Origin: a virus
Lineage: Duplodnaviria > Heunggongvirae > Uroviricota > Caudoviricetes
Strand: one strand, 5' to 3'
Length of the DNA: 64,000 nt
Virus record (IMG/VR): IMGVR_UViG_2861084961_000001
Shown here piece by piece: positions 1-64,000 of the stretch. The notes below the pieces were generated by a model that searched no databases, was not told where the DNA came from, and saw only the letters and a list, made by a program, of their open reading frames with translations. Made by a program: the position numbers and the translations under genes. The first letter of the stretch is position 1. The number at the start of each line of letters is the position of its first letter.

Positions 1-251
1 AGTTCAGGTTGGCGTTCTTCCAGCACCATCATCATAAGACGACTTGGCTCAATACCCAGCGCCAGCGCCAGCGGACGAACCTTATCGATAGGCAAAGGAA
101 TTTTGCCACTTTTAATTAAAGAAAGGTTGTTGGCATTTTTATAACCAATAAGTCTGGCTATTTGGGCCTGACTCATAGGTGAGGATTCAATCAGCCCTGC
201 GATAAAAGCAGCATAGCGACTTTCTATAAATTCAATCTTGTTGTCAGACAT
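1..251 (-). CDS. XRE-family helix-turn-helix transcriptional regulator, partial (runs off window start)
   Basis: Reverse-strand ORF starting at ATG 251-249 (MSDNKIEFIESRYAAFIAGLIESSPMSQAQIARLIGYKNANNLSLIKSGKIP...), HTH_XRE-like pattern; not in ORF track because it is truncated by the window edge. Confidence 0.5.
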   Translation of the reverse strand, partial: MSDNKIEFIESRYAAFIAGLIESSPMSQAQIARLIGYKNANNLSLIKSGKIPLPIDKVRPLALALGIEPSRLMMMVLEERQPE

Positions 252-502
252 TGTTACAACCTTTGCGCGTTTAATTCTCTCTGGTAAGTGCTTACCGATA
301 TTACATCAAAGGTTAGGGTTGTAAAGCTATTATCATTTTTTTCGGCAGGCACTTGTAAGACCGAGCAAAGGTCCATGCATGGAGAAAAACTAGCCCCAAA
401 TAGGTAAGAAAATTAACTTGCATCTGATATGGATGTATTCAGTATTGATACAAATTTTAGTAGTATTCCTTACCATAGTATAAGTTAGAATGGATTGATT
501 GA

Positions 503-715
503 ATGAAAACCACTATTTCCAGCCTAATCGCTCTTGAGATCGGACACGTACAGAAATTAGCTGATGAGTGTGTAGCTGACATCCTCACCGATCTACCGAA
601 TGAGCAGATTCAGGTTGGTGTGAATGACACAACTGGCTTTATATTCGAACTTAACAACAAACGCTTCACACTTCTCAATACCGGCTCCGGGTCTTTAGCC
701 ATCAGAATCTGTTAA
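503..715 (+). CDS. hypothetical small protein (70 aa)
   Basis: ORF track only; no recognisable motif. Confidence 0.3.
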   Translation: MKTTISSLIALEIGHVQKLADECVADILTDLPNEQIQVGVNDTTGFIFELNNKRFTLLNTGSGSLAIRIC

Positions 716-813
716 CCCCTCTTCTCCCTGCGCGAATGGCTTAGTTCCCTGTTCGCGCAGTGCTACATTAAACACACTAGTAAATAATTTGTTTTCATAA
801 CAAAGGATTAGCC

Positions 814-2921
814 ATGTCTAAAAAACGTTCCATCAAAGAGGTTCAGGACTTCCGTGACAGTGTAAAACGAGTAGTCGCTCTCCTTTCAGGTAAAAACATC
901 CCTGTTGCAGAACGAGGGGACGACGCTTATGTACGCTATAACGATGATGGAGAGCCAATTCTCGTAAACATCCCATCAATCCCGGATAACGCAACACCGG
1001 CATTGATGAATGCTGTGCGCGGATTTCTCGATCATGAGGTTGCTCACATTTTGTTTACCGATATTCGTGTGTCCAACAAAATGAGAGAAAAAGGACGCGT
1101 TCCTTCCTGGTCACTATGGAATGCCTTAGAAGACGTGTTCATCGAGCGAAAAATGGGGCAGGTCTTTAACGGAACGAGACGTAATCTGATGGCAACTCAG
1201 CGCCTTATAATCGAAAAAGTCTTTAAACCAAAGGCTTCAGAGGCTATTGATTATTGTGGCAAAGATCAGCGCGCGCTTTTTCTAAACTTCTTTCTCTGTC
1301 CGGTTGTAAGAGCCTGGGATGGCCAAGCACCGTTCGTAGATTTCATGGATGAATACTGGCCTGTCATTGAGAAACCAATTTCATTATTAAAAGAACATGG
1401 TATCGATGTGGCCGTGCGTAACATGTCTTGCACCGAGGATTGTGTAAAGGTGGCTGCGACCATAGCTAAGATCCTCAAAGACACTGAAAGTGAAAGCAAA
1501 GGTAAGGAGTCAGCTCCGGGAAAAACTTCCGATCCTTCAGATACTGACCAAACGGATGCCTCTGGAGAAAACAATGAAGACAACGAAGATCATGAGACAC
1601 CCTCAGCGTTAGATAATCACAAATCTATCGAATCAGAATCACACAGTAAGCACAAACATGATAATAACGACAGTGATGATTCAGATAATTCTGAATCATC
1701 AGAAACAATATTCGATGATACAGAAAATGATAAAGAGGTATCAGATTCTGATGCTTCTGATAACGCGGCGTCAGAATCATTAACCGCTGACCACGAAAAA
1801 AGAAAAACGACAGAAGACGGCTCTTCAGATATTCCAACTCCGTCAAAAATGAGTCTGGAAGAGGCTTTAGAGGAGCTGGATAGCATAGAAGATGAAGTCG
1901 GAGGCATGACAGAAGATGCTCTATCCGAAACGATTAAAAGCGAGTTAACAGAAAGCTCGAAAGCGAATACAGGCCATACAATCGCTCATACGACTTCATC
2001 GGCTCGATTGATCAGGCAGAAGCCCATATCAAACGGCTTATTAAAACATTCTCCGATATTGATTTAGGAGGATATCCAATCAGCCGCTATCGCATCGTTC
2101 CTGAAGGCAACCAGCTCTTCGACAAATATATTGAAAAGCATCTTTCGTCAGGTGTTTCGTCGACGCTGGCAAAAGACCTGGAGCGAGCAATAGCAAGCAG
2201 AAACAGAGTTCAGTTTATACCGGGCCAGCGTCGGGGGCGCATTCATGGTTCTAGTATCTACAGATTAGCAATGAATGATGATCGCGTGTTTCGTAAAAAA
2301 GAAGAATCTAAAGCCGTTAACGCCTGTGTTCAACAAGTGATTGATTTATCAGGTTCAATGAGTGGTATAACGATACAATTGGCTCTTGCAAGTGCATATA
2401 CCATCGCCGATGCCCTTGATCGAATAAATGTTCCCAACATTATCACCGGCTTCACTACATTTGGTAGTCATATGGCGGCAGGAGAACTTAAGGCTGTCAA
2501 GTATGAGTTCTCTCGCTTTGAATCTTTAATGCTACCTATCATCAAAAATTGGAATGAAAAGGCAAATTCTCGCGAAGTTCGCTCACGTATGGGGTGCGTA
2601 GGCTACACATTCCCACTTCTTAATAACGTGGATGGTGAAAGCATAGCCAGCCTTGCATCGTTATTTTCTGGTCGCATGGAGGACAAGAAGATCATGCTTG
2701 TTCTAAGCGATGGCGCGCCGTGGGCTGTTGGGAGAGGTTTTGACGCTCATTTGCGTTCGGTTGCGAAGCAAATTGAAACGCAGACTGACATTGATTTGAT
2801 GGCAATTGGCATCATGACTGACGCACCGGAGAGATTTTACGCAAACCATGCCCTGGTAACGAGCGTTGATAGTCTTGGTTCATCTGTAGTTACTGAACTA
2901 TCTCGTATCATTTTGAAGTGA
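814..2921 (+). CDS. CobT-like protein: N-terminal domain, D/E/S-rich acidic linker, C-terminal vWA domain (DLSGSMSG MIDAS motif); split by a frameshift near 1935
   Basis: ORFs 814..2067 and 2271..2921; the frame of 2271 is open back to about 1938 and reads as natural protein, junction at an A-run. Confidence 0.5.
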
Positions 2922-2938
2922 TTAGAACAGCCTTAATG

Positions 2939-2959
2939 ATAAGTAATCACTTACGTTAT
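2939..2959. promoter_or_regulatory. motif A palindrome (ATAAGTAA-N4-TTACGTTAT)
   Basis: Intergenic, upstream of 3017 gene. Confidence 0.4.
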
Positions 2960-3016
2960 TTGATGGTATATTTATATAAGAAGTTGAAAGCTCATTAGAA
3001 AACAAAGGAAAAACGC

Positions 3017-3289
3017 ATGACTACTACTGCACTGCAAAATGAAAAAAATCCTTCTGATTACCTTGTTTGCAAGTGGTGCGGAAAATCATTTCACTATTTT
3101 AAGTCCCATGTAGCCAATGGTAATTGCGAGGGCATTCCTGAGTCAGTAAAAGATGCCGATCCTGACACCGTACTGAAAATGTACACAACGCAGTTTCCAG
3201 ATGAGCCAACGCTATCGAAAAAGGCACTTGATGCAATTCAAGCTAAACGTGCCGAGCAAAAAGCGAAATGGCCAAATCATCTGGCGTGA
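3017..3289 (+). CDS. hypothetical Cys/His-containing small protein (90 aa), possibly an N-terminal extension of the downstream ATPase
   Basis: ORF track; CxxC...H...C pattern; preceded by AGGAAAAACGCATG start context. Confidence 0.3.
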   Translation: MTTTALQNEKNPSDYLVCKWCGKSFHYFKSHVANGNCEGIPESVKDADPDTVLKMYTTQFPDEPTLSKKALDAIQAKRAEQKAKWPNHLA

Positions 3290-4251
3290 CCAATAGCCCA
3301 GGCTATACAGGCACAGTTGAGTACAAGACAGATCTGGTCGCAGCTCACGAACTGCTAAATGTAACGGTGAAAGAACTCGGAACAAAACGTGGGACGCCGC
3401 TCATGGTTAGCGTCAACGTCAATACGCCGTTTCCAGAGTTCGTTCCAGAAGTGAAGAAGGGATACGTATATGGCGACTTCGAACTGATCAAAGACATTTT
3501 CATGATGCTTGAACTTGGCATACCAGGCTATTTGTGGGGTCATGCAGGAACAGGCAAATCTTCATTGCCTACACAACTATGTGCTTTGCTCAATCGTCCG
3601 TTAATCCGTGCCCAACATACAGCATCAATGGAAGAGGCTCATGTTACGGGACAAATTCTGGCGCGTGATGGCTCTACGTATTTCGAGCCTGGCTTGCTTG
3701 CGCTCGCAATGAAGCATGGCTGGGTTTACCTCGCGGATGAATACGACTTTGCGTTTCCACAGATTCTTGGCGTGTATCAGCCAGTGCTGGAAGGTGAAGC
3801 GTTGGTCATCAAAGAGGCGACTCCAGAATGGCGTCGCATTACTCCGCATGAACGGTTTGCTTTCATTGGCACTGGCAACACGAACGGATCTGGTGATGAA
3901 ACCGGCTTGTACCAGGGTACAAACATCCAGAACGCCGCTAACTTTTCGCGTTTTGGCATCGTTTCGAATGTGAAATACATGAGCAAAGAGGCAGAGATCA
4001 ACATGTTGATAAATGCCGGCATCGTGGATGAATACGCTGAAAAGATGGTTAAGTTTGCCGGTATCGTTCGCGATGGATACGAAGAACACCTGATCAGTCA
4101 GCCGATTGGCCCTCGTGAACTTTTGTTGTCGGCCAAGATTGGAATGATGCGAGGCGACTTTGTGACAGGTATTGAGCGTTCTTTCATTAACAAACTCCCT
4201 TCAGCTTCTGCGCAAGCGGCACGTGAAGTTGTTCAAAAAATATTTGGTTAA
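3268..4251 (+). CDS. MoxR/CobS-like AAA+ ATPase
   Basis: Walker A GHAGTGKSS, Walker B-like VYLADEYD, about 327 aa, adjacent to vWA partner. Confidence 0.65.
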   Translation: MAKSSGVTNSPGYTGTVEYKTDLVAAHELLNVTVKELGTKRGTPLMVSVNVNTPFPEFVPEVKKGYVYGDFELIKDIFMMLELGIPGYLWGHAGTGKSSLPTQLCALLNRPLIRAQHTASMEEAHVTGQILARDGSTYFEPGLLALAMKHGWVYLADEYDFAFPQILGVYQPVLEGEALVIKEATPEWRRITPHERFAFIGTGNTNGSGDETGLYQGTNIQNAANFSRFGIVSNVKYMSKEAEINMLINAGIVDEYAEKMVKFAGIVRDGYEEHLISQPIGPRELLLSAKIGMMRGDFVTGIERSFINKLPSASAQAAREVVQKIFG

Positions 4252-4430
4252 TCGTGCGTAAAGGATGTTTCGGCTCTCTTATCGCTGCTTCTGAAACTGG
4301 CAAGGCTTGTCTGGTGTGTCCAGACAAGCCCGATTGTCACCAATCAGCAAAAGAAGTTGCGATTTCGATGTATGGGAAGTTCGTAGGCTTCCCCAATGAC
4401 AAAATCAAAAAACCAGAAAGGTAAAAACAC

Positions 4431-7400
4431 ATGAAGGCTCTGATGGTTCGAACTGACTTCTCTCTTGGGGAGTCGGCTCTAAAAGCAGAAAACGCGGTGA
4501 AGATTGCCAGAGAAGCTGGCTACACCGCTGTAATTTCGGCAGATAGCATGAATATTGCGAGTGTTATTCCACTACAACGTGCCGCTGGTGACGACATGGC
4601 GGTTATTTGTGGTGTGAAACTAAACATTGTTGATGATCCCACATACGAGCACCGGGCTAAACTTGCTAAAGAGTCTATGGGATGTATGGAATCATTAGAG
4701 CGTGGGCGGAACTACTCCTTTACCGCTCTAATTAAAAATGAGCAGGGATATCGAGACATCTGCGAACTAATGACGGCGGCCAACACACGAGAACAGTTCT
4801 ACTTTGTACCGCGTCTCTCGCTCGAACAGTTGGTTTCTACATATGCCAAAGGCAACATCATCCTGCTAACTTCCGACATCGGTAGCGTGTTCCAACGCAA
4901 CGATTTTGCAAAAATCATAAGCTCACTGATTACAGCGGGTGGAAAAGACAACTTCTATAGTGTGGTTTATCCGCACCCTACCCATTCTACGACCAGATTA
5001 ACGTCCGGGCGATGAAAGTCGCCAGCGCACTGAAAATAGAGCCAGTAGCGTTCTATCCCGCTTATTACGAATCGATCGACGATGCAGACATTAAAGACAT
5101 TGCGCACATGGTTACGAACAACATCAAAATCGACCAGCCGCATCGTCTGCGTATCCCCACCAGCGAGATAACGCCGTCAATTGTCGCCGCCATCTCCTTG
5201 AGGCGCTGAAAGCCTTCTCCGTTCGCATGGATGTGCCGGTAACAGCTGCAATGGCCTCAACAACGCAGGATACCATTATCGATGCCTGCACATGGCGCTG
5301 GCATGAATTGCCACCAGCACTGCCAAAGATGGCAGACGACGAGCCTGCAACTCTGATGAAACTGGCCGTTGCTGGGCTGCGTAAACGTCTTACCACAAAA
5401 GAGTTTGGCTACACACCACCGGCTTCTGAGAACAGGGTTTATGTTGAGCGACTTAAGTACGAAATGGATACGCTGACTCGCCTGGGATTCTGTGGTTACT
5501 TCCTGATGGTGCGCGATCTGATGAATCATAGTCGTGAAACTGGCATTCCCGTTGGGCCTGGTCGTGGTTCCTCTGCTGGCTCTTTGGTGGCATGGTGCAT
5601 AGGCATAACCAACGTCGACCCAATCCGTCACGGTCTTCTGTTTGAACGTTTCATCAACCCTGAGCGTCTCGACTTGCCGGATGCGGATTTGGACTTCAGC
5701 CAGGCACGTCGCCATGAAGTGATCGAGTATCTGAATGAACGCTACGGCGAAGATTACGTTGCGGGTATTCCGAACTTCACATATCTGGGCGCAGCCTCTG
5801 CACTACGTGACACCGCTCGTATTTATGGTGTGGAGTCCGCAGATATGGCGGTATCAAAGAACTGAAGAACGTCGAGGATGATAGCCTTCCATTGGAAGAA
5901 CTGCGCGAACAACTGGCAAGTCTCGACAAATACGCAACAAAATATCCTGATGCATTCAATGCAGCCTGCAAGTTACAAAGCCTTATGCGTGGCTTTGGTA
6001 GACATGCGGCAGGGATGATCGTAGCAGGTGTTCCTCTGACAGAACGTACACCGGTTGAACGACGTGGTGACGCGCGTTGTATCGCATTTGACAAGCGTTA
6101 CTGCGAGGCTATGGGCCTAATTAAGCTGGACGTGCTTGGCCTGGCAACTCTCGATTTGCTCGATAGTGCAAAACGCTACATAAAAGAGAACACAGGTGAA
6201 GATATCAATCTTGATGCCATTTCTCTTGAAGATCGCAAGGTGCTGGATGGTTTTGCTGCTGGGTACACTCAAGGTGTTTTCCAGCTTGAATCAGGCCCAA
6301 TGCGCAAGCTGCTTAAAGATTTAGGTGGTGGAATTGAGCCAATGAGCTTTAAAACGGTCGTCGCTACGACTGCGCTCTTCCGGCCGGGGCCAATTCAGTC
6401 AGGCATGTTGGATGACTATGTTTCTGTAGCCAAAGGCTTTATGAAGCCGGAATCATTACACCCCGTTCTTGATGAACTTACCGCAGAAACAAATGGCGTG
6501 ATTCTCTATCAGGAACAGACGATGAACGCGACTCGATTGCTTGCTGGCTTCACAATGGCTGAAGCTGACGGTGTTCGTAAAGCGATCGGCAAAAAGGACA
6601 TGGAAAAATGAAGAGCATGGGCGAGAAGTTCATCGTTCAGGCTCAAGCTGGCTGGATAGACGTTGAGCTGGAAGATGGCACTACACAGCGCATTCACCGT
6701 GCGGAACATTTTAAATGCGAAGACGGAACTCTGAAAACTGTCGAAGAGGCACTTGAGTACGGCGCAAAACTACCTATAAACGCAGTACGCGTTACAGCGT
6801 CACATCCAGGGCTATCAGAGATGAAAGCGAAGGAGATCTGGACCGCATTCGAAAAAAATGGAGCCTACCAGTTCAACAAATCACACTCTGTTGCTTACTC
6901 CTTAATCAGTTATCAATCTATGTGGTTGAAAACTCATTATCCCGCAGAGTTTTCGCTGCTGCTCTCACTATTCTTGGCGAAGATAAACACCAGGGGCTGG
7001 TTAAAGATGCGCTGACCTATGGTATTCGCGTATTGCCACCAGACGTTAACGTGTCATCTAACCGAATCGAGATCCGCACGCTTGAAGATGGCAGCCAGGT
7101 GCTGTATGCGCCCTTCTCTGCTGTGAAGGGGTGTTCTGAGAATGGCTGCCAGGCCATCATGAGAGCGCGAGAAAGGGTTGGCGGCAAATTCGAGTCACTG
7201 GCGCAATTCGAAGAAGCTGTCGAGAAACGTGCCTGTAATAGTCGAGTGCGCGAATCACTGCAAAAAGTAGGTGCGTTTGCGTCCATAGAGCCAGGTAGTC
7301 TGCCAGCAACTGATCCAGAGCGTCTCCGCGACCAAGCAGAATTGATGGGAAACCTTGTCATAGATGCAGTTAAAGCCTCACGTCCGTTTGAGATGAACCC

Positions 7401-7506
7401 CAAACGTTCGGCTGAGATTAACGTGCTCATGACACGGATGGCGGCTGAAATGGGCTTAGGTGATGAACTAATCCGCCCAGCATTGGTATTAAGCCGAAAA
7501 TCATGA
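4431..7506 (+). CDS. dnaE: DNA polymerase III alpha (DnaE-like), fragmented into six ORF pieces by frameshifts
   Basis: PHP domain at N-terminus; motifs GIPVGPGRGSSAGSLVAWCIGIT, GHAAGMIV, KLDVLGL, GVFQLES, ALFRPGP, ILYQEQ, YQFNKSHSVAYSLISYQSMWLKTHYPAEF in successive ORFs 4431..5015, 5012..5209, 5227..5865, 5892..6611, 6608..7015, 6922..7506. Confidence 0.75.
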
Positions 7507-7943
7507 TCATTCTGGACAATGCGAACGGCAATGATGCTCGAACCGGTTACTTCATGGAGAACGGATACGACGATTTTAAGGCCAAGCTATTGACGGCTGG
7601 AGATTTACGCATGGGCGATCTCTATGTCACAGGCGTTTGCAAAAAGGTGAAAGACAAAGAAAAGGACTACACCAAAGACGAGATCGGCCAGTTCACCGAC
7701 TTTATGCGTGAAGAGATCAATCTGGTGCGTCCGACCTATGTGCTGACGTGTGGCAGCCGGGCAACGGCATTGTTTAACAACAAAAACAAGCCATCCGATT
7801 TGGTCGGCAGGAAGGAGTATCTTCCAGACCTTGACGTTACTGTCTTTTACGGGTTTAACCCCAACATTCTTTACTTCAGACCTGAAGAGGGAGAACGACT
7901 AGAAGCGATATTAGCCGACGTAGCAGAAACTATTAAGACGTGA
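7503..7943 (+). CDS. uracil-DNA glycosylase-fold (family 4-like) protein, possibly fused to DnaE in the true sequence
   Basis: Weak pattern match to UDG family 4 blocks (YVTGVCKK, LVRPTYVLTCGSRATALF, FYGFNPNILYFRP); no Fe-S cysteines. Confidence 0.35.
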   Translation: MIILDNANGNDARTGYFMENGYDDFKAKLLTAGDLRMGDLYVTGVCKKVKDKEKDYTKDEIGQFTDFMREEINLVRPTYVLTCGSRATALFNNKNKPSDLVGRKEYLPDLDVTVFYGFNPNILYFRPEEGERLEAILADVAETIKT

Positions 7944-8046
7944 TCCAATAAACATGGCCATAAAGGCCATGTTTTCCCTTATCCCCTCACATCCCCCTAT
8001 CTTCAAGCTCATTGCCTCATCATTACAATGATATAATCAATACAAA

Positions 8047-8502
8047 ATGATAAGTGATAAGGAAATGCGCATGATCGCCGATATTTACGAGAAAATAATG
8101 TCTGATCTCGAGTTTGACCGAGACAATCTGGAAGAAGTCTGGCGTAGACAACCCCGCCTGTTGATGGAATATGGCTCAAAACTCGCTCATGCAGAAAAAA
8201 GTGTCGCAGAGGCAAAACTTAACCTTGAAGCTGTTGAAGCAAAGCTATACGACACAGAGCGTAAGAACTTGAGTATGAACGGCATTAAGTTCAACGAGTC
8301 TGTACTGGACGCTAAGGTTAAAACAAACCCACAGTATCTGTCTAAACGGCAGAAGTTGGATGAAGCACGGCACATCGCAGACATATACAAACATGCTGTC
8401 GCCGCCTTTTCGCATCGCCGAGACATGATCGTTCAGGCGTCGAAGATGGCCATTGTTGAATTGGAGCGATTAGGCTCCGAACGCTTTATTACTCCCCGTT
8501 GA
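8047..8502 (+). CDS. hypothetical protein (151 aa), coiled-coil rich
   Basis: ORF track; no motif. Confidence 0.4.
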   Translation: MISDKEMRMIADIYEKIMSDLEFDRDNLEEVWRRQPRLLMEYGSKLAHAEKSVAEAKLNLEAVEAKLYDTERKNLSMNGIKFNESVLDAKVKTNPQYLSKRQKLDEARHIADIYKHAVAAFSHRRDMIVQASKMAIVELERLGSERFITPR

Positions 8503-8619
8503 TTTTTGATAGATAATAAGTAAGTACTGATCTATCATTGAGCAGCTCGAAAGAGCCACGAATGAACGAAAGCCCAACGCGCATAGCGCCATCGGCCAAA
8601 TCACAACAAGGAGAAACAC

Positions 8620-9648
8620 ATGTCTAAGACATTACTTGATTTGCTTAACAAAACTCGTGAAGACATTGCCGCCAAACGTGGTAACAACGTTGATCTGACT
8701 CGCTTAAAAGATGGCGTCAACTATATCCGTATCTTCCCGAATAAGGACGACCCAAACGGTAAGTTCTTCCAGACTTTCGGTATGCACTACGTTAAGTATC
8801 AGAACGAGGACGGTAAAGAAGCAACCAACGCTTATATTTGTGAGCAACATACTCACGGTCGCGCTTGTCAGCTATGCGAAATGGTGATGGAAGGTCGCGC
8901 TCGTCACAAGGGTAACAAAGCAATGGAAGAACGCATCGGTCAAATGCGTGCCACTCCTCGCTACCTGGTCAACGGCATTCTTTCAGCTCGTGAGGATTTC
9001 GCCGATGCAGAGAAATGCCAGTTAATCGAACTGCCTTCCACTGTATTCGATGATATCTGCAAAGCAATCACCGAAGACATCGCTGATGATATCGGTAATC
9101 CACTGAGCAAAGAGGAAGGCTACGCATTCCTGATTAAACGTACTGGCTCTGGTCGCGATACCAAATATGACGTCTCGCCTAAGCGTAAAGTCTACAAAGG
9201 CGATATCGAAGATAAATTCTGGAATACCCAGCATGATCTGATCGCATACGCAAATCAGGCTGATGAAACTCGTCTTCTCTCGACAGTTCGCACTATGGGC
9301 CGTCTGATTGGCATCGCAGCACCAACTGCCTCTGCATCTGCACCAGCAATTTCCTCTACCGCGAAAACATCGGCCGCGGCACTGCCTGGATTTGGCTCTG
9401 TCACTGGTCATACGGAGGGTGCGACTGCTGTAGCAACCGCTCACACCCCAGCATCTGAACCAACCAGTCTGGTTGATGAAGAAATCCTCCGAGCCGTTGA
9501 AACTGAATTTAAACCAGAGGCAAGTTCCGCTGCCGTTGCCGTATCAGTCAAAGAGTCTGAAGCAGTCGCAGCGACATCTGTAGCAGCCGCATCTGCGACG
9601 GAAGATGAAGGTCTGGATGATCTACTGAGAGAGCTTGACTCTCTGTAA
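8620..9648 (+). CDS. putative ssDNA-binding protein (Zn-binding Cys/His cluster, Ala-rich linker, acidic C-terminal tail)
   Basis: CEQHTHGRACQLCE cluster and terminal EDEGLDDLLRELDSL; AGGAGAAACACATG start context; position among replication genes. Confidence 0.35.
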   Translation: MSKTLLDLLNKTREDIAAKRGNNVDLTRLKDGVNYIRIFPNKDDPNGKFFQTFGMHYVKYQNEDGKEATNAYICEQHTHGRACQLCEMVMEGRARHKGNKAMEERIGQMRATPRYLVNGILSAREDFADAEKCQLIELPSTVFDDICKAITEDIADDIGNPLSKEEGYAFLIKRTGSGRDTKYDVSPKRKVYKGDIEDKFWNTQHDLIAYANQADETRLLSTVRTMGRLIGIAAPTASASAPAISSTAKTSAAALPGFGSVTGHTEGATAVATAHTPASEPTSLVDEEILRAVETEFKPEASSAAVAVSVKESEAVAATSVAAASATEDEGLDDLLRELDSL

Positions 9649-9666
9649 TCCCATTACGTGACCAGT

Positions 9667-9693
9667 AAGGCGTCTACGGACGCCTTACTTTTT
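9667..9693 (+). terminator. rho-independent terminator hairpin AAGGCGTC-TACG-GACGCCTT followed by T-run
   Basis: Perfect 8-bp stem plus ACTTTTT directly after the 8620..9648 stop. Confidence 0.55.
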
Positions 9694-9708
9694 GGAAGGA
9701 ATGTACCG

Positions 9709-10653
9709 GTGAATTATCTCTTCGTAGATGGCAATAGCCTGGGTTATTACCACCAACAATCTGACAAATTGCACAACGGCGAAATGGAAGTACAGGCTGC
9801 TTTCGGCTTTGTTAAGAACGTCCGTCGTTATGCCTCCATCCTCCATGCCCGACCTATGATTCTTTGGGATGGATTTAGTGACAAGCGTCGCGACTTTTAC
9901 CCGGACTACAAAGCAAATCGCGACGACGATCCTGATATGAAAAAGATGAAGGAAGGCTTTGCTATCCAGAAGCCATACATCCTCAAAATGATGACCGCGC
10001 TTGGAGTTACCCAACTCATTGCAAAAGATGCAGAAGCGGATGATCTGGCCGGGCTGCTGGTATCCCGCATGGCACCGCAGCCAACCGTTGAACACATCTA
10101 TCTGTTAACAGGCGATAGCGACTGGCTTCAGTTAGTTCGTGAAAACGTAAGCTGGGTAAGCCTGCGTGAAGACGCCAAAAACAAGCAGGTTAATTTTGAG
10201 CAATTTGCGAAGCTGACAGGATTCGCCACGCCTCGCGCATTTTTGGAAGCAAAAGCATTACAAGGCGATAACTCGGACAACATTAGCGGTGTTGGTGGCA
10301 TTGGTGCTGGCGGTGCGAAAGAGCTGCTGCATGAATGGGGAAGTGTCGCAACGATGGTACGCGGCATCAACGACGGCTCAATCGTGGTTAATAAAGGGCG
10401 TCATAAGACCGCCTTCAACAAACTAGCGAAGAATGCCTTCAACGAGAAAACAGGCTGTCGAATGCTCGAAGCGTTCAAGAGAAACATCACGCTAATGAAC
10501 CTGATTGAGACGAAGTTTCCGCCTACCGAAATCGAAACAATCAAAGGCAATCGTGACGTGAAAGCATTCGAGCAACTGTGCTACGAGCTGAATTTCCGTT
10601 CGTTCCTTGAAGACCTTGAAGTGTTTGTTCTTCCATTCGAAAGGTATTGCTAA
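9709..10653 (+). CDS. 5-prime to 3-prime exonuclease / flap endonuclease (PIN plus H3TH)
   Basis: LFVDGNSLGYY, DGFSDKRRDFYPDYKANR, LLTGDSDWLQL, GDNSDNISGVGGIG; start moved to in-frame GTG 9709 after the terminator with GGAAGGA RBS (track ORF 9658..10653). Confidence 0.65.
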   Translation: MNYLFVDGNSLGYYHQQSDKLHNGEMEVQAAFGFVKNVRRYASILHARPMILWDGFSDKRRDFYPDYKANRDDDPDMKKMKEGFAIQKPYILKMMTALGVTQLIAKDAEADDLAGLLVSRMAPQPTVEHIYLLTGDSDWLQLVRENVSWVSLREDAKNKQVNFEQFAKLTGFATPRAFLEAKALQGDNSDNISGVGGIGAGGAKELLHEWGSVATMVRGINDGSIVVNKGRHKTAFNKLAKNAFNEKTGCRMLEAFKRNITLMNLIETKFPPTEIETIKGNRDVKAFEQLCYELNFRSFLEDLEVFVLPFERYC

Positions 10654-10919
10654 TGCTTAAATCGATTATTAATGGCGCTACAACCACCCCTGCCCAACTG
10701 GCAAAAGAGATTGTCTTTTATCACGGTGAGTACGCTGTCATCGCACTGCCGTCAATTCTAGGCACTGCCGGAATGAAAGCGACAGATCGCGAGTTTGGAT
10801 TAGTCAGCGAGCAGGTCGTAAAAATCCTCGCTCGTGTATCCAGACTCCTTAACCACGATGCGATTGTATTCGACGAATCCGCCGCTTTAAAACGAATCAA
10901 CGAAACAAAAGGAGCCTGA
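10647..10919 (+). CDS. hypothetical protein (90 aa)
   Basis: ORF track. Confidence 0.35.
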   Translation: MLMLKSIINGATTTPAQLAKEIVFYHGEYAVIALPSILGTAGMKATDREFGLVSEQVVKILARVSRLLNHDAIVFDESAALKRINETKGA

Positions 10920-10921
10920 TC

Positions 10922-11995
10922 ATGGCAAAAGGAAAATCCGCACTGGCACTTGCTCTGAAAAAGAAAATCGGTAGCAACGACGAAATTCAGAAAGTAACTC
11001 ATTGGATTGACACAGGCTTTCCTCCGTTAAACAAAGCTATTTCCGGTCGTTACGATGGCGGTTTCCCATGTGGTCGTATCGTCGAAGTATTCGGGCCGCC
11101 AAGCGCGGGGAAAACTTTTTTGGCAACGGCAGCAATGATCTCCGCTCAGAAACAAGATGGCCTGGCGGTATTCCTCGATCATGAGAACAGTTTTGACGTT
11201 GGCCTGGCTGTCGCCAATGGTCTGAACGCAGATGAGGATGACGGCCAGTGGGTATACAAGCAGCCTGATACCTTCGAAGACTCTGTAGAGTTGATCGGCA
11301 CAATACTTAAATTGGTACGTGATGAAGAGCTTATCCCTGAATCAGCACCTATCTGTATCGTGGCTGACTCACTTGCGTCTATGGTTCCGAACTCCAAAGC
11401 CGAGAAGTTCGAAAAGATGGCTGAAGGCACTGCCAAAGACAAAGATCAGCTAAACATGAACGACAATACGGCGCTGGCTCGTGCAACGAGTGCGAACTTC
11501 CCCACTCTGGCTTTGTGGGCACGCAAATACAACGCCTGCATCATCTTCTTGAATCAGGTTCGCACAAAAATCGGTGTAATGTTTGGCGACCCTACTACGT
11601 CACCAGGCGGCGATTCACCGAAGTTTTACGCTTCTGTGCGCATCCGTCTCGGTGCATCGGTGATGAAGGATGGTAAAGAGAAGATCGGTCAGGACGTAGG
11701 CGCAGAGTGCATCAAAAACAAAGTTGCACCACCGTATGGCAAATGCACCTGGAAATTCTACTTCGATCCTACTCGTGGCCTCGACGTTATCGAGTCGCTC
11801 GTCGAGTACATGCTGGAAGAAGGATACCTGCCAAAGAACGCCAGCGGTCGAGTAGAAATTGGTGACAAGAAATACACCAAATCACAGATCGTCGAGATGT
11901 ATCGGGAGAAGCCACTAGCTGAAATCATTGCAGCTTTACAGGCAATCGACGACCGGAGAGCAAAAGATACCCCCACCGAGTCAGTAGAAGGGTAA
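10922..11995 (+). CDS. RecA-like recombinase
   Basis: Walker A GPPSAGKTFLA, 357 aa, RecA-like layout. Confidence 0.6.
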   Translation: MAKGKSALALALKKKIGSNDEIQKVTHWIDTGFPPLNKAISGRYDGGFPCGRIVEVFGPPSAGKTFLATAAMISAQKQDGLAVFLDHENSFDVGLAVANGLNADEDDGQWVYKQPDTFEDSVELIGTILKLVRDEELIPESAPICIVADSLASMVPNSKAEKFEKMAEGTAKDKDQLNMNDNTALARATSANFPTLALWARKYNACIIFLNQVRTKIGVMFGDPTTSPGGDSPKFYASVRIRLGASVMKDGKEKIGQDVGAECIKNKVAPPYGKCTWKFYFDPTRGLDVIESLVEYMLEEGYLPKNASGRVEIGDKKYTKSQIVEMYREKPLAEIIAALQAIDDRRAKDTPTESVEG

Positions 11996-11999
11996 ACAC

Positions 12000-12026
12000 A
12001 AGGCGTCCATAGGACGCCTTTTTTAT
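12000..12026 (+). terminator. rho-independent terminator AGGCGTCC-ATA-GGACGCCT plus T6
   Basis: Directly after the recombinase stop. Confidence 0.6.
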
Positions 12027-12039
12027 CTCTTGAAAATAT

Positions 12040-12055
12040 ATAAGTACTTACTTAT
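12040..12055. promoter_or_regulatory. motif A palindrome (ATAAGTA-CT-TACTTAT)
   Basis: Intergenic, upstream of 12088 gene. Confidence 0.4.
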
Positions 12056-12087
12056 TATTTTCGCATAACAACCACATAGGAAAACAC

Positions 12088-12288
12088 ATGATCAAAATCT
12101 ATCTATTGGCAGTAGCCACAGGCCTTTCTGTGGCTCTCATCTACGGATTACTGGTTCCGTCGCTGATTTCTGCAAAGAGTGATTTGGCCGTCATGCTTGG
12201 AGTTCTCGTTGGTTTTGGCACTCCTGTAATCGGTCTTATTGCTGGTCGTAAGTTTATTAACTCATTAATCAAAGCAAAGGGGAAATAA
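12088..12288 (+). CDS. small membrane protein (66 aa, two hydrophobic segments)
   Basis: ORF track; hydrophobic composition; AGGAAAACACATG start context. Confidence 0.4.
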   Translation: MIKIYLLAVATGLSVALIYGLLVPSLISAKSDLAVMLGVLVGFGTPVIGLIAGRKFINSLIKAKGK

Positions 12289-12291
12289 GTA

Positions 12292-13121
12292 ATGAAGAAA
12301 GGTTTACTTGCAGTTGCTCTGGCGGCTATTTGCACAATGGGTCTTACTGGCTGTGATCGCGTGGAGCCTGGATACGTTGGCATCAAAGTAAACAAATTAG
12401 GTGAAGACAAAGGGATTGGTGAAGTGGTTGGCGTTGGTCGCCAATGGACAGGTCTTAACACCGAACTTTACGTATTCCCGACCTTCAAACAAATGAAGAC
12501 CTACGACGAGCCGTTCACATTCCAGATGAGTGACGGTACTGCTATTGGTCATAAAATTGGCGTTGCGTATCTGGTTAATCGTGACAAGGTAACGACGGTG
12601 TTCCAGACCTATCGCAAAGGCGTAGACGATATCACCGAATCAGATCTGCGTCAGAAAATTGCCGACTCTCTAAACCGTTTGGCCAGCCGTATGACCACTG
12701 ACTCATTTATCGACGGTGGTAAGGCGCAATTGCTGGACAACGCACTGAAAGATATTCAGAAAGAGATGTCTCCGGTTGGTATTGAGGTACTGAGCCTATC
12801 ATGGGTTGGAAGCCTGATTACCCAAAAACCGTCATTGAATCTATCAACGCCAAAGTAACGGCTAACCAGCGTACTCTGCAACGTCAGCAGGAAGTCGAAC
12901 AACGTAAAGCTGAGGCGAATATGCTGCGTGAACAGGCTAATGGTGAAGCTGATGCTATTCGTGCTCGTGCGCAAGCAGAAGCAGACGCTATTCGTCTGCG
13001 CGGTGAAGCTCTGCGTCAAAACCCGAACGTTATGGAACTGGAAGCCATCAATAAATGGAATGGCCAGTTACCGCAGTACATGACTCAAGGGGCTAACACT
13101 CCTTTCATTACAGTGAAATAA
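12292..13121 (+). CDS. SPFH/band-7 domain lipoprotein (frameshift near 12810-12850)
   Basis: Lipoprotein signal MKKGLLAVALAAICTMGLTGC (lipobox LTGC); C-terminal Ala/Glu/Arg-rich coiled coil AEANMLREQANGEADAIRARAQAEADAIRLRGEA typical of SPFH proteins; ORFs 12292..12858 and 12801..13121. Confidence 0.5.
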
Positions 13122-13139
13122 CTCTCTTTAAGAAGATCA

Positions 13140-13163
13140 GGCGTCCAGTTGGACGCCGTTTTA
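13140..13163 (+). terminator. rho-independent terminator GGCGTCCA-GT-TGGACGCC plus T-run
   Basis: Perfect stem plus GTTTT. Confidence 0.55.
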
Positions 13164-13216
13164 TTCTCGTTATTATCACACACAAGAAAACAATTTGTTA
13201 AAAGGTTAAGTTAATT

Positions 13217-14041
13217 ATGCCCAACCACATTACAAACGAAATCCGAGTCATAGGTGGTACAAATAAACAACGCTTAGATTTCATACGTGCCATAACTAAC
13301 AAAAAAGGTCTAATTGACTTTAATACCATTTGCAGACGTCCGAAAAGTATAGAAATGGAAGAAAACAATCATATCAGGCGCATGGCCTCTGCAATGGCGG
13401 GCGAAACAGTTTACGACTACATGTTCGGTGAATTAAAGACTCCAGAACAGGTCGAATTAGCTATGCGTGAATCTGGAATGACACGCAAGGAAATTCGCAA
13501 AATCAAAGAGCAGGCTCTTATGCGGCTTGAGAATTATCGTCGCTATGGCTATTACTCATGGTTTGACTGGTCGCGAGCTAATTGGGGAACAAAATGGAAT
13601 GCCTACAACATCGAAATGCCCGTAAAACGTATCCCTACACGTATTAAGTACGGCCATAATTTCCGCCATACACACGTTCGAGCATATGCAAAACGAATCT
13701 ATAAAAAACGTCTTGCAAGACATGCCGCAACTGGTGGTGAGTTGGTGATTCGCTTTGAAACAGCCTGGTCTATGCCAAAACCAATTTATCAAGCGATGGC
13801 TAGAAAGTTCCCGCACCTTGAATTTGTAATACGTTATGCAGACGAAGACTTCGGCAATAACTGCGGATTCATTTTACTTCGCAACGGCAAATGGGAATAT
13901 GACTACATTGCACCGGCGAATAACGAACAATCGTCAGAAGAAAAAATCAAATGGCGCAAGTTCGCCTTTGAGTTATGTTGTCCTGGTATTACTCCACAAG
14001 AATACGGTCTAAATGAAGAATACGAATACGCCGGATATTAA
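13217..14041 (+). CDS. hypothetical protein (274 aa)
   Basis: ORF track; no assignable motif. Confidence 0.45.
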   Translation: MPNHITNEIRVIGGTNKQRLDFIRAITNKKGLIDFNTICRRPKSIEMEENNHIRRMASAMAGETVYDYMFGELKTPEQVELAMRESGMTRKEIRKIKEQALMRLENYRRYGYYSWFDWSRANWGTKWNAYNIEMPVKRIPTRIKYGHNFRHTHVRAYAKRIYKKRLARHAATGGELVIRFETAWSMPKPIYQAMARKFPHLEFVIRYADEDFGNNCGFILLRNGKWEYDYIAPANNEQSSEEKIKWRKFAFELCCPGITPQEYGLNEEYEYAGY

Positions 14042-14166
14042 AAAATTGTCATTTAGCTTTACGCATGAAGCATAGAGGTTAATAAGATGAAAAGAAAATT
14101 GAAGAACCAAAAACAACCCTTAATAAACATGGGGAAAAAATTCAAACACATCCAGCGTTCGGTCTT

Positions 14167-14826
14167 GTGAAAACAAGCCGTGTTAGCACAACTGGCATTC
14201 GCCTATTTGATTCAGAACTGGAACATAGAGACTATATTGAAATAGGCGTTTACGAGGCAGAGCTGTCCTTAGACAATGAACGAACCCGGCCACAAAGAAG
14301 TAGCAATAGACGGCCTTTAGTTGAAATTAGACTTAGCCAGGCACAATGGGCTGCTATGGTTAGCAGTTTTGGTGTGGGCGAAGGTGTGCCATGCACTATT
14401 TCATATAAAACCATTGGCGACTCAATTAGAGTTCATGATATTGCCGAGCAAAAAAGTATTCGGCAAAAATTCAACGATCAAATAAAGGCAGCTACGAATA
14501 GTGAGATTGATCGACTTAATCAGCAAGTTTCAGAGCTAGGTGAGCTTGTGAAAAAAGGAAGAGCTGGAAAACGTGACCTTGAAGAACTATATAGAAAACT
14601 TGCATCTGCTGTAGCTAACCTTCCTGAAAATCTGTGCTTTGCTACCGAATTAATGCAGGAGCAAATGGATGAAATTGTCTCATCTGGAAAGGCGGAGATT
14701 GAGGCGTATGTTGCAGGCACTGTTATGCGTAAAGGATTAGCAGCATTAGGTACAGAATCATGCATTAACGATGATCCTACAGTCTCTATCACCAAAATGG
14801 AAAGCGGTAAAGAATTACTGCCATAA
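14167..14826 (+). CDS. hypothetical protein; true start probably ATG 14087 with an A-run indel
   Basis: Frame is open from 14086; ATG 14087 sits one frame off next to an A-run. Confidence 0.4.
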   Translation: MKTSRVSTTGIRLFDSELEHRDYIEIGVYEAELSLDNERTRPQRSSNRRPLVEIRLSQAQWAAMVSSFGVGEGVPCTISYKTIGDSIRVHDIAEQKSIRQKFNDQIKAATNSEIDRLNQQVSELGELVKKGRAGKRDLEELYRKLASAVANLPENLCFATELMQEQMDEIVSSGKAEIEAYVAGTVMRKGLAALGTESCINDDPTVSITKMESGKELLP

Positions 14827-14893
14827 ATGTATCTGAGGTACTGACAATGCTTTTAATTCAACCTGGGTTCGGTTTAAAGATAAAAAAGGACAT

Positions 14894-15235
14894 ATGTTTG
14901 GTGAGAGAGATTCCAAACGAAAAATTCTGTCTATTCGATTGCCATTTATCACCATTCATTGGTTAAACAGAGAGTCAACCGATTATTGGTATAAATGTGC
15001 AAGAGCAGCATTTAACGACCCTGACTGGTTTATAGAAAACCACCACGCGGTTCGTCAGGCAAAAAGAAAGGCAAATACGACATATATGAAGGCATATCAG
15101 GATGCCTGGGAAGAACATCGTGGTCGATACCAAAAAAACATTGAAAAACTTGAATCTGAAAATATGGACCTAAGAAGAAAACTCGGTGAAGCACGGCGAG
15201 ATATTGAAGCATATAAACGTCTTGTATCGGAGTGA
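14894..15235 (+). CDS. hypothetical protein (113 aa)
   Basis: ORF track. Confidence 0.4.
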   Translation: MFGERDSKRKILSIRLPFITIHWLNRESTDYWYKCARAAFNDPDWFIENHHAVRQAKRKANTTYMKAYQDAWEEHRGRYQKNIEKLESENMDLRRKLGEARRDIEAYKRLVSE

Positions 15236-15397
15236 ATATGACTTTACATTGTTTTTCAAAGGGCATTGCTTTTCACTATACAGAAACAGAAATAATAATG
15301 GGGCATTCTACATATGTAGTAAATGTGGCAGAACAAAATATCTTCCAGATGTCAAATTTGAAGGTCCTTAAATGTTTGCATTAAATGGGCAATACAG

Positions 15398-15814
15398 ATG
15401 ATCGCAACAGACTTTTCTAAATTAAGTGATTTTGAAATTAACAGACGAGTATGTGAGGCTTTAGATATGGAGGAGTATTTCTTCATACCTGATGACGAAG
15501 CAGATTTCGATTCGGAGATCCCCACTGATGAAAGAGGTCCTGTTTGGCAAACGTCAAAAAGGGATATTAATGGCTTCCGTGCTTCAAACGGAAATTGCTT
15601 CAATCCTTGCAACAATCCGGCAGACGCAAAGCCTATTATCGTAGAGAATAGAATTGGCATCATTCCAGCGCCAGAAAATGGATTATGGAAGGCTGCGCAT
15701 AGAAAGGTTGGTAACGATAATACTCCATACCATATGACTCAAAATGTAAATCCACTCCGCGCCGCTATGATTGTCTTTCTGATGATGAAAGAAAGTGAGA
15801 GTTGTACCGATTAA
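15398..15814 (+). CDS. hypothetical protein (138 aa)
   Basis: ORF track. Confidence 0.4.
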   Translation: MIATDFSKLSDFEINRRVCEALDMEEYFFIPDDEADFDSEIPTDERGPVWQTSKRDINGFRASNGNCFNPCNNPADAKPIIVENRIGIIPAPENGLWKAAHRKVGNDNTPYHMTQNVNPLRAAMIVFLMMKESESCTD

Positions 15815-16112
15815 TGAATATATACGATTTTTTAAAAAACCTAACACATGTGTCAGAAAAGGGTATAGACCGTCAGTCATCGATTGCTGGTCGCTATCAG
15901 CAAATAATCTCAACAATGTATTCAAAATGCATTGGGAGTTTCTTTGTGAAGCGCGCGGCGTTCTCGACATGACAGTCAGAGAAGCAATTATCTGGATTCT
16001 TTGGTTTCCGGTAAGAACATTTATGACTCTGACGTACCCATTTACCTTCTGGATTTGGGGAACCGTCCTTTATTTCATATTAAAAGGAGAAGTAAAACAT
16101 GGCAGCAATTAA
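15795..16112 (+). CDS. hypothetical protein (105 aa)
   Basis: ORF track. Confidence 0.3.
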   Translation: MRVVPINEYIRFFKKPNTCVRKGYRPSVIDCWSLSANNLNNVFKMHWEFLCEARGVLDMTVREAIIWILWFPVRTFMTLTYPFTFWIWGTVLYFILKGEVKHGSN

Positions 16113-16524
16113 GAAACTCTACGATGCCGCAAACGCGGCTCTGAATGTTATTGATGATGAAGTATCAAAAGGCTTTCCTGAACCTGATTGGGCGCATCAG
16201 CTACGAAACGCTATCGCCGAAATGAAGCCACCAGCTCCGACCACCGACGAGACAGACTGGCAGCGATTTATCCGTATGTACGCTCAGGAAATAGGTCCAA
16301 CGCCAACGGCAGAGCAAGCAATGCTGCTGAAATACTTCAAAGAGGCGGGAGAGGATTTACCAATTGATGACTCAGCATATTGGTTCCACTGCGCATGGCG
16401 TAAATATGACGTGATATTCACACAAGGCATGGGGAGCAAAGATATGGTTGTGTGGCATCTACTCCATATAGACACAGCCGTTGACAGAGTTATTGAACAG
16501 TTTTTCCCTAAACAAGAAGATTGA
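16099..16524 (+). CDS. hypothetical protein (141 aa)
   Basis: ORF track. Confidence 0.4.
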   Translation: MAAIKKLYDAANAALNVIDDEVSKGFPEPDWAHQLRNAIAEMKPPAPTTDETDWQRFIRMYAQEIGPTPTAEQAMLLKYFKEAGEDLPIDDSAYWFHCAWRKYDVIFTQGMGSKDMVVWHLLHIDTAVDRVIEQFFPKQED

Positions 16525-16579
16525 TCGCCTATTCATAACTAACAAAATAAGTAAACACTAACCACAAAAGGAAAAACAC

Positions 16580-16855
16580 ATGAGAGTTTTAGTTCGAATC
16601 GTTACCAGCACTGTCTATGACGTGTTTCCGCTTTTTATGGTCAAAGCCGATGGCCTTAACGACGAAGAAACTGACGCACTGATCCAGCGTATTCTCGTTG
16701 AATATACAGGTCATGACGCTGATTCAGTGATGGTTGATGATGATGGTGTTTGTTGGCATAACGGCAACTGTTGGTACGTAGAAGAGACTCAACAAATCAG
16801 TGATGAAGATGCCGCACATCTTGAGCGTATTCTAAGCATCAGCACTTTTGAGTGA
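16580..16855 (+). CDS. hypothetical acidic protein (91 aa)
   Basis: ORF track; AAAGGAAAAACACATG start context. Confidence 0.4.
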   Translation: MRVLVRIVTSTVYDVFPLFMVKADGLNDEETDALIQRILVEYTGHDADSVMVDDDGVCWHNGNCWYVEETQQISDEDAAHLERILSISTFE

Positions 16856-17069
16856 GTTTACAGTAAAATTTATATAAGTTAGTATCTACCTATCATGAAG
16901 ATTTTATTGAATACTTGTTGCTCATCGTGTCAATAGCTTTTGTCATCGACTGCATTTTCACTGGTGTCATTCGTAAAGTCTTTTCCCCGGTGAACGACGT
17001 AGTCATAAACGCTTTGGCTATCGTGCTCGTATTTAATTCAGCATTTGATGTAATCAAAGAGGTGGCAGC

Positions 17070-17405
17070 ATGAAGGCCATCCCATTCGCGCTGTTGTTCC
17101 TTTCTTCGATCGTTGTGGCCGACACCACTGTTTATCAGTGTGAAATGTCTGTAGCCGACGTTAAGAATGGCGCTCTTACCGACGTCATAAAAGCACCATA
17201 TGGAGCGATGGTCGTAGACAGCGGCGACCAGTTCTATGTTGTGCGTGACGATCGAGTATTGTCATCCCCATATCTCACAAACCGTAATGGCAAATTAACC
17301 GGCGTCGGAGAAGACCACTTCGTATACAACAAATACAAGGGCTTCTATGGCGTTCACGCTTCTCAGCAAAGCTACCTTTTCGATGACTGCAAGGAGGTTG
17401 GATAA
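17070..17405 (+). CDS. secreted protein with N-terminal signal peptide (111 aa)
   Basis: MKAIPFALLFLSSIVVA signal-like N-terminus. Confidence 0.45.
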   Translation: MKAIPFALLFLSSIVVADTTVYQCEMSVADVKNGALTDVIKAPYGAMVVDSGDQFYVVRDDRVLSSPYLTNRNGKLTGVGEDHFVYNKYKGFYGVHASQQSYLFDDCKEVG

Positions 17406-17617
17406 TGGCATTAACACTAGCAGGTCTGGAAATCGAGAAAACAAGCGGATACTGGCGTGCTAAGGGTTTCAAGCAGCCTGGCGTTCTTGAGCGTCTGGAG
17501 CGTGAAGATGGGTATATCGTCCACCAGCGGCGTGAATGGCGCATGTACGATCCAGAAACAGGAAAACTGACTACAAAAGCCGGAACACTTTGGGGTCTGT
17601 TAAAGAAAATACACTAA
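17405..17617 (+). CDS. hypothetical protein (70 aa)
   Basis: ORF track; followed by hairpin GACTGCGG-CTCGTT-CCGCAGTC at 17627-17648. Confidence 0.35.
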   Translation: MALTLAGLEIEKTSGYWRAKGFKQPGVLERLEREDGYIVHQRREWRMYDPETGKLTTKAGTLWGLLKKIH

Positions 17618-17663
17618 ATGCAAACTGACTGCGGCTCGTTCCGCAGTCATATTTCATAGTCGT

Positions 17664-18195
17664 CACCGCTGACAGCATACACAATCAACTGCCGCTGATA
17701 GCATATCGAGAGTCTATCTCACCGCTCACAGCATACTTTACTCGATTTTTACCGCTGACAGCATACTTAAGGCATTGCATGAATAATGTGTACCGGTATG
17801 GGTATAACCAGAACAAAATTACCGCTGGCAGCATACGAAGGTCTGACATATGCCATTAATTACCGCTGATAGCATATCCAAACAAAATTCCTCAATAAAA
17901 CACCGCTGACAGCATACGTTCTATCAGGGAGCAGCAGGCAATAAATGCCTTTCACTACAAGTAATCAGCGCAATGGCAATAGAATGTTAGTGAGCGCAAA
18001 CCTATATGGAATGCACTCTTCGAGGTTAGTAACCACTGGGGAGGTATAAAAGAGCATTGAGTGGTGATAGATGATTTACCGCTCACGGCATACGTTCATC
18101 TCACTATACCGCTGGTAGCATATCTTTAACCGTTCACAGCATACTTTTCAGAAAAATAGCCGCTGATAGCATACATTTCACCGCTGACAGCATAT
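17664..18195. repeat. iteron array: 12 direct copies of CCGCTGACAGCATAC-like 15-16 bp repeats downstream of repA (incA-like copy-control locus)
   Basis: Copies near 17666, 17692, 17722, 17752, 17822, 17863, 17903, 18079, 18109, 18130, 18160, 18181, same orientation. Confidence 0.8.
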
Positions 18196-19288
18196 CAAAG
18201 CAGTTTGAGACTATTGGAAAGGATCTCAATCATCTTGATATTTTCAGGCGTCAAATTCTGTGAAAGTTCGGTTATCTTATTGATAATGTTCTGTTTGGCA
18301 TCAATTTCCCCGGCTTTCTCATCTGGTTTTTTGGGTTCGATGTCTTCAGGTTTTGGCGGTGCGACTTTGAGTTTTGGATTGCGGCTGTGAATCTGGATAT
18401 AGATCGACCGCCCTCGCTTAATCTCGCTGTATTCGAGATAACCCAAATCTTGGAGAGCTTTTAAGCCGTTACGTATAGTCTGATTCTGCGAGCTGACATT
18501 CCTGCTACTCAAATTGAGTCGCGCACGCAATCGAGCAAGCGATACCGGCGCAGGCTTGGTTGGAAGACTTTCGATGAAGGTGTACAGAGCCTGTGCTGTT
18601 TCTTTGCGTGGTAGCTTATTGATAACCTTTAACTGTAAAAGAACCTTATGGTCAAAGCGATATAGTTCGGCCAGCTTCGGTTCTGCATAGAACACCACCG
18701 TATCTTTCTGCTCGTTGTAGTCCACGCTATTGATGAGGTGCACCATCAGAAGCGAGATCTTGTTAGAGCCGTCGACATTCTTTTCTTCATACGTTCTCTG
18801 GAAAGACAGAGTGGTACGCATAATCTTCAAAAGACTGTTTGTAAGCCGGTCGCGGAGTGTTTTGCGGATCTGTGACGATGGATAGCCACAAAACTTCGCA
18901 AATTTCGTGATGCTTAACTCGACACGACCGTTAGGTTCGCCGTATTCTGCCAGCGAACGCACAACGCCCACCCACGTTTTGAAATCATGATCCATGTCGA
19001 GACGAGGACCGGTTATCTTGATATCGGAATAGCCTTCAGAACGGGCTACTTCGAGCTGAACAAGCTCCTTTGAAGCATCGATCTCATTTGGCTTGTTACG
19101 CTTGCTGTATTTTGTCCCTTGAGCGTTGGCACGAACAACCCCAGCCGCATCAACGCAATTGGTTGGACTGTATTGTTGCTATTAGGGACAAGTTCCCCTG
19201 TGTACAATTCAAGGGAACCTTCTTCAAAGTTGTCGAGATTATCTTCTACTTCTTTGTTATTTTTACCTTTTTTATTTTTTGTGGACAT
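18195..19288 (-). CDS. repA: RepA replication initiator (P1 RepA / RepFIB family), one frameshift near 19125-19140
   Basis: Blocks match recalled P1 RepA: NSNNTVQPIALMRLGLFVP, KITGPRLDMDHDFKTWVGV, LPRKETAQALYTFIESLP, HSRNPKLK; ORFs 18195..18995 and 19046..19408 in different frames. Confidence 0.8.
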
Positions 19289-19309
19289 GTGGACACCTTT
19301 GTCATTCAA

Positions 19310-19410
19310 CCGCTGACAGCATACTTGATTTGCCGCTGGCAGCATACCAAAAACAGTTGGCAGCATACGGCGAACCGTTGACAGACTATCAATTACCGCT
19401 GGCAGCATAC
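19310..19410. repeat. five iterons of the same family spaced about 21 bp upstream of repA (origin)
   Basis: Copies near 19310, 19334, 19354, 19374 (degenerate), 19396. Confidence 0.8.
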
Positions 19411-19450
19411 ATGAACATGGCTTCAGACCAGTCGTGGCGCGGCTTACAGC

Positions 19451-19523
19451 GATCGGGGATCTTATTTGATCTATACAAGGATCTATCTATGGATCTCTTT
19501 ATTAGGATCTATCCTGTGGATAT
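19451..19523. promoter_or_regulatory. origin-associated cluster of six GATC sites in short repeats plus DnaA-box-like TGTGGATAT
   Basis: GATC at about 19451, 19458, 19468, 19480, 19492, 19506; TGTGGATAT at about 19515-19523. Confidence 0.55.
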
Positions 19524-19608
19524 GTAATAATTAAAACAGGCATTTACTACCTTCGGCGCACCTGGTGGGTTATCGTTGCCTCGGCTAACAATCACAGAAA
19601 AATGACAT

Positions 19609-20253
19609 ATGGATCTAAAACGCACGCGCTGGGTTCGTCGTCTTGAAGACGGCTCCTACACTATCGAATCAAATTCCAACCTGAATAAGCAGAAGCTGCT
19701 TTGTGACATCTGCGGTATAGCGGCGAAGTGCCCGATCTACGAAACCAGAATTAAACTTGATAAGGCTGGTGTGAATTTTCATTTAAACAGTTGCATCAGG
19801 TACGTTCCATTGCTCGCATTTCGTAAACCGATCATCGGATTGGATGCCCCCTACTTCAACACACTCCGTTCAGGTGTGACGTGGCGAGATCGTTTATCAC
19901 CAGACAAGCTGATTTGCCTTGTATCCGCAGACACAGGGAAAATCATCCGTTTTGGGAAAGTAGACAAGGTTTACTCAGGTCCAGTAGACGAAATGTTGCG
20001 GAAACACAGCCGGTTTAATCATCTCTGTATGGGGGGTGAGAAAATCGAAAAGGTGGAAGAAGTGATCCGTAAATCCTACGGACACTTCCTGACCAAAGAT
20101 AGCCTGCTCACCGCAATCTACATCAGACATGTAAAACGTGAGTTCGACCTCGAATACCACAGTGAAGAAGAGCTTAACCTTGTTGACCCACGTCCAAAAG
20201 CTGGCGTCATAAGCATAAACGCAGCGCGTAAAAAGCCCACTGACGCGCTGTAA
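19609..20253 (+). CDS. hypothetical protein (214 aa)
   Basis: ORF track. Confidence 0.4.
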   Translation: MDLKRTRWVRRLEDGSYTIESNSNLNKQKLLCDICGIAAKCPIYETRIKLDKAGVNFHLNSCIRYVPLLAFRKPIIGLDAPYFNTLRSGVTWRDRLSPDKLICLVSADTGKIIRFGKVDKVYSGPVDEMLRKHSRFNHLCMGGEKIEKVEEVIRKSYGHFLTKDSLLTAIYIRHVKREFDLEYHSEEELNLVDPRPKAGVISINAARKKPTDAL

Positions 20254-20375
20254 CCCTCCAGATCGCATATTGGCGTAGATAGAATCTACGCCCCCTCAAA
20301 ATAGCTCTCATAGCGTTCTACAGTGATTCTGTCTTATTTTTAGTCATACAGACAAGCAAAGTTGCGCCACGATAA

Positions 20376-20395
20376 ATAGGTATATACTTACTTAT
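20376..20395. promoter_or_regulatory. motif A palindrome (ATAGGTA-N5-TTACTTAT)
   Basis: Intergenic, upstream of the SbcD-like gene. Confidence 0.4.
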
Positions 20396-20507
20396 AAATT
20401 TTGTATATTAAGACGCTCGTTTCATTCCTAACATACCGTTATGCATAGTTGTTTACCTTCTCATTGCTCTTAAAATTTGTATCAAAATAACCACAAAGGA
20501 AAAACAC

Positions 20508-21409
20508 ATGACTTTGCCATACGGCGTCATTTCTGACTGCCACTACCACAAATGGGATGCGTTCTCCACGACGAACGCTGAGGGGCTTAACTCCAGACTT
20601 GAAATACAGTTGGAAGCAACGAAAGAAGCAGCCATCGCCATGAAGAAGGCCGGTTGTAAGTACATGTTGGTTGCCGGTGATACATTTCACGTCCGAGGAA
20701 CTGTGTCCCCTTCTGTTTTGCATTACGTAACTGAAACGTACAAGTGGATTATCAACGAGCTTGATCTGACAGTAGTAATGCTGGCCGGTAATCACGATCT
20801 TGAAACCAACGATTCAGTATATAGCGCCAACGCAGCAGCATCGCTGAGTTCTATCGGCGTGGTAATCGTATGTGGCAAGCGCCCACACTCAATAAAAATT
20901 GGTGATGTCACTGTCCACCTGATTAGCTGGCGTAACAATCATGCGGAGCTTATCAGCGATCTGAAAGCATTACGTAAGAGCGTAGAAGGTGATAATCATG
21001 ACGTTGTTATCCATACATCCATTAACAAAGCCATTCCAACAATGCCTGACGTCGGTATCGATGCGCAGGAGTTAAAGGATATCGGCTTTCGTCTCGTGCT
21101 TAGTGGGCATTACCACAACCACAAAGAGGTCATTCCTGGAGTTATCAGTGTCGGTGCACTGACCATCAAAATTGGGGAGATGTTGGATCTCTGGCTGGTT
21201 ACATGATCGTAAACCCGGACGGCAGTTTCAGTCACTACGAAACCAGTGCGCCTAAATTCATTAACCTGGAAGATTATGTTGCCGATGATCAAATTCGCGG
21301 CAACTACGTGCGTTTCCGCGCCGTAATGAGAACGATGAAGAAGGCATTAAGTACCAGAACATCCTCAAAACAATGGGTGCAAAGGTGTTGTGTGCAACTT
21401 CATCCGTAA
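20508..21409 (+). CDS. SbcD/Mre11-like nuclease (calcineurin-like phosphoesterase), frameshift near 21195
   Basis: SDCHYH, AGDTFH, LAGNHD, SGHYHNH; CAAAGGAAAAACACATG start context. Confidence 0.65.
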
Positions 21410-21823
21410 GTCATCAATGATGGAAGGGACAGCAAGCACAACGGAAACCAGCAAAATCGATAGCCTGGGAGAGTCGGTATCTGCTTATTGCAAGATTGTC
21501 CACGATACTGACGGCGGATTTGATCTGAGCAAGTTGGATATTTTGTGTCAGGAAATCCTCACCGAAGCGGAGAGTTCGGAGGCTGTGTGAGGCAAAGTCG
21601 TTATGGGAGCTTTCGAGACTTTGCCATCACGATGAAAAGACTTGAACGAGGCCAGACGGTGATGTTTCACAAGCCCTACCCGCCACAAGGAAATCCCGTA
21701 GCGTTTTATCTTGGAAGGTTAACCAGAAAAGGCGTATTGAGGCGCAGATCCTTCCCGGCGCATACGGAGTTCAGATTGAAAGAAGGTCAAAAGCTAACAC
21801 ACGGTATCAAAGGTGTTATATGA
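21390..21823 (+). CDS. uncertain ORF fragments, possibly the C-terminal part of the SbcD-like protein
   Basis: ORFs 21390..21590 and 21545..21823 in alternating frames. Confidence 0.2.
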
Positions 21824-23733
21824 AGTTTTTAAAACTCCAGGTTGAGAATTTTATGGCTATCGCCAGCGCGGAGGTCGAGTTAGATCAGCGTGGTTTAGTG
21901 CTAATTCAGGGCATTAATAGTGATGATAGTTCCGCATCAAGTAATGGCTCTGGAAAGTCAACTCTAATGAATAGCCTGATGTGGTGTCTTTATGGCGAAA
22001 CAGCTCATGGTGTGAAGGGTGACGATGTGTTGTCTACCGACCATGAAAAGAACTGTCGTGTTGCAGTAACCATCGAGGATGAAGGCAAGAGATATGCGAT
22101 CATTCGTCACCGTAACACAAAGAGTTCAAAAATCGTCTTATCGTTCGTGGTGAAGATGGCGATATGACGAAAGGCAAAGATGCGCTGACGCAGGAGTTCG
22201 TCGAGCGTCTGATCGGTGCATCTAAAGAGGTTTTCATGGCTTCCATCTATGCGAGCCAAGAAGCTATGCCAGATCTACCTGGAATGTCCGACAAAAACCT
22301 CAAAACCATCGTAGAAGAAGCCGCTGGCGTTGACAGACTGACACGCGCCTACGCTATTGCTCGTGAACGAGCTAACGCAGCTGCCGCACGCATGGACGTG
22401 GTTAAAACCAAATTGGAGTCGACAATCTCGACCATTGAGGCAACACAGTCAGAAATTGAGTCCGCGAAAGCCTCCTCTGAATCATGGGAACAAGAGCGTT
22501 CTAAACGTTATGACGATGCCCTAGCTGGGCTGGCAAGTGCCGAAGTTGAGTTAACGGAAGTTGAACTTGAGATCCGCACTCTTCCCGAACAGATCCGTGA
22601 TACCGAGAAGGCAATCGAAAGTGAGCGCAAAAAGTTAGCCTCAAAAGAAGAACATGATGCCAAGTTGCTCAAAGTGCGTGGTGCGATAACTGATATTCGG
22701 GCAAGCATCAAAGCTACAGAAATAGTCAGGCTGATGCAATGAGCCGCGCGCGCAATTTTAAGACCAAAGCAGAAGAGGTTGGTACTAAAGTAGGATCACC
22801 ATGCCCTACTTGTGGCAAAGCCTACTGCGAAGAAGATCTATCAACGGTGAAGGAGAATTTCATTGAACAAGCACGTCAGGAAATTGGTCAGGCGAAGACA
22901 CTTGCAGAGGCAATGGCTAAACACAAAACGAATCTTGAGAAGGCGTTAAGCATTGAGTCTGCCCTTGTTAAAACGACACCTGATGTAACGGCTATCATTG
23001 CCCGGATTGAAGAGCTTACTAAACAACTTTCATCTTTGCGTCATCGTGAGAAGGAGGTTGTTGCTATTGAGTCTCTTGTGACTCGTGCTCGTACTGAGGT
23101 CGATCGTATATCAAAAGAGATTAATCCGTTTATTGCTCTTATCGCCAGACACGAAGATAACCTGGTATCCAGTAAGTCTACCTTCAAGTCCTTAAAAGAT
23201 GAGTTGAAGGCTATTCAGGAACAAACGTTGCTATTGGAAAAAGCTCGTCAGGTCTACTCTCCTGCCGGGGTGCGTTCTCATATTTTGACGTCTGTTACGC
23301 CTTTCCTGAATACACGCACTGCCGAGTATCTCAATACGTTGTCTGACGGGAATATTACTGCTGAGTGGTCGACGATGGATGTCACTAAAAAGGTGAGTAT
23401 CGCGACAAATTCAACATTAGTGTGCAGAAGAAAGGTTCAAGTAAGTCGTTCCAAACCCTCTCTGGTGGTGAGAAGCGGAAGGTTCGCATTGCGTGTTCTT
23501 TGGCATTGCAGGATCTGGTTAGTAACCGGGCGAGTAAAAACATCGATTTGTTTATCGGCGACGAAATTGACGATGCACTCGATACAGCCGGTCTTGAACG
23601 CCTCATGGGTATTCTGGAGTCCAAAGCTCGCGAGCGAGGTACTGTGCTGATTATCTCCCATAAAGAGATGAAGTCATGGTTCCGGGAAACTATTACGCTG
23701 GAAGTTAAAGAGGGGCGCAGCTATGTCGTTTAA
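21820..23733 (+). CDS. SbcC/Rad50-like ATPase, split in four ORF pieces
   Basis: N-terminal FLKLQVENFMAI...GINSDDSSASSNGSGKSTLMNSLMWCLYGE, coiled-coil middle, C-terminal FQTLSGGEKRKVRIACSLAL...LFIGDEIDDALD; ORFs 21820..22167, 22164..22742, 22739..23650, 23422..23733. Confidence 0.65.
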
Positions 23734-24465
23734 ATTAAGCCGCACGCAGTTTTTGCAGGTATTTGCAGTGATGCAGTCGATAAAACTGATCAATGGGCAT
23801 ACTTCCAATGGTGCGGCTCCACGTATTCTGTGGGGCAGCAACAATATTGACGGAGTACAATTCGCCGCGTTGCTTGGTCTAATATCCGAGACACCATTGA
23901 TGCAAAGTTTGAAATCACTACCACCTGGATGTATTGCGCCGATCCTGATTAATCCTTTTGTTGAGGGGGATATCTTCCCAACGTCGGGCCTGGGTTTATT
24001 GCATCCCATGAAACTGAAGATCTTAACATTAATAGCGAAGGGTTCTTTGGGGGAATGGGTGCGCATCACTGTATGGCTTTCACGAACCTTATTCGACTTG
24101 CCAATAAGCGGGTGGATAGTTTGGCATCTCCAGGTGATGCTTTTACTGATTTCCTTATCCAAAGGAGGGATAAAAAGTACAGTGCGGACAAACTACAGTT
24201 TATTGGTAAGTATGGAGAAATGGTAGAAATCGAACTTCAGCTCCCTCATGTTTTAGCAAACGATAGTGCAGACAGTCGGAGGCTGTTGGGCATCATGCGT
24301 CATTTCATAGCAAGTGGCGTTAAACATGCCGTAGATAAACGTGTCACGCAGGAAAATGAGTATTCAGACTTTGCAAACTATCCCCAACCAACGTTGCAAA
24401 CGGCAATAATAGCCAATTCGTTGGAGGCGAGATTATTGGAAAACCCTATATGGGGAACATGGTAA
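23723..24465 (+). CDS. hypothetical protein (ORFs 23723..24226 and 24055..24465, likely one gene)
   Basis: ORF track; overlapping frames. Confidence 0.3.
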
Positions 24466-24511
24466 GGAGACTATATGAGTAAAAAATCAGCGTAGTTGGT
24501 GTTGATCCTCA

Positions 24512-25041
24512 ATGAGTAACTTTGGGCTTGCTGTGGGCACTTTAGACCTTGAAACGGACGAACTTGAGATTCACGGCCTTACTCTTGTTGAGACTAAAGC
24601 GGGGAGTAACAAAAAGACAGTTCGTGTGAACAGCGACGATCTGCGCCGTGCCAGTGAAATATGGCGTGTTGCGAAGCCAATCATTGATAAGGCAAATATG
24701 GTTTTTTGTGAGCTACCGGTTGGGAGCCAAACTCTCGTTCGCAGACGTCTTACGGAATTTGTATCGGTGTACTTGCGTGTGTGGATAAGCCATTGATCCA
24801 GGTTACTCCAAACGAAATTAAGCATTTTGTCGGCAATAAACTTACTACATCGAAAGAAGAGATTATCCAGTGGGCTACGAAAAAACACCCTAAAGCACCG
24901 TGGCTGCGTCGTAAGCAATCTGGACAGGATGTTCTCGTGAACAAAAACGAACATTTGGCTGATGCGGTGGCTGCCATCCATACCGGTATGCAAACGGATC
25001 AGTTCCGCCAGGTGCGCGATGTTCTTAAGTCTCTCATTTGA
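24512..25041 (+). CDS. RuvC-like Holliday junction resolvase (frameshift near 24785)
   Basis: N-terminal LAVGTLDLETDE and C-terminal NEHLADAVAAIHTG resemble RuvC blocks; ORFs 24512..24796 and 24781..25041. Confidence 0.4.
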
Positions 25042-25049
25042 TTTCATTG

Positions 25050-25069
25050 ATAGGTAAGTGCTTATCTAT
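25050..25069. promoter_or_regulatory. motif A palindrome (ATAGGTAAG-TG-CTTATCTAT)
   Basis: Intergenic, upstream of nrdA. Confidence 0.4.
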
Positions 25070-25114
25070 TAACATGGGCCACTATATTTAGTGGCCCTCT
25101 TTATTTGGTGATAC

Positions 25115-27430
25115 ATGATAAGCATCGTAAAACGTAACGGCCAAACAGAGCCGTTATCCGAAGAAAAATACAACCGCGTCGTAATGTATGGCGTAGAAGG
25201 CATTCGTGGTGTAAGCGCATCCGCTGTAGCAATGGGAGCTGCGGCCAGCATTTTTGATGGGATTACCACCAGCCAGTTGCATGAGGCTTTGGTTAAATCT
25301 GCCGCTGATTTGATCTCACCAGATGCACCAAATTACTCACAGGTGGCTGCCCGCCTGAACATTTTTAAAATCCGCAAAGATGCCTTCGGTCGTTACGACT
25401 ATCCGAACTTCTACCAACACATTGTCAAGAACGTTAACAAGGGCGTTTATGACAAGGATTTGCTGACACATTATTCGTTTGAAGAGATCGAAGAACTCGG
25501 CAATTACATTAAGCCTAAACGTGACGATCTTTTTGGCTATGCAGCTACGGTGCAATTGCAAAGCAAATACCTCGTTCAAAACCGTGTTACTGGTGAGATT
25601 CATGAGGGGCCGCAACATATCTATATGCTGGTAGGCATGTGTCTGTTCCAGAATTGGGAAGACGACTGCGCTGGCAAAACACGTATGGAGATGGTCAAAG
25701 GTTTCTATGACGTTACAAGTACGTTCAAACTGTCTCTGCCCACACCAATCATGGCCGGCGTCCGTACTCCAACCCGTCAGTTCTCCAGTTGTGTGCTGAT
25801 TGAGTCTGGCGATAGTCTGAAAGGGATTAGCGCAGCTTCAGCCGCAATTATCGACTACGTTTCACGTCGTGCTGGAATTGGTATTGGTTTTGGCCGTATC
25901 CGTGCGCTGGGCAGTGAGATCCGCAATGGTGAAGCCACCCATACCGGAGTTATTCCATTCCTGAAGCATTTCCAGACGGCTGTTAAATCTTGCTCGCAAG
26001 GTGGTGTCCGTGGTGGCGCAGCAACAGCGTTTTACCCGATTTGGCATCTTGAAGTTGAAAGTCTGCTGGTGGTGAAAAATAACCGTGGTATCGATGAAAA
26101 CCGCGTTCGCCATCTTGATTACGGTGTCATGAGTAACCGTCTGATGTACCGTCGACTCGTCAGAAGCGAGAACATCACTCTGTTCAGCCCGCATGATGTG
26201 CCTGATATGTACGAAGCCTTCTTCACAGACCAGGATCTGTTTGAAAAGCTGTACCATAAATACGAAGCCGATGATTCAATTCGCAAGAAGTCAGTGCCTG
26301 CCATTGAGCTGTTCTCATCTCTGATGCAGGAACGAGCGTCCACGGGCCGAATTTATATTGCGAACGTCGATCATATTAACGAGCATGGCGCTTTCATTCC
26401 TGCTCTTGCACCTGTCCGCCAGTCAAACCTGTGTATGGAGATCACCCTACCCACCCGTCCACTGACATTTACCGACGACCCGAACGGTGAGATCGCGCTT
26501 TGCACTTTATCCGCTTTTAACCTCGGAGCCATCCGTTCACTGGAGTCTCTTAAAGAGGTGGCGTTCTATGCCGTCGCTGCACTGGATTCGTTACTGGATT
26601 ATCAAGACTATCCGATGGAGGCAGCCGAAGTGCCTGCCAAAGCTCGTCGTAGCCTGGGAATCGGTGTAACCAACTTTGCTTATTACCTGGCAAAGAATGG
26701 CGTTCGTTATTCTGATACCGCTGGCAATAAACTGGTGCATGAAACGTTCGAAGCTATCCAGTATTACCTTCTCGATGCCAGCTGCCAACTTGCTGAAGCT
26801 AAAGGTGAGTGTGACTGGTTTGAGCAGACCAAATACGCAATTGGTCAGTTGCCGATCGACCATTACCGTTCTTCATTAGACGAAAGTGGTGAAACCAACT
26901 TTGAGTTAAAGATGCCGTGGGAAGAACTGCGTGAACGTATTGCAAAATTCGGTCTTCGCAACTCCACACTGACGGCACAAATGCCATGCGAGACTTCCAG
27001 CCAGATCACTAATTCCACCAACGGCATCGAACCGCCTCGTGGACCGGTGTCGGTGAAATCTTCTAAGGACGGCATCGTTAAGATGGTCGTGCCTGAGTTT
27101 GAAAAACTGAAGGAACAGTATGAATACCTGTGGGATATGCCGGACAACCGCGGCTATCTGACAAAGGTGGCGATCATCCAGAAGTTCTTTGACCAGGCTA
27201 TTTCAGCCAATACCAACTATGACCCTTCTCGCTTTGAAGGCGATAAAGTCCCAATGATGACGCTACTGTCAGATTTGCTTCTCGCCTACAAGATGGGAGT
27301 TAAAACGCTTTACTACCACAACACCAGAGATGGGGCAGGAAAGCGTGATGACGACGAACCGCAGAATCCACTGACGCAAGCTGTAGCCGTCGAGCCAGAA
27401 GATGAGTGCGACGGAGCCTGCAAAATCTGA
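25115..27430 (+). CDS. nrdA: ribonucleoside-diphosphate reductase alpha subunit (class Ia)
   Basis: 771 aa intact ORF; N-terminal ATP-cone-like region, active-site region NLCMEITLP, C-terminal CxxC tail. Confidence 0.9.
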   Translation: MISIVKRNGQTEPLSEEKYNRVVMYGVEGIRGVSASAVAMGAAASIFDGITTSQLHEALVKSAADLISPDAPNYSQVAARLNIFKIRKDAFGRYDYPNFYQHIVKNVNKGVYDKDLLTHYSFEEIEELGNYIKPKRDDLFGYAATVQLQSKYLVQNRVTGEIHEGPQHIYMLVGMCLFQNWEDDCAGKTRMEMVKGFYDVTSTFKLSLPTPIMAGVRTPTRQFSSCVLIESGDSLKGISAASAAIIDYVSRRAGIGIGFGRIRALGSEIRNGEATHTGVIPFLKHFQTAVKSCSQGGVRGGAATAFYPIWHLEVESLLVVKNNRGIDENRVRHLDYGVMSNRLMYRRLVRSENITLFSPHDVPDMYEAFFTDQDLFEKLYHKYEADDSIRKKSVPAIELFSSLMQERASTGRIYIANVDHINEHGAFIPALAPVRQSNLCMEITLPTRPLTFTDDPNGEIALCTLSAFNLGAIRSLESLKEVAFYAVAALDSLLDYQDYPMEAAEVPAKARRSLGIGVTNFAYYLAKNGVRYSDTAGNKLVHETFEAIQYYLLDASCQLAEAKGECDWFEQTKYAIGQLPIDHYRSSLDESGETNFELKMPWEELRERIAKFGLRNSTLTAQMPCETSSQITNSTNGIEPPRGPVSVKSSKDGIVKMVVPEFEKLKEQYEYLWDMPDNRGYLTKVAIIQKFFDQAISANTNYDPSRFEGDKVPMMTLLSDLLLAYKMGVKTLYYHNTRDGAGKRDDDEPQNPLTQAVAVEPEDECDGACKI

Positions 27431-27474
27431 CATATGGTGGGGGGTATCCCACCTTCTCTTTGATTTGTAAGCCT

Positions 27475-27508
27475 TGTTTAAACAAATAAGATAACAACTT
27501 GTTTAAAC
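27475..27508. promoter_or_regulatory. motif B palindromes (TTGTTTAAACAA and AACAA-C-TTGTT)
   Basis: Upstream of nrdB. Confidence 0.4.
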
Positions 27509-27534
27509 ACATCAAAAAGCAAAAGGAAAAACAC

Positions 27535-28677
27535 ATGTCATATTCAACGTTCCGTTTGGGTGCTAATGATGCAACCAAAGAGCCTATGTTCCTCGGACAA
27601 TCTGTCAACGTGGCACGTTACGATCAGCAAAAATACCGTGATTTTGAAAAGTTGATTGAACGTCAATTGTCTTTCTTCTGGCGGCCGGAAGAAGTTGATA
27701 TTTCGAGCGATCGTATCGACTTCAACACGAAGCTGCGGGACCACGAACGTCACATTTTTCTGAGCAATCTCCGTTATCAAACGTTACTCGATTCAGTTCA
27801 GGGACGTAGCCCAAATGCAACGTTGCTGCCGCTTATCTCTATTCCTGAACTGGAAACGTGGGTTGAAACATGGTCTTTCTCTGAGACTATCCATAGCCGC
27901 AGCTACACCCACATTATTCGTGGCATGGTGGACGATCCGAGCATTGTTTTTGACGGTATTGTTACGGATGAAGAAATCATCAACCGAGCGATCAGTATCT
28001 CTGCTGAATATGACAGGCTTTATGGGATGACCTGCGAGCGCCAGTCGTTAGGTGAGAAGGAGTTTGAACGTCTGTACGTAAATGAATATGGCTGGGAGCC
28101 ATACCCTTTGCACCGTCAGCTTTTCCGCACGTTGGTGTCCATTAATGCGCTTGAGGCGATCCGTTTCTATGTAAGTTTTGCATGTACGTTTGCCTTTGGC
28201 GAACGGAAGTTGCTTGAGGGTAACACCAAAATTATGCGCTTTATTGCCCGTGATGAAGCTCTGCATTGCGAAGGAACTGAACGCATGATCCGCTTCATGC
28301 GTACCGGTCGCGAAGGTTTATTGTGGAAAGAGATTGCTGCTGATGAAGAAAATGTCATTTACGACACCATGAAATCAGTCGCCGAACAAGAAATGAACTG
28401 GGCAGACTATCTCTTCAAAGACGGTTCGATGATTGGTTTAAACGCGGATATTCTGAAGACCTATGTAAAATACCGCACCAATCTGGCTATGAATCGTCTT
28501 GGCCTGAAGGCTTTATTTCCAGAGGTTACCACCGATCCGCTGATCTGGATGAACAAGTGGTTGTTAACCGACACACTGCAAATTGCACCACAAGAGGCAG
28601 AGCAAAGCACATATCTGGTAGGTCAGATCGATTCTACCGTGGATAAGGCTTCTCTAAGCCAGTTTGCTGACCTGTAA
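27535..28677 (+). CDS. nrdB: ribonucleoside-diphosphate reductase beta subunit
   Basis: 380 aa; di-iron/tyrosyl-radical R2 pattern; start at ATG 27535 behind AAAAGGAAAAACACATG (track ORF starts at upstream TTG 27499). Confidence 0.85.
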
Positions 28678-28754
28678 ACCGATACAAAGCATTATGTGGC
28701 CTGGCAACGCTGGGCCACAATGGATCACAAGAATTAAGAAGGAACAAAACTAGC

Positions 28755-29624
28755 ATGAACTTTACCAAACTGACTGACCACCTGAAACTTGCCACCGATC
28801 GACTCATTGGATTTAAACCAGAACCATATGAGTTGCATGAAGGTCATGGTGTAGCTACTGAAAGTATTTACAAGATGGTCGATCAGTTTCATGAACTCTT
28901 CCAGCATCCGAGACGCGTTATGCCGACACCAGAGCTGCTTCGTCTCCGTGCAAGCCTGATTCATGAAGAAGCTGTAGTGGAAGGTATTCCAGCCGCAATG
29001 AATGGGGATATTGAGCAACTGCTGGATGCAATGGCCGACTTTTTATACGTTGGTGTTGGTACGATGGTCGCCATCAAAGGTGGTATTTCTACCGGCATGA
29101 CCTATTACACGCAGGAACAGAGCATTGATCGCTTTATGCAGACAATTTTTGTGCCTGGTAACACTGTTTTCGATGATATGGCAATGCCATTTCAGGAAGC
29201 TCGTGAGGCGTCATGTATGCTCGAAGAGCTGGCAGATAAACTTGAGAACAAGACTGTTAAGGATTCTGAGCTGATTCAGGAACTGCGCCGTGTCATGAAC
29301 AAAATCTATGTGGCGTGCATGATGACCTATCGACTGGCTGATTTCCTCGGTATCAATGTCGTCGAGCTGGTTGGCGAAATTCATCGGTCCAACATGACAA
29401 AATTATGGCCTGCAGATGCCGAAGAGCGTCGCCATGCTGTGGCCAACTGCAAATACGACTCTTCTGACCTGGGATTTCGCCATGCTGATGGCACCGATAA
29501 GATGATCGGTTTTCGAATTTCCGATGGAAAAATTCTGAAGTCTCCAACCTATAGTGATGTCGATTTATCCTCCTTTGTTGAGCAAGCTAAAGCCTCAGCA
29601 ATGTACGGAATGATCAAAAAATAA
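28755..29624 (+). CDS. putative MazG-like nucleoside triphosphate pyrophosphohydrolase (two-lobed)
   Basis: Weak: two helical blocks with acidic clusters (LIHEEAVVEGIPAAMNGDIEQLLDAMADFLYV and LVGEIHRSNMTKL); position in nucleotide-metabolism cluster. Confidence 0.3.
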   Translation: MNFTKLTDHLKLATDRLIGFKPEPYELHEGHGVATESIYKMVDQFHELFQHPRRVMPTPELLRLRASLIHEEAVVEGIPAAMNGDIEQLLDAMADFLYVGVGTMVAIKGGISTGMTYYTQEQSIDRFMQTIFVPGNTVFDDMAMPFQEAREASCMLEELADKLENKTVKDSELIQELRRVMNKIYVACMMTYRLADFLGINVVELVGEIHRSNMTKLWPADAEERRHAVANCKYDSSDLGFRHADGTDKMIGFRISDGKILKSPTYSDVDLSSFVEQAKASAMYGMIKK

Positions 29625-29764
29625 TTGTAGGTAGTTATCTATCTATGTATATTGTGTCGGCGCGTTAAATTTCTGAAACAACTATCCGTTTTTGGTGGCC
29701 TATGGCCACCATTTTTTTATCTATCTGGTCTTGTTCTCTCAATAAATGTAAACTCACACGATGA

Positions 29765-29780
29765 ATAAGTAATTACTTAT
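29765..29780. promoter_or_regulatory. motif A palindrome (ATAAGTAATTACTTAT, perfect 16-mer)
   Basis: Intergenic, upstream of thyA. Confidence 0.45.
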
Positions 29781-29850
29781 CTCTGTGAGGTTTTTGTGTC
29801 ACTCCTTTTGAATCGTGAGCATACGAACGGTCAGGTAACAAACGCATCGT

Positions 29851-30898
29851 ATGCAAAAGTTATTGAGACGGTGCTTAAAGCGGCGTGCAGGCTGATGATC
29901 GCACAGGCACTGGTACTTTAAGCACCTGCTACGTTCCCTCTTACTACATGCTTACTGGTGGGACTGTGCCGCTTATTTCTGGAAAGGCGGTAAATCTTAA
30001 GCCACTACTTGTCGAACTTGAGTGGTATCTGAAAGGCACGGGTAACATCCAATTTCTCAAGGATAACGGCGTGAAGATTTGGGACGCATGGGCCGATGAG
30101 AATGGTGATTTGGGGCCGGTTTACGGCAAGCAGTGGCGTCGCTGGGAAGATACCCGCATCGTGAGCCATAGTGAGTATCTGAGCAAGATCGATACGTTCC
30201 GTGAACGCGGGTACAAAGTCGAGGGATACCTGGGTATCAGTGAAGATCGCGTAGTGCTGTCCCGTGAAATCGATCAGCTACAGCGTATTGTCGATACACT
30301 GCGCACGAACCCTACCGATCGTCGCATCATGCTTAACGCATGGAACGTAGGCGAGCTTGAGGATATGAAACTGCCACCTTGCCACTTTGTCTTCTCTTTG
30401 TGGAGTCGTGAGCTTGATTTTGAAACCCGTTTAACGATGGCAACTGACATTGGTCTTCAACACAGTCGCCTCGGTTACGAGTCTATCTATACCAAGATGC
30501 TATACGATCTGGAGATGGTCGGCAGTGTTACTGAAACTGAACTGGATGAACTTGGAATCCCCAAACGCATCCTCAACTCCTGCCTCGTACAGCGTAGCGT
30601 AGACACTTTTGTTGGTATGCCATTCAATATTGCTGGTTATGGCATTCTCACTCATTTTCTCGCGAAGATTACGGGTCACATGGCCGGTGCCTTTGTGCAT
30701 TTTGGCTTTGACGTGCATTTGTACAACAACCACATGGAAGGTGTGTGTGAGCTAATGAAACGACAGGCTCCAGAGCATTCAGATCCGGTCGTTATTTTCC
30801 CTCATGAATGGTCAGAGTTGGATGATTTCAAATGGGACGAGGTTCTAATTCTTGGCTATGCCCCTCTACCGTGGATCAAGGTTCCAGTGGCGGTGTGA
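29851..30898 (+). CDS. thyA: thymidylate synthase (frameshift in first about 12 codons)
   Basis: DRTGTGTLS, DENGDLGPVYGKQWRRW, PPCHFVFSLW, QRSVDTFVGMPFNIAGYGILTH; ATG 29851 reads 14 codons then stops, GTG-started ORF 29885..30898 carries the rest. Confidence 0.85.
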
Positions 30899-30899
30899 T

Positions 30900-31313
30900 A
30901 TGGCAAGAGGTATGTATGTCTTATGCGAAATTGAAGGTGTGCTGGCAAATACCAGCCATCGTAAATCTGTATCTGACGCGGATGCAGGCCAGCTCATTGC
31001 CGGTGATGAACTCATTTTCCCCACCAGCCGTATGTTGCGTGGTTTTGCTCGCTCAGGGGCTGAAGTGGTGCTTATCAGTAGCCGCTCTGAAACTCTTGAA
31101 GCGCCCACTAAACGATGGCTGAAAGATTTTGGTGTTGATTACGACTGGCTTCATCTCGTACCGAATGGCATCAGTTATGAGAAGCATATTAAGCGCACAT
31201 TAGCGGAGCATAAAGGCGATCTGCTTATCGCTGCGCTGGTGCACGATCCTCGACTCCGTGCCGCTTTAGCTGACTCTCATCATAGACCGGTCATCTATGA
31301 GGTGGGCAAATGA
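30900..31313 (+). CDS. hypothetical protein, possibly HAD-like hydrolase fold
   Basis: ORF track 30852..31313; internal ATG 30900 directly after thyA stop; weak HAD-like blocks. Confidence 0.3.
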   Translation: MARGMYVLCEIEGVLANTSHRKSVSDADAGQLIAGDELIFPTSRMLRGFARSGAEVVLISSRSETLEAPTKRWLKDFGVDYDWLHLVPNGISYEKHIKRTLAEHKGDLLIAALVHDPRLRAALADSHHRPVIYEVGK

Positions 31314-31785
31314 AGATGATAGCTGCTGTTGGCCGTAACTATGAGATCGGCATAGCGAACGAACTGCCCTGGCGTTGTTCTACCGATCTGAAGCTATTTA
31401 AGAGACTCACCAAAAACGCCACTGTCGTTATGGGCGTAAAACGATGGAAAGTCTCAAACGTCCTCTTCCAGAGCGTCATAACCTCGTTTTGACGCGCTCT
31501 CATGGCTTTGTACCAAATGGATTCTACCCTGCTGGTGTGGATGATGTGTTGCGATTACCAGAGCCTGTGTGGGTGATTGGCGGGGAACAAATTTACTCGC
31601 TATTCATGCCGCATGTTGAAGAGATTTGGCTCTCCCACATCGGCGTTGATGTACCAAACGCTGATGCATTCTTCCCGGCAAGCATGATGCGTAACTTAGG
31701 CTTTGTGCCTGTTGAAACAGCTTATACCCAACGAGCCAGCGAGGAAGAGCCTGGCTTTTCGCAGATCGTATACAGAAGGTCGTAA
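31310..31785 (+). CDS. folA: dihydrofolate reductase (frameshift near 31440)
   Basis: MIAAVGRNYEIGIANELPWR, VVMG, LPERHNLVLTRS, WVIGGEQIY across ORFs 31310..31492 and 31444..31785. Confidence 0.75.
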
Positions 31786-32428
31786 TGGATTACCGGATTG
31801 GGATCACTGGTGCTCAGGGCAGTGGGAAAACAACCCTGGCTAAATATATCGACAAACATTACGGAATCCCTTACGTGGATGCTGGTGTCGGAAGTTTGAT
31901 GAGCCGCCTCGGTGTTCGAGTAGGTGAGTCTATGCCTCTATATGAGCGGCTTCAGATTCAAATGGAAATAGCAAAGCATATAGAGCTACTTACGCGTGGT
32001 GTTGAAGGCTTTGTTATCGATCGCACACCTGCTGATGTTATGGCCTACACGTTGGATTTGGTCGGTCATACCAATGAAGATCGGTGTATTGAGTTAGCCC
32101 TCGATATCGAAAAGTTTTGCCACAAAACTGCTATTTCAAACTTTAACGCCATTGCTGGCCTACGCCCGGAGTCGCTCTCACAGAGCGAGATTACTTGCGA
32201 TCACAACGAGCATCATTAGACCGTCTGTATGTTGCTCGTATTGATGCGTTGATGTGCGGGGAACTGACAAAAATTCACCTGCATCCGCAAAGGGGAGATC
32301 TGCAAACCTTCGTCGTTTCCAACCGATATCGCACGGTTGAAGCAAGAGCCAGATCAGTGATGAGAATGCTAGATAACGCTGTAGAAAAGATAGAAAACCG
32401 GTTCTGTGGCCGAGTGACCGTTCATTAG
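31785..32428 (+). CDS. P-loop nucleotide kinase (dNMP kinase-like), frameshift near 32200
   Basis: Walker A GITGAQGSGKTTLAKYI; ORFs 31785..32219 and 32195..32428. Confidence 0.45.
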
Positions 32429-32489
32429 AAATTGTTCGCCTCTTCTACATTGCGACAATAAAACTCTCAAAATGGGTTAAGGATAAAAA

Positions 32490-32909
32490 ATGTTTAGTGA
32501 AATGTTGCTTGAAGATGAACTGGATCGGAAAACAACAGAGGCTTTGATTCGTGTAGCGGACGAACATTCCCGGTCGCTTATGACCGATCGAGAGGCTCGT
32601 CTGGCTATTCGAGCCATATTCGAAACTGCGCAGGGGCTTGTTGGCGCACAAGTAGGTGAAGCCATTAACATCGCCATGTCTCAGTTCAGTGAAGGCAGTA
32701 AAAAGCCTCTGTTTCCTATGCATTTGATGCTGGCTGGTGGCACGGTGCTTTATATCTCTGTTTGTCTGGATAGCAACCAAATCAACATTCTCAACACAGC
32801 ATCAGGTAAGTGGAAAGATCCGATTGTCTGTGAAACCAGTGAAGAAACTTTGAAAAAAGCGGCTCAATTTGTACGTAGCGCACTACTTAAGGGCGCTAAG
32901 AAGTTGTAA
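32490..32909 (+). CDS. hypothetical protein (139 aa)
   Basis: ORF track. Confidence 0.4.
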   Translation: MFSEMLLEDELDRKTTEALIRVADEHSRSLMTDREARLAIRAIFETAQGLVGAQVGEAINIAMSQFSEGSKKPLFPMHLMLAGGTVLYISVCLDSNQINILNTASGKWKDPIVCETSEETLKKAAQFVRSALLKGAKKL

Positions 32910-32918
32910 GGAGTTCTG

Positions 32919-33475
32919 ATGACAACGATTGTTGCAGGCATCGATATCGAGTCTACGGGACTGGATTTCCTTGCTGGTCATAAAATTATTGAAATCGCAA
33001 TTACCCGCTATGAACTGGAGACACAGAGACATATTGATAGTCTGGAGATGCGTTTTAACCCTCGCAGAAACATAGATCCGAAAGCTCAAGCCGTTCATGG
33101 CATTTCATTGGAACAGCTCGCAGCTGAACCTTTGTTGTCAAATCATGCCAGCGAAATTGGCGCTTATATGGGGGCATGTAGTGCGTGGATTGCTCATAAC
33201 GGCGAAGCGTTTGATATACCATTTATTCGACACGAGTTTTCAGGGTATGGAGTAAGACTGCCAGACGTTCCTGTTATAGATACTATGTTATCGGGATTGT
33301 GGCCACAGAAGACGGTAAACGTCCCCGCCTTGAAGAGTTGGCCTTCTCTCTTGGCTTTATATACGATCATGCCAAAGCACATAGTGCCTTATATGACACA
33401 AACTTAATGATGCAATGCTTCTTTAAGGCACGTAATAAGTACGGATTTTTTAAATTACCCTCTGAAATTGTGTAA
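32919..33475 (+). CDS. DnaQ-like 3-prime to 5-prime exonuclease (DEDDh), frameshift near 33300
   Basis: Exo I GIDIESTGLD, Exo II HNGEAFDIPFI; Exo III HSALYD appears in the alternative frame after 33310. Confidence 0.65.
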
Positions 33476-33635
33476 AGCAAAAGCCTACTTTAAAGAGAGT
33501 TTAAAGTAGGCTTTCTTTTAAAGAACAGTCGCCTTTCAATCATTTCCTGCCTGTATTTAATACTTTTCCGCCTGATAGGTTTAGTCAAAATATAGCCATC
33601 GAAACGCAAATGTAACCAAACAGAAGGAGACTTAC

Positions 33636-34058
33636 ATGAGTTCGGTTGAAAATGTAATGACAAATGATGATCTGGACGAACTGACAGCTATGTTGCAATC
33701 ACTTGATGAACCGGTAAAAAAAGCTGCACAGGTTGAGAATACTGATGATATTGACGATCTGCTTCTAGGCCTCGATGCTGGCGTAGCCATGAGTTCTGAT
33801 GATGTTGCCGAAGAACTGTTCAATGAAGAAAAAGCAGGTGATTTTAGCTCCGCTTTAAATGAGTTGGAGTTAGCGCATGAGCCTATAAACGTAATTAACG
33901 CTGAAAGTGGTGAAGCTGCCGAAAATGAGCCAGAACAGTTGGGGATCATTGAGGTTGAAGAGTGTGTTGAGGTTAATGATGAATTAAAAGTTCAACAGTC
34001 AAATGATAGCAATACAAATAAAAAGCTCGTGCTGCAAGAGGTCCTCGTTTTACTTTAA
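33636..34058 (+). CDS. highly acidic protein (140 aa)
   Basis: Very high D/E content, strong RBS GAAGGAGA. Confidence 0.4.
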   Translation: MSSVENVMTNDDLDELTAMLQSLDEPVKKAAQVENTDDIDDLLLGLDAGVAMSSDDVAEELFNEEKAGDFSSALNELELAHEPINVINAESGEAAENEPEQLGIIEVEECVEVNDELKVQQSNDSNTNKKLVLQEVLVLL

Positions 34059-34216
34059 GTGATAAAGATGATTCGTTTTTCAATAAAGCAGGCTTAGAAA
34101 AAGATATTTTCTTAGACGCTTATGAAAACGCGCCTGTCAAAGCGAAGGATAAGATATTAAACCTTCTTAATTGGTTTAGCGGAGGTCCAGATATTAGTGT
34201 TTACACGGTAATTTCC

Positions 34217-34444
34217 ATGAGACACCTTCTCACAGAAAAGAAGGCTACAAGTAATAGTATTAAGATTGCTTTAATGAGCAATCCAGAAAAACCGTATCCG
34301 CTTAACACTGCGTCAACTCAGGCTGGGCAAATGATGGCTGTATTTCCAGCTACAGGAATTGCCGTTAGAGACGGTGGAAATCTAACATTGAACGAAGAAT
34401 CACCGATCGTTAAGAAGTTTGTCGCGGAGTACACTATTGGATGA
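34217..34444 (+). CDS. hypothetical protein (75 aa)
   Basis: ORF track. Confidence 0.35.
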   Translation: MRHLLTEKKATSNSIKIALMSNPEKPYPLNTASTQAGQMMAVFPATGIAVRDGGNLTLNEESPIVKKFVAEYTIG

Positions 34445-34518
34445 CGTTCCCCTACTGAAAATAAAGCCCATAGAGAGCTTTATAGTGCTGGGTAAGCTAA
34501 CCCATACCCAGCACCACA

Positions 34519-34566
34519 AAAACGCGCCAGAGAGCTTCTTGTTCGCATTTCTGGCGCGTTTTATTT
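34519..34566 (+). terminator. terminator hairpin AAACGCGCCAGA ... TCTGGCGCGTTT
   Basis: 12-bp inverted repeat with T-rich tail. Confidence 0.5.
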
Positions 34567-34597
34567 GATTGCCATACATAAAATCAAATGCAAAAAT

Positions 34598-34617
34598 AGG
34601 TAATCACTTACCTATTG
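34598..34617. promoter_or_regulatory. motif A palindrome (ATAGGTAA-TCAC-TTACCTAT, perfect arms)
   Basis: Immediately upstream of the Dam-like methyltransferase start. Confidence 0.45.
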
Positions 34618-34626
34618 AGAAAGAAG

Positions 34627-35220
34627 ATGATTGCAGCCGAAAAAATCAAACAGCGAAAGCGCGACAACTCTCTTCGTGACCTCTGGAGAACACCTGATTG
34701 GCTGTTTTCTGCCATTCAACGTTATCTTGGGGTGACATTTGATGTTGACGTTGCCTGCAACAAGGACAATGCAAAGCTGCCTAATTTCATAGGCGTTGAG
34801 CGTGATGCTTTGAAATCTGAATGGGGACAGCCAGGTACAATTGCCTTCCTCAATCCACCCTACTCCAAAATCTCCCCCTGGATTGATGCTGCTATACGTG
34901 AGCAGGCTCGCGGAGTTACAACAGTGATGCTAATTCCTCAATCCCTCGATACAAAGTGGTATGAGCGTGCAACAGAGTATGCGAATGAGACGATTATTCT
35001 GTCTGGTGGCCGCGTAGCGTTTGTCGAGCCTGACGTCAATTTGGGTCAGGTAGAAGTAAACATCAACCCCGGTGGCAGTATGCTCGTTGTTTTTCGAGGA
35101 TTCTGTCAGGACGCTGGGCACTCTATAAGCAAGATCCCTTTGGACGTAATGAAAAGTCTGGGAGGGTATGATCCTGCGAATGTGGTCAGGAAAAAAAGAC
35201 CATCAAAGAAGGCTGCTTAG
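34627..35220 (+). CDS. DNA methyltransferase, NPPY motif (likely N6-adenine, phage Dam-like)
   Basis: FLNPPYSKISPW; start ATG 34627 (track begins at an alternative start 34615). Confidence 0.55.
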   Translation: MIAAEKIKQRKRDNSLRDLWRTPDWLFSAIQRYLGVTFDVDVACNKDNAKLPNFIGVERDALKSEWGQPGTIAFLNPPYSKISPWIDAAIREQARGVTTVMLIPQSLDTKWYERATEYANETIILSGGRVAFVEPDVNLGQVEVNINPGGSMLVVFRGFCQDAGHSISKIPLDVMKSLGGYDPANVVRKKRPSKKAA

Positions 35221-35405
35221 TTTGTTCTGGCGAGTGTAATTAACCTGCTTCTGTATATAAATAACTACATATTAATTATTAATATACGGAAGCAGGCTGT
35301 TTTGTATCAGAGACTCCCAGACCTGAACACCACTACAGAATCCACTAGAACCCCTTCTCAGACGCTTTAAAATCGATTTTATGAACCACTTTAAGGAAAA
35401 CTAAC

Positions 35406-35636
35406 ATGTCATACCCGACCAATGTTGTTGCGCTCGTAGAGAGCGATTTTCTGGCTAAGGCTCGTGAAATGATGAAAGATCGCGAGCAGGCTTTCAACTT
35501 GTACGAATGGGCAATTAAGTGCTTGCATCTTGGGGAGCATCGCGAACTTGTTGAACAGCTTTTAGGTGAGTTGATCAACGAGGTGTTTGCCTTGAATGTT
35601 CAACTACATGGTCGAGAAAATAACCAATCGAAATGA
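35406..35636 (+). CDS. hypothetical protein (76 aa)
   Basis: ORF track. Confidence 0.35.
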   Translation: MSYPTNVVALVESDFLAKAREMMKDREQAFNLYEWAIKCLHLGEHRELVEQLLGELINEVFALNVQLHGRENNQSK

Positions 35637-36217
35637 TAGATAAGTACAAACTATTCATAAGATGGATTGTAAGTGCTAAGATCTGATAGTTTCCAGTCGT
35701 AGACTGGAGACTCGACCTGATGGGTGGGGGTAAGCGTCACTGGCGTCAGGTTTAAAAAAGCTCACTACCAGCGTAGAACCGGTGCCGTTTAGGTGTCGGG
35801 GAAGGGGGAACCAAAGTGAGCGGAGACAAGGGTCACTTTATGATTGTCGAGTCTGGGATGTTTCGAGAGGTTGAATCCAGTACTCCCCTTCATAAAGTGT
35901 GGGAAGATCTCGGTTCTGGGGTGCTGTCATCCATAACTTCCCAAGTCTAAGCTGGCAGTAGACTTAGACCATAGCTTTTCAGGTTATGAAACGACCAGGT
36001 TGGTGAGGAATTTTATACTCACCTCCCTGGGAGAGTATTACCTGAAAAGACAACCTCTCACTTCGTTCGAGGTGAACTTCACTCACTTCGTTCGTTCAGT
36101 TCAGGTTTATAAAAACCTGTACTGGGAAGTAATTTGTTTATTTTAATAATTATTACACGCACGCGTGTGCGCACGCGCGAGGAAAAAATCGGCGCGGCGC
36201 TTGATTCAGGAGTTTAT

Positions 36218-36808
36218 ATGACGTCGAAGACACCAGCCCGGTCGCAAGCAAAAACTCGCAAAAAAGACAAAAACAAAAATTCTCCCCGCACCAATCCCAC
36301 AACGCCTGTCGTAGAGTTCAATCCCCAGCTTAAAACCGTGAAAATCTTCAGTGATGGCTCTTGCCTTAAAAATCCGGGTGGCCCGGGCGGTTACGGTATA
36401 GTTCTCCAGTATCGTGGTGAGGAACGCGAGTTCTCAGATGGTTTTCATAGCACCACCAATAACCGCATGGAGATGATGGGGGCACTTATCGGGCTGGAGC
36501 GTTTGAAATATCCATGCAACGTTATTTTGCACTCTGATAGCCAGTATCTGAAAAACGGCATGACACAGTGGATGAAATGGTGGAAACGCAATGGATGGAT
36601 GACTTCTGACAAAAAACCGGTAAAGAATGTTGATCTGTGGAAGCGTCTGGATGAGGCCGCAAGTCGACATAATGTTCGCTGGAAGTGGGTTAAAGGTCAC
36701 GCCGGGCATCGTGAAAATGAAATATGTGATCGACTCGCGAAGATCGCAGCTTTTTCCGCAGCAGATATGCCTCACAAGAAAGATATTGGTTTTGTTTATA
36801 ACAAGTAG
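36218..36808 (+). CDS. rnhA: ribonuclease HI with about 45-aa basic N-terminal extension
   Basis: [91 protein letters not shown]; ATG 36218 inside track ORF 36134..36808. Confidence 0.85.
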
Positions 36809-36827
36809 TAAGTAAGTGTTTACCTAT
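36808..36827. promoter_or_regulatory. motif A palindrome (GTAAGTAA-GTGT-TTACCTAT)
   Basis: Intergenic, after rnhA. Confidence 0.4.
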
Positions 36828-36956
36828 CATTTTAAATCATGTATCTTATCGGCGTCAGGATGACAATGTGTCGGTAAGACACAGTTCCAGGATGGAACGA
36901 GAAAGGCGGCTGGCAATCGCCAGCCGCAACTCTTTCTGACACTGGATGGAGTCCAC

Positions 36957-37464
36957 ATGGCACGTCAAACCTATTTCACTTCTGCAACTAAACGTCCTCG
37001 TTCTTTACGTCAAATTTTGGCCGAATTATTTAGCGGTCGTGTTATGTCACGTCTTGATGAACTAGAGACTACCGTTCGGTTGCTGAATGAACGTTTAGAT
37101 AATCAAGCGTCAGTTGTTGCGAACGTGGGGGCGATTGTTGCCTCTGGTTCTTCACGCGAAGCGAAAAGTACACGGCCTTTAGTGAAGGAGAAAAACAACA
37201 AGGACAGTTCGAATGGAAAATTTTCAAAGAAAGAGGCTGAAACCAATGGCCTACGTTCTCATTATAGTTTCACTGGCGACGGTAGCCGTTCCAGCCGGCC
37301 AGAGCCTTTTGATGCCGGATTCATCCATCACCACACCTTCGTCGACGACAATTACCACCACTCCAGTGGAGCGTCCTGTCACTCTGGATGGGATGGCGGT
37401 GGATGCGATACCTCAAGTTCATCCAGTTACTCAGGATCATGCTGTGACTAAGGCGGTTGTATGA
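36957..37464 (+). CDS. hypothetical protein(s) with C-terminal transmembrane segment; frames 36957.. and 37213.. probably one gene
   Basis: ORF track; hydrophobic AYVLIIVSLATVAVPAG in second frame. Confidence 0.3.
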
Positions 37465-37649
37465 ACTGGTTTTCAAATCACTTTGGAAAAATTTGGCTGG
37501 CAATTCTTGCCCTCATGGCCGCCGGTTGGGTATCGAACATTATAAAACTTGTTTGCTCTGGCGATCTCCAGTTTCAGGCTGGCATGACCTTGGCTCGTGT
37601 AGTTGGGATTTTTGTTTTTCCAGTTGGTTCGGTACTTGGTTATTTCTGA
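37461..37649 (+). CDS. small two-helix membrane protein (62 aa)
   Basis: ORF track; hydrophobic segments. Confidence 0.4.
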   Translation: MNWFSNHFGKIWLAILALMAAGWVSNIIKLVCSGDLQFQAGMTLARVVGIFVFPVGSVLGYF

Positions 37650-37704
37650 CGGCTGTTAGTGCATATGCATTGACCATCTCTGCGTAAGCAATTTATGTAA
37701 TTAG

Positions 37705-37719
37705 AAAACAACTTGTTTT
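37705..37719. promoter_or_regulatory. motif B palindrome (AAAACAA-C-TTGTTTT)
   Basis: Upstream of TerB-like gene. Confidence 0.45.
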
Positions 37720-37742
37720 GACAAATAATAAAAGGAAAACAC

Positions 37743-38167
37743 ATGTTAGGTTTCTTCAAAAAGAAAACTCGTAAAGCTGTTATCGAAGTCAAAAAATGGA
37801 GAACCGTGATGCGGTTGAGGCCACCGTGTGGGGCGCGTACATGATCTCCTATGCCGACGGCACATGTGACGCAAAAGAAATTGCCATTCTTGAGAAGACA
37901 ATTGCAGCTCTGCCTGCGTTTTCTCCGTTTGCTGGTGAAATTGCCCAAATGAGCGCCAATATCCGTGCTCGTTACGAAGCGTCCCCTCGTTCTGCTAATG
38001 CACAGGCTATTCGTGAGCTGTCTGATATTGCGGGTACTCCAGAGGCGGTCGATGTTCTGTGTCTGTGCCTTGATATTGCCGATCAGGACGGCATTGGTGA
38101 ACAAGAAGAGCAGGCACTGAAAAAGATCGCCCAGGCGCTTCAGTTGTCACTGGATGCTTATCTCTAA
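37743..38167 (+). CDS. TerB-like domain protein (frameshift at an A6 run near 37790)
   Basis: TerB-like helices with acidic motifs (DGTCDAKEIAILEKTIAAL, LCLCLDIADQDGIGEQEEQALKKIAQAL); ATG 37743 behind AAAAGGAAAACACATG is out of frame with ORF 37796..38167. Confidence 0.45.
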
Positions 38168-38328
38168 TGCTTGAGAGATTCCGGCTTGTGATCGTCATTG
38201 CTCTTCTGGTGATGGCGGTGTTGGTGGATTTACGGGAAAGATGATGTCTGTCATTTCTGATGGCGTCCTCATTGGTTTGGCGATCTACTTCGCTTATCCG
38301 TTAGTTCGTAAAGCAAAGTGTTAATGAC

Positions 38329-38352
38329 AAGGGCCAAATGGCCCTTGTGTTT
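38329..38352 (+). terminator. rho-independent terminator GGGCCA-AA-TGGCCC plus T-rich tail
   Basis: Hairpin after two small hydrophobic ORFs. Confidence 0.5.
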
Positions 38353-38431
38353 CGTTGACCGAAATAGAGAGTTTGCACCTTTACGTTTAGCTTGCTCCCC
38401 TTTTATGCCACATCACAATAAAGCCAATAAG

Positions 38432-38445
38432 AAAACAACTTGTTT
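38432..38445. promoter_or_regulatory. motif B palindrome (AAAACAA-C-TTGTTT)
   Basis: Upstream of 38464 gene. Confidence 0.45.
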
Positions 38446-38463
38446 AAGCATTAGGAAAAACAC

Positions 38464-39030
38464 ATGTGCAAGAAATGCAAAGCGATAGCTGATGAACAAA
38501 ACGCCTTATTCGAAGAAATGGATGCTAATGAACTGGTCAAAATGTTAGCCATTCTTCGAGGAATAGAAGACGTTTCCATATTTGAGAGAGTGGTTACAGC
38601 ACTTAATTTTGAGTCCACCTTTGAAGAGCCAACTCAGGTTGTAGCTTTAGCACATCATTTCGGTGTTCATTATCTTGCTGAAAAAGAGAGAGCTGATAAG
38701 TTGCAAGCGACTTTGGATATGGTGAGCGAGACTCAAGGAACTCATGACGGTAACAAAAGTGAGACGATTATTGCCAGCAAAGATCGTGAAATTGCCGGGC
38801 TTAAATCCTCTCTAACGATGTTGATGTCTGCAATTAACCTTATGTCTTCTAAAGCAGGTTATAAAATGCCATCACTAAACAGCGACGATCCGATGGCCGT
38901 TCGCCAGCTTTTAGGTGCAATGGCCGACCAGCTCGACGACACAAAGAGTCGCCTTGAAGACATGATGCGGGAGCTCACGCATCGCCATGACTTGAATAAG
39001 CAGCCACACAAAACGCAATACGCACTCTAA
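38464..39030 (+). CDS. hypothetical protein (188 aa)
   Basis: ORF track; AGGAAAAACACATG context. Confidence 0.45.
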   Translation: MCKKCKAIADEQNALFEEMDANELVKMLAILRGIEDVSIFERVVTALNFESTFEEPTQVVALAHHFGVHYLAEKERADKLQATLDMVSETQGTHDGNKSETIIASKDREIAGLKSSLTMLMSAINLMSSKAGYKMPSLNSDDPMAVRQLLGAMADQLDDTKSRLEDMMRELTHRHDLNKQPHKTQYAL

Positions 39031-39047
39031 TACTGCACCAGTCGACA

Positions 39048-39069
39048 GGGGGCGAAAGCCCCCATTTTT
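39048..39069 (+). terminator. rho-independent terminator GGGGGC-GAAA-GCCCCC plus T5
   Basis: Perfect stem plus ATTTTT. Confidence 0.6.
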
Positions 39070-39127
39070 ACGCCTTAAATCTGCTGTAACGCCTATGAAT
39101 GCAGCTTTTATGCCTTTTCAAGTTTGC

Positions 39128-39173
39128 GATAATTACACCAATAAGAAAACAAATTATTTAATGGTGTAATTAT
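39128..39173. promoter_or_regulatory. 12-bp perfect inverted repeat ATAATTACACCA / TGGTGTAATTAT enclosing a degenerate motif B; right arm overlaps the methyltransferase start codon
   Basis: Arms at about 39129-39140 and 39162-39173; ATG at 39172. Confidence 0.4.
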
Positions 39174-40857
39174 GAATACAGCCCTTTCCATCATCGACGA
39201 TGCCAGCTCAAACACGGCTATCGACTATCGTCAGGAAATGAATGTCATCCACGAAATCGTGGACGAGTGCGAGAAAGAGATCGCCTTCATGTATCAGGTA
39301 CACGACTTCGTTTATGGCGACGAACGCCACAACATGATTAATCGCCTGCTGAGACTAAACCATCGACCAGATGAAGATCGCTCGCGTTTAAATCGAGGTT
39401 GGTTGGATAAAGTTGATCTGGAATGGGTGAAACAGAATATTTGGGCCGAGTACTGGAGGAAGGTCACGGACATGACTAACGTTTTGCTGATCATGCCAGC
39501 TTCCCGTCGAGATGAGTGGCGCGAGCAGTTTATAGAGGGCAAACAGGAAGTCATCAAAACTGACAGAACCGGCTACCAGATGAAGGTTAAAGAGTTCGTT
39601 GGTGTACCGGAGTTCAAAGCAGAAACGGTCATACCCACGATGCTTAATTTGCTGAATGACAGGCACAAATATCTCTCTGAGCGCGTGTATGGCTTGTTTA
39701 AGGCGCTGAGTCCTGCGCACAAGACAAATAAGACAAACGGTTTCAGCGAGCGTCTGATAATCGCTGACTGCATTTCTGATTTCTGGCGGGACAGCGTTAG
39801 CGTGAACTATCGCAAAGAGGACTACATCGACGATCTGCGTGTCTTGCTTCATTTCTTCGCGCACAAAGAATTTATTACCATCAACCGCACTGCTGAGGTG
39901 CTATCAGCTGCGTATCGGGCAAACGACTGCCAGACCGGTGACTGGATGAACGTCGATGGAAATCTGATGCGCGTGAAGATGTTCAAGAACGGCAACGTTC
40001 ACTTTGAAATACATCCTGACGTGGCCTGGAAGTTGAATGAGGTGCTGGCTTACAGTATGCCTGCTGCAATCCCCGCGCCATGCCGAACTGCGCCAAAAAC
40101 ACGGGCACCAAAGCAGTTCGGTTTAATCCAGAAGACGATCTCCGTGCCGGTTCGCACTGCGCTTCGTGACGGGCGATTGAGCAAAGACAAAGGCGTATGG
40201 TACTTCTCTGATTCAGCTCTCCAGAAGTCGCAGGTGGAAGAGCTTGAGCGCACACTGAGCTTCATTGGCGGCGTGCAGGAGAAAAAGCACTGGCAGTTCC
40301 CGTATGACATCGGCCATACGCTAAATACGATTGTGGCTACCGGTTTAATACCGGATACAAAATCACACCAGTTCTACCCTACCCCACGCTTGATTGCTGA
40401 GTACGTTGCCAGAGCCACTGAATTGAAGCCTGGTGAGAAGCTGCTTGAGCCTCACGCCGGACGTGGGGATCTTCTGGCCTATATTAACGCCGATCTGGAA
40501 GATGTTACCTGCATAGAAATCGCACCTCTCTTCGCTGATATCCTGCGTGGAAAAGGGTATACGAACACGATTTGCTGCGACTTCATAAAGTGGTCTGAGG
40601 ACAACGCAGGTTATCAGTTCGACAAAATCGTTATGAACCCGCCGTACTCGCTTGGTCGTCATAGGGAGCACACGATGGCTGCGCTGGGGCATCTGAAAGT
40701 CGGCGGGCGTCTTGTAGCAGTATTGCCGGGCACTGCGCCAATACTGGACTGGATGACGATGGATAATTACGTTTATGCCAGAGGGAAGTCGTTTACCAAC
40801 GAGTTTGAAGACACAGGGATCACAGTCAGCGTATACGTTTTCAAACGCGTTAAATGA
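39172..40857 (+). CDS. DNA methyltransferase with about 400-aa N-terminal domain of unknown function and C-terminal NPPY-type catalytic domain
   Basis: LEPHAGRGDLL (SAM-binding-like) and DKIVMNPPYSLG; 561 aa intact. Confidence 0.6.
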   Translation: MNTALSIIDDASSNTAIDYRQEMNVIHEIVDECEKEIAFMYQVHDFVYGDERHNMINRLLRLNHRPDEDRSRLNRGWLDKVDLEWVKQNIWAEYWRKVTDMTNVLLIMPASRRDEWREQFIEGKQEVIKTDRTGYQMKVKEFVGVPEFKAETVIPTMLNLLNDRHKYLSERVYGLFKALSPAHKTNKTNGFSERLIIADCISDFWRDSVSVNYRKEDYIDDLRVLLHFFAHKEFITINRTAEVLSAAYRANDCQTGDWMNVDGNLMRVKMFKNGNVHFEIHPDVAWKLNEVLAYSMPAAIPAPCRTAPKTRAPKQFGLIQKTISVPVRTALRDGRLSKDKGVWYFSDSALQKSQVEELERTLSFIGGVQEKKHWQFPYDIGHTLNTIVATGLIPDTKSHQFYPTPRLIAEYVARATELKPGEKLLEPHAGRGDLLAYINADLEDVTCIEIAPLFADILRGKGYTNTICCDFIKWSEDNAGYQFDKIVMNPPYSLGRHREHTMAALGHLKVGGRLVAVLPGTAPILDWMTMDNYVYARGKSFTNEFEDTGITVSVYVFKRVK

Positions 40858-40876
40858 TAGGTAAATACTTACTTAA
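40857..40876. promoter_or_regulatory. motif A palindrome (ATAGGTAA-ATAC-TTACTTAA)
   Basis: Intergenic, upstream of 40919 gene. Confidence 0.4.
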
Positions 40877-40918
40877 TTTATGTAAGAATGTAGTAACTAA
40901 ACGATAAGAGAAAAACAC

Positions 40919-41623
40919 ATGAGCAACCTCCAGTTAGAGCATTTTAACGTCACAGGCCATTCCGATTTTCCTTTCAAGTTTACATTGAAAGGTTATGCGG
41001 AGGATGCGGTAGGCCAGATCATTATTGATAAAGGTATCGTTAAGTTTGAGGGGAATTTTGATGAATCCGCGAAAACATTCATAGACTTCGTTGCCAAACG
41101 TTGGAGCGAGCAATGGAAAGACCTGGAAAAGCGCGCCAATGAGTTTGATCGGTTCATGGATGCAATGGATACAGCAAAAGAGGCTCTGGCTGCCGGGACT
41201 CCGTTAGATCTGGAGTCACTTTTCAACGGCACAATGGCCTCTGCGATGTTCGCCACCATGTTCGCGGGTGAGTTCGTCCGCAGCGGTGCCAAAAACTACC
41301 TTGAGCTGGATTACAACGTCCCTGAAATTGGCGATTTCGTCGTTACCATCCAACGAAAAGAAGGTAAGACGCCAGGTGAACGCGTCGCAGAACTTGAGGC
41401 CGTTGTGGAGCAGCGTAACGGCGAGTGCGTTCGTTTGATCAACGAACGTAATGCTCTTCGTGAAGAAAAAATATGCACAGGTAGCAATACACGTAATGCA
41501 GCGGATATCTACTTCCAGTTAGTTGAGGAATGCCAGATTCCACCAGGTGGCTCTCTTGTCGATTACGTCAGACATTTAATGGCGGAAGTTAACTCCAGCC
41601 ATAAAGATGGTGAGGTGCGCTGA
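40919..41623 (+). CDS. hypothetical protein (234 aa)
   Basis: ORF track; GAGAAAAACACATG context. Confidence 0.45.
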   Translation: MSNLQLEHFNVTGHSDFPFKFTLKGYAEDAVGQIIIDKGIVKFEGNFDESAKTFIDFVAKRWSEQWKDLEKRANEFDRFMDAMDTAKEALAAGTPLDLESLFNGTMASAMFATMFAGEFVRSGAKNYLELDYNVPEIGDFVVTIQRKEGKTPGERVAELEAVVEQRNGECVRLINERNALREEKICTGSNTRNAADIYFQLVEECQIPPGGSLVDYVRHLMAEVNSSHKDGEVR

Positions 41624-42003
41624 TGTTTGGCATTGATGCACAGCGTATAGCAGCTTTTGCAAAAAGCCCTCTTGATAATCCCTTGTCTCGTAGTGAGCAA
41701 ATGGAGCTGGCAAGGCTTTTTCTTCACATTCAAAAACAGGCAGACGTTTTCAATAACATGCCTGATCAACCTATTCTGGATGGTCACATCCAGATGGTCA
41801 TTAACAGTCATGAGAAAGGCTGGGCTGCAATCGTCCCCTGCACAATTACATACAAGTTGGCGAAAGAGGTTCAAGAGTTTCGAAAAGCCAGTGTCGAATC
41901 GGAGTCTACCAAAGCCGCAATAAACACTCTTATTCGCATGGGGTTCACATGGGACGGTGGAGTTTACTGGCAAGCACCTCAACCCATTTTATCCGGCAAT
42001 TAG
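41623..42003 (+). CDS. hypothetical protein (126 aa)
   Basis: ORF track; start overlaps previous stop. Confidence 0.4.
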   Translation: MFGIDAQRIAAFAKSPLDNPLSRSEQMELARLFLHIQKQADVFNNMPDQPILDGHIQMVINSHEKGWAAIVPCTITYKLAKEVQEFRKASVESESTKAAINTLIRMGFTWDGGVYWQAPQPILSGN

Positions 42004-42062
42004 GCGCTACAAATCCTTCTGCATGAATAAATAAAGGCCATAACTTATGGCCTTAAATAAAT

Positions 42063-42113
42063 TGTTTTCTACCTTTTCTTATTTGTGAAAATAACCACAA
42101 CTAGAAAACAACG
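42063..42113. promoter_or_regulatory. motif B half-sites as inverted repeat TTGTTTTCT ... AGAAAACAA
   Basis: Upstream of the HD-hydrolase gene. Confidence 0.35.
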
Positions 42114-42122
42114 GAGTTAAGA

Positions 42123-42764
42123 ATGTCTAGTATTTCCGAAGCTCATATGTTCGCCGCTGGCGCTCATGGTGGCGTTGGTCAGAAAAGAAAATATACCGGC
42201 GAAGACTACATCAACCACCCGGTTGCTGTACGAGAGATTGTTGCATTGCATGACGGAACCGTGGATATGCAAATCGCGGCGCTTCTGCATGATGTGGTCG
42301 AAGACACCCATGTAACCATAGAGATGGTTCGTGATCACTTCGGTGAGCGCGTAGCTGAAATGGTTCAGGCTCTGACCAACATTGCAAGGCCAGAAGACGG
42401 CAATCGAATACAGCGTTTCATCATCAATGTCCGGGAGCTGGAGCAAAATCTCGACATGCAGACGCGCATGATCAAGCTGGCTGACCTGCTCGACAATACC
42501 TCTTCTATCGTGAGTCGCGATCCTGAGTTTTCAGCTATCTACCTTGCAGAGAAAGAGCTGATGCTGGACGTACTTTTTAACGGGAAGGAGATTGGTGCCA
42601 ACGCTGATGTTGTCGAGTACATGGAGAGGATAGGTATAGAACACCCGTTGCTATTAAGCGCAATGGCGAAAGTCACTGAAGGTATTGCGCTTCTGAAACC
42701 GGAACACATCAAACGTTATGAAAAACACAAATCGCTGATCTGGAGCGCGTGGGAGGCTGCATGA
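42123..42764 (+). CDS. HD-domain phosphohydrolase resembling the RelA/SpoT (p)ppGpp hydrolase domain
   Basis: AHGGVGQKRKYTGEDYINHPVAVREIVAL...AALLHDVVEDT matches the SpoT-type HD signature; 213 aa, no synthetase domain. Confidence 0.55.
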   Translation: MSSISEAHMFAAGAHGGVGQKRKYTGEDYINHPVAVREIVALHDGTVDMQIAALLHDVVEDTHVTIEMVRDHFGERVAEMVQALTNIARPEDGNRIQRFIINVRELEQNLDMQTRMIKLADLLDNTSSIVSRDPEFSAIYLAEKELMLDVLFNGKEIGANADVVEYMERIGIEHPLLLSAMAKVTEGIALLKPEHIKRYEKHKSLIWSAWEAA

Positions 42765-42907
42765 AGGTAGAAAAAATAGATGTTCTTTCCTTTGTGCTGA
42801 CGGATCTGGAACGTCTCGATCCGGTTCGAGTGATGATTGAAAACTACGAACCTGGTAAGGGAAGAATCACCATCACCTGCTACGGAAAAGCGTGGACTGC
42901 GGCTTAG
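42761..42907 (+). CDS. small ORF (48 aa) coupled to HD gene by ATGA overlap
   Basis: Read from sequence; below track length cutoff. Confidence 0.25.
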   Translation: MKVEKIDVLSFVLTDLERLDPVRVMIENYEPGKGRITITCYGKAWTAA

Positions 42908-42913
42908 TTTGCT

Positions 42914-43303
42914 ATGGGCGGTGATGATGTGCAGACGTTCATCAAGCGAGTTAGCAACGACTATCTAATCGACAATTTCGACCCTCAACTGCTAAGCACG
43001 GTCGACGATGACAACGATGCAAATCTGCTTTTCGTGAAGTCAGAAATCATAAAGTTACGAAGAGAGAGAGAAATCGACGCCGTACTAGCTCGTGAAATGT
43101 GGGACGAGGCGGAAAACGCCGATGACGTAAAAGAAAGCTGCTGTTGTTTCGGCGTCGGTAACAAACTGTTGAATCTCTTTGGTGATGATCCGTGGTATGC
43201 CGACTGGCCAACTGTACCAAACCCGAAATACCAGTATCTGGAACGCATTGTGAACGCGGTACGTGAAGGGCTGAAAGAGTTAGACAAGTTAGAGGCATCG
43301 TAA
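42914..43303 (+). CDS. hypothetical protein (129 aa)
   Basis: ORF track. Confidence 0.4.
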   Translation: MGGDDVQTFIKRVSNDYLIDNFDPQLLSTVDDDNDANLLFVKSEIIKLRREREIDAVLAREMWDEAENADDVKESCCCFGVGNKLLNLFGDDPWYADWPTVPNPKYQYLERIVNAVREGLKELDKLEAS

Positions 43304-43758
43304 TGAGAGAGAAAATCAAGAACCCGGTCGTCGTATTGTATAAACGGGAAACCAGCGATTCTTATGCGGTATCCATCACTGATGGAAGCCAGAACATGCA
43401 CGATGGTCTGCTAATGGCCGCCGTATCTCCTGATGATTCGGACTACCCTTTCGCCACTTTCGCTATGGTTGGTTACTACATGGCTGCCGAAATTGAGAAG
43501 TTGCGGGCGCAGAGAGACGCATTAGCGGCGGAGAATGCAGCCCTGAAAGAATCTGAGCGAGCATTCGATGCGATGTGTGCCGAGGAACACGGAGATAATT
43601 GGGTTAGCGAATTAACGGAGACTCCAGCCACCGATGCTTTTCTGGCTGAAGTACGTGCGCAGGGCGTGGAGATGTTTGCGGAGTGTGCATACACACTTGA
43701 ACATCATGATCACGCAGTAGCTTTTGCCGCCGAGCTACGTAAAGGAGATAGACAGTGA
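43303..43758 (+). CDS. hypothetical protein (151 aa)
   Basis: ORF track. Confidence 0.4.
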   Translation: MREKIKNPVVVLYKRETSDSYAVSITDGSQNMHDGLLMAAVSPDDSDYPFATFAMVGYYMAAEIEKLRAQRDALAAENAALKESERAFDAMCAEEHGDNWVSELTETPATDAFLAEVRAQGVEMFAECAYTLEHHDHAVAFAAELRKGDRQ

Positions 43759-44228
43759 GTGAGATTAACTACCTGGCGTTACGTGAGCGTTATTCACCAA
43801 AACCAGCGCCTAGATGCTCTGTTTGTGGCGAGGAAATGTCAATACAGCGCATATCTGGAGCACATGTCGTTTATGCCTGCTCCGGTGAGGGTGATGACGG
43901 ATATTTTAAGATAGGACGTACTTTTGCAGACGAACATTATGAAAAATCACGCGTAACAGTAGTTGATGATAGTGATCCCGATGTGATTGCACTGCTGGAA
44001 GAACTGGATAAAAGACGACATTACATCGGACGTCTTGAGCAGGAGAACGTAGAGATGGCCCTAACGCTTGAGAAGCTGCGTGTTGAGATGAAGGCAGCCA
44101 AATCAAAACTCAACGAGCAGCGTGAGTATTACGAAGGTGTTATCTCGGATGGAAGCAAGCGCATAGCCGCTCTTCTTTGCAAGGACAATCTTGTCAGCAC
44201 CACGAACATTGAAGGTGAAAGAAGATGA
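43755..44228 (+). CDS. hypothetical protein (157 aa) with N-terminal CxxC...C cluster and coiled coil
   Basis: ORF track. Confidence 0.4.
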
Positions 44229-44548
44229 CCACATCGCATTCTGCTATTACCCAGGAAAAAGCCTTCAACATACTCGAACGACTAGAGACGCTCGCTACGG
44301 AGGAGGAGATATCCCTGGAGAAACTGGTTGAGTTCAGCCGTGTGATATTGCGTCGCAAGAACGATATGGAGCGGCTGACATCTGGCGCTCCATCCTTATC
44401 AGCCAGGCGAACACTTTGTTGCAGCTTCTGCAACAAATCCCAGTACGCCGTCAAAAAGTTAATTGCTGGGGACGCCGTTTTCATCTGCGACGAGTGTGTG
44501 GATGTGTGCAACAGAATTATCCGGGGAGAGAAAGAGGGATCAGCATGA
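44225..44548 (+). CDS. small protein with ClpX-type zinc-binding domain at C-terminus
   Basis: [35 protein letters not shown] matches the ClpX N-terminal C4 zinc-finger pattern. Confidence 0.5.
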
Positions 44549-45096
44549 AATTTTCCAAATTTTCTGAGTCGGTGAATCGTATTTTGTCCAACAACCACAG
44601 CCATCGTCGCGATATGGATGTAACGATCGTTGTTCATTCGCCTGGTCGCATCGGTTCAACACCATCAGTTGAGGTTCAGTCAATTCAGGCGGGTTTTGAT
44701 TGGGATGCCGGGCAAGTGATGATTTTTCCAGCACAGCCACTGACCACGCTAACACCGGAGCAGGTTGCTGATATTACTGAAAGTGTGCACAAAGGCCAGT
44801 CATGGCACGCGTATCAGGAATACAAGAAGCATAAAGAGCAGTTGGAAAAATTGTCGATGGAGTTGGAAGCCGCTAAACAGAGGGAAAAAGATCTGTTTAT
44901 GGAAAATGTTCGACTTAAGTCAGGTATAGCCGGTCTGATACACCTCGGTATTCGATATGCGGATGTCGAGGTCATGAAAATAGCTGGAGATGCCCAGCTT
45001 TCTACTCCCTGTACTGACAGCATCATAAACAGTATTGCATCAGGCGTTTTCACCAAAGAGGGTCAGCATGATGAGAACAGTAGAAGTTCGCGCTGA
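44545..45096 (+). CDS. hypothetical protein (183 aa)
   Basis: Internal ATG 44545 overlapping upstream stop inside track ORF 44416..45096. Confidence 0.4.
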
Positions 45097-45256
45097 AGAT
45101 GTAACCCCAGGCGATGTGGTCATAACATCTAAAGGCAAACGATGTGCGGTTAAATCTTTCTGGATGAACGGTGAAAAAGTGACTCTGTTCGGTACGGATG
45201 GTTCCGAAACTGATTATGACTACGACGAATTGCTTGTTGTTGAGAGAGCTACCTAA
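45068..45256 (+). CDS. hypothetical small protein
   Basis: Track ORF 45035..45256, RBS-supported internal start. Confidence 0.3.
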   Translation: MMRTVEVRAEDVTPGDVVITSKGKRCAVKSFWMNGEKVTLFGTDGSETDYDYDELLVVERAT

Positions 45257-45792
45257 TGACCACCTTTACCAAAGAACAGTTAATCTCCCATGCACGCGAA
45301 AGCGTTAGTTATCTGGAAGACTTGAAAGGACGTGTTAGTAAAGAAGGAGCGGACTGCAAAGTTGTTCATGAGATGGTTGAACGAGATCTAAAACTGGCTC
45401 GAATTGCGCTGACCTCACTGGAGGCAGAGCCAGTGGCGTGGCAGGTAACACTCACAAAAAACGATCAGGAATCAGTCTCTATTATTTACCGTGACTGTGC
45501 AGAGAAAGATACATGGGTTCGGATATATGAGTCACTCGGTTCTGTCGCACATGTTGCCCCGCTTTACATGGCGCAGCCAGAACCGTCGAAGGAGGAGAAA
45601 GGACGTTCAGTCATCCAGGGTAAAGCCGATAATTCACCATTGCCGCGCTACCAGGTTATCGAATTAACAATGCTGGTTAAACAATTGGTCAGCCAACTGA
45701 AAAAAGCAAAACCTGATTGCAAATTACCGGATAGGGCGATGGATTATCTTTTGCGGAACGGACTGCTAAGTGTGGAGGATGCCTTACGATGA
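45256..45792 (+). CDS. hypothetical protein (178 aa)
   Basis: ORF track. Confidence 0.4.
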   Translation: MTTFTKEQLISHARESVSYLEDLKGRVSKEGADCKVVHEMVERDLKLARIALTSLEAEPVAWQVTLTKNDQESVSIIYRDCAEKDTWVRIYESLGSVAHVAPLYMAQPEPSKEEKGRSVIQGKADNSPLPRYQVIELTMLVKQLVSQLKKAKPDCKLPDRAMDYLLRNGLLSVEDALR

Positions 45793-46067
45793 TTGAAATG
45801 ACAAAAGAAGAACTAACACAGGCAACAAAGGATTACGGAAAAATGCACATCGCACATCGTATGGCGAATGTGTTACTGGCCTTGTCTGAACAAAAGCCAT
45901 CTGCGTTTGTAATGAAAGATGATTTGGCCGATCCGGCAATTGTTTCGACTCCGGCATATTTAGATATTGAGGATGCGGAACAAAAAACGATTGGGATATT
46001 GTCGCGCTTTATGCCGATCCCTTTCCTGTCATCGGCGACACTACTGCTCTTGTGGACGATATTTTAA
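45789..46067 (+). CDS. hypothetical protein (92 aa)
   Basis: ORF track. Confidence 0.35.
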   Translation: MIEMTKEELTQATKDYGKMHIAHRMANVLLALSEQKPSAFVMKDDLADPAIVSTPAYLDIEDAEQKTIGILSRFMPIPFLSSATLLLLWTIF

Positions 46068-46375
46068 ACATTCTCGCGCTTCTTGAGGCTGGCGATTGGT
46101 CAGAACATTGCACTAAAACGGAGTTAGGCGGTCGGCTTGAAAGAGAGATTACACAACTTATTGGTGATGCCCAAAATGATTTGTCACCTGAGCATCTCCC
46201 CTGCGATGTAGTCCTTGTGCCAGGGATGAGGATACACGAAGGCGTCAGAACGAAAACATTATTAACCGCATTACAGAGAAGAGCCGAACTAAGCTCGCGG
46301 ATAAAGTTGATGCCATCCAAAATATTTGATGTCGTCAAATTTACGCCATCGCAACATACTGAGAGAGATAAATGA
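46052..46375 (+). CDS. hypothetical protein (107 aa)
   Basis: ORF track. Confidence 0.35.
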   Translation: MDDILNILALLEAGDWSEHCTKTELGGRLEREITQLIGDAQNDLSPEHLPCDVVLVPGMRIHEGVRTKTLLTALQRRAELSSRIKLMPSKIFDVVKFTPSQHTERDK

Positions 46376-46998
46376 GCACGGTAGCGAAAGATCTCACAGA
46401 AGATATTCTCAATGAAATTATTGTTGGTGCAAATACCTCGCTTGAGCAACTTCTTGCGTTAGCACTGAGAGCCGAACGTCGAGACAGAAATCGTTTTTAT
46501 GAGCGATTACCTGGGAAACGACCAGATAGATCAGATGAAGAAGGTTGCGATATAGACTACATGGAGCCTTCAGAGATTTATCAACTTGGTAAAGATGACG
46601 GCTGGAACGCTTATCACGATGCTGTGATGAAGTTGGATGAAAAAGTTAAACCTCTTTCTCGAACGGTAGATCACGGTTTCCGCGATAACTGCGAATGCTC
46701 TAGTTGCCAGACCACGGCCCGTATTTGTTCCGAATTGACAGATAAATCCAGCCTAATCTACGAAGTTAATGTAGGCGGTAATACATGGGTCGAATGCACA
46801 AGAGCTGCATACGTAAGAGCAAAAGACAAGGGTGAATTAACCAGAGTTGTTGCCCATCACCCAAATAATGAGCTTAAAGATCACCAAATTCGAGAACTGG
46901 TGAACGAGTTGAGGGATATTGCGGTTCAGTACCACGGAACGCAGCAATTGCGGGAGAAGATTGCCAGAGCAGTGAACAACTCAGTCCGTAAAAAATAA
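46372..46998 (+). CDS. hypothetical protein (208 aa)
   Basis: ORF track; followed by hairpin AGGCCCCAT...ATGGGGCCT at 47006-47030. Confidence 0.45.
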   Translation: MSTVAKDLTEDILNEIIVGANTSLEQLLALALRAERRDRNRFYERLPGKRPDRSDEEGCDIDYMEPSEIYQLGKDDGWNAYHDAVMKLDEKVKPLSRTVDHGFRDNCECSSCQTTARICSELTDKSSLIYEVNVGGNTWVECTRAAYVRAKDKGELTRVVAHHPNNELKDHQIRELVNELRDIAVQYHGTQQLREKIARAVNNSVRKK

Positions 46999-47440
46999 GC
47001 AATAGTACGATAAAGAGGCCCCATGCTCTTGATGGGGCCTGTAGCAACTAGCGTTATGGACGCTGGTTTACGTACTCAATGATCGCTTTGATAATCGCGA
47101 ACATCGGCGGCACGATTTTGAACAGTAAGTTAACCATAACAGGCCTCACTTAGTTTTATCGCGCCTAGCTGCAAATACCTTTGGGCTTGCCTTTGCAGTT
47201 GCAATATCTGTAGTCGCCAGATACTTACGGCACGATTTCGAGTTAAGGTAAGGTTTTAGAGTCACCAAAAACCTGGACTTAAATCTTCTTTGAGAACAAC
47301 GATGTTTAGTAAATGGTCATTATTACCTGGTATGACCACTCAACGTTTCTTGATGAATCCAGTACATTCGGTTAATCTTAATTCAGTCGCCAGATACTTA
47401 TGGCTCAGGAACAGAGCCGCAAACTCTGTTTCCTTTTAAA

Positions 47441-47469
47441 AAGCCCAGCCTAGTCAACTGGGCTTTTTA
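47441..47469 (+). terminator. rho-independent terminator AAGCCCAG-loop-CTGGGCTT plus T5, preceded by a second hairpin at about 47408-47433
   Basis: Stem-loops with T-run inside a 760-bp non-coding stretch. Confidence 0.5.
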
Positions 47470-47763
47470 ATGTCTATTTTTAACCCAATGAACCTTCAAT
47501 ACCGCAACATCAGTGTCTTGCGAATTAAGATAGTGTGTATAGGTTATACATGCAAGTGCATAACTCTGTGGATAACTCAGGAAGGAAAAAGTAGCTTCCG
47601 CGCAATTTAGGCCAGACAAGGCTTTCGCAAAAATCAACGGAGAGAAAAAAATTTGTTAAAAATAACGTTTGTTGGAATTGTATATATTTATGCCTTTCAA
47701 TAGTTAGCATCTTATTAACATCTTTTTTAAGAGATAGAGTTCAAAAATATATAGCTTCAACAT

Positions 47764-47783
47764 ATACTGTATGCATATACAGT
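47764..47783. promoter_or_regulatory. LexA (SOS) box TACTGTATGCATATACAGTA
   Basis: Perfect CTGT-N8-ACAG palindrome about 17 bp upstream of the umuD-like start. Confidence 0.7.
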
Positions 47784-47800
47784 ATTAAGAGGCGAGTATT

Positions 47801-48190
47801 ATGGGCTTCCCTTCTCCTGCGGCGGATTATGCTGAGAGCCGTATTTCTCTTGATCAGCAGATAATTAGACATCCTTCAGCGACCTACTTCTTGAGGGCAG
47901 CTGATAGCCATCATCGTGAGGGAATATTGCAGGGTGCATTGCTGGTGGTCGATTCCTCACTCACTCCTGTTGATGGATCTCTTCTTGTATGTGCTCTGGA
48001 TGGGGAATATCGCGTAAAAAGATACCGGAAGTATCCACGTCAGCATCTGGAGGATTTAAGAACTGGTAAGAAGGAAGCATTGCCAAAGGATGATGATGGA
48101 TGCACGGGCAGCAATGCCGTGTTTGGTGTGATCACTCACATTATCAACGACGCAAGAAGTGGCGAGTTTGATGATTGTCCTGTGATGTAG
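47801..48190 (+). CDS. umuD: UmuD-prime-like protein (S24 peptidase fold, begins at the position matching the UmuD cleavage product)
   Basis: MGFPSPAADYAESRISLDQQIIRHPSATYFLRA...DGEYRVKRY matches the recalled UmuD core from residue 25 onward. Confidence 0.65.
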   Translation: MGFPSPAADYAESRISLDQQIIRHPSATYFLRAADSHHREGILQGALLVVDSSLTPVDGSLLVCALDGEYRVKRYRKYPRQHLEDLRTGKKEALPKDDDGCTGSNAVFGVITHIINDARSGEFDDCPVM

Positions 48191-48201
48191 GAGAACTGTT
48201 T

Positions 48202-48222
48202 AGGTGGTGCATTGCACCACCT
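48202..48222. terminator. perfect palindromic hairpin AGGTGGTGCA-T-TGCACCACCT between convergent umuD-like and mrp
   Basis: 10-bp perfect stem; T-run on plus strand. Confidence 0.45.
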
Positions 48223-48227
48223 TTTTA

Positions 48228-49328
48228 TCACACTGCGCGGAATGCGATTTCGCCAGGTATTACTTCACCTTGCCAATACATTTGGGCAGCAACGCGATCT
48301 GCGAGGTCACGATAAATAGCCGTAAATTCGCTATCTGGACGACTAATAACGGTTGGTGTTCCGTTATCCAGATCCTCACGAAGAGAGATATGAAGTGGCA
48401 TTTGGCCTAACAACTGCGTGTTGTATTTCTCGGCCAGTTTCTGTGCGCCACCGGTGCCAAAAATTGGCTCGTGATGACCGCAGTTACTGCAAATATGCAC
48501 ACTCATGTTTTCGACGATACCTAGTACCGGCACTTCGACTTTTTCGAACATCACAATGCCTTTCTTCGCATCGATCAGCGCGATGTCTTGCGGCGTAGTT
48601 ACCACAACCGCACCAGTTACAGGAATGTTCTGCGCCAGCGTCAATTGAATATCACCAGTGCCCGGCGGCATATCGAGAACGAGATAGTCCAGATCAGGCC
48701 ACAGTGTTTCCTGCAACATCTGCATCAGCGCCTTGCTGGCCATCGGTCCACGCCACACCATTGCATTGTCGTCGGTGACCAGATAACCAATAGAGTTGGT
48801 TGCCAGGCCATGAGACATGATAGGTGCCATGTGAGTACCGTCCGGTGAGGTTGGACGTTGGTTTTCCGCACCCAGCATGGTTGGAATTGATGGACCGTAG
48901 ATATCGGCATCCAAAATACCAACTTTCGCACCTTCAGCAGCCAACGCCAGTGCCAAGTTTACTGCTGTGGACGATTTGCCTACACCGCCCTTGCCTGAGC
49001 TGACGGCGATGATGTTCTTAACGCCATTAATGCCTGGTTGGTTTTTGACGCGCTTAAGCGTGGCAATGTTGTACGACAGCTTCCAGTCGATAGCCTTTGC
49101 GCCAGTGATACGGAGCAGATCACCACTACATTGCTCTTTCAGGTCTTCAAAAGGCTTATTCCACACGAAAGGCATGATTAGTTCGACATGCAGTGTGTCA
49201 TCCATCAACGCAACATGGTGTAACGCTTTAAGCGTAGTCAGGTTGTGCTTCAGGGTTGGGTGCTGAAAATTAGCCAGCGTACCGGCTACCATTGCTCTCA
49301 GGGCATCCGGCGATTTGGACTCGCTCAT
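48228..49328 (-). CDS. mrp: Mrp/ApbC Fe-S cluster carrier ATPase, intact, host-type
   Basis: 366 aa; deviant Walker A SSGKGGVGKSSTAVNLA, CxxC motif; near-identical to recalled E. coli Mrp. Confidence 0.9.
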   Translation of the reverse strand: MSESKSPDALRAMVAGTLANFQHPTLKHNLTTLKALHHVALMDDTLHVELIMPFVWNKPFEDLKEQCSGDLLRITGAKAIDWKLSYNIATLKRVKNQPGINGVKNIIAVSSGKGGVGKSSTAVNLALALAAEGAKVGILDADIYGPSIPTMLGAENQRPTSPDGTHMAPIMSHGLATNSIGYLVTDDNAMVWRGPMASKALMQMLQETLWPDLDYLVLDMPPGTGDIQLTLAQNIPVTGAVVVTTPQDIALIDAKKGIVMFEKVEVPVLGIVENMSVHICSNCGHHEPIFGTGGAQKLAEKYNTQLLGQMPLHISLREDLDNGTPTVISRPDSEFTAIYRDLADRVAAQMYWQGEVIPGEIAFRAV

Positions 49329-49485
49329 CCCGTCTCCTTTATTTTAATTTGCGCAATTGTCGCCTTGTAGTGTACTCCAGCTACGACATTTAATCATTTA
49401 TGAGAAATGCTGTTATCACATGGCAGACATAAGGCCATTTTGTTACTATCAAGCCCCTTTTCACTACAAAGAAGTAATGCCTACT

Positions 49486-51519
49486 ATGACCCAAGTCGCG
49501 AAGAAAATTCTGGTGACGTGCGCGCTGCCGTACGCTAACGGCTCAATCCACCTCGGCCATATGCTGGAGCACATCCAGGCTGATGTCTGGGTTCGTTACC
49601 AGCGAATGCGCGGCCACGAGGTTAATTTCATCTGTGCCGACGATGCCCACGGTACGCCGATCATGCTGAAAGCACAGCAGCTTGGTATCACACCGGAACA
49701 GATGATTGGCGAAATGAGCCAGGAACACCAGACTGATTTCGCAGGCTTTAACATCAGCTATGACAACTATCACTCGACGCACAGCGAAGAGAACCGCCAG
49801 CTGTCTGAGCTTATCTATACTCGCCTGAAAGAGAACGGTTTTATTAAAAACCGCACTATCTCTCAGTTGTACGACCCGGAAAAAGGCATGTTCCTGCCGG
49901 ATCGTTTTGTGAAAGGCACCTGTCCGAAATGTAAAGCGCCAGATCAATACGGCGATAACTGTGAAGTTTGCGGCGCGACCTACAGCCCGACTGAACTGAT
50001 TGAGCCGAAATCGGTAGTTTCTGGCGCTACGCCGGTAATGCGTGATTCTGAACACTTCTTCTTTGATCTGCCCTCTTTCAGCGAAATGTTGCAGGCATGG
50101 ACCCGCAGCGGTGCGTTGCAGGAGCAGGTGGCAAACAAAATGCAGGAGTGGTTTGAATCTGGTCTGCAACAGTGGGATATCTCCCGCGACGCACCTTACT
50201 TCGGTTTTGAAATTCCGAACGCGCCGGGTAAATATTTCTACGTCTGGCTGGACGCACCGATTGGCTACATGGGTTCCTTCAAGAATCTGTGCGACAAGCG
50301 CGGCGACACTACCAGCTTCGATGAATACTGGAAGAAAGACTCCACCGCCGAGCTGTACCACTTCATCGGTAAAGATATCGTTTACTTCCACAGCCTGTTC
50401 TGGCCTGCCATGCTGGAAGGCAGCAACTTCCGCAAGCCGACCAACCTGTTTGTTCACGGCTATGTGACGGTGAACGGCGCGAAGATGTCCAAGTCTCGCG
50501 GCACCTTTATTAAAGCCAGCACCTGGTTGAATCATTTTGACGCTGACAGCCTGCGTTACTACTACACCGCCAAACTGTCTTCGCGCATTGATGATATCGA
50601 TCTCAACCTGGAAGATTTCGTTCAGCGCGTGAATGCCGATATCGTGAACAAAGTGGTTAACCTGGCCTCCCGTAATGCGGGCTTTATCAACAAACGTTTT
50701 GACGGCGTGCTGGCAAGCGAACTGGCTGACCCGCAACTGTACAAAACCTTTACTGATGCCGCTGAAGTGATTGGCGAAGCATGGGAAAGCCGCGAATTTG
50801 GTAAAGCTATCCGTGAAATCATGGCATTGGCTGACCTGGCTAACCGCTATGTCGATGAACAGGCTCCGTGGGTGGTGGCGAAGCAGGAAGGACGCGATGC
50901 CGATCTGCAGGCGATTTGCTCTATGGGCATTAACCTGTTCCGCGTGCTGATGACTTACCTGAAACCGGTACTGCCGAAACTGACAGAACGTGCGGAAGCA
51001 TTCCTCAATACGGAACTGACCTGGGATGGCATCCAGCAACCGCTGCTGGGCCATAAAGTGAATCCGTTCAAAGCACTGTATAACCGTATCGACATGAAAC
51101 AGGTGGAAGCATTGGTGGAAGCGTCTAAAGAAGAAGTGAAAGCTACTGCCGCGCCAGTTACTGGCCCGCTGGCAGACGACCCGATTCAGGAAACCATCAC
51201 CTTTGACGACTTTGCCAAAGTTGACCTGCGCGTGGCGCTGATCGAAAACGCAGAGTTTGTTGAAGGTTCTGACAAACTGCTGCGCCTGACGCTGGATCTC
51301 GGCGGTGAAAAACGTAATGTCTTCTCAGGCATCCGTTCCGCTTATCCAGACCCACAGGCACTGATTGGCCGTCACACCATTATGGTGGCTAACCTGGCTC
51401 CGCGTAAAATGCGTTTCGGTATCTCCGAAGGCATGGTGATGGCTGCTGGCCCCGGCGGGAAAGACATCTTCCTGTTAAGCCCGGATGCTGGTGCTAAACC
51501 TGGCCACCAGGTTAAGTAA
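49486..51519 (+). CDS. metG: methionyl-tRNA synthetase, intact, host-type
   Basis: [29 protein letters not shown] (HIGH-type), KMSKS, C-terminal tRNA-binding domain; start at ATG 49486 inside track ORF 49357..51519. Confidence 0.95.
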
Positions 51520-51540
51520 TTAAGCAACCATTCTTCACAA

Positions 51541-51566
51541 TGCCCGGCAATACGCTGGGCATTTTC
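51541..51566 (+). terminator. rho-independent terminator after metG
   Basis: TGCCCGGC-AATAC-GCTGGGCA plus TTTT. Confidence 0.6.
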
Positions 51567-51602
51567 ATATAGACACAATCCCTTCTGACTTTAACAAACC
51601 CT

Positions 51603-51668
51603 AAAACAATTTGTTTTCTGCCTTTTGTTGATTGAGATAATAAGCCACATAAGAAAACAAATTGTTTC
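51603..51668. promoter_or_regulatory. two motif B palindromes (AAAACAA-T-TTGTTTT and GAAAACAAATTGTTTC)
   Basis: Immediately right of the metG terminator, upstream of 51681 gene. Confidence 0.45.
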
Positions 51669-51680
51669 GGAGTGGTTGAA

Positions 51681-51980
51681 ATGTTGAACATTACCCAAGC
51701 CTACCAGGTGGCATTGATCAGTTCATCTCATACATCAGAGGAAGATGCTCGCCGATTCATGATCGCAAGCAATGAGCTGGATTGGGTTTCGCAAATTGAC
51801 GGCGGTTGTATTGTCCACGCCGGGTTACAGGATGATGTCTGGAAAGACGACTTGCGTCGATATGGTATATCCGAAGGCGCGATTGCTAACATTCAGAAAG
51901 TACTTGATGTAGGCTTTGACTCTGTACATTTTGATTGTGGTGCGCCGGTCGTTGAAGGGCTTGAGTGCTGGAACTGGTAA
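51681..51980 (+). CDS. hypothetical protein (99 aa)
   Basis: ATG 51681 within track ORF 51672..51980; motif-B sites upstream. Confidence 0.4.
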   Translation: MLNITQAYQVALISSSHTSEEDARRFMIASNELDWVSQIDGGCIVHAGLQDDVWKDDLRRYGISEGAIANIQKVLDVGFDSVHFDCGAPVVEGLECWNW

Positions 51981-52025
51981 CAGATATTAAAGCATTGGTA
52001 GTTTGTTTTTAGGATTATCAAAGAA

Positions 52026-52759
52026 ATGAAAAAGTTGAAAAGTTTAGAAATCCCTGGGACTGGTTATAAATTCTTTATGGACAACGCGGAGTGTGCGCCT
52101 AACGCGTTGGAAAAAATACAAAGTCTTATCAACAGCCTTACTGAAGAAGCGAAAGAACTGAAGAGCGAGGCGACAAAGGACAATACAGCTAAAATCCAAT
52201 GCTTAAATCTCGTCTCTTATTGTTTATATCAAGTATCCAAAACACTGATTAAAGGCAATATCTATTACGACGATGAAGACACCTCGACACCTGAAGAAAA
52301 GATAGCGATGAAGAACTCTATGAAGATATCTCTACTAGTGCGGGTCACGCTGCCTTCGATGCTATGGGTAAATCGTCAGGCATCAGATCATTTGTTGAAC
52401 AGAACAATTCGACAATAATGATTGAGTACTGTGAACAAACAAGCTCCAAGGCCATACATGTTCTTCACGATGTTGCTGCAGGGGTTCGTTGTGAGGCTGA
52501 AGCGGTAAGAAAAGATGTATTTGGTGCAGACAGTAATACCGTGAAAGCGTTTATCAACAGTGCTCTGCTAAATTCTTACTCAAACCTTATAGTCAATGCG
52601 GCACTATGCGCAAATTCAGGTGAAGAACACATTGTCATAACCGAAACCAAACATGAGCATCAACAGTCACCAACCATAGAAGAGGTAACTGCATTGGCTA
52701 TCAAACAGGCGAGTGAAATTAGTGATGAAATTCTCTCTCTGCTAAACAAAACTAGGTAA
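52026..52759 (+). CDS. hypothetical protein (ORFs 52026..52418 and 52364..52759, probably one gene)
   Basis: ORF track; overlapping frames. Confidence 0.35.
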
Positions 52760-52869
52760 AACATTGATAATGGCGGTCACAATTTGATTCTTTTCTATAA
52801 GAATCCGTTGATCGCCACTACTCCCCTTCCATACCTGCAATCACATCCTTAAATATCAATAGGTTGTAG

Positions 52870-53660
52870 TTGTTTATACAAACAAGAAAACAACTGAATA
52901 ACAGATCAACGAAACGTCAACGCTTTCACCCGATTTGGTCTAAAAAATTGACGTTTTCACACATCACTTCTTATACCCGCAATCCTACGCAGCAGACAGC
53001 GCCACAGCGTCCAATTTTCACCACAGACGACCCAACACACCACCAACAAAAACACACGCTCAAAATCGCTCTCGTTGCGTTACATAACCATATAAACAAC
53101 TTATTTTCAGGCATAACAAAACAACTAAATAACACATACGCAATTCCCAAAAACAACCAACCTCTTTATTGCAGGCTACCGAAAAGACCCACCTCTTCTT
53201 CCCAGGCTACCGGACAACCAACCTAACTTTCACAGGCAATCCGAAAACATTCATGCGCGCGATACCCACGACACGCCATTCCCCAAACAGCGAAGAAACA
53301 CCTGAACCACCGAAACCCCAACGAAGCCTGTAACCGCAAGGATTCTCTCAATCCCAAAAGACACGAAACATAACAATCACGGGAAACGCCATTACCCAAT
53401 ACACGAATAACTACAAAAGCCTTTCACACACTCCAGACAAACAACTCAAACACAATAACGAAAGGAATCGCCCACCTGCCATTACTCCATACACGGAGAA
53501 GAACAAGCACCAAAACGACGAGAACATCCCACAGAAGAACCACCGCAAAACTAACGAAACCATTTACACCGACAGAGAGAACAACACACCCAATTCACCA
53601 ACAGAATTAGTCGCCGTATAGAACGTTCTGGAAGGAGTGAGCATTAACGTCCATAGAGAG
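52870..53660. repeat. strand-asymmetric CA-rich non-coding region containing CAGGCTACCG-type direct repeats
   Basis: Plus strand almost free of G or T runs for about 800 bp; only ORF there is low-complexity; repeats near 53170, 53200, 53235. Confidence 0.45.
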
Positions 53661-53779
53661 GTTGAGACAGATAAAACACGAAGAAAACACAACATGTATA
53701 GCGAAGAAGCCAGGTATGTATAAGTGGGGAGGGAAGGAGGGGTGTCGCCTCCTTTTTCGTATTTATTCAACTCCTGATT

Positions 53780-53960
53780 TTATCCCCCGTAACACCCCTA
53801 CGGTCAGCCTTCGGTCCATACAGGGAAAGGCTGCATCCCGCTACAGAAACGGCTGGGTTGCCTTTGGGGAACGGCTGGAGGTTTTCAGGGAAACGGTCGA
53901 GTTGCCTTTGTGGATTTCGGGAAAAGGCTCGATGCCGGTTCAGGAACGGCGGCGTACCGG
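53780..53960. repeat. array of about six GGGAAACGGCT-like direct repeats spaced 22-30 bp
   Basis: CAGGGAAAGGCTG, CAGAAACGGCTGG, GGGAACGGCTGG, GGGAAACGGTCG, GGGAAAAGGCTCG, CAGGAACGGCGG. Confidence 0.45.
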
Positions 53961-54286
53961 TATAGCGAGAGGGAGAGTTGCGGCTACCCACCTGTAATGT
54001 GCGGGAAGAAGAGAGGCGCTCACGTGCAGGCGGACTTGCTTACCGCTGGATTCCCTCTGAATGCCCAGCTACAGCGTAATTGTGCCAGACAGCCAACGGG
54101 TCACGATCGATTTCAGTAGGTTTTCGGGGAGAGGATTATTCTGTCCACCAGCCACCTTCGGCCACTAAATCAGAATAATGTAAAAAGTGTACTCGGTACT
54201 GAACCTGAAAACTCACTGCCAAAACCACATTCACCGGAATAAAATCCTTTTTCGCCTGTGCGTTATTGCGATAATAACACCAACAA

Positions 54287-54301
54287 GAAAACATGTTGTT
54301 T
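54287..54301. promoter_or_regulatory. motif B palindrome (GAAAACATGTTGTTT)
   Basis: Upstream of 54314 gene. Confidence 0.4.
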
Positions 54302-54313
54302 AAGGATTGCTTT

Positions 54314-54643
54314 ATGTTTGCACATATCGACATCAACCAAATTAAGAAATTGACTCAAAAAGAGTTTGACCAGTTCTATGAGCTGGAAGGTTGGTCTTCC
54401 ACTCTGATTAATTCAAGATGGGTGCTGGAGCTGATGACTCGTGATGACGCACCTGCTTTGATGATTAGCGACCTGGGTGAAGATGCTGACTTTATGGATA
54501 TGAGCGAATTTTGTGTGGACACATACAACCGCAGCCAGAAGTACTACTTCACATGCGATAGCGAGAATGACGTGATTTCTAAGGTCTATCTTCACCTCGT
54601 CCAGCATTGGGACGTTCAGGAGTTTCTTGAGGTATTCGCGTAA
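54314..54643 (+). CDS. hypothetical protein (109 aa)
   Basis: ATG 54314 inside track ORF 54293..54643; motif-B site upstream. Confidence 0.4.
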   Translation: MFAHIDINQIKKLTQKEFDQFYELEGWSSTLINSRWVLELMTRDDAPALMISDLGEDADFMDMSEFCVDTYNRSQKYYFTCDSENDVISKVYLHLVQHWDVQEFLEVFA

Positions 54644-54769
54644 ACCAATCAAAGCCAGCATTGCTGGCTTAATTTCTCTATAGCCGCAGGGAGGAACCTG
54701 CATATCGCTCATGCACCTGATCAATATGCTTTGTAGCCGTTTTCTTACTGGTATTATTTACGCCATTGA

Positions 54770-54783
54770 GAAAACAAGTTGTT
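54770..54783. promoter_or_regulatory. motif B palindrome (AAAACAA-G-TTGTTT)
   Basis: Upstream of 54796 gene. Confidence 0.45.
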
Positions 54784-54795
54784 TACGGAGTTGTG

Positions 54796-55107
54796 ATGAA
54801 AAAATCATTGGTTCTTGGTCTGGACAAAGACCAGAAGAGAAAAGAGAAGCCTGCACTGGTTGCTCAATTAACTTTGCTGGACATCGTTGCCAATGGAACC
54901 TCTATTCGTCTGTTCCGTGAAACAGCGGTGTCTTTCGATAAAAACACCTTTACTCGTTATGTAATGAATGTTCGTCGCCAGCGTGGAAAAGGCTGGGTGG
55001 CATTTCAAAGAATGTGGCCGGAACATCAGCTCGAACTGGCTTTGATGGAAGTTAACCGCGTGGCCCAGCAAGAAATTCAGAGAGCATCAGTGATGGCAAT
55101 AGCCTGA
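54796..55107 (+). CDS. hypothetical basic protein (103 aa)
   Basis: ATG 54796 inside track ORF 54766..55107; motif-B site upstream. Confidence 0.4.
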   Translation: MKKSLVLGLDKDQKRKEKPALVAQLTLLDIVANGTSIRLFRETAVSFDKNTFTRYVMNVRRQRGKGWVAFQRMWPEHQLELALMEVNRVAQQEIQRASVMAIA

Positions 55108-55140
55108 TAATGTGCAAGTGGTAATTAGTCGACAGTACGA

Positions 55141-55171
55141 CAGCCCCGCCATCCTTACGGGGCTTTTTTGT
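55141..55171 (+). terminator. rho-independent terminator CAGCCCCG-loop-GGGGCT plus T6
   Basis: Stem plus TTTTTT. Confidence 0.6.
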
Positions 55172-55233
55172 ATTGTAAGTACATACCTACGACTATAAAA
55201 TAGAAAAATAACCAATACACTACGGAGAGTGAA

Positions 55234-55629
55234 ATGACCGTTAAACGCGAAAAACTGACAGTTGATGTTTACTATGCCTCTGAAACTGCCGAAGGTAAGA
55301 ATGTGGCAAAAATCACCGTTGTTACGTACAACACCGAAACTGGTGCCGAAGTCCAGGCCAGTACGATCGTGCGTAAAGGTGATGCCTCCGGCGGCGAGTA
55401 CGCGACTCAATACCAGTCCATTCTCGATGCAACTGACCCACTGCTGCTGAAAATCGAGAACTACTTCCGCCAGGTTGATGAAGAGGTGTTTGAAACCATG
55501 ATGAGTATGGTTAATTCCGTATTCACCTCCAGCCTGAACACTAGCACCACCTGGATTGGCCAGTACGGTCTGCGCATTACCTCCGGCATTCCTGCTGACA
55601 CCTTAATCCCTGAAAGCGTATTCGCTTAA
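55234..55629 (+). CDS. hypothetical protein (131 aa)
   Basis: ORF track; RBS GGAGAG. Confidence 0.45.
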   Translation: MTVKREKLTVDVYYASETAEGKNVAKITVVTYNTETGAEVQASTIVRKGDASGGEYATQYQSILDATDPLLLKIENYFRQVDEEVFETMMSMVNSVFTSSLNTSTTWIGQYGLRITSGIPADTLIPESVFA

Positions 55630-55638
55630 TCCTCTTTA

Positions 55639-55664
55639 AATGGCGCGTAAACCGCGCCATTTTC
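55639..55664 (+). terminator. rho-independent terminator AATGGCGCG-TAAAC-CGCGCCATT plus TTC
   Basis: Perfect 9-bp stem. Confidence 0.55.
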
Positions 55665-55673
55665 TTATGCCCG

Positions 55674-55690
55674 ATAACAATTTGTTTTCT
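55674..55690. promoter_or_regulatory. motif B palindrome (AACAA-T-TTGTT)
   Basis: Upstream of 55747 gene. Confidence 0.4.
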
Positions 55691-55746
55691 GCCTTATCTG
55701 ATTTGTGAAAATGATTTCACTGAAGCAACTTAATAAGGAAACCATC

Positions 55747-56121
55747 ATGGGACTTGATATCTATATCGAGACGCAGCCTAAAAACGATCTGAATAACGAG
55801 GCATCCAGAAAGCGGGTTGCTTACTTCCGTAAGTTCAATGCGCTCGTTGGGTGGATGGAGCGCAACGTAGGTGAAGTCGAAAATTGTGAGCTTTTAGAAT
55901 TAACGATGAATGACATTTGTTTTCTGAAGGCTCATTTGATGCACATAAATGAAAGTAATTGCGAAGAGTACTTGCCTACCCGGGAAGGTTTTTTCTTCGG
56001 CAGTCAGGAGTACGATGAAGGTTACTGGCATGACGTGGATAAGCTGAAAAAACTTGTGGAAGACCTGATCATGAACCACGACTTTCACAATAACAGACTG
56101 ACCTTCTGCGCCTGGTGGTAA
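55747..56121 (+). CDS. hypothetical protein (124 aa)
   Basis: ATG 55747 inside track ORF 55705..56121. Confidence 0.4.
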   Translation: MGLDIYIETQPKNDLNNEASRKRVAYFRKFNALVGWMERNVGEVENCELLELTMNDICFLKAHLMHINESNCEEYLPTREGFFFGSQEYDEGYWHDVDKLKKLVEDLIMNHDFHNNRLTFCAWW

Positions 56122-56124
56122 ATA

Positions 56125-56268
56125 TGGGCGATTTCAAGAAACGCCTGAAGGAAAGAGCCGAGATGGTCAGAAAGCGAAACGCCTATTCTGTCATCAGATA
56201 CGCAAGGCAGTTTAGTCGCAACAACAAATCAGTTGAGGAAAAGATCCTTAGCGTAATCGGGCGATAAT
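56125..56268 (+). CDS. small basic ORF (47 aa)
   Basis: Read from sequence; followed by hairpin AAGACCACC-AGCAT-TGGTGGTCTT at 56273-56296. Confidence 0.25.
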
Positions 56269-56436
56269 TATTAAGACCACCAGCATTGGTGGTCTTAAAT
56301 GACCATCCTGTTTCCCGCAGGCTAAAAACACCAACCTCTTACCTCCAGGCAACCGACAAACCCACCTGTTCCCGTCAGGCTACCGCAACTTTCCACTTTG
56401 ACGCCTTATTCGTACAACGATAATTAACGCCAACAA

Positions 56437-56451
56437 GAAAACAATTTGTTA
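56437..56451. promoter_or_regulatory. motif B palindrome (GAAAACAATTTGTTA)
   Basis: Upstream of 56472 gene. Confidence 0.4.
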
Positions 56452-56471
56452 TTTACGATAAGGAATTAATC

Positions 56472-56954
56472 ATGAATTTTATCGCTACTGTAAACGCACC
56501 CGCACATGGCAATATCGCTGTAACGTTCTCTGACATTGAAAAACGAGTACTTGGTGCCTGGCGTCACAATGAGACGGTAGAACTGTCAGCACAAGAAAAA
56601 TGCATTATTGCACGCGACATCATTGGCAATCGTCGTTACTCGCGGGTATTTGAGAAAGCGTATGTGGTAAATTCTGGATTCGGAACGTTCGTCTTTCCGG
56701 TGCGCTCCGGGCGATTCTGCCAGTCCAAGCTGATTGAGTTCGCTACGCAGATTTCTGTCTGGATTAAAACTCAATCGTCGTTCAAATTTTCCGACGATGA
56801 AGCAGTATCGCAGGGGATGCGGATCGCCAACAATGCAATTAAATGCAAAAACATTACGTATACCGCTGGCGTTGATACATGGAAACTGTTTTGCGCTAAC
56901 TTTATGCTGAATGTATACGCAAGCAACCGCATCCACATCCTTGATGGCGTGTAA
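56472..56954 (+). CDS. hypothetical protein (160 aa)
   Basis: ORF track; motif-B site upstream; followed by hairpin AGGGCC-AGAAAC-GGCCCT. Confidence 0.45.
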   Translation: MNFIATVNAPAHGNIAVTFSDIEKRVLGAWRHNETVELSAQEKCIIARDIIGNRRYSRVFEKAYVVNSGFGTFVFPVRSGRFCQSKLIEFATQISVWIKTQSSFKFSDDEAVSQGMRIANNAIKCKNITYTAGVDTWKLFCANFMLNVYASNRIHILDGV

Positions 56955-57570
56955 CTGAGAAGAGGGCCAGAAACGGCCCTTTCTCTATAGCCACCAGCTG
57001 CCGCAGGGAAATTTTCAGAAACGGCGAGGAACGTATTCATGAGCCGACGGGAAACGGCCAGGATTTTTTTCGGGAAACGGCTGTATTCGCCTTTATGTAG
57101 AAAAACATCGGGAAGCTGGTGGAATCCAACCAGCGGTTGTCGGACAGGTGAGCGGGGAAAATTATAATGACTTTCGTCGCCTGAGACATCCAGATTTCTT
57201 TCGTAGCATAATCACATACGTGATTAAGTGGTGTGATTATGTGAAAAATCACGCGCACATAATACGCGATCGGACACAGAACAAAACAAAATGCCGATCC
57301 GCACCGACAAATACACGCTGATCACATAGCAAGACTAAAAGCCAATGATTAACCATACTCTATAGCGCAATATAACGCGCTTTAAGCGCGTTAATGTGTT
57401 AAGTAATGGGTATGTACTGGCGAGGATATAAAAGCGCGACTATGGCGTTATTTTGGCGCTTATTTTTATGTTGTTGGAGTGAGTTAAAGACAATAAATAA
57501 CGCGCCAATGATGGCGCGTTATGGTGGGAGTATTGGAAACGAAAAAAGCGCCCATAGTGGGCGCTCGATT

Positions 57571-57798
57571 TTATTTATGTAAACTGATTTCAAATCCCAT
57601 TTCTACGAACGCTTTTAACATTAAAAATATATCAGCGTCGTTCACGTCTGCTTTTTTTCGCTCCTGGTCGCTCAATAAGTCAATTTTGCGCGTCGTTTCA
57701 TCTATAAGCTCAACAGATCCAGCGTAACCAGCGATCCCAGCAATATCATTAACACAATATTCATTGTGGACGTTAACGCCAGCGATAAGAACAAACAT
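57571..57798 (-). CDS. hypothetical protein (75 aa)
   Basis: ORF track; followed on minus strand by hairpin AGCGCCCA-TAG-TGGGCGCT and T-run. Confidence 0.35.
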   Translation of the reverse strand: MFVLIAGVNVHNEYCVNDIAGIAGYAGSVELIDETTRKIDLLSDQERKKADVNDADIFLMLKAFVEMGFEISLHK

Positions 57799-57819
57799 GA
57801 TTAAGCTCCTTAAAAAAAA

Positions 57820-58023
57820 TTAAATAGAATTTTGAAGTTTTCCGATTAATGCGCTTAAGCGTAAGTATTCACGTTTGCGCTTGCAATCTCGCTTGCTGTT
57901 AAGCAAATCAGAAAACGTAAAATTTAATTGGTCGCGTTGCGCGATCAAATCATCGATTAATTCCAGTTTGTAAGCGCGATACTTTGCGCGATATTCCGCG
58001 CGGATCTTGTCATAGCTGACCAT
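57820..58023 (-). CDS. hypothetical protein (67 aa)
   Basis: ORF track; strong AAGGAG RBS. Confidence 0.35.
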   Translation of the reverse strand: MVSYDKIRAEYRAKYRAYKLELIDDLIAQRDQLNFTFSDLLNSKRDCKRKREYLRLSALIGKLQNSI

Positions 58024-58070
58024 TTTAAAGCTCCTTTAAAGCGCCCATAGTGGGCGCTTGATTCCATTAA

Positions 58071-58720
58071 TTACGCTTTGAAAGCATCAGCTAGATAATT
58101 GTAGAAATCATTCTTGATAAAGCGATATTGCTGCGTACCAGCTTTGGCGCTTCCCATTCCTTTGACTTTCTCAACAAGTCCAAGACGTTCGCAAAGATTG
58201 ATCAACTGGTTGGCTTGAGTATAGCCAGCGTCCAATTTAATTTCGCACGCTTTTTTAGCTTCATTCATCAAATCGAAAACAGCGCCATTAGTGAACGTGT
58301 CGATCTCGTCGTTAATCATATCGATTAAAGCGAATACACGAGATCCAGACATATCAGCGACGGAATAAACACATTTACCAGCTTTAATGGATTTAACCAG
58401 ATAAACCAGTTTTCCAGTGAATAACTATTAGTCATAGCATCACGGAAAAATACTTCTGGCGCTTGTTTGCTTGCTTTAATCGCATAGTAGAAAACAGAGC
58501 ATAATTTTTCGTCTTCTACAGCGTTTACAACGTTGTTGATGAAGTAAGCAAGTTTAGTGGTCGCAGCTTGCATATTTGCTTTGTCTGCTTTAGTGTGCGT
58601 ACCATTTTTATAATGTTCGTTATATGTTTGAGTTGCCAGATCTGCTTTTTCGCGCAGCTCGTCGGATACAATAGATGCAGCTTCAATGATGGACTTTTTA
58701 GAAATGATAATGTTAGCCAT
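58071..58720 (-). CDS. hypothetical protein (ORFs 58325..58720 and 58071..58352, probably one gene)
   Basis: ORF track; overlapping frames. Confidence 0.35.
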
Positions 58721-59001
58721 GATAATTTTTCCTTATGTAAATTTAAAATTTATTGTCGTTAGCGTCTTCGCTTTCGACGAGTTCAATTATCGATATGCGA
58801 AAAAAGATTGCAAGTATTTTTTTTAAATTTTTTGCAGGGATGAAAGTCCTAGAAATAAAAGCGAGATCGTCGAAGGTGTTCCCTAAATAAATAATCGATT
58901 CCGGCTTTCGACCTTATATATTTAGGTTGTTTGATTTATAGATATAAAGAAGTGATGTGAAAAATAATAACCGGACTTAGCCGGTTATTAACCTTATAGA
59001 T

Positions 59002-59310
59002 TTATTGAACAGACTCTACAGCCTTACGATTGGTGTCAAATAGCGCATCAACGAACTGTGCCGATGACTCGCTAGATTCGCAATCCAACATTGCCCGTTC
59101 TTCATTTGCCACTTTCTTACACAGTTCCACATTCTCACCTATCGCTTTTCCTGCTTTTACGGCTGCCGAAAATTGATACATGCAAACTGATACATTCTGA
59201 GATGTTGAGCACACGTCATTCATCAGCGACTGAATGACAGGCTTATAGTCCATTGCATTTGCTGCAACTGAGCAAAGTAAAAAAAATGGTGGTAACAATA
59301 TCGATTTCAT
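59002..59310 (-). CDS. secreted Cys-containing small protein with signal peptide
   Basis: MKSILLPPFFLLCSVAANA signal-like N-terminus. Confidence 0.4.
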   Translation of the reverse strand: MKSILLPPFFLLCSVAANAMDYKPVIQSLMNDVCSTSQNVSVCMYQFSAAVKAGKAIGENVELCKKVANEERAMLDCESSESSAQFVDALFDTNRKAVESVQ

Positions 59311-59353
59311 AACTCAAAAAGGCAAAATTCGCTCAACCCAATCGAACAAATAA

Positions 59354-59836
59354 CTATTTTTCTACCGTTCTCGACACGTAGTGTAACCTGACAAGCATCT
59401 GCGCCTGCTGACACCCCTCAATTTCACGGCCATCCGCCATGTACACTCTTATAGATTTGTTTGCTTTATAGGCTTGGTTGCAAATAGCAAAAAAATCGCG
59501 GCGTGATGGCCGATTATCGACATAATCAGGATGAACTGTTAATCGACCTTTGAAATCGTGAGCGATACTGTCAACCACACCTGATTCAATTGTACTAATG
59601 CGTTCAAGTGGGAGCCTTATACGATTTTCTTTGTCAAAAGGGGCTGGGCAAAGGTCAACTTTGTTACGAGATGGCATGAGGCCATAAACGTACATGCAAA
59701 ACGCCTGGCCATCTTCCAGAGTGGCCCTTACAGGAATTTGTTCTCTGCGCCAGAACATCAGTAGTTTTTCAACGTTAGTGTAATCTCGCGGCCAGAGTTC
59801 AGCTTGGATACCGTAGGTAATATCTTTGGTTGTCAT
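59354..59836 (-). CDS. hypothetical protein (160 aa)
   Basis: Internal ATG 59836 directly after the upstream stop inside track ORF 59354..59914. Confidence 0.4.
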   Translation of the reverse strand: MTTKDITYGIQAELWPRDYTNVEKLLMFWRREQIPVRATLEDGQAFCMYVYGLMPSRNKVDLCPAPFDKENRIRLPLERISTIESGVVDSIAHDFKGRLTVHPDYVDNRPSRRDFFAICNQAYKANKSIRVYMADGREIEGCQQAQMLVRLHYVSRTVEK

Positions 59837-59840
59837 GTCA

Positions 59841-60305
59841 TCACAGAGTTGTTGGCAGAATGTCGATGTCGCCAGAATTGCTGGTGAACACCCTGAACGC
59901 TTTTGTGTCTCCATTCTTCAGAGTCGTTTCTCGCTCTTGACGAGCGGGGTTTAGAGCACATAAACCTGCACCTTCAAGAGATGCACCCACAATTAATTCT
60001 CCGGCATTTAAATGGAAAGTCGCTTTTTCGCCTGTAGCCAGTTTTGCGACAGTTTCGCCGTTGATGAAAATGGAAGCATCACATCCAGCTCCTACAAAAC
60101 CTGTGTCTCTCATTACCACCAACGTAGCTGGCGCTGCGCTTTGATACTTGAACACTTTGGCCTGCGGTGCTGGTTTGGCGTCATGGATTGATATTGGGCG
60201 TGATTGGCACGCGGTAAGCATCAACACTGGTAACGTTAGTAGAGGGAGAAGCGAGTATTTCATGATAGTTTTAGAACAGAAAGTGAACAGTATGGGAGAC
60301 TTCAT
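59841..60305 (-). CDS. lipoprotein (lipobox LTAC), Gly/Ala-rich beta-type
   Basis: MKYSLLPLLTLPVLMLTAC signal with lipobox; RBS AGGGAGA before ATG 60305. Confidence 0.5.
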   Translation of the reverse strand: MKSPILFTFCSKTIMKYSLLPLLTLPVLMLTACQSRPISIHDAKPAPQAKVFKYQSAAPATLVVMRDTGFVGAGCDASIFINGETVAKLATGEKATFHLNAGELIVGASLEGAGLCALNPARQERETTLKNGDTKAFRVFTSNSGDIDILPTTL

Positions 60306-60331
60306 CTTTGTCTCCCTAATTGATAGCGTGA

Positions 60332-60610
60332 TTATTTTAATCTGCTTAATAGCGTTTCGAGATCTTCCTTTGTCATATTAGAGTTCTCATAGATACGCAT
60401 GATTTTCTCACGAGTCTTAGCGGAAGCCCCGACAGAAGATATAACCTTGTCAAAGTCGGCCATTGTCAATTGTTCCAGAATGGTATTTATGACTTCAGCC
60501 TTAGACATTTTGATATTTTTTTCTTTTAGTTTCACTTGAAACTTTCCAAGTTTGTCATTGGCCTTATCAGACAATGCTACCTGACAGTAAGTTGTTTTCT
60601 TTTCACTCAT
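60332..60610 (-). CDS. hypothetical protein (92 aa)
   Basis: ORF track. Confidence 0.4.
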   Translation of the reverse strand: MSEKKTTYCQVALSDKANDKLGKFQVKLKEKNIKMSKAEVINTILEQLTMADFDKVISSVGASAKTREKIMRIYENSNMTKEDLETLLSRLK

Positions 60611-60612
60611 AA

Positions 60613-62172
60613 CTAATCTCGTTTCAGAACCCCAAAATCGAATGCTCCATCAATAGGCAATACACCTTCTGCAAAGCCAGGTGTGGTGTCGATGATGTGT
60701 TTTCGCTCATAAGAGTGAGACAACAGGTATTTGTTGCTAATGTCAATGAAATCAGTGATAAAACACACGTTTGCCTGATTTTTTTTGGCTCGTAAGCCAC
60801 GACCGACACGCTGTCTCATTTCAACTTCTGCTTTCCCACCACCAGCAAGAATGACCGCACCAACGCTTGGCACATCAACACCAACATCCAGAATAGTCGA
60901 GCCTATTAAAACATCTATTTCACCAGACGCTAAACTGTTCAGCTTTGCTTGCCTTGTCGTCTGGTTAGATTCCCCATAGATGAAATCAACTCTAAGACCT
61001 GACTCCTTCATCATCTCCATCAGGATTTGCCCGTGGCGTTTAAGACGAACCAGAGTCATGCAGTTGAGTGAATGTTGCTTATAAAGCAATGCCTCGCGCA
61101 CTATGGCCTCGTTACGTCCCAAATTATACACGATCCCCAACTGATAAGCCTTTTGGTAGGCGGTGCTCATACCAACTCTAAAATTGAGGTGTTTGTTGGC
61201 AAGTTCGGCCTTGATTCTGGCCTCGTCTGGTTTGTAGGCAACTTTATGATAAAGGAAGTACGGCTTTGCCAGAATGCCTCGATCAATCAGGTACTTTTCT
61301 GTGACTTTAATTTCAATTCGCCCGGCCACCGCCATCAGGCGCATGTTGGCTTCCGTCGAATCCTTCATGAACGGCGTGGCTGTAAGCGCCAGACGATAGT
61401 CTGCGTTCACACATAATCTGGCGATGTCATAGAAATTTGAGCCTGAAGACTCATGCGCCTCTTCCAGAATAAGAAGAGAGACACTTGAAAGGAAGCGTTT
61501 CACCAACTCCCGACGTTTGAGGTGGTAGCTCTTCTTATCTGGAGTTGCATCGCGTGGTGGTTCTTCAAGGAAACTTGCCAGAGTTTGAACTGTAGCGACG
61601 TTGATATGTCGTGATACCTGGAACTCACCCGAGCCAATTACTCCAACCTTTTGGTCTTTTAACCACGGTTCGCCATTTTCGGCGCGGTAGTCGATGGATC
61701 TCTGGAAGTTTTCGGCCATCTGAAACATCAGAACAGAGCGGGTTGTTAAAAATAATGTCATTCGACCGATACGTGCAGCTGCTTTGCAGGCAACATTAGA
61801 TTTCCCGCCACCAGTAGCGATCTGCGCAATCATCATTCCCTCGCGAACTAGCGTTTCCACAGTCTGATCCTGATACGCATAATCAGGATTGTATGGGAAT
61901 GGGTTAACCGCCGGATTTGGCTTTCCAAGCGCCGGGGCTTTGTCTTTGCGGATATGAACACATTTGATGCCCGCCTTGTTCAAGTTCGCCGCTACAGGCT
62001 TGGCAAAGCCAGCAGGGAACGAGTTTTTACTCCAGTTGAACATTGTGCTTGTGCCCTTCCAGTCGCCAGTCTCGACTTCGTAGCTCAACATCTGTTGCAC
62101 CAGTTGCTTTACCTTGTCATCTGCGCCAGAAATAAGCGCATTAACTGCGTTAGATACAATCCGAACAGTCAT
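60613..62172 (-). CDS. superfamily-2 DNA/RNA helicase
   Basis: Motif I ATGGGKS, motif II LEEAH, motif III TATP, motif VI QRVGRGLR; 519 aa intact. Confidence 0.7.
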   Translation of the reverse strand: MTVRIVSNAVNALISGADDKVKQLVQQMLSYEVETGDWKGTSTMFNWSKNSFPAGFAKPVAANLNKAGIKCVHIRKDKAPALGKPNPAVNPFPYNPDYAYQDQTVETLVREGMMIAQIATGGGKSNVACKAAARIGRMTLFLTTRSVLMFQMAENFQRSIDYRAENGEPWLKDQKVGVIGSGEFQVSRHINVATVQTLASFLEEPPRDATPDKKSYHLKRRELVKRFLSSVSLLILEEAHESSGSNFYDIARLCVNADYRLALTATPFMKDSTEANMRLMAVAGRIEIKVTEKYLIDRGILAKPYFLYHKVAYKPDEARIKAELANKHLNFRVGMSTAYQKAYQLGIVYNLGRNEAIVREALLYKQHSLNCMTLVRLKRHGQILMEMMKESGLRVDFIYGESNQTTRQAKLNSLASGEIDVLIGSTILDVGVDVPSVGAVILAGGGKAEVEMRQRVGRGLRAKKNQANVCFITDFIDISNKYLLSHSYERKHIIDTTPGFAEGVLPIDGAFDFGVLKRD

Positions 62173-62217
62173 AAACCTCTTTCCTTAGTGCCTTTTGTAT
62201 GTTATTTGGCTATTATA

Positions 62218-62237
62218 ATAAGTAAGTGATTACTTAG
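62218..62237. promoter_or_regulatory. motif A palindrome (ATAAGTAA-GTGA-TTACTTAG) in the divergent helicase / ParB-like promoter region
   Basis: Between 62172 (minus-strand start) and 62255 (plus-strand start). Confidence 0.4.
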
Positions 62238-62254
62238 TGGATTGTAGCAATAAA

Positions 62255-62935
62255 ATGGATGTAAAAATCACGATTTTGCAGGTTGATGTTGCCAACCTTC
62301 GCCCGAATACCTGGAACACCAATTCGGTTGGTGCGCAGAATTTTGAAAAACTGAAAGGTTCTATCGAAAAATTGGGCTTTTTTAAGCCAATTTTGGCTCG
62401 TGAACTTGAAGATGGATTTTTTGAAATCCTCGGCGGCGAACATCGCTGGCGTGCCGCTATTGAGCAAGGAATTTCAATGGTTCCAGTGCTTTCTGTGGGC
62501 AAAATTAGCGATGTCGTAGCTAAACAGATGTCACTGGTGGACAACGAGCGATACGGTGAAGACGACCAAATCGCATTGCAACGCTTCATTGAAGAAATTC
62601 AGTCAGAACTTGACTATCAACTGTCTGAAATCGCCCCGTATGACGACGAAATCTCGATGGTTTTAGCAAAAGAGGCGGCAATCGACCTTGAAGCACTGGA
62701 GGCGTTGTCTCGTGGTAGTGATGAGCCTGTCGATACCGACAAACGAGAGAAAACCGAACGTGTGGGGGCGGAACATCAGACCATGCGCTTCAAAGTAACT
62801 TTCGATGCGTCAGATCGTGTTGCAGAAACCATAAAAAACATCATCAAAGAGCAGGCTATTAACACCGGTAATGAAATGGAGAACGCTGGTGAGGCTCTGG
62901 TGTGGCTGGTCGACTACTACAAGGAGCGTATGTAA
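62255..62935 (+). CDS. ParB/Srx-fold nuclease-domain protein
   Basis: LRPNTWNTN...GFFKPILARELEDGFFEILGGEHRWRAAIEQGISMVPV; ATG 62255 within track ORF 62237..62935. Confidence 0.55.
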   Translation: MDVKITILQVDVANLRPNTWNTNSVGAQNFEKLKGSIEKLGFFKPILARELEDGFFEILGGEHRWRAAIEQGISMVPVLSVGKISDVVAKQMSLVDNERYGEDDQIALQRFIEEIQSELDYQLSEIAPYDDEISMVLAKEAAIDLEALEALSRGSDEPVDTDKREKTERVGAEHQTMRFKVTFDASDRVAETIKNIIKEQAINTGNEMENAGEALVWLVDYYKERM

Positions 62936-63602
62936 TGACCAAAAAGTTTGAAATCGTATATCGCGACCCGGCAGATCTTATTCCCTATGAGATGAATGCC
63001 AAAAAGCATGATGAACAGCAGATCCGAGATCTGGCCGCAGCCATTAAAAGCGCGGATTTGACCAGCCAATTACGGTCGATAAGAACGACGTAATTATTAC
63101 TGGCCACGGCCGCCGTGAGGCTGCAATTTTTGCTGGACTTGAGCGCGTACCGGTTATTGTTCGCGATGATCTCAGTGATGACGAGGTTCGTGCGAAGCGC
63201 CTTGAAGATAACCGACTTGCCAGCATTGATTACGATGCAATTAAGCTACAGAAAGAACTTGAGTCGCTTGTTCTGGACGATATCGAGGTTTTCGGCTTTG
63301 AAGAGCGGGAGTTGAATGTTCTCGTTGGCAGCATGACAGAAGAAATGGACACCGACTCGCTAGTTATCGATCTGGGCGAAGAAACTAAACGACAGAAGGA
63401 TGAACACACCGAGATCAGTCGTGAAGTTGCAGCGGAAGAAGTACGTGTTGTCGACGTATTGGGCTTTAAAACGCTCCCTGCTGGCTCTGCCATTGTTGTT
63501 GGTGATTTGCTTGCCCACATGGAAGAAATGACGGGAGAAAGCGGGGTAGACGCATTTGTGGCATATGCGGAGAAGATCTCTTCCGGGGAGATGGCTGCAT
63601 GA
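62935..63602 (+). CDS. second ParB-like domain protein (frameshift near 63050)
   Basis: IVYRDPADLIPYEMNAKKHDEQQIRDLAAAIKSA then, in the other frame, FDQPITVDKNDVIITGHGRREAAIFAGLERVPVIV. Confidence 0.5.
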
Positions 63603-64000
63603 GCAAATACATCATCAACGTATCGTTTCAGACACGCGTAAATAAAACCACGCGCACGTTGGAAATCGCTGAGTCGTTCGGGCTTGGCCTGGACGAAAAA
63701 GAGTGGACGCTTTACGACAATCTGGAGCTGGAAGTGAAGCAGGCGATGTGGTGTACATCACCGGCCAATCCGGTTCAGGTAAATCCGTTGTGTTGCGCGA
63801 GTTGCAACGCCAGATGAAGGATGAAGGGCTTTCTGTAGCTTCTATTGATGACTTTACCTTCGATAATGAGGTTAACGTCATTGACCAACTGGGCAAAACT
63901 ACCAGTGATGCGCTTGGGTTGTTATCTATGGCAGGTCTGAACGATGCATATCTGTTTGTTCGCAAGCCTTCTGAAATGTCAGACGGTCAGAAATATCGTC
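63599..64000 (+). CDS. P-loop ATPase (ABC-like), partial at window end, frameshift near 63745
   Basis: Walker A GQSGSGKS and SDGQKYR in the frame following ORF 63599..63817. Confidence 0.4.

Follow-up and report, generated by a model that had tools for sequence, protein, structure and literature searches.

The locus around repA in the window, the 64-kb stretch of DNA that was analysed as a whole, is very probably the replicon that maintains the plasmid-prophage of a phage-plasmid of the SSU5 supercluster. We place this phage-plasmid in the pECOH89/pECAZ155_2 type (rep_cluster_488; RepFIB/IncFIB) and the locus itself as a homologue of the oriR-repA-incA unit of phage P1, in which the break in the initiator gene is most likely an error of the assembly. 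An earlier sequence-only reading had proposed a complete P1-type plasmid replicon at this place, and all the elements that it listed were recovered where it had put them; the frameshift in repA was absent from its description.

The replicon type is already catalogued and the phage-plasmid family that carries it is well studied. What is added here is the repA frameshift together with its probable origin as an artefact, the homology of the origin to P1 oriR and the differences between the iterons and those of P1. The value of this work is mainly correct annotation of a replicon that already serves to flag SSU5-like phage-plasmids in plasmid-typing schemes. SSU5-like phage-plasmids, which sometimes carry resistance genes, are frequently met with in E. 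coli, Klebsiella and Salmonella, and the group to which the replicon of the window belongs is clinically frequent. Because the anatomy of the origin is homologous to that of P1 oriR, P1 genetics yields testable predictions on copy control and incompatibility for this group.

Iterons, initiator gene and origin core

Scanning the 64-kb window for ACCGCTGACAGCATAC with up to three mismatches returned 16 matches, compared with 0.43 expected from dinucleotide shuffles. Without exception these matches lie on the + strand and they are confined to 17665-19410. A seventeenth copy, with four mismatches, is found at 19374-19389 in register with its neighbours. The conserved core of the iteron, delimited by information content, is the 16-bp sequence ACCGCTGRYAGCATAY. 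All 17 copies are on the same strand, 12 of them downstream of repA and five upstream.

The downstream copies make up an incA-like control array on the + strand, arranged in two blocks of direct iterons. The distal block (17665-17917) holds seven copies of the core, with start-to-start spacings of 26, 30, 30, 70, 41 and 40 bp, and the proximal block (18078-18195) holds five, spaced 30, 21, 30 and 21 bp, the final one overlapping the stop codon of repA. The two blocks are separated by a strandless, non-repeat spacer of 160 bp (17918-18077) that is relatively variable among relatives and in which neither an ORF nor an Rfam match was found. The neighbours of the control array are small ORFs of unknown function on the + strand. 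Phage PhiR41_1 is without 86 bp of the distal block, corresponding to three iterons; thus the size of the control array varies among relatives. Upstream of repA, the five origin (incC-like) iterons (19309-19410, + strand) point the same way as those of the control array and follow one another at 23, 21, 21 and 21 bp, approximately two helical turns.

Between the two sets of iterons lies repA (18195-19288, minus strand), an initiator gene of the Rep_3 / WH family whose product is a homologue of P1 RepA. Its ATG is at 19288-19286 and is preceded by AAGGTG. Since a missing base splits the gene in the window, the homology tests against Pfam and P1 RepA were run on a frame repaired by one base. Restoring this base gives a RepA of 364 amino acids, which is the annotated length of RepA in phage PhiR41_1. 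The repaired protein matches Pfam Rep3_N (E 3.9e-9; 37.5 bits for a cut-off of 22.4 bits) as well as PHROG 775. With P1 RepA it shares 46 % identity over 278 amino acids (E 4e-86), an alignment that spans P1 residues 20-284 of 286. Searches of the repaired protein returned no family from NCBIfam and no match among PDB sequences at E up to 1.

On the minus strand upstream of repA, a scan for consensus sigma-70 promoters returned none, and the match counts of the promoter and terminator scan were no higher than those in shuffles. By eye, a weak TTGGTA-18-AAGTAT can be made out on the minus strand between origin iterons 1 and 2, a putative repA promoter that would be embedded in the origin iterons at 19309-19410. 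Rfam, applied to 17000-20000 at E up to 1, returned nothing and gave no hint of control by an antisense RNA.

The origin core extends on the far side of the origin iterons. It begins with a strandless G+C-rich box, CGTGGCGCGGC (19433-19443), which alignment shows to be conserved with P1 oriR and with Klebsiella pJN2-26. Six GATC (Dam) sites, likewise strandless, occupy 19451-19509 with starts at 19451, 19458, 19468, 19480, 19492 and 19506, and align with the five Dam sites of P1 oriR. Five of the six are in GGATCT-type heptamers and one is in CGATCG; at a threshold of at least four GATC per 70 bp, this cluster is the only one in the 64-kb window. Two DnaA boxes follow on the minus strand (19515-19530). 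The first, TGTGGATAT (19515-19523), matches TGTGGATAA at eight of nine positions; the window holds 16 matches of this quality, and TGTGGATAT is not significant alone. Its position, however, corresponds to that of the P1 DnaA boxes. The second box reads TGTGAATAA in close relatives; in the window a 1-bp deletion near 19525 has broken it. The origin core, taken from the G+C-rich box across the GATC heptamers as far as the DnaA box, aligns base for base with P1 oriR, and the same stretch can also be aligned with its counterparts in the Klebsiella pJN2-26 and SSU5 origins.

Outside the replicon, the ORF at 34627-35220 (+ strand) encodes a phage-type DNA N6-adenine methyltransferase with an NPPY motif (Pfam Dam PF05869, E 2e-38). 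This Dam-family enzyme could possibly methylate the element's own origin. The usual hosts of such phage-plasmids have a Dam of their own.

The sequence-only reading had described a RepA homologue followed by 12 iterons and preceded by five that are two helical turns apart, then six GATC sites and a DnaA-box-like sequence, with a Dam-like methyltransferase encoded elsewhere on the element. The similarity to P1 RepA bears out the first of these, the iteron counts, coordinates and spacing were reproduced, the GATC cluster and the DnaA-box-like sequence are in place, and the methyltransferase is supported by its Pfam match.

Read through the paradigm of P1 and RepFIB, these parts would work together as follows. 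RepA monomers would bind the five phased iterons at 19309-19410, and host DnaA at the terminal box or boxes would, together with RepA, bring about the opening of the adjacent region of GATC heptamers. The P1 origin has to be Dam-methylated in order to open, and once it has fired it is sequestered in its hemimethylated form. By analogy, the heptamer region of the window would open in its methylated state and, once the origin has fired, would be sequestered while hemimethylated. Transcription of repA is predicted to run leftward from a promoter within the origin iterons, and because this proposed promoter lies among the binding sites of its own product, RepA would be autorepressed. The 12 iterons past the repA stop are best understood as incA-type copy control: they would keep the copy number low by titration of RepA and by pairing with the origin (handcuffing).

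The element and its relatives

Over its entire length the window is collinear with pECAZ155_2, an E. coli plasmid of 112.9 kb; most of the aligned blocks are 97-98 % identical, and four shorter ones 90-96 %. Since pECAZ155_2 carries capsid, portal, terminase and tail genes together with dnaE, nrdAB and thyA, it is an SSU5-like phage-plasmid. The ParA-like ATPase of pECAZ155_2 (12345-13013 of that plasmid) is outside the region that matches the window. Relative to the pECOH89 / p09EL50 / pECAZ155_2 type, the window has an accessory insert of 2.9 kb (13211-16079). The replicon itself occupies a site in the conserved SSU5-like backbone and is flanked by the ORFs that also flank it in SSU5 and pJN2-26.

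At 98-99 % identity the 2-kb replicon occurs in 131 plasmids of PLSDB, 124 of which are non-mobilizable; to the plasmids listed, identity is 98.3-98.9 % over 2 kb. Both plasmids for which typing was retrieved are assigned by MOB-suite to rep_cluster_488. Of 5,426 complete E. coli genomes, 120 carry the replicon, at 185 places on plasmids and at none on chromosomes; the relatives bear out the earlier claim that the element replicates as a plasmid. Pfeifer et al. likewise described phage-plasmids of such kind as exclusively extrachromosomal (PMC9600943). The RepA protein is 99.5-99.7 % identical to those of phages PhiR41_1 and CMS-2020a, and P1-like elements with a RepA of about 41 % identity carry the annotation 'RepFIB replication protein A'.

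The literature on this family is extensive. Lanza et al. grouped such 109-kb plasmids, including pECOH89-like ones, as 'Phage-related/RepFIB' and drew the analogy with P1 (PMC4270462); it is on annotation and on this literature that the RepFIB assignment of the window's replicon rests. Most typed phage-plasmids are IncFIB, mainly from the SSU5 supercommunity (Pfeifer et al., PMC7969092). The replication genes of SSU5 (IncFIB) are included in typing tools (10.1101/2025.09.12.675607), and the PlasmidFinder label 'IncFIB(H89-PhagePlasmid)' is in routine use. The Klebsiella version goes by the name IncpKPHS1, and E. coli TOP10 has been transformed with a plasmid of this type by electroporation (PMC6735626). 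A report of RepA-linked copy-number heteroresistance (bioRxiv 10.64898/2026.08.19.745698) was set aside because it concerns the unrelated p-p47 family.

The element encodes dnaE, a DnaB-like helicase, a primase and a ligase, and no second origin was identified on it here. Thus the locus might also, or instead, be a lytic (vegetative) origin that works with the element's own DnaE, helicase and primase, and not a dedicated low-copy replicon. We regard this as improbable. In P1, the homologous RepA/oriR unit serves as the plasmid replicon, and DNA replication in the lytic cycle starts from a separate origin. The 12-iteron control array would, by the same analogy, be a copy-limiting device. E. albertii plasmids of 62-64 kb have no annotated virion genes and yet retain the same replicon, and these derivatives are evidence from nature that the region can maintain a plasmid. 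Finally, a copy number of about 5.5 per cell was measured for the SSU5-like Cyrano (PMC9928086). The function that we favor for the locus therefore remains that of a plasmid maintenance replicon.

The break in repA

In the window repA consists of two ORFs on the minus strand (19046-19288 and 18195-18995). The frame that begins with the ATG at 19288 ends at a stop at 19046, and the remainder of the gene is in another frame, with its stop at 18195-18197. Alignment with three relatives locates the break to a single base missing from the C run at 19116-19118, for which the relatives have CCCC or TCCC. Programmed frameshifting was discarded as an explanation, since RepA is encoded in a single frame by all relatives examined. 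A 41-mer spanning the frameshift had no exact match in genome_contigs or viral_contigs, nor had the repaired 42-mer across the break in viral_contigs.

Two explanations of this break were weighed. If the frameshift in repA and the damage to the second DnaA box were genuine, the replicon would be decaying and non-functional and the element would have to persist otherwise: with a co-resident relative as the source of RepA in trans, by integration, from a second replicon, or from another origin with the element's own DnaE, helicase and primase. The sequence as given does have a split repA, the deletion near 19525 is outside any homopolymer run, and decay occurs in the family, where reduced derivatives such as the E. 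albertii plasmids exist. The alternative is that the missing base was lost in the assembly, and three comparisons bear on it.

First, the damage is widespread. Compared with pECAZ155_2, 14 of 34 long conserved ORFs have frameshifting indels in the window, and in 12 of these 14 the indels are single-base deletions only, of the same kind as the one in repA. Second, the damage favors particular sequences. More than half of the one-base deletions (27 of 48) fall in reference homopolymers of at least four bases, which constitute 5.8 % of positions; the enrichment in such runs is about 10-fold. Third, the damage is restricted to the window. A four-way alignment of 5.7 kb contains seven lineage-specific 1-bp deletions in the window versus none in the three relatives, while the load of lineage-specific substitutions is similar in all four lineages (29 in the window; 20, 23 and 32 in the relatives). 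Such a pattern is probably what homopolymer under-calling leaves behind in a long-read assembly that has not been polished.

Because of the broken ORFs, the homopolymer enrichment and the window-specific deletions, we read the frameshift as an artefact: the 1-bp deletion in repA is probably a homopolymer error of the assembly and not a biological inactivation. A single repA/RepB gene is, moreover, annotated at this position in every relative examined or listed, and a genuine lesion is, in our estimate, improbable. An assembly this prone to error also means that the broken genes of the window are not to be read as pseudogenes.

Comparison with known replicons

The closest known systems are plasmids of the pECOH89 / p09EL50 / pECAZ155_2 type, whose replicon is 98-99 % identical to that of the window and whose backbone is collinear with it; they differ in being without its 1-bp deletion in repA and its other single-base deletions. 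The phage-like plasmid pECOH89 (HG530657) is linked to the window indirectly, through its RepA, which is reported to be 48 % identical to that of pLF82 (PMC3999498), the window's own figure to pLF82/Cyrano being 47.9 %.

Further away, the Klebsiella IncpKPHS1 elements (pKPHS1, pJN2-26 and ST13-OXA48phi12.3) have a RepA that is 85-87 % identical and the same iteron core. As in the family of the window, they have five origin iterons at 21 bp, a downstream array and two DnaA boxes, although the published description of IncpKPHS1 mentions four iterons only (PMC6735626). The host genus is different, and the downstream iterons of pJN2-26 number eight versus 12 in the window. For Klebsiella phage pJN2-26, the GenBank entry MZ779062 gives the labels attL and attR to two 20-bp repeats that have repA between them. 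The idea that direct repeats around repA serve an integrating prophage as att sites has next to nothing left in its favor and is refuted by repeat count and layout: both labelled repeats belong to the 13 iteron copies of the pJN2-26 locus, the labelled sites flank the initiator gene only, the iterons of the window number 17 and are helically phased, and the relatives are never chromosomal in complete E. coli genomes. As for annotation in general, some public records mislabel such iterons as att sites, or place the start of repA inside the iterons.

In SSU5, pHCM2 and pLF82 (Cyrano), RepA is 48 % identical and the logic of DnaA box, GATC sites, iterons, repA and iterons is common with the window. 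The position in the SSU5 backbone is also the same, between a conserved 214-aa ORF and a small ORF (SSU5 annotation 'putative Cre-associated protein'). Unlike the window, these elements have the iteron AACCACTGTAGAGAGTA and a downstream array with copies in both orientations, and in SSU5 the origin module is present twice. RepFIB of F / P307-type plasmids has an initiator of the same Rep_3 family and iterons that flank repA on both sides.

With phage P1, the sequence-only reading had claimed a match to the incA / repA / oriR layout. The order of parts in the window is indeed that of the annotated P1 region: control iterons (incA), repA, five origin iterons (incC), Dam sites and DnaA boxes. The origin iterons of P1 are spaced 22, 21, 21 and 21 bp compared with 23, 21, 21 and 21 bp in the window. 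In both, the control array abuts the repA stop, which is overlapped in P1 by incA copy 9, and its spacings fall into the same classes of 21, 30 and 40 bp. The G+C-rich box, the GATC heptamers and the terminal DnaA box or boxes align at the nucleotide level.

The comparison of the iterons with those of P1 thus holds for spacing and layout but fails for their sequence and for the orientation of the control array. The P1 iteron, GATGTGTGCTGGAGGGAAA, is of a 19-bp type and different from the window core, and this P1-type iteron, taken as the mark of IncY, was not found in the replicon of the window. The 12 control iterons of the window are all direct and stand in two blocks 160 bp apart, whereas the nine of P1 consist of six inverted and three direct copies. 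The window has six GATC sites and P1 has five, and the RepA of the window has about 30 extra amino acids at the N-terminus and about 55 at the C-terminus. In P1 the parA-parB-parS operon is immediately beyond incA, whereas no par operon adjoins the replicon of the window. The host elements also differ, being a siphovirus-type SSU5-like phage-plasmid here and a P1-like myovirus in the case of P1. Because the iteron sequence differs and the control iterons are all direct, the replicon of the window is, as judged from its sequence, a sister type (RepFIB/IncFIB, phage-plasmid type) and not a P1/IncY replicon, and with iterons that differ from those of P1 it should belong to a different incompatibility group.

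Start of repA and size of the control array

Two start codons can be considered for repA. In RefSeq/PGAP records the gene, annotated as 'RepB family' (L001:6598-7812), begins at an ATG equivalent to window position 19408 and yields a product of 404 aa; this ATG falls within the origin iterons. The ATG at window position 19288 is accompanied by an AAGGTG ribosome-binding site and gives a product of 364 aa, the same length as in phage PhiR41_1. The start at 19288 is more plausible than that at 19408.

PhiR41_1 lacks the 86 bp corresponding to window 17665-17750, which carry the three outermost control iterons, so that the size of the incA-like array differs between near-identical relatives (9 copies in PhiR41_1 versus 12 in the window).

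Single-base deletions in the window

Homopolymer runs across the whole window carry more single-base deletions than those of close relatives, for example at 21164, 21327, 21383, 22115, 22722, 23391, 23969 and 24486. Such deletions disrupt 14 of the 34 long conserved ORFs, among them the genes for a metallophosphoesterase, an AAA ATPase and a dihydrofolate reductase as well as a ParB-like gene. The window looks like an unpolished long-read assembly, and apparent pseudogenes within it should therefore be distrusted.

The replicon in reduced plasmids and other relatives

The same replicon, at 98.9 % identity, is found on Escherichia albertii plasmids of 62-64 kb, several of which originate from wild birds. 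In one of them, the fully annotated p2014C-4015-1 (63.8 kb), the capsid, portal, terminase and tail genes are all absent, and IS elements and hdeAB have been acquired. This plasmid appears to be a decayed phage-plasmid that persists as a plain plasmid.

The record of Klebsiella phage pJN2-26 (MZ779062) labels two 20-bp repeats on either side of repA as the phage attachment sites attR and attL (L008:1378-1397 and L008:2648-2667). These repeats are two of the 13 iteron copies of that locus, and the labels are thus a mis-annotation.

Surroundings of the replicon and comparison with known elements

Directly outside the origin, a 214-aa ORF (window 19609-20253, + strand) is kept at the same position in pJN2-26 and SSU5. 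It contains a Cys-rich stretch, CDICGIAAKC, and matches PHROG 2105 (unknown function) and no Pfam family. The window carries a 2.9-kb insert (13211-16079), missing in pECAZ155_2, that encodes a DUF1281_C/Api92-like protein (13217-14041), a P22 NinX-like protein (15398-15814) and two coiled-coil-like ORFs.

In SSU5, the DnaA-box/GATC origin module is present twice (L009:1080-1123 and L009:1455-1498), about 375 bp apart and each with its own iterons of the AACCACTGTAGAGAGTA type beside it, and the array downstream of repA holds iteron copies in both orientations.

Two ParB_N-domain genes, one with a frameshift at 63049, lie close to the right end of the window (~62255-63603, + strand), and a ParA-like Walker ATPase with a small partner ORF is encoded in a part of pECAZ155_2 outside the window's coverage (L004:11986-13013). 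Thus, whereas the partition functions of P1 adjoin its replicon, those of the present element do not.

Follow-up and report, generated by a model that had tools for sequence, protein, structure and literature searches.

A recurrent near-palindrome at promoters of an SSU5-like phage-plasmid, probably the operator of a single regulator

Organization of the locus

The stretch of DNA analysed here (the window, 64,000 nucleotides in length) is an SSU5-like E. coli phage-plasmid, along which a short near-palindrome, referred to as motif B, recurs in intergenic DNA. The whole window, including the host block with mrp and metG (48228-51519), is collinear with SSU5-type phage-plasmids, among them PhiR41_1 and Cyrano, which bears out the earlier proposal that the two flanks of this block belong to one element. 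Motif B is found on both sides of it, at 42054 (and weakly at 47645) before the block and from 51603 onward after it. About 14 credible sites are present, all of them intergenic, with the 15-mer starting at 781, 13187, 27491, 37705, 38432, 39146, 42054, 51603, 51654, 53093, 54288, 54771, 55674 and 56438. Further matches at 28552, 43160 and 44410 are intragenic and probably due to chance. Most sites fall within the range from nrdB to 56.4 kb to which the motif had been assigned; the good sites at 781 and 13187 lie outside it.

Definition and enrichment of motif B

The first-pass annotation had reported more than ten copies of AAAACAA-N1-2-TTGTTTT. Described in this way the motif is too strict, as the literal pattern AAAACAA-N{1,2}-TTGTTTT has only two matches in the window (37705 and 51603), and the spacer is one base at every credible site, never two. 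In degenerate form, the recurring palindrome is real. Specifically, the core AACAA-N-TTGTT occurs in 9 exact copies against 0.05 expected and ranks first in the window when every 5+5 palindrome with a spacer of 0-5 is scanned without bias. When at most one mismatch is allowed, the 11-mer core yields 18 matches versus 3.9 +/- 1.9 expected, and the 15-mer with at most three mismatches yields 18 versus 7.9 +/- 2.7. The full motif is an oriented 17-mer near-palindrome, AG-AAAACAA-N-TTGTTTA (also AGAAAACAA-N-TTGTTTA), in which the general rule for the flank is "AG", preceding 9 of the 14 credible sites; the AATAAG prefix noted before directly precedes just three of them, with CATAAG at a fourth. 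The conserved start context formerly attached to the motif, GGAAAA(A)CACATG, occurs six times in the window and only three times after motif B; it is a general start context of the element, outside motif B.

The position of the sites with respect to genes is far from random. At all nine exact sites the first plus-strand ATG (of an ORF of at least 50 aa) lies 10-100 nt downstream, compared with 15% of random positions (p = 5e-8), in agreement with the original statement that the motif precedes plus-strand genes. Moreover, motif B is restricted to intergenic DNA, where its distances to start codons and -10 boxes are fixed, and it combines two-fold symmetry and above-chance enrichment with overlap of core promoter elements. 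It is also distinct from motif A (TAAGTAnnTACTTA), which occupies other intergenic regions both in the window and in SSU5.

Architecture of the promoter cassette

The geometry of the sites was derived from 211 unique exact sites of related DNA. The predicted cassette begins beyond the terminator hairpin of the preceding gene and is composed, in order, of a reverse-oriented operator O1 (centre at about -38), the sequence GCCTTTT, an extended -10 element TGnGATAAT, an operator O2 (centre at about +14), the ribosome-binding site and the ATG. O1, TAAACAA-N-TTGTTTTCT, overlaps the -35 region, and O2, AG-AAAACAA-N-TTGTTTA, runs into the ribosome-binding site. A promoter carries either both operators, exactly 51 bp apart, or one alone; at parA, motif B lies within the promoter spacer. 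At class I sites (61 of the 211) the -10 hexamer begins 25-26 nt before the centre and the ATG is most commonly at +19, while class II sites (47 of the 211) are reverse-oriented, with TGnGATAAT starting at +26; a full O2 accompanies only 10 of these 47. Site-to-site spacing is quantised, at 51 bp (20 unique cases) and 25 bp (6). In all cases the AG-flanked half-site faces the promoter core, and the arrangement is therefore mirror-symmetric on the DNA rather than strand-specific.

The TG of the extended -10 is found at six of the eight module -10 boxes in the window and is conserved in the class II consensus; in particular, TG(C/A/G/T) followed by GATAAT, TATTAT or GAAAAT occurs at 39128, 42087, 51636, 54270, 54752 and 55707. 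These promoters have no consensus -35, and O1 is held at a fixed distance of 19 bp from the -10 box. A simple -35/-10 scan made no calls at these modules, as expected for extended -10 sigma-70 promoters. If transcription starts about 7 nt past the -10 box, a class I site would occupy +5 to +21 of a leader of about 35 nt. The orientation of the motif, the O1 and O2 positional classes, the embedded extended -10 promoter and the sites beyond the original range were all absent from the first-pass annotation.

Motif B sites in the window

The most complete promoter is that of the DUF5983 gene (51603-51668, plus strand), where O1 AAAACAATTTGTTTTCTGCCTTTT (51603-51617), the -10 element TGAGATAAT (51636-51641) and O2 AAGAAAACAAATTGTTTC (51654-51668) precede the ATG at 51681 and the operator centres are 51 bp apart. 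Three plus-strand modules downstream of it carry a single operator in O2 position. The module at 54267-54302 combines TGCGATAAT (hexamer 54270-54275), ACACCAACAAG and O2 AAAACATGTTGTTTA (54288-54302) in front of the ATG at 54314 (SSU5 orthologue 92175); that at 54749-54785 combines TGGTATTAT (hexamer 54752-54757) and O2 GAG-AAAACAAGTTGTTTA (54771-54785), directly adjoined by the ribosome-binding site GGAG, with the ATG at 54796 (SSU5 orthologue 92765); and that at 56419-56452 is formed by GATAAT (56419-56424), TAACGCCAACAAG and O2 AAAACAATTTGTTAT (56438-56452), with the ATG at 56472 and a perfect SSU5 orthologue at 94531. The same design precedes the DUF4942 gene (39125-39160, plus strand), with the extended -10 TGCGATAAT (hexamer 39128-39133), CACCAATAAG, O2 AAAACAAATTATTTA (39146-39160) and the ATG at 39172.

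O1 leads two further plus-strand modules. Upstream of the HD-domain gene (42054-42120; SSU5 orthologue 85608), a terminator-like hairpin at 42034-42054 is followed by the reverse-oriented O1 TAAATAAATTGTTTTCT, the -10 element TGTGAAAAT (42087-42092), a half O2 AGAAAACAA-cGGAG (42103-42120) and the ATG at 42123. The module at 55674-55712, located after a GC hairpin, has the reverse-oriented O1 ATAACAATTTGTTTTCTGCCTT, a 19-bp spacer, TGTGAAAAT as -10 element (55707-55712) and the ATG at 55747; O2 was not found at this module, and its SSU5 counterpart (93668/93719) carries both operators.

The remaining sites are simpler. Class I sites on the plus strand are present at 13187-13201 (AAG-AAAACAATTTGTTAA), where the site follows a TATTAT box and precedes the ATG at 13217 by 16 nt, and at 38432-38446 (CCAATAAG-AAAACAACTTGTTTA; SSU5 orthologue 81751), upstream of a 188-aa gene at 38464. 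A perfect plus-strand site, AAAACAACTTGTTTT (37705-37719), precedes the TerB-like gene (ATG 37743), which is frameshifted in the window. Between nrdA and nrdB, the plus-strand site ATAACAACTTGTTTA (27491-27505; SSU5 orthologue 70225) is preceded by an everted TTGTTTAAACAA at about 27474-27485 and followed by the nrdB ATG at 27535, with no recognisable -10 box. Two sites are on the minus strand: TAAATAATTTGTTTT (781-795), which is reverse-oriented and precedes the cobT-like ATG (814) by 19 nt, and the reverse-oriented TAAACAACTTATTTTC (53093-53107), near which no obvious gene start was found; the SSU5 orthologues of both (42735 and 90746) are perfect. Finally, the plus-strand site AAAAAAATTTGTTAA (47645-47659), upstream of a UmuD-like gene, has three mismatches and is uncertain.

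Conservation in related elements

Motif B is retained at orthologous promoters of Salmonella SSU5, whose DNA is about 79% identical, and 14 exact sites are found in 31.7 kb of the divergent Klebsiella plasmid pRHB30-C05_4; further exact sites of this plasmid include that of the helicase promoter, and its parA site has one mismatch. When orthologous promoters are aligned, three blocks are invariant, namely the motif, the -10 box and the ribosome-binding site, and the three-way alignment of the DUF4942 promoter (window, SSU5 and Klebsiella plasmid) shows the motif and the -10 box as conserved blocks. At parA, the motif occurs in L002 (38106), SSU5 (30450) and the Klebsiella plasmid (80856); the sites at parA, at the DnaB-like helicase gene and at terS lie outside the window and come solely from relatives (PhiR41_1, SSU5 and the Klebsiella plasmid). 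In the distant Moellerella relative motif B sites were not found, and its parA promoter keeps a relic, ATAAGAAAACAAtatattt. Y. pestis pMT1 keeps motif B sites and carries a different parAB. Accordingly, the idea of a second regulon, advanced when the motif was first noticed, agrees with the behaviour of a shared regulatory site: intergenic, at fixed distances, and kept at the orthologous SSU5 and Klebsiella promoters despite divergence of the flanks.

Motif B as probable operator of one regulator

Taken together, motif B probably serves as the operator of one regulator that the element itself encodes, a DNA-acting repressor being most likely, and it is embedded in a reusable sigma-70 promoter cassette. 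The dyads would be occupied, cooperatively where two are present, by a dimeric DNA-binding protein of the element, and the bound protein would block RNA polymerase binding or escape. In this way, about 25 dispersed promoters per genome could be kept under single control, with predicted targets including, in the window, those of the cobT-like gene, nrdB, the DUF4942 and TerB-like genes and many small accessory genes and, only in relatives, those of parA, the DnaB-like helicase gene and terS. Many early, maintenance and accessory genes would then be jointly controlled through motif B, and we infer co-regulation of the downstream genes from the sequence. As to the direction of regulation, operators predicted at -38, -24 and +14 with respect to the -10 box sit where repressor operators typically do, which argues for repression. 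Two features fit less well: no -10 box could be recognised at the nrdB site, and the consistent AG flank of class I sites, with the adjoining ribosome-binding site, would also fit a signal read in mRNA. Candidate binders are an FljA-like protein with a tandem Hfq-like fold, a partner of ParA that looks like a ribbon-helix-helix (RHH) protein and a winged-helix-looking protein of 88 aa.

The position of O1 over the -35 region, 19 bp from the -10 box of promoters that have no consensus -35, could instead be that of an activator site at about -38 recruiting RNA polymerase in a class II-type manner, in which case motif B would identify a temporal class of promoters that a phage activator turns on. 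We regard this as improbable: extended -10 promoters are usually activator-independent, most sites of the window are O2 at +14, and the parA site lies in the spacer, positions that an activator could not use. Even less probable is that the palindrome has no dedicated binder and is carried along passively as part of a duplicated cassette or as homology for shuffling. The longer common flanks (GCCTTTT, CCAAnAAG) do show that the cassettes are related to each other, and some mosaic borders with respect to relatives lie no more than 50 bp from a module (39113, 42024/42094, 54293, 54725 and 55698). However, within the cassettes the dyad is more invariant than any other part, whereas the flanks and even the -10 box vary. 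It is kept in both orientations with exact spacing, and also at unrelated promoters such as those of parA, the helicase gene and terS. In addition, at one and the same promoter O1 is perfect in one lineage and degenerate in another, which suggests turnover under selection.

Two more specific alternatives concern the identity of the binder and the molecule on which it acts. The FljA-like gene (59354-59914, minus strand; Pfam Flag1_repress PF03614, 2.8e-67; PHROG 1444 "transcriptional repressor") encodes a candidate trans-acting factor, the only conserved protein annotated as a regulator, and is found, conserved and in synteny, across SSU5-type elements (13 phage records, 830 plasmids). Its structure model, with tandem Sm/Hfq-like barrels and no helix-turn-helix, would suit RNA binding better than binding of a DNA dyad. 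By analogy with Salmonella FljA on the fliC leader, this protein might read class I sites as RNA (AGAAAACAAnUUGUUUA with the adjoining ribosome-binding site), blocking ribosome binding and destabilising the transcripts. With a start about 7 nt past the -10 box, the leader would contain the whole class I site and end in the ribosome-binding site. CCAATAA and CAAGTTGT of class I sites recur in the leader of fliC, CCAATAACATCAAGTTGTAATTGATAAGG (primer sequence, PMC5056187). Moreover, Moellerella, devoid of motif B, has only a remote 141-aa FljA homologue missing the conserved N-terminus and retains the RHH-like, winged-helix-like, ParB and ParA proteins. Nonetheless, both the translational operator and the mode of action proposed for it appear rather unlikely. 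A sense orientation beside the ribosome-binding site holds for the 61 class I sites and not for the 47 reverse-oriented ones, which lie upstream of the -10 box and outside the downstream mRNA, mostly without a full O2. Recognition of single-stranded RNA needs no exact reverse-complement symmetry, C/G pair included, and the mirror arrangement around the promoter with its quantised spacing is a property of DNA. The resemblance to the leader of fliC is weak (P about 0.02-0.14). In Klebsiella the motif is unchanged even though the FljA-like protein there has no more than 28-34% identity, and in the window the gene is frameshifted near its 3' end. RNA structure, too, is unlikely as the basis of motif B: the leaders are predicted to be unstructured (-1 to -3.9 kcal/mol, z-scores near 0, no better than shuffled sequences), a search against Rfam gave no matches, and functional-looking variants have one arm changed without compensation in the other.

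The operons of type Ib centromere-binding proteins are repressed by their own products, and partition proteins acting as regulators have precedents in omega (pSM19035), KorB (RK2) and SopB, the last at the dispersed centromeres of N15. In a variant of the preferred reading, the binder might be the small protein of 119 aa that partners the ParA ATPase and is encoded outside the window; motif B would then serve as operator of parA and, dispersed over the element, as sites for centromere function or silencing. The putative RHH fold of this partner is read from the sequence pattern only. It has a weak match to NCBIfam aCcr1, whose members are RHH proteins (E = 2e-4, under the family cut-off); ParA itself matches NCBIfam ParA_partition at 1.9e-33, below the model cut-off. 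Consistent with such a role are motif B in the parA promoter of E. coli-type, SSU5 and Klebsiella-type elements, the Moellerella relic, and a putative beta-strand and arm, RPQGRPTRGK..IKSRTMS(L/I)EDE, invariant between partner proteins 51% identical overall. This assignment is doubtful all the same. The repeat array usual for type Ib centromeres was not found around parA, and neither the E. coli-type element nor SSU5 has half-site clusters (at least 5 within 150 bp). Moellerella keeps a similar beta-strand, IKSRTVSMEDE, having lost the regulon. Y. pestis pMT1 keeps the sites with its different parAB, and no Yersinia record was among the RHH-partner matches seen; this evidence is weak because pMT1 is a recent derivative.

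Comparison with known systems

No published description of a motif B operator or of its regulator was found. The preferred reading, that of operators bound by one repressor, recalls the C1 operators of P1, where many copies of one operator in separate operons of a plasmid prophage of about 100 kb serve one protein. The P1 operators are asymmetric 17-mers of unrelated sequence, whereas motif B is a dyad whose paired sites bracket the promoter at 51 bp, and a C1 homologue was not seen. Another parallel is offered by the global plasmid regulators KorA/KorB of RK2 and omega of pSM19035: many promoters of a single replicon carry short palindromes or heptads at set positions, the partition operon is among the targets and the regulator can be a partition protein. 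KorB sites, in particular, are dyads of 13 bp around one central base, and some of them lie just upstream of the -35 box. In these systems, however, the sequences are unrelated, there are no heptad arrays here, and the present element is a phage. Proteins with a ParB_N domain are present. In the phage-plasmid N15, too, the promoter regions of phage genes hold scattered palindromic sites; there, about 4 sites are bound by the large SopB/ParB, whereas here about 25 sites are predicted, together with a small ParA and its small RHH-like partner.

FljA reportedly binds fliC mRNA, and the element shares with that system a Flag1_repress protein, class I sites in the leader beside the ribosome-binding site and the sequence CCAATAA...CAAGTTGT; it departs from it in the statistical weakness of this likeness, in the reverse sites outside the leader and in a predicted regulon of about 25 promoters versus the one known target of FljA. 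Finally, the moron cassettes of temperate phages are also small accessory genes with their own promoter and hairpin terminator, but here a common operator and promoter design extends to the core gene nrdB and, in relatives, to the helicase gene, parA and terS.

A recurring palindrome with a one-base spacer

The palindrome that the first-pass annotation had placed upstream of many small genes does recur in the window, in a form that differs from the one described. The literal pattern AAAACAA-N1-2-TTGTTTT, thought to be present in more than ten copies, has two matches, and for this reason it was replaced by an 11-mer core and then by an oriented 17-mer (motif B). In an unbiased scan of every 5-mer palindrome with spacers of 0-5, compared with Markov-simulated sequences, AACAA-N1-TTGTT ranks first, with 9 copies versus 0.05 expected, and TAAGT-N4-ACTTA, evidently the motif A of the same annotation, ranks second (4 copies versus 0.02). 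Allowing up to one mismatch in the 11-mer core gives 18 matches in the window (3.9 +/- 1.9 expected), three of which, lying inside genes, look like chance occurrences; the 15-mer with up to three mismatches also gives 18 (7.9 +/- 2.7 expected). The spacer, described as one or two bases, is a single base in every site.

The reported placement upstream of plus-strand genes is borne out, as an ATG lies 10-100 nt downstream of 9/9 exact sites versus 15% of random positions (p = 5e-8), counting the first ATG of plus-strand ORFs of at least 50 aa. Sites do occur in the range first given for the motif (27475-56451), although good ones also lie outside it, at 781 and 13187. The sequence AATAAG, said to precede the motif often, is present at 3 of 14 sites, with a fourth carrying CATAAG, and is missing from the others; in the same way, three of the six occurrences in the window of the start context GGAAAA(A)CACATG follow motif B, as had been noticed, and the other three do not.

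A second intergenic element, motif A (aaaTAAGTAnnTACTTAcctat), is spread over the whole genome, with copies at window positions 2940, 8517, 12041, 16548, 20377, 29766, 34597, 36813, 40858, 55176 and 62223. At least 25 copies are present in SSU5, including some upstream of structural genes, and one copy is located between the divergent ParB-like operon and the minus-strand operon containing the FljA-like gene.

Anatomy of the predicted promoter module

The flanking bases give motif B a direction, (A/T/C)AG-AAAACAA-N-TTGTTTA-A. Among 211 unique exact sites, collected from the window, PhiR41_1, SSU5, a Klebsiella plasmid and IMG/VR loci, two positional classes are found. In class I (61 sites; consensus CcTttT..t.g..atAATaAc.ccaataAGAAAACAA.TTGTTTAagga) the -10 hexamer begins 25-26 nt before the motif centre, and the most frequent position of the ATG is 19 nt after it. 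Class II (47 sites; consensus gCCttAAACAA.TTGTTTTCTgCCTt.tct....TG.gAtAATaa) is the motif reversed, usually preceded by a GC hairpin, with an extended -10 box starting 26 nt downstream of the motif centre. When the hexamer is set at -12 to -7, the centre of the upstream site (O1) falls at about -38, overlapping the -35 region, and that of the downstream site (O2) at about +14. The spacing of neighbouring sites is quantised: 20 unique cases are 51 bp apart, 6 are 25 bp apart and other distances hardly occur. The AG-flanked half-site is always oriented towards the promoter core, so that the full module is mirror-symmetric. A complete O1/-10/O2 module lies at 51603-51668, a module with O1 and half of O2 at 42054-42120 and one with O1 only at 55674-55712, while modules with O2 only end at 39160, 54302, 54785 and 56452. 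At parA, outside the window, the site occupies the promoter spacer, directly upstream of a GATAAT box.

The borders of homology blocks relative to PhiR41_1, Cyrano and SSU5 often lie no more than 50 bp from motif B modules (39113, 42024-42097, 54293, 54725 and 55698), which suggests that accessory genes may be exchanged as promoter-gene-terminator cassettes.

Recognition as DNA or as RNA

The exact reverse-complement symmetry of the motif, its occurrence in both orientations, its location at -38, -24 or +14 and the 51- or 25-bp spacing point to double-stranded DNA that would be read by a symmetric protein, and the overlap of these positions with the core promoter points to repression as the probable effect. 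In the transcript, class I sites would fill most of a ~35-nt leader, assuming that transcription starts ~7 nt after the -10 box. An RNA hairpin or known RNA family was rejected: the leaders are predicted to be unstructured, with no stable fold, a search of Rfam gave no match, and variants of the motif carry a change in one arm with no compensating change in the other.

The element and its relatives

Between 25000 and 45000 the window shares ~97% identity with Escherichia phages CMS-2020a, PhiR41_1 and Cyrano, 79% with Salmonella phage SSU5 and ~77% with Klebsiella phage-plasmids; judged from these identities, it is ~64 kb of an SSU5-type phage-plasmid. Its gene order runs from replication, recombination and nucleotide metabolism through a series of small accessory genes to a minus-strand block. 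The mrp/apbC (48228-49328, minus strand) and metG (49357-51519) genes, regarded at first as a host block, are found at the same place in PhiR41_1 and Cyrano, and by this comparison they belong to the conserved gene content of the E. coli-type phage-plasmids and are not an insertion peculiar to the window; a gene for a UmuD-like S24 peptidase (47801-48190) is located just upstream of them. The product of 8620-9648, which related records name 'regulator' or 'putative regulatory protein', is a single-stranded-DNA-binding protein resembling T4 gp32 (PF08804, 1.6e-66).

Many long genes of the window are split by single-base gaps relative to PhiR41_1 (dnaE by 8 gaps in 3.8 kb, leaving ~6 ORFs, sbcC by 3 and the cobT-like gene by 1), and the TerB-like, FljA-like (3' end) and PHROG 1513 genes are disrupted as well. 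The affected regions are 4254-7943, 21820-23650, 814-2921, 37743-38167, 58071-58720 and 59354-59914. Such a number of gaps would indicate either an error-rich assembly or a decaying element; the motif B statistics are unaffected.

Motif B is conserved across the family. SSU5 carries it, exactly or nearly so, at the orthologous promoters of nrdB, the 188-aa gene, DUF4942, the HD-domain gene and accessory genes. Further copies precede parA, the DnaB-like helicase, the CobT-like gene and terS; at terS there are two, spaced by 25 bp, with a terminator-like hairpin after them. In the rest of the E. coli-type genome, represented by PhiR41_1, the sites at terS, parA and the helicase recur. The Klebsiella plasmid pRHB30-C05_4, whose proteins are typically 50-75% identical to those of the window's element, has 14 exact sites in 31.7 kb, further exact sites including one at the helicase promoter, and a parA site with one mismatch. 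When the helicase and DUF4942 promoters are each aligned across three sequences, the blocks that do not vary are the motif, the -10 box and the ribosome-binding site plus ATG; the Klebsiella plasmid has a perfect O1 at the DUF4942 promoter, where the other two sequences have degenerate copies. Exact matches in IMG/VR outside SSU5-like contigs were discarded, being single, intragenic and in AT-rich genomes.

At 10660-10755 of the PhiR41_1 record (L002), beyond the window, a pair of motif B sites spaced by 25 bp precedes a GC hairpin and T run (GAGCGCATGGACGCGCTC TGTGTGTTTT) directly before the terS start, an arrangement that looks like a regulated terminator ahead of the genes for packaging and late functions. 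The same record contains two copies of a long palindrome, CCTGCTTC(T/C)GTATATA...TATATACAGAAGCAGG, whose AT-rich core is similar to motif A. One copy is upstream of terS (10580-10640) and the other upstream of the helicase operon (40116-40170); the palindrome could be an origin or packaging site.

In the Moellerella plasmid pW18-2-b, which is distant but syntenic and has a TerL 80% identical, motif B is not enriched (20 loose matches versus 21 expected); only half-site relics are left, one of them in the parA promoter, and motif A is still present. Moellerella plasmid NZ_CP093251, a distant relative without motif B, contains 8 copies, on both strands, of another conserved element, (TATAAATACT)ATGGGAGCTAGGC (e.g. 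at record positions 563, 13527, 26045, 51922 and 75662), and iterons CTATAGAGAGC near repB.

Candidate binding proteins

To our knowledge, no enterobacterial transcription factor consensus fits motif B. The FljA-like protein (59354-59914, minus strand; PF03614, 2.8e-67; PHROG 1444) is the only conserved product annotated as a regulator. It is found in SSU5-like records only (13 phage records, 830 plasmids), is unusually variable (28-99% identity) and is modelled as two fused Hfq/Sm-like barrels with no helix-turn-helix, in agreement with FljA being reported to bind fliC mRNA. The fliC leader, taken from a primer (PMC5056187), shares CCAATAA and CAAGTTGT with class I sites, a statistically weak resemblance (P ~0.02-0.14). 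The partner of ParA, a 119-aa protein encoded outside the window, has an RHH-like sequence pattern, with a putative DNA-reading strand that is invariant between proteins 51% identical overall. An 88-aa protein, encoded just upstream of terS, has a winged-helix-like look and is 77-88% conserved, and two ParB_N proteins are also encoded.

Phyletic profiling of the phage collection did not discriminate among the FljA-like, winged-helix-like and RHH-like proteins, because all three are confined to the same 11-13 SSU5-like records. The Moellerella plasmid, which lacks motif B, retains the RHH-like, winged-helix-like, ParB and ParA proteins, and its FljA-like protein, only a remote homologue of 141 aa (hhalign probability 95%), lacks the conserved N-terminus; this single comparison favours a link between the FljA-like protein and motif B. 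The DNA-type geometry of the motif, on the other hand, argues against this protein as a conventional operator-binding protein. Y. pestis pMT1 keeps motif B in the regions that it retains, and no Yersinia record was seen among the matches of the RHH partner; as evidence on the binder, pMT1 was set aside as too recent a derivative. An RHH-like fragment of a 252-kb Klebsiella plasmid is a remnant beside an insertion sequence and proved uninformative. In rough terms, the FljA-like protein is a possible but doubtful binder, as is some other or host protein; the RHH partner of ParA is a fainter possibility, the winged-helix-like protein is improbable and a ParB-like protein very improbable. It is unlikely, in particular, that the modelled Hfq-fold protein reads AGAAAACAA-N-UUGUUUA in mRNA leaders, and perhaps also the DNA dyad, to control ~25 early, maintenance and accessory genes in SSU5, pHCM2, pMT1 and Klebsiella-type phage-plasmids, a widespread clinical family. 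If this were true, the flagellar phase control of Salmonella by FljA would be derived, by domestication, from a regulatory system of phages.

Significance and comparison with known systems

Phage-plasmids of the SSU5 type are common in E. coli, Klebsiella, Salmonella, Enterobacter and Yersinia pestis, and the marker genes chosen for this analysis occur in ~800 of 72,556 plasmid records. Antibiotic resistance genes are often found on phage-plasmids in general, according to one study (PMC9600943). The gene regulation of SSU5-type elements and their switch between plasmid state and lytic growth are essentially undescribed, and the literature searched yielded no paper on them; a preprint describing RepA mutations in a phage-plasmid deals with an unrelated 49-kb family. 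A single conserved operator/promoter cassette offers a direct experimental handle: motif B predicts which genes are jointly controlled, can serve as bait to find its regulator and provides a short signature by which promoters and accessory-gene cassettes of SSU5-type plasmids can be annotated.

Motif B fits no named operator sequence that we know of, and no centromere-type arrays of half-sites were found. It is classed as the probable global operator, with its promoter cassette, of a mobile element, a known kind of system; an Hfq-fold protein as master regulator is the less likely reading, and would be the more novel one if true. In function, motif B resembles the C1 operators of P1, which are likewise dispersed, the plasmid KorA/KorB and omega regulons, and the centromere sites of N15, which are embedded in promoters as motif B is.

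Follow-up and report, generated by a model that had tools for sequence, protein, structure and literature searches.

The 64-kb window analysed here, which is the whole stretch of DNA under study, is an SSU5/pHCM2-type phage-plasmid, and very probably carries an independent gene for a structured non-coding RNA of approximately 450 nt (~35688-36134) in the gap between a 76-aa ORF and rnhA. The RNA is best explained as belonging to a new, so far undescribed family, whose functional category may prove familiar. Taken as a whole, the interpretation we moderately favour is that the RNA stands alone, acts in trans as a structured molecule and represents a new family. The preliminary description of the gap had proposed either a structured non-coding RNA or a long regulated leader, and the former is supported by compensatory base changes, the lack of codon periodicity and of a conserved reading frame, a conserved promoter and a published transcript. 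Two findings had been named as arguing against such a gene, the lack of a transcript or a protein encoded by homologous regions in relatives; a transcript is present, and no protein is encoded at the locus in relatives.

The gap is free of substantial ORFs, as had been noticed: between the stop codon of the 76-aa ORF (35634-35636) and the rnhA ATG (36218) the longest ORFs encode 48 aa and 44 aa (Table 1). The downstream gene was correctly recognized as encoding RNase HI (PF00075 match, E 1e-44). The functional unit is slightly wider than the 35650-36130 originally proposed, extending from ~35654 (promoter) to ~36134-36145. The G-richness ascribed to the region holds for its 5' half (32% G, 35688-35900) and not for the rest (23%, 35901-36134; window 24%). 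An alternating GC tract is present (36156-36179), but lies beyond both the proposed end and the conserved element. The two hairpins quoted in the preliminary description were found (TCCAGTC-GTA-GACTGGA, 35692-35708; AAGTCTAAG...CTTAGACTT, 35943-35967), while its tandem repeat is in fact not tandem and consists of two (C)TCACTTCGTTCG copies 25 nt apart (36058-36068 and 36083-36093), for which Tandem Repeats Finder reports nothing. The RNA element as such is single-copy in the window.

Table 1. Positions in the window of the RNA helices, the predicted promoter and the ORFs of the locus.
Feature	Position	Strand	Description
76-aa ORF	35406..35636	+	directly upstream; orphan family, 29 clusters
Predicted sigma-70 promoter	35654..35682	+	-35 TTCATA (35654-35659); -10 TAAGAT (35677-35682)
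P0	35689..35711	+	5'-terminal hairpin (GUUUCCAGUC-GUA-GACUGGAGAC); covariation
P1	35714..35752	+	long hairpin with conserved G-rich interior (GAUGGGUGGGGG...CACUGGCG); covariation
A-rich linker	35753-35759	+	
P2	35760-35766 with 35815-35821	+	GCUCACU/AGUGAGC; encloses P2a and G-rich GGGGAAGGGGGAACC
P2a	35779-35799	+	hairpin within P2; double changes in 2/7 pairs
44-aa ORF	35816-35950		second longest ORF in gap; CYRAN_81 of phage Cyrano
P3	35834..35899	+	long interrupted hairpin; holds the 44-aa CYRAN_81 ORF
P4	35900..35943	+	UGGGAAG/CUUCCCA; 11-nt internal loop AUCUCGGUUCU; inner hairpin P4a
P4a	35919-35932	+	inner hairpin of P4
P5	35945..35969	+	hairpin (GUCUAAGCUG-GCAG-UAGACUUAGAC); covariation
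P6	35975..36049	+	CUUUUCAGGUUAUG / UAUUACCUGAAAAG; encloses P6a
P6a	35995-36030	+	double changes in 2/11 pairs; 98.6% of cells paired
48-aa ORF	36000-36146		longest ORF in gap
P7	36054-36072	+	stem CCUCUC/GAGG around ACUUCGUUC; loop shows UCACUUCGUUC
P8	36073-36103	+	stem UGAACUUCAC/GUUCAGUUCA; loop shows UCACUUCGUUC
Terminal hairpin	36097-36124	+	CAG-UU-CAGG...CCUG-UA-CUG; covariation
Conserved end and U-rich tail	to 36132, then to 36145	+	GGGAAGUAA, followed by U-rich tail; probable 3' end

That the region is structured, as first suggested, is confirmed by folding: a 582-nt sequence reaches -214.1 kcal/mol, compared with -167.8 ± 6.1 for shuffled sequences (z = -7.6 on the + strand and -6.0 on the - strand). 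Covariation was scored on 132 predicted pairs in 20 representative sequences, including a divergent lineage in which the element is only 68% identical. Standard pairs occupy 94.8% of the predicted pair cells versus 34-51% in slid controls, compensatory double changes affect 40 pairs versus 4-9 in slid controls and 26 ± 2.4 in 500 shuffles, none of which attains 40, and the covariation score is 0.266 versus at most 0.081 in the controls. The compensatory changes, for which a comparative alignment had been recommended, are seen in at least 10 helices and stem from few independent lineages (approximately four or five clades and one divergent clade).

The sequence of P0 varies between lineages with the hairpin retained, up to four pair types occurring at one position (CG/UA/AU/UG at A2 columns 12:33; CG/UA/UG/GC at 15:30). 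P1 has 97.9% of its cells paired and compensatory double changes in five of its 14 pairs, CCUGA/UCAGG being replaced by GCAGA/UCUGC in the divergent lineage; the corresponding replacement in P2 (three of seven pairs with double changes) is GCUCAC/GUGAGC by CCUGU/GCAGG. Double changes also occur in eight of the 20 pairs of P3, in 3/7 pairs of P4 and 1/5 of P4a (both with 100% of cells paired), and in half of the ten pairs of P5, which is likewise paired in 100% of cells and whose closing pair runs through the series GC, GU, AU. The main lineages share an unchanged P4 internal loop AUCUCGGUUCU, and the divergent one has a single change in it. The base of P6 is nearly invariant across the main lineages, and the block starting at ~36050 comprises 42-45 nt that are invariant in all of them. 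P7 and P8 adjoin and expose the same 11-nt loop motif, UCACUUCGUUC, which is what had been taken for a repeat; in the divergent lineage GAAACC/GGUUUC takes the place of the P8 stem UGAACU/AGUUCA (double changes in four of eight pairs). The terminal hairpin covaries as well (UA/GC at A2 columns 435:444), and shares 2-7 nt with P8 in the main lineages, without overlap in the divergent one.

Several long-range or pseudoknot candidates of 4-8 bp with two or three double changes were seen, for instance 35737-35744 with 35999-36006. We do not claim any of them, since with only two deep clades we estimate that approximately two such stacks would arise by chance. Three long-range closing helices from RNAalifold were weak (72-92% of cells paired) and were left outside the model.

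Within the predicted pairs, G:U cells far outnumber A:C cells (299 versus 26), and therefore the folded molecule is the + strand; reading the - strand lowers pairing to 84%. As G:T wobbles, the same one-strand bias would also fit single-stranded + strand DNA in a DNA-level element (a folded signal such as an ssi/Frpo-like single-strand promoter or a primosome site, or else a protein-binding array), and the locus adjoins a variable cargo region with defence and anti-defence genes. We regard this as hardly credible, given the abundant transcription from a conserved promoter of the double-stranded type and a branched, many-helix fold unlike that of Frpo-type elements, which form a long single hairpin. 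Moreover, SSU5-type elements are non-conjugative (676 of the 686 PLSDB carriers are typed non-mobilizable), so that no single-stranded entry stage is expected.

The molecule does not behave as a coding sequence. Variable columns of the element alignment are distributed 91/87/84 over the codon phases, i.e. without periodicity, 86 of 95 indels are not a multiple of three, and tblastn against the 68%-identical lineage revealed no preferred frame. The annotation of the 44-aa ORF in Cyrano would be compatible with an mRNA that encodes a small protein or a hok-like (type I) toxin, as would size and degree of structure, Hok-type mRNAs being ~400 nt long and highly structured. Such an mRNA is extremely unlikely: in addition to the lack of periodicity and of a frame shared with the divergent lineage, the Klebsiella and Salmonella lineages carry 1- and 2-nt indels that break the CYRAN_81 frame, the encoded peptide is non-hydrophobic, and no antisense promoter overlaps the element. 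CYRAN_81 is a spurious ORF, an annotated 'moron' that sits within a non-coding RNA.

The predicted promoter has a spacer of 17 nt that ends in TGc (extended -10, TG at 35674-35675). All but one of 75 distinct upstream sequences (74) retain its pattern of TT(T/C)Ann, a 16-17-nt spacer and TAnnAT; the spacer itself is variable in sequence, measures 17 nt in 69 variants and has TG before the -10 in 59. A simple consensus scan missed this promoter (8/12 matches). Transcription is predicted from these elements to start at ~35688-35690, just before the covarying hairpin P0. In a published strand-specific RNA-seq study of LF82 with plasmid Cyrano (OV696614.1, 96.6% identical; PMC9928086, reads in GEO GSE154648), CYRAN_81, which lies within the element, showed log2 fpkm values of 6.8-10.35 over five conditions, against 3.1-5.8 for the 76-aa ORF and 2.6-5.0 for rnhA, and the normalised counts in LB were 117, 9.5 and 8.4, respectively, with 96 for the prophage repressor. 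In these data the transcript exceeds both neighbour genes 12-14-fold in LB and more strongly still in the other conditions. The transcript is thus present in lysogens at approximately the level of the prophage repressor, a figure which is a per-gene count over the 135-nt annotated ORF and not a coverage profile, and which processing from a longer transcript could therefore also produce.

Such processing would make the RNA a stable 3' UTR of the 76-aa ORF mRNA or of a long early operon, with no primary transcript of its own. The constant position of the 76-aa ORF immediately upstream, the lack of a strong terminator between ORF and RNA, and the per-gene nature of the expression data agree with this origin, which we nevertheless consider unlikely: the -35 and -10 hexamers are maintained around a variable spacer between ORF and RNA, in LB lysogens the RNA exceeds the 76-aa ORF 12-fold in abundance, and a covarying hairpin is located exactly at the predicted start.

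The 3' end of the independent RNA probably lies at ~36134-36145, where we place it because conservation ends at ~36134 and rnhA read counts are low. A terminator scan called no canonical + strand intrinsic terminator at this end, the Klebsiella lineage has a weak U-tract, and the spacer after the element (36135-36155) is always AT-rich and variable in sequence. The 14-fold fall in LB reads from the element to rnhA is also what strong attenuation would give, and a cis-acting leader or attenuator, whose 3' end toggles between terminator and read-through to control rnhA or other downstream cargo, would be consistent with the position directly upstream of rnhA in the same orientation, no separate rnhA promoter being identified. 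The overlapping and individually covarying P8 and terminal hairpin could form a termination/read-through switch of this kind, i.e. act in cis regulation, but this overlap is absent in the divergent lineage. Furthermore, the constant association with a downstream gene that is typical for a cis-leader was not found. In Buttiauxella the RNA is kept while rnhA is deleted after five codons and convergent UvrD/AAA genes follow, pEH4236 has betT inserted downstream of the RNA, and in the divergent lineage the next genes encode a 200-aa DUF7557-like protein unrelated to RNase H and a Tad2-like protein. Since the RNA is intact where rnhA is deleted, displaced or replaced, it is unlikely to be an rnhA leader, and the leader option of the preliminary description is disfavoured. 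A length of ~450 nt, a dozen helices and a promoter of its own working at repressor level also go far beyond the needs of known attenuators, and a leader function for any downstream gene appears rather unlikely.

The only neighbour present with the RNA in every RNA-carrying relative examined is the 76-aa ORF, which is kept without the RNA in distant relatives from Moellerella, Providencia and Pectobacterium. Its product is predicted to fold into three helices; it matches no Pfam family above threshold, its predicted fold has no PDB match, and a BLASTP comparison with Rop produced no alignment up to E = 100. The locus resembles that of ColE1 RNA II in that a folded plasmid transcript of ~450-550 nt contains a G-rich segment and is succeeded by AT-rich DNA, the gene for RNase HI is close by, and a small helical protein is encoded next to it. 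In a primed origin of this type, the folded transcript with its G-rich 5' half would form an R-loop at the AT-rich variable spacer (36135-36155) and RNase HI would cut it to yield a primer; RNase HI adjoins in most relatives, and the RNA is made while the element exists as a plasmid. This scheme is very unlikely, however. Cumulative GC skew climbs steadily through the site without inflection, the PLSDB carriers are typed as IncFIB or other rep_cluster/RepA-type replicons, and several relatives retain the RNA with rnhA absent or displaced. Conservation stops before the AT-rich stretch and does not span an RNA-DNA junction. Unlike ColE1, the locus has no antisense RNA I-like unit, no Rfam RNAI match and no similarity to Rop upstream, the sole - strand promoter-like site (35695-35666) being directed away from the element.

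The conserved stretch is better conserved than the genes on both sides of it: among the E. coli, Salmonella, Klebsiella, Enterobacter, Cronobacter and Buttiauxella types its identity is 88-94%, compared with 81-82.5% for the 1-kb region that includes the flanking genes. Carriers comprise 686 PLSDB plasmids and 12 phage records. The element is present in 232 of 5426 complete E. coli genomes (~4%), with 234 matches, all but two of them plasmid-borne; among the matches listed, none has an annotation under the element. Neither nhmmer nor a motif search found RNA homologues in the distant SSU5-like plasmids of Moellerella, Providencia and Pectobacterium. A pattern search of genome contigs with a 39-mer containing a 12-N gap gave no match, and a second pattern had true matches solely in Buttiauxella, Kluyvera and gammaproteobacterial MAGs. 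Pattern matches in Saccharibacteria, Acidobacteria, Thermoplasmata and Bacillota were short unrelated hairpins or 5' UTRs and no homologues, and a seemingly 80%-identical relative (locus L157) was excluded as a C-to-T converted (bisulfite-like) assembly. The RNA family is best explained as specific to SSU5/pHCM2-type phage-plasmids of Enterobacteriaceae.

The covariance-model scan advised in the preliminary description, run on the whole window with Rfam 15 (4227 models, including GOLLD, ROOL, OLE, raiA, C4, RNAI, Sok, RNase P, tmRNA, 6S, CsrB, group I/II introns and riboswitches) at gathering thresholds, returned no match. A permissive scan of 35200-36400 (E up to 10) gave chance-level miRNA and HCV matches only, with at most 24 bits versus gathering thresholds of 46-84, and ARAGORN found no tRNA or tmRNA in the window. 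Within the papers searchable, literature searches by name and topic yielded no description of the RNA, and three of its invariant sequence strings occurred in no paper.

The RNA shares with the large phage and prophage RNAs GOLLD (RF01998) and ROOL (RF03087), and also with OLE and raiA, a length of several hundred nt, many covarying helices and invariant internal loops. Like GOLLD and ROOL it is borne by temperate phages and leads no fixed gene, so that context is uninformative on function. It matches none of these four Rfam models in sequence or structure, and differs from GOLLD and ROOL in occurring in Enterobacteriaceae rather than in Lactobacillales, Firmicutes or lake metagenomes, in having no adjoining tRNA genes and in being expressed in lysogeny. 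The c4 RNA of P1/P7 (Rfam C4, RF01695) and the CI RNA of P4 are likewise made by a plasmid prophage in lysogeny from within the early-gene region. The two loops that present one short sequence are comparable to the a' and b' loops of c4, which are complementary to two target sites. The RNA is, however, five to six times longer than c4 and CI and has no Rfam C4 match; in the window, the complement of the loop motif, GAACGAAGTGA, occurs at up to one mismatch only in the element itself, and 8-mer and 11-mer complements of the RNA elsewhere are at chance level, which does not suggest antisense action of the c4/CI kind. The protein-sequestering RNAs CsrB/RsmZ and 6S RNA are also abundant, stable and structured, with a repeated motif in hairpin loops. 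In contrast to the many GGA loops of CsrB/RsmZ, UCACUUCGUUC occurs twice; GGA itself is present nine times versus 8.3 ± 2.4 in shuffles, mostly in stems of the consensus fold. Compared with 6S RNA, there is no open-promoter mimic and no Rfam match.

Based on these features, the gene is transcribed rightward during the plasmid-prophage state, probably from its own sigma-70 promoter, and gives an RNA that folds into approximately a dozen helices and is predicted to open with a protective 5' hairpin. Most transcripts would stop ahead of the AT-rich spacer, at the terminal hairpin with its U-rich stretch, and little transcription would consequently enter rnhA. The folded RNA may act in trans by binding a protein or nucleic-acid partner, a putative mechanism that we put forward tentatively; its likeliest contacts would lie in the nearly invariant 3' half, in the two UCACUUCGUUC loops, together with the P4 internal loop. 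Protein sequestering appears the most likely putative mode of action. It is conceivable, if doubtful, that the RNA founds a new class of large structured RNAs and has its own biochemical role. Candidates would then be an RNA-protein machine, a ROOL/GOLLD-like self-assembling cage, a ribozyme, or an RNA factor in immunity or anti-defence, and SSU5-type phage-plasmids would need the RNA for plasmid persistence or control of the lytic switch.

To our knowledge, only a small number of RNA classes above 300 nt have been described from bacteria or phages, and every such class studied that we know of has led to unexpected biology (ribozymes, RNA cages, RNA-protein machines); what we claim as new here is the RNA family. 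Clinical Enterobacteriaceae (E. coli, Klebsiella, Salmonella) widely carry SSU5/pHCM2-type elements. Little is understood of how these elements control lysogeny, copy number and defence, which makes an RNA present in lysogens at repressor level an obvious candidate regulator. Practical assets are that phage-plasmids compatible with E. coli K-12 carry the RNA (PhiR41_1, Cyrano, SSU5), and that a public RNA-seq signal, a clear promoter and a well-supported fold are at hand. Two annotations should be mended: CYRAN_81, and the start of SSU5_090, the RNase H gene of SSU5, which is annotated ~165 nt too far upstream, within the RNA.

The gap between the 76-aa ORF and the RNase HI gene (rnhA) harbors a real gene, conserved and expressed, whose product is a structured non-coding RNA of approximately 450 nt; the RNA constitutes a new family specific to SSU5/pHCM2-type phage-plasmids. 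Positions 35400-36400 of the window match this type of phage-plasmid, with 100% identity to the E. coli plasmid NZ_CP014490.1, 96-98% to the Escherichia phages CMS-2020a, PhiR41_1 and Cyrano, and 81-82.5% to Salmonella phage SSU5 and Klebsiella relatives. The local order, on the + strand throughout, is thymidylate synthase, DHFR, DnaQ-like exonuclease, Dam methylase (PF05869), 76-aa ORF, gap, RNase HI (PF00075, E 1e-44), small ORFs and TciA/TciB-like genes. As noted in the preliminary description, the gap is ORF-free: between the 76-aa ORF stop (35636) and the rnhA ATG (36218) the longest ORFs are of 48 and 44 aa. RNase HI carries a low-complexity, Lys/Thr/Pro-rich N-terminal extension of about 39 aa before the PF00075 domain (residues 40-178); the SSU5_090 annotation and a TTG-start ORF at 36134 push its start upstream into the RNA and are probably wrong. 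A long AT-rich hairpin, nearly perfect (CCTGCTTCTGTATATAAATAA...TATATACGGAAGCAGG), separates the Dam gene from the 76-aa ORF; followed by CTGTTTTG, it looks like a strong, possibly bidirectional terminator and gave only chance-level matches to miRNA families in Rfam.

Features of the RNA locus (window coordinates; P0-P8, helices of the predicted fold)
Feature	Position	Strand	Remark
AT-rich hairpin	35237-35300		
76-aa ORF	35406-35636	+	
Degenerate palindrome	35637-35655		GATAAGTACAAAC
Predicted -35 box	35654-35659	+	TTCATA; conserved pattern
Predicted -10 box	35677-35682	+	TAAGAT; conserved pattern
P0	35689-35711		
P1	35714-35752		
P2	35760-35821		
44-aa ORF (CYRAN_81 in Cyrano)	35816-35950		
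P3	35834-35899		
P4	35900-35943		
P5	35945-35969		
P6	35975-36049		
P7	36054-36072		
P8	36073-36103		
Terminal hairpin	36097-36124		
Spacer before rnhA	36135-36155		AT-rich
Alternating GC tract	36156-36179		
RNase HI extension	36218-36335	+	

The 582-nt stretch folds with -214.1 kcal/mol, compared with -167.8 +/- 6.1 for dinucleotide shuffles (z -7.6; reverse strand, z -6.0). RNAalifold on 60 distinct sequences of the main lineages gave 128 pairs, almost none of them broken and 15 with compensatory double changes. With 20 representatives, including a divergent lineage whose RNA is about 68% identical to that of the window, 132 pairs were obtained and 94.8% of the cells are standard pairs, a value that dropped to 34-51% when partners were slid by 1-3 columns. 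Compensatory changes, named as a check in the preliminary description, are found in 40 of these 132 pairs, against 26 +/- 2.4 in column shuffles (0 of 500 reached 40) and 4-9 in slid controls, and the covariation score is 0.266 versus at most 0.081 in the controls. They support P0, P1, P2, P2a, P3 with its tip, P4, P4a, P5, P6a and P8, as illustrated by the series GUCUAAG/CUUAGAC, GCCUAAG/CUUAGGU, ACCUAAG/CUUAGGU, ACCGGGA/UCUCGGU, and by the changes from CCUGA/UCAGG to GCAGA/UCUGC and from UGAACU/AGUUCA to GAAACC/GGUUUC. G:U cells outnumber A:C cells by 299 to 26, and reading the opposite strand lowers pairing to 84%; the element is a folded RNA of the + strand. Three long-range closing helices proposed by RNAalifold were weak and were left out of the model, and, with so few deep clades, the pseudoknot candidates did not exceed what chance would give. 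The hairpins quoted in the preliminary description are present, while some of its other features needed correction: the two copies of TCACTTCGTTCG lie 25 nt apart and not in tandem (Tandem Repeats Finder reported nothing), G-richness is confined to the 5' half (32% G), and the alternating GC tract before rnhA exists outside the conserved element.

The element is non-coding. Variable columns are evenly spread over the codon phases (91/87/84), of 95 indels relative to the window, 86 have lengths not divisible by three, and six-frame peptides of the window element fitted the divergent element equally poorly whatever the frame or strand. Indels shift the frame of the 44-aa ORF annotated as CYRAN_81 in the phage-plasmid Cyrano (OV696614.1) in the Klebsiella and Salmonella lineages.

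The RNA has a predicted promoter of its own: 74 of 75 distinct upstream sequences display a -35 box TT(T/C)Ann and a -10 box TAnnAT, separated by a spacer that varies in sequence and measures 17 nt in 69 cases; an extended-10 TG precedes the -10 box in 59. These boxes would place the RNA start at about 35688-35690, directly before P0, a hairpin retained between lineages with a wholly different sequence. Expression in lysogens was evident from a published reanalysis (PMC9928086) of strand-specific RNA-seq of E. coli LF82 carrying Cyrano. Over this stretch Cyrano shares 96.6% identity with the window, and the reanalysis lists CYRAN_81 as a 'moron', 12 times local background. In the supplementary table (log2 fpkm in five conditions; normalised LB counts), CYRAN_81, inside the element, shows 6.8-10.35 and a count of 117, versus 3.1-5.8 and 9.5 for CYRAN_80 (76-aa ORF) and 2.6-5.0 and 8.4 for CYRAN_82 (rnhA). 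In LB the RNA thus exceeds either neighbour 12-14-fold, and in macrophage samples up to about 40-fold, which provides the transcript looked for in the preliminary description; its condition profile resembles that of the prophage repressor CYRAN_45 (6.4-10.35; count 96). The same table lists CYRAN_43, a 'hypothetical protein' beside integrase and repressor, at 723 times background (log2 fpkm 11.5-14.9) and CYRAN_40 at 15 times; these loci (OV696614.1 40268-40822, - strand, and 39144-39356), probably just outside the window, may likewise be RNAs with a wrong annotation, or small genes with very high expression.

Alignments across relatives show the intergenic stretch to be more conserved than the adjoining genes. 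Positions 35711-36212 are 88-92% identical to the Salmonella, Klebsiella, Enterobacter and Cronobacter types, versus only 81-82.5% for the 1-kb region including flanks, and the core is 94% identical to SSU5. Identity begins at about 35711 and breaks off abruptly behind CTGGGAAGTAA, at about 36134; the element's 3' half is nearly invariant and contains a block of 42-45 identical bases. The element was found in 686 PLSDB plasmids of about 110 kb (676 typed as non-mobilizable), 12 phage records, approximately 75 IMG/VR contigs and approximately 60 metagenome contigs. It is present, usually in single copy, in 232 of 5426 complete E. coli genomes, where all but 2 of 234 matches are on plasmids and, among the matches listed, none has an annotation beneath. 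Contigs with 76-aa ORF members of 59-64% identity (L152-L155; metagenome loci L198, L207, L234 and L256) carry the divergent RNA, and the RNA of contig L156 is 86% identical to that of the window. Contig L157 (Logan SRR8137545, 22.5 kb) was discarded: it was assembled from bisulfite-converted reads and shows the locus of the E. coli type with practically all C turned into T; the 'divergent' homologues it yields, of the RNA as well as of the 76-aa protein (P0026), are spurious. In distant SSU5-like plasmids of Moellerella, Providencia and Pectobacterium the 76-aa ORF persists at about 45% identity, with other genes after it and no detectable RNA homologue, which limits the RNA to the Enterobacteriaceae branch of the family. 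Copies of the 20-mer AACCTCTCACTTCGTTCGAG turn up in Saccharibacteria, Bacillota and other unrelated, uncultured bacteria (L158, L179, L193, L215, L222, L237, L238 and L241 among genome and metagenome contigs) inside the longer shared string AAGAACCTCTCACTTCGTTCGAGAACCTT, where the 20-mer appears to belong to hairpin units that are short and repeated; in Acidobacteria it sits within a 5' UTR, adjoining the ribosome-binding site. These loci were rejected as homologues, having no homology to the RNA as a whole.

The RNA is independent of rnhA. It is intact in Buttiauxella p1WJP83, where the rnhA frame is open for only five codons and gives way to convergent UvrD/AAA genes, in pEH4236, where betT is inserted inside the GC tract, and in the divergent lineage, where the next genes encode an unrelated 200-aa DUF7557-like protein and a Tad2-like anti-Thoeris protein (E 2.5e-7). 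This argues against the rnhA leader suggested in the preliminary description. A leader or attenuator with a read-through switch at the 3' end is kept as an unlikely reading, because P8 and the terminal hairpin overlap slightly in the main lineages, though not in the divergent lineage. The terminal hairpin covaries, and behind it come the conserved GGGAAGUAA and, in the E. coli, Salmonella and Buttiauxella types, a U-rich tail; in the Klebsiella type this tail is weak. A simple scan called no canonical terminator at the presumed 3' end. The succession of a G-rich folded transcript, AT-rich DNA and RNase HI brings ColE1 RNA II to mind, but an RNA-primed origin of that type is highly improbable here, as GC skew has no inflection at the site, replicon typing indicates RepA, no antisense unit was found, the RNA persists without rnhA, and conservation stops before the AT-rich stretch.

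The slot 3' of the RNA gene behaves as a variable cargo site (examined at L152 3829-4913, L003 2091-3493 and L270 4149-5186). By analogy with tRNA genes, its content suggests a defence/anti-defence hotspot anchored by the 3' end of the RNA gene; in Moellerella, a type I restriction enzyme occupies the slot after the 76-aa ORF. In the window, positions 36135-36203 comprise an AT-rich spacer, the alternating purine-pyrimidine tract CACGCACGCGTGTGCGCACGCGCG and then GAGGAAAAAATCGGCGCGGCGC, which directly precedes the rnhA ribosome-binding site. The tract is Z-DNA-prone and hairpin-forming, is kept in most relatives and absent from the divergent lineage, and in pEH4236 it is where betT broke in; candidate roles are promoter or operator of rnhA, or hotspot of recombination.

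The element matches no model of Rfam 15, and the RNA was not found in the literature by name or topic, nor its invariant strings in any paper. It resembles GOLLD and ROOL in size, complexity and carrier, and the P1 c4 and P4 CI immunity RNAs in that a plasmid prophage expresses it during lysogeny and its loop sequences are duplicated, but it lacks the testable defining features of each. The P7 and P8 loops both display UCACUUCGUUC (UCACUCCGUUC and UCACAUUCGUUC in the divergent lineage). No complement of the loop sequence or of any other 11-mer of the RNA was found above chance elsewhere in the 64-kb window, and GGA motifs are not enriched in the element. Our best guess is that the RNA would act in trans, binding a partner via its invariant 3' domain and twin loops.

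The 76-aa ORF belongs to a tiny family (29 clusters) without a Pfam match. Its protein, predicted as three helices (pLDDT 80), has no similarity to Rop and no fold match in the PDB. Directly 3' of its stop lies the palindrome GGTAAGTACTTACC, perfect in most relatives and degenerate in the window, which overlaps or adjoins the -35 region and could be an operator at which some regulator controls the RNA promoter.

Follow-up and report, generated by a model that had tools for sequence, protein, structure and literature searches.

Escherichia coli RNase HI (rnhA; PDB 2RN2/1RNH) is the closest described relative of the enzyme reported here, with an active site formed by D10, E48, D70, H124 and D134 and a basic protrusion on the catalytic fold. 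In the RNases H1 of eukaryotes and in bacterial enzymes of the HBD type, such as that of Bacillus halodurans, which combine PF01693 with PF00075, an N-terminal hybrid-binding domain (HBD) and a basic or proline-rich linker precede the catalytic domain. The HBD of RNases H1 raises affinity and processivity. Type-1 RNases H are also encoded by phages, among them T5-like phages of Salmonella and Escherichia, Vibrio phage ICP1 and jumbo phages (PHROG 531), where the gene sits in a DNA-metabolism module. Here we describe an rnhA-like gene whose product shares the active site, protrusion and fold of the E. coli enzyme and begins with a short, basic tail that is predicted to be largely disordered. 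In the literature that we searched on SSU5/pHCM2 phage-plasmids and on RNase HI extensions, including the LF82/Cyrano paper, this tail is not described.

The gene lies in a stretch of viral DNA of 64,000 nucleotides, which we analysed as a whole and refer to as the window. The 1.6-kb region around the gene (35400–37000) is 100% identical to the E. coli plasmid pG749_2, 97.5–98% identical to the phages PhiR41_1 and Cyrano; with the Salmonella phage SSU5, the identity is about 82%. The same region matches 684 plasmid records, mostly non-mobilisable and of about 105–120 kb, including pHCM2, and the hosts of these plasmids are Klebsiella, Escherichia, Enterobacter, Salmonella, Citrobacter and Cronobacter. 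On these identities, the window is a phage-plasmid of the SSU5/pHCM2 type. Aligned by BLAST to the plasmid NZ_CP014490.1, the window shows indels, and the two are not collinear. ARAGORN found no tRNA or tmRNA gene in the window.

Like the RNase H genes of other phages, the gene is part of a DNA-metabolism block. The co-oriented block contains nrdAB, thymidylate synthase (thyA), DHFR, an AAA ATPase and a DnaQ-like 3'-5' exonuclease, and continues with a phage N6-adenine (Dam-type) methylase, a 76-aa ORF, an intergenic region of 581 nt, rnhA, a 164-aa ORF and a TerB-like gene. The order from the methylase to the TerB-like gene is common to the relatives. PADLOC gave no defence-system match for the RNase HI or for four of the five neighbour proteins tested; the upstream methylase alone matches, to orphan and type II methyltransferase models. 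Farther along the window, we notice a host-like apbC (Fe-S cluster carrier; 48228–49328, minus strand) and metG (methionyl-tRNA synthetase; about 49486–51519, plus strand), named through 97% identity to the annotated pG749_2, in a stretch with a G+C content of about 0.50 as against about 0.45.

The ORF starts with ATG and encodes 196 aa followed by a stop codon, and its coordinates and translation match exactly those of the initial annotation, which had called the product an RNase HI. This identity is confirmed. The product matches Pfam RNase_H (PF00075) over residues 40–178 with an E-value of 1e-44 and 152.6 bits (cutoff 25.8), the NCBIfam equivalog NF001236 (RNase HI) over residues 38–180 with 220.5 bits against a cutoff of 160, and PHROG 531 with 2e-80. 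In a sequence search of the PDB, the best match is a reconstructed ancestral RNase H (4ly7), followed by E. coli RNase HI and its mutants, and query residue 38 falls onto residue 2 of the E. coli chain. The identity with the E. coli enzyme is about 60% over residues 38–193. All five active-site residues are present (D46, E85, D107, H161 and D171, corresponding to E. coli D10, E48, D70, H124 and D134), and their columns are invariant or nearly so in the alignments. The basic protrusion, or handle, is also present and aligns to E. coli residues ~80–100 without a gap. PF00075 is the sole Pfam family in the protein; the FEN-type 5'-3' exonuclease domain (PIN-like/H3TH) of the T4-type 'RNase H' is absent. 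The coordinates of the locus are collected in Table 1.

Table 1. Positions of the features of the rnhA locus and of the region upstream of it, numbered from the first nucleotide of the window.
Feature	Position	Strand	Basis or remark
Intergenic region, 581 nt	35637–36217		between the 76-aa ORF and rnhA
Candidate extended -10 promoter, TGcTAAGAT	35674–35682	+	pattern TG-n-TAnnAT
Core of the intergenic region, ~450 nt	about 35686–36135		conservation among relatives
First fully covarying hairpin	35690–35712		covariation
13-nt direct repeat, two copies	36057–36069; 36082–36094		exact, 25 nt spacing
(CA/CG)n palindrome	36155–36179		alternating purine-pyrimidine
Upstream in-frame stretch of some PGAP records	36167–36217	+	GTG start, 214 aa; judged untranslated
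Shine-Dalgarno AGGAG	36208–36212	+	5 nt before the ATG, read from the sequence
rnhA-like CDS, RNase HI	36218–36808	+	profiles, PDB sequence search, AlphaFold2, Foldseek
Codons 1–28, predicted disordered polycationic tail	36218–36301	+	AlphaFold2 pLDDT, charge, 21 variants, no Pfam family
Codons 29–37, linker TPVVEFNPQ into β-strand 1	36302–36328	+	near-invariant in SSU5-type relatives
Codons 38–196, RNase HI catalytic domain including the basic protrusion	36329–36805	+	alignment, Foldseek
Catalytic codon D46	36353–36355	+	
Catalytic codon E85	36470–36472	+	
Catalytic codon D107	36536–36538	+	
Catalytic codon H161	36698–36700	+	
Catalytic codon D171	36728–36730	+	

An AlphaFold2 model built on an alignment of 21 sequences has a mean pLDDT of 84, with values above 90 in the core. 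Among the best 50 PDB matches of this model in Foldseek, all are RNases HI (E about 1e-24, TMt 0.84–0.94), namely the E. coli enzyme and its mutants, the Shewanella enzyme and the reconstructed ancestral enzyme. The top matches are E. coli RNase HI, with TMt 0.86–0.94 (about 0.9) and rmsd values of 1.4–2.5 Å, typically about 1.7 Å. The gene product is a type-1 RNase H with an intact catalytic core. We infer that it is enzymatically active and would cleave the RNA strand of RNA-DNA hybrids in dependence on Mg2+ or Mn2+.

There are several differences from E. coli RNase HI. The protein of the window has 37 extra N-terminal residues, predicted to be disordered for the most part, with a charge of about +7. 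In the alignment to E. coli residues 2–143, a one-residue insertion in the GGPGG loop is the sole indel ahead of a four-residue insertion near the C-terminus. The net charge of the whole protein is about +17 versus about +2 (+1.9) for the E. coli enzyme, and the core itself is unusually basic relative to that enzyme. Finally, the gene is carried by a phage-plasmid and not by the chromosome.

The initial annotation had described a basic extension of 45 residues, with homology to the E. coli enzyme from about residue 46 on. The extension is real, and each SSU5-type relative that we examined has it in frame and with a basic composition; its length needs correction. Residue 46 is already the first catalytic Asp (E. 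coli D10), and the homology begins at residue 38, which corresponds to E. coli L2. Since L2-K3 of the E. coli N-terminus (M1-L2-K3-Q4-V5) pair with L38-K39 of the protein, the extension comprises 37 residues. These include 6 Lys, 3 Arg, 5 Pro, 1 Asp and 1 Glu, and have a net charge of about +7 and a pI of 11.2. In the AlphaFold2 model, the pLDDT is below 50 for residues 1–5 and 7–28, and no secondary structure occurs ahead of residue 40, while residues 31–40 have a mean pLDDT of about 87. Residues 1–28 of the tail are therefore predicted to be intrinsically disordered by this model.

No folded domain was recognized in the tail. A Pfam search with the isolated tail at E<=10 returned no family, and the hybrid-binding domain PF01693 was matched neither by the full protein nor by the isolated tail at E<=10. 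Because Pfam is blank on the tail even at this permissive level, there is no hybrid-binding domain in it. The architecture resembles in its logic that of the HBD-type RNases H1, in which an N-terminal affinity module and a basic or Pro-rich linker stand in front of the catalytic domain; unlike those enzymes, the protein lacks a folded HBD, and its tail is about half the length of HBD plus linker. Clamp-binding-type motifs (QL[SD]LF and Qxx[LIM]xx[FWY]) are found nowhere in the protein, and none of the other plausible genes of the window has a similar basic N-terminal tag.

Two pieces of the tail are conserved, the N-terminal MT(T/S)KTPAR and the lead-in TPVVEFNP(Q). The middle is variable, rich in Lys, Arg, Ser, Thr, Asn, Gln and Pro, and diverges in both sequence and length across lineages. 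Despite this sequence drift, every long-tail lineage has a net tail charge of +7 to +9. Two more distant, short-tail relatives (P0098 and P0101, 58–63% identity) have Lys-rich tails of 23–26 aa with a charge of +4 to +5 and retain F-D-P-N-LKT, so that F-(N/D)-P is kept even with a short tail. Across the relatives, tail length ranges from 23 to 41 aa, and no lineage is shortened to an E. coli-like N-terminus.

Public annotations give this gene at least three different starts, with products of 196/197, 214–216 or 254 aa. In the SSU5 RefSeq record (NC_018843.1, 79147–79911; L089 1563–2327), the product of 254 aa begins at a GTG within the conserved intergenic element. PGAP gives 214–216 aa for a subset of the E. 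coli and E. albertii records (pEA26_1, L001 6765–7409) and 196–202 aa elsewhere, and the PLSDB gene table of NZ_CP014490.1, whose 1.6-kb region is identical to that of the window, leaves the gene unlisted. We compared the start region among the lineages of E. coli, E. albertii, Enterobacter, Salmonella pHCM2 and Salmonella 2014K-0203, two Klebsiella types and one divergent E. coli type. Every SSU5-type lineage in this comparison keeps the same ATG with GGAG 6–8 nt upstream. For the loci of pHCM2, Enterobacter and E. coli pLAO4 (L008, L010 and L011), it is the sole in-frame ATG, GTG or TTG from the upstream stop codon to the catalytic Asp codon. Both longer versions were rejected. The GTG at 36167 used by PGAP for 214–216 aa lies inside a purine/pyrimidine palindrome, has no Shine-Dalgarno sequence and is missing in L008, L010 and L011; the start of the 254-aa version is not conserved, has no Shine-Dalgarno sequence and falls in the non-coding element.

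A shorter product was also considered. The initial annotation had stated that a true start at an internal methionine would refute the extension by leaving it untranslated; this objection fails, as the first internal methionine is M84, past the catalytic D46. The window does contain an in-frame GTG at 36338 (V41), 15 nt ahead of the catalytic Asp codon, and in view of the discordant public starts one might place the true start there and regard the upstream codons as a 5' UTR. However, this GTG has no Shine-Dalgarno sequence, and initiation from it would drop L38–T40 (E. coli L2–Q4) before β-strand 1. It is missing in the pHCM2, Enterobacter, Klebsiella and SSU5 lineages, where the ATG is the sole in-frame start; in SSU5, GTA takes its place. 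In pHCM2, Enterobacter and SSU5, no further in-frame ATG, GTG or TTG precedes the Asp codon. With the ATG and GGAG universal and the tail keeping its frame with ω below 1, we consider an internal start extremely improbable.

The reading frame of the tail is maintained throughout. In all 57 IMG/VR viral contigs that carry the gene, the frame stays open from the ATG onward, and the tail occurs in 21 variants; the frame is likewise kept in all 51 distinct CDSs from viral contigs and plasmid loci, whose tails of 37–41 aa differ by whole-codon indels. By the Nei-Gojobori method, with core values taken where dS is unsaturated, dN/dS is 0.12–0.49 in the tail versus 0.02–0.07 in the core. Within the E. 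coli lineage, non-synonymous polymorphism affects 6/37 tail codons versus 6/159 core codons. The non-synonymous evolution of the tail is 5–20 times faster than that of the core. Judged by these ratios, the tail is under relaxed but real purifying selection, and the comparative evidence indicates that it is translated from the ATG at 36218. This fixes the start codon of a gene whose public records disagree.

Beyond the SSU5-like group, the tail is not seen. Of 1.84 billion representative proteins searched, P0087 of a Salmonella phage-plasmid is alone in aligning over residues 1–193. RNase HI homologues occur in 905 phage records, and the alignments of those outside the SSU5 group start at residue 31 or later, mostly at 37–43. 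The tail is therefore specific to the SSU5-like group. N-terminal additions to RNase HI as such are not rare; they include HBDs with a basic linker, poly-Lys stretches and other N-terminal domains in phage-like proteins. In the metagenomic P0179, a strongly basic stretch (here poly-lysine) directly precedes the catalytic domain, as in the window. The phage-like P0254 shares the GGPGG loop and a lead-in of the TPV-x-F-x-P kind ('...TPVNFRPD...'). Unlike the protein of the window, P0179 and P0254 bear extra, unrelated N-terminal regions of 40–110 aa, and the tails have no detectable homology.

The gene itself is not universal in the group. It is missing in three SSU5-like loci, where the site holds betT in C. 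freundii (L015), unrelated ORFs in K. pneumoniae (L016) and IS4321 in E. coli (L017). L016 keeps just the first eight codons, MTTSTHAR, followed by a stop. The loss or replacement of rnhA in these elements marks it as an accessory gene and its site as a hotspot of gene exchange. In two divergent SSU5-like loci (L002 166–702 and L004 7477–8004), we notice a second, degenerate RNase H-like ORF of 175–178 aa, which lies directly upstream of a short-tailed rnhA and overlaps the start of that gene. Its identity to RNase HI is 29%, and it scores just under the Pfam RNase_H cutoff; the positions of D46, E85 and D107 hold a Ser, a non-acidic residue and a Glu, respectively. Judging from its sequence, this ORF is likely a pseudo-enzyme partner.

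We infer a replication role for the enzyme. The phage-plasmid's own RNase HI would cut RNA in RNA-DNA hybrids through a D-E-D-D (+His) two-metal site, and presumably clears primers and R-loops when the element replicates as a plasmid and/or lytically. Translation from the ATG at 36218 would provide it with the 37-residue tail, the first ~28 residues of which are predicted to be disordered and strongly cationic. We propose that the tail acts as a non-specific electrostatic arm, which may raise the affinity and dwell time on nucleic acid, and that the basic core may join the arm in raising affinity for hybrids and DNA. We assign a probability of roughly 0.55 to this reading, that is, to an electrostatic nucleic-acid-binding arm on an RNase HI of replication and R-loops. 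The conserved charge, drifting sequence, predicted disorder and lack of a folded domain are compatible with nucleic-acid binding, and basic N-terminal additions have precedents in the HBD with basic linker of P0229, P0219, P0199 and P0256 and in the poly-Lys stretch of P0179. A role of the tail in localisation, which had been suggested alongside nucleic-acid binding, found no support.

Several observations weigh against the electrostatic arm. The non-synonymous rate of 5–20 times that of the core means that much of the tail may be weakly selected. The best-conserved pieces, MTTKTPAR and TPVVEFNP, are not its most basic parts, and their conservation fits a docking motif or a structural cap equally well. 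The tail could instead be a protein-docking element, in which one or both of these pieces recruit the enzyme to a replisome component of the phage-plasmid or the host and the basic spacer is only a flexible linker. Consistent with docking, conservation is much higher at the ends of the tail than in its basic middle, P0098 and P0101 retain F-(N/D)-P-x-LKT in spite of their short tails, and residues ~30–39 are modelled with confidence. On the other hand, the protein has no clamp-binding-like motif, no other real gene of the window has a similar tail, and a passive linker would not need the positive charge that is conserved across lineages. We regard docking as unlikely, though plausible enough to be kept in mind. 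The gene is moreover dispensable, as seen from its loss or replacement in several SSU5-like plasmids; frameshifted copies exist (P0080, P0091 and P0097), and the hosts already carry an rnhA.

The tail could also be a near-neutral add-on, acquired when the start moved upstream once the gene had settled behind a long leader; this low-complexity peptide would then have no selected function other than doing the enzyme no harm. The ω of up to 0.49, the excess of polymorphic tail codons in the E. coli lineage, the length range of 23 to 41 aa and the predicted disorder all point in this direction. Nevertheless, ω is below 1 in every comparison, no lineage has been cut back to an E. coli-like N-terminus, and genera with saturated synonymous sites still share the charge, the N-terminal octapeptide and the linker, which makes a near-neutral tail rather improbable. 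Alternatively, the conservation of the first ~110 nt of the gene could act mostly at the level of RNA or DNA, as a continuation of the leader or as DNA bent by phased A-tracts, with the peptide as a by-product. The gene adjoins a highly conserved structured region, and in the E. coli lineage its Lys codons produce A5–A6 tracts at 36250, 36260, 36269 and 36275 (36250–36279), spaced by about 10 bp. However, these tracts are missing in other lineages and so probably arise simply from the many Lys codons. In nucleotide sequence, few parts of the locus are less conserved than the tail-coding segment, and its conservation lies at the level of protein and charge; we consider conservation as RNA or DNA very unlikely. 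The electrostatic arm remains our preferred reading of the tail.

The intergenic region upstream of rnhA is more remarkable than the tailed gene itself. The initial annotation had placed the gene directly after a structured non-coding region, and the region of 581 nt indeed folds well, with z = -5.5. Its core is 90–94% identical among elements from Escherichia, Salmonella and Klebsiella, despite the saturation of synonymous sites in the flanking rnhA. The plus strand folds with -171 kcal/mol (z = -5.5) and the minus strand with -143.6 kcal/mol (z = -4.7), and many conserved G-U pairs favour the plus strand. RNAalifold predicts 111 pairs, of which 18 show compensatory changes; the region of the distant relative L004 aligned poorly and was left out of this covariation analysis. 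Rfam returned nothing credible, either for the whole window at gathering thresholds or for 35500–37000 at E<=1. The region has the look of a structured RNA not described before, of a long leader or of a cis element.

Several sequence elements lie in and beside this region. The candidate extended -10 promoter at its 5' side has positions T38, T41, A42, A45 and T46 of the alignment invariant in eight divergent relatives, and would start transcription at ~35689, at the first fully covarying hairpin. A two-hexamer promoter scan found no plus-strand sigma-70 match between the intergenic region and rnhA and did not flag this candidate; a terminator scan found no convincing plus-strand terminator over the same interval. 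A hairpin at 36155–36178 was rejected as a terminator, as it scores on the minus strand only and the site has no convergent gene. Close to its 3' end, the core contains an exact direct repeat of 13 nt, CTCACTTCGTTCG, which most relatives share and to which a protein could bind. The core is followed by an AT-rich stretch, then by the palindrome and then by the Shine-Dalgarno sequence of rnhA. The palindrome, ACACGCACGCGTGTGCGCACGCGCG, consists of alternating purines and pyrimidines, varies in length and sequence among relatives like a dinucleotide repeat, and would be prone to form Z-DNA or a hairpin; the alternative GTG of PGAP lies inside it.

We also asked how the intergenic region relates to the enzyme. 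By analogy with ColE1 RNA II, T4 ori(uvsY) and the mitochondrial LSP/CSB, the tailed RNase HI and a ~450-nt, G-tract-containing upstream transcript might form an R-loop-primed replication origin unit; the features that can be cited for it are the putative extended -10 promoter, the AT-rich stretch and the Z-DNA-prone (CA/CG)n palindrome. If this were true, the cationic RNase HI of the phage-plasmid would process a pre-primer for lytic replication. We hold such an origin to be highly improbable. A functional link between the intergenic region and rnhA is unsupported, since the region persists in phage-plasmids that lost rnhA. No GC-skew switch, taken as a sign of an origin, occurs near 36 kb, and the skew is positive from ~27 to 48 kb. 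As the region is kept without rnhA and no skew switch is seen, there is no sign that it depends on the gene.

Our understanding of RNase H is unchanged by this enzyme, a well-known one in a modestly altered form that is confined to one lineage. A natural RNase HI with a short, predicted disordered polycationic arm and the 60%-identical, tail-less E. coli enzyme nevertheless make a clean test pair, and their comparison could probe the effects of the tail on hybrid binding, processivity or salt tolerance. The finding also contributes a detail on replication in the SSU5/pHCM2 phage-plasmids, a poorly studied subject in elements that clinical Enterobacteriaceae commonly carry.
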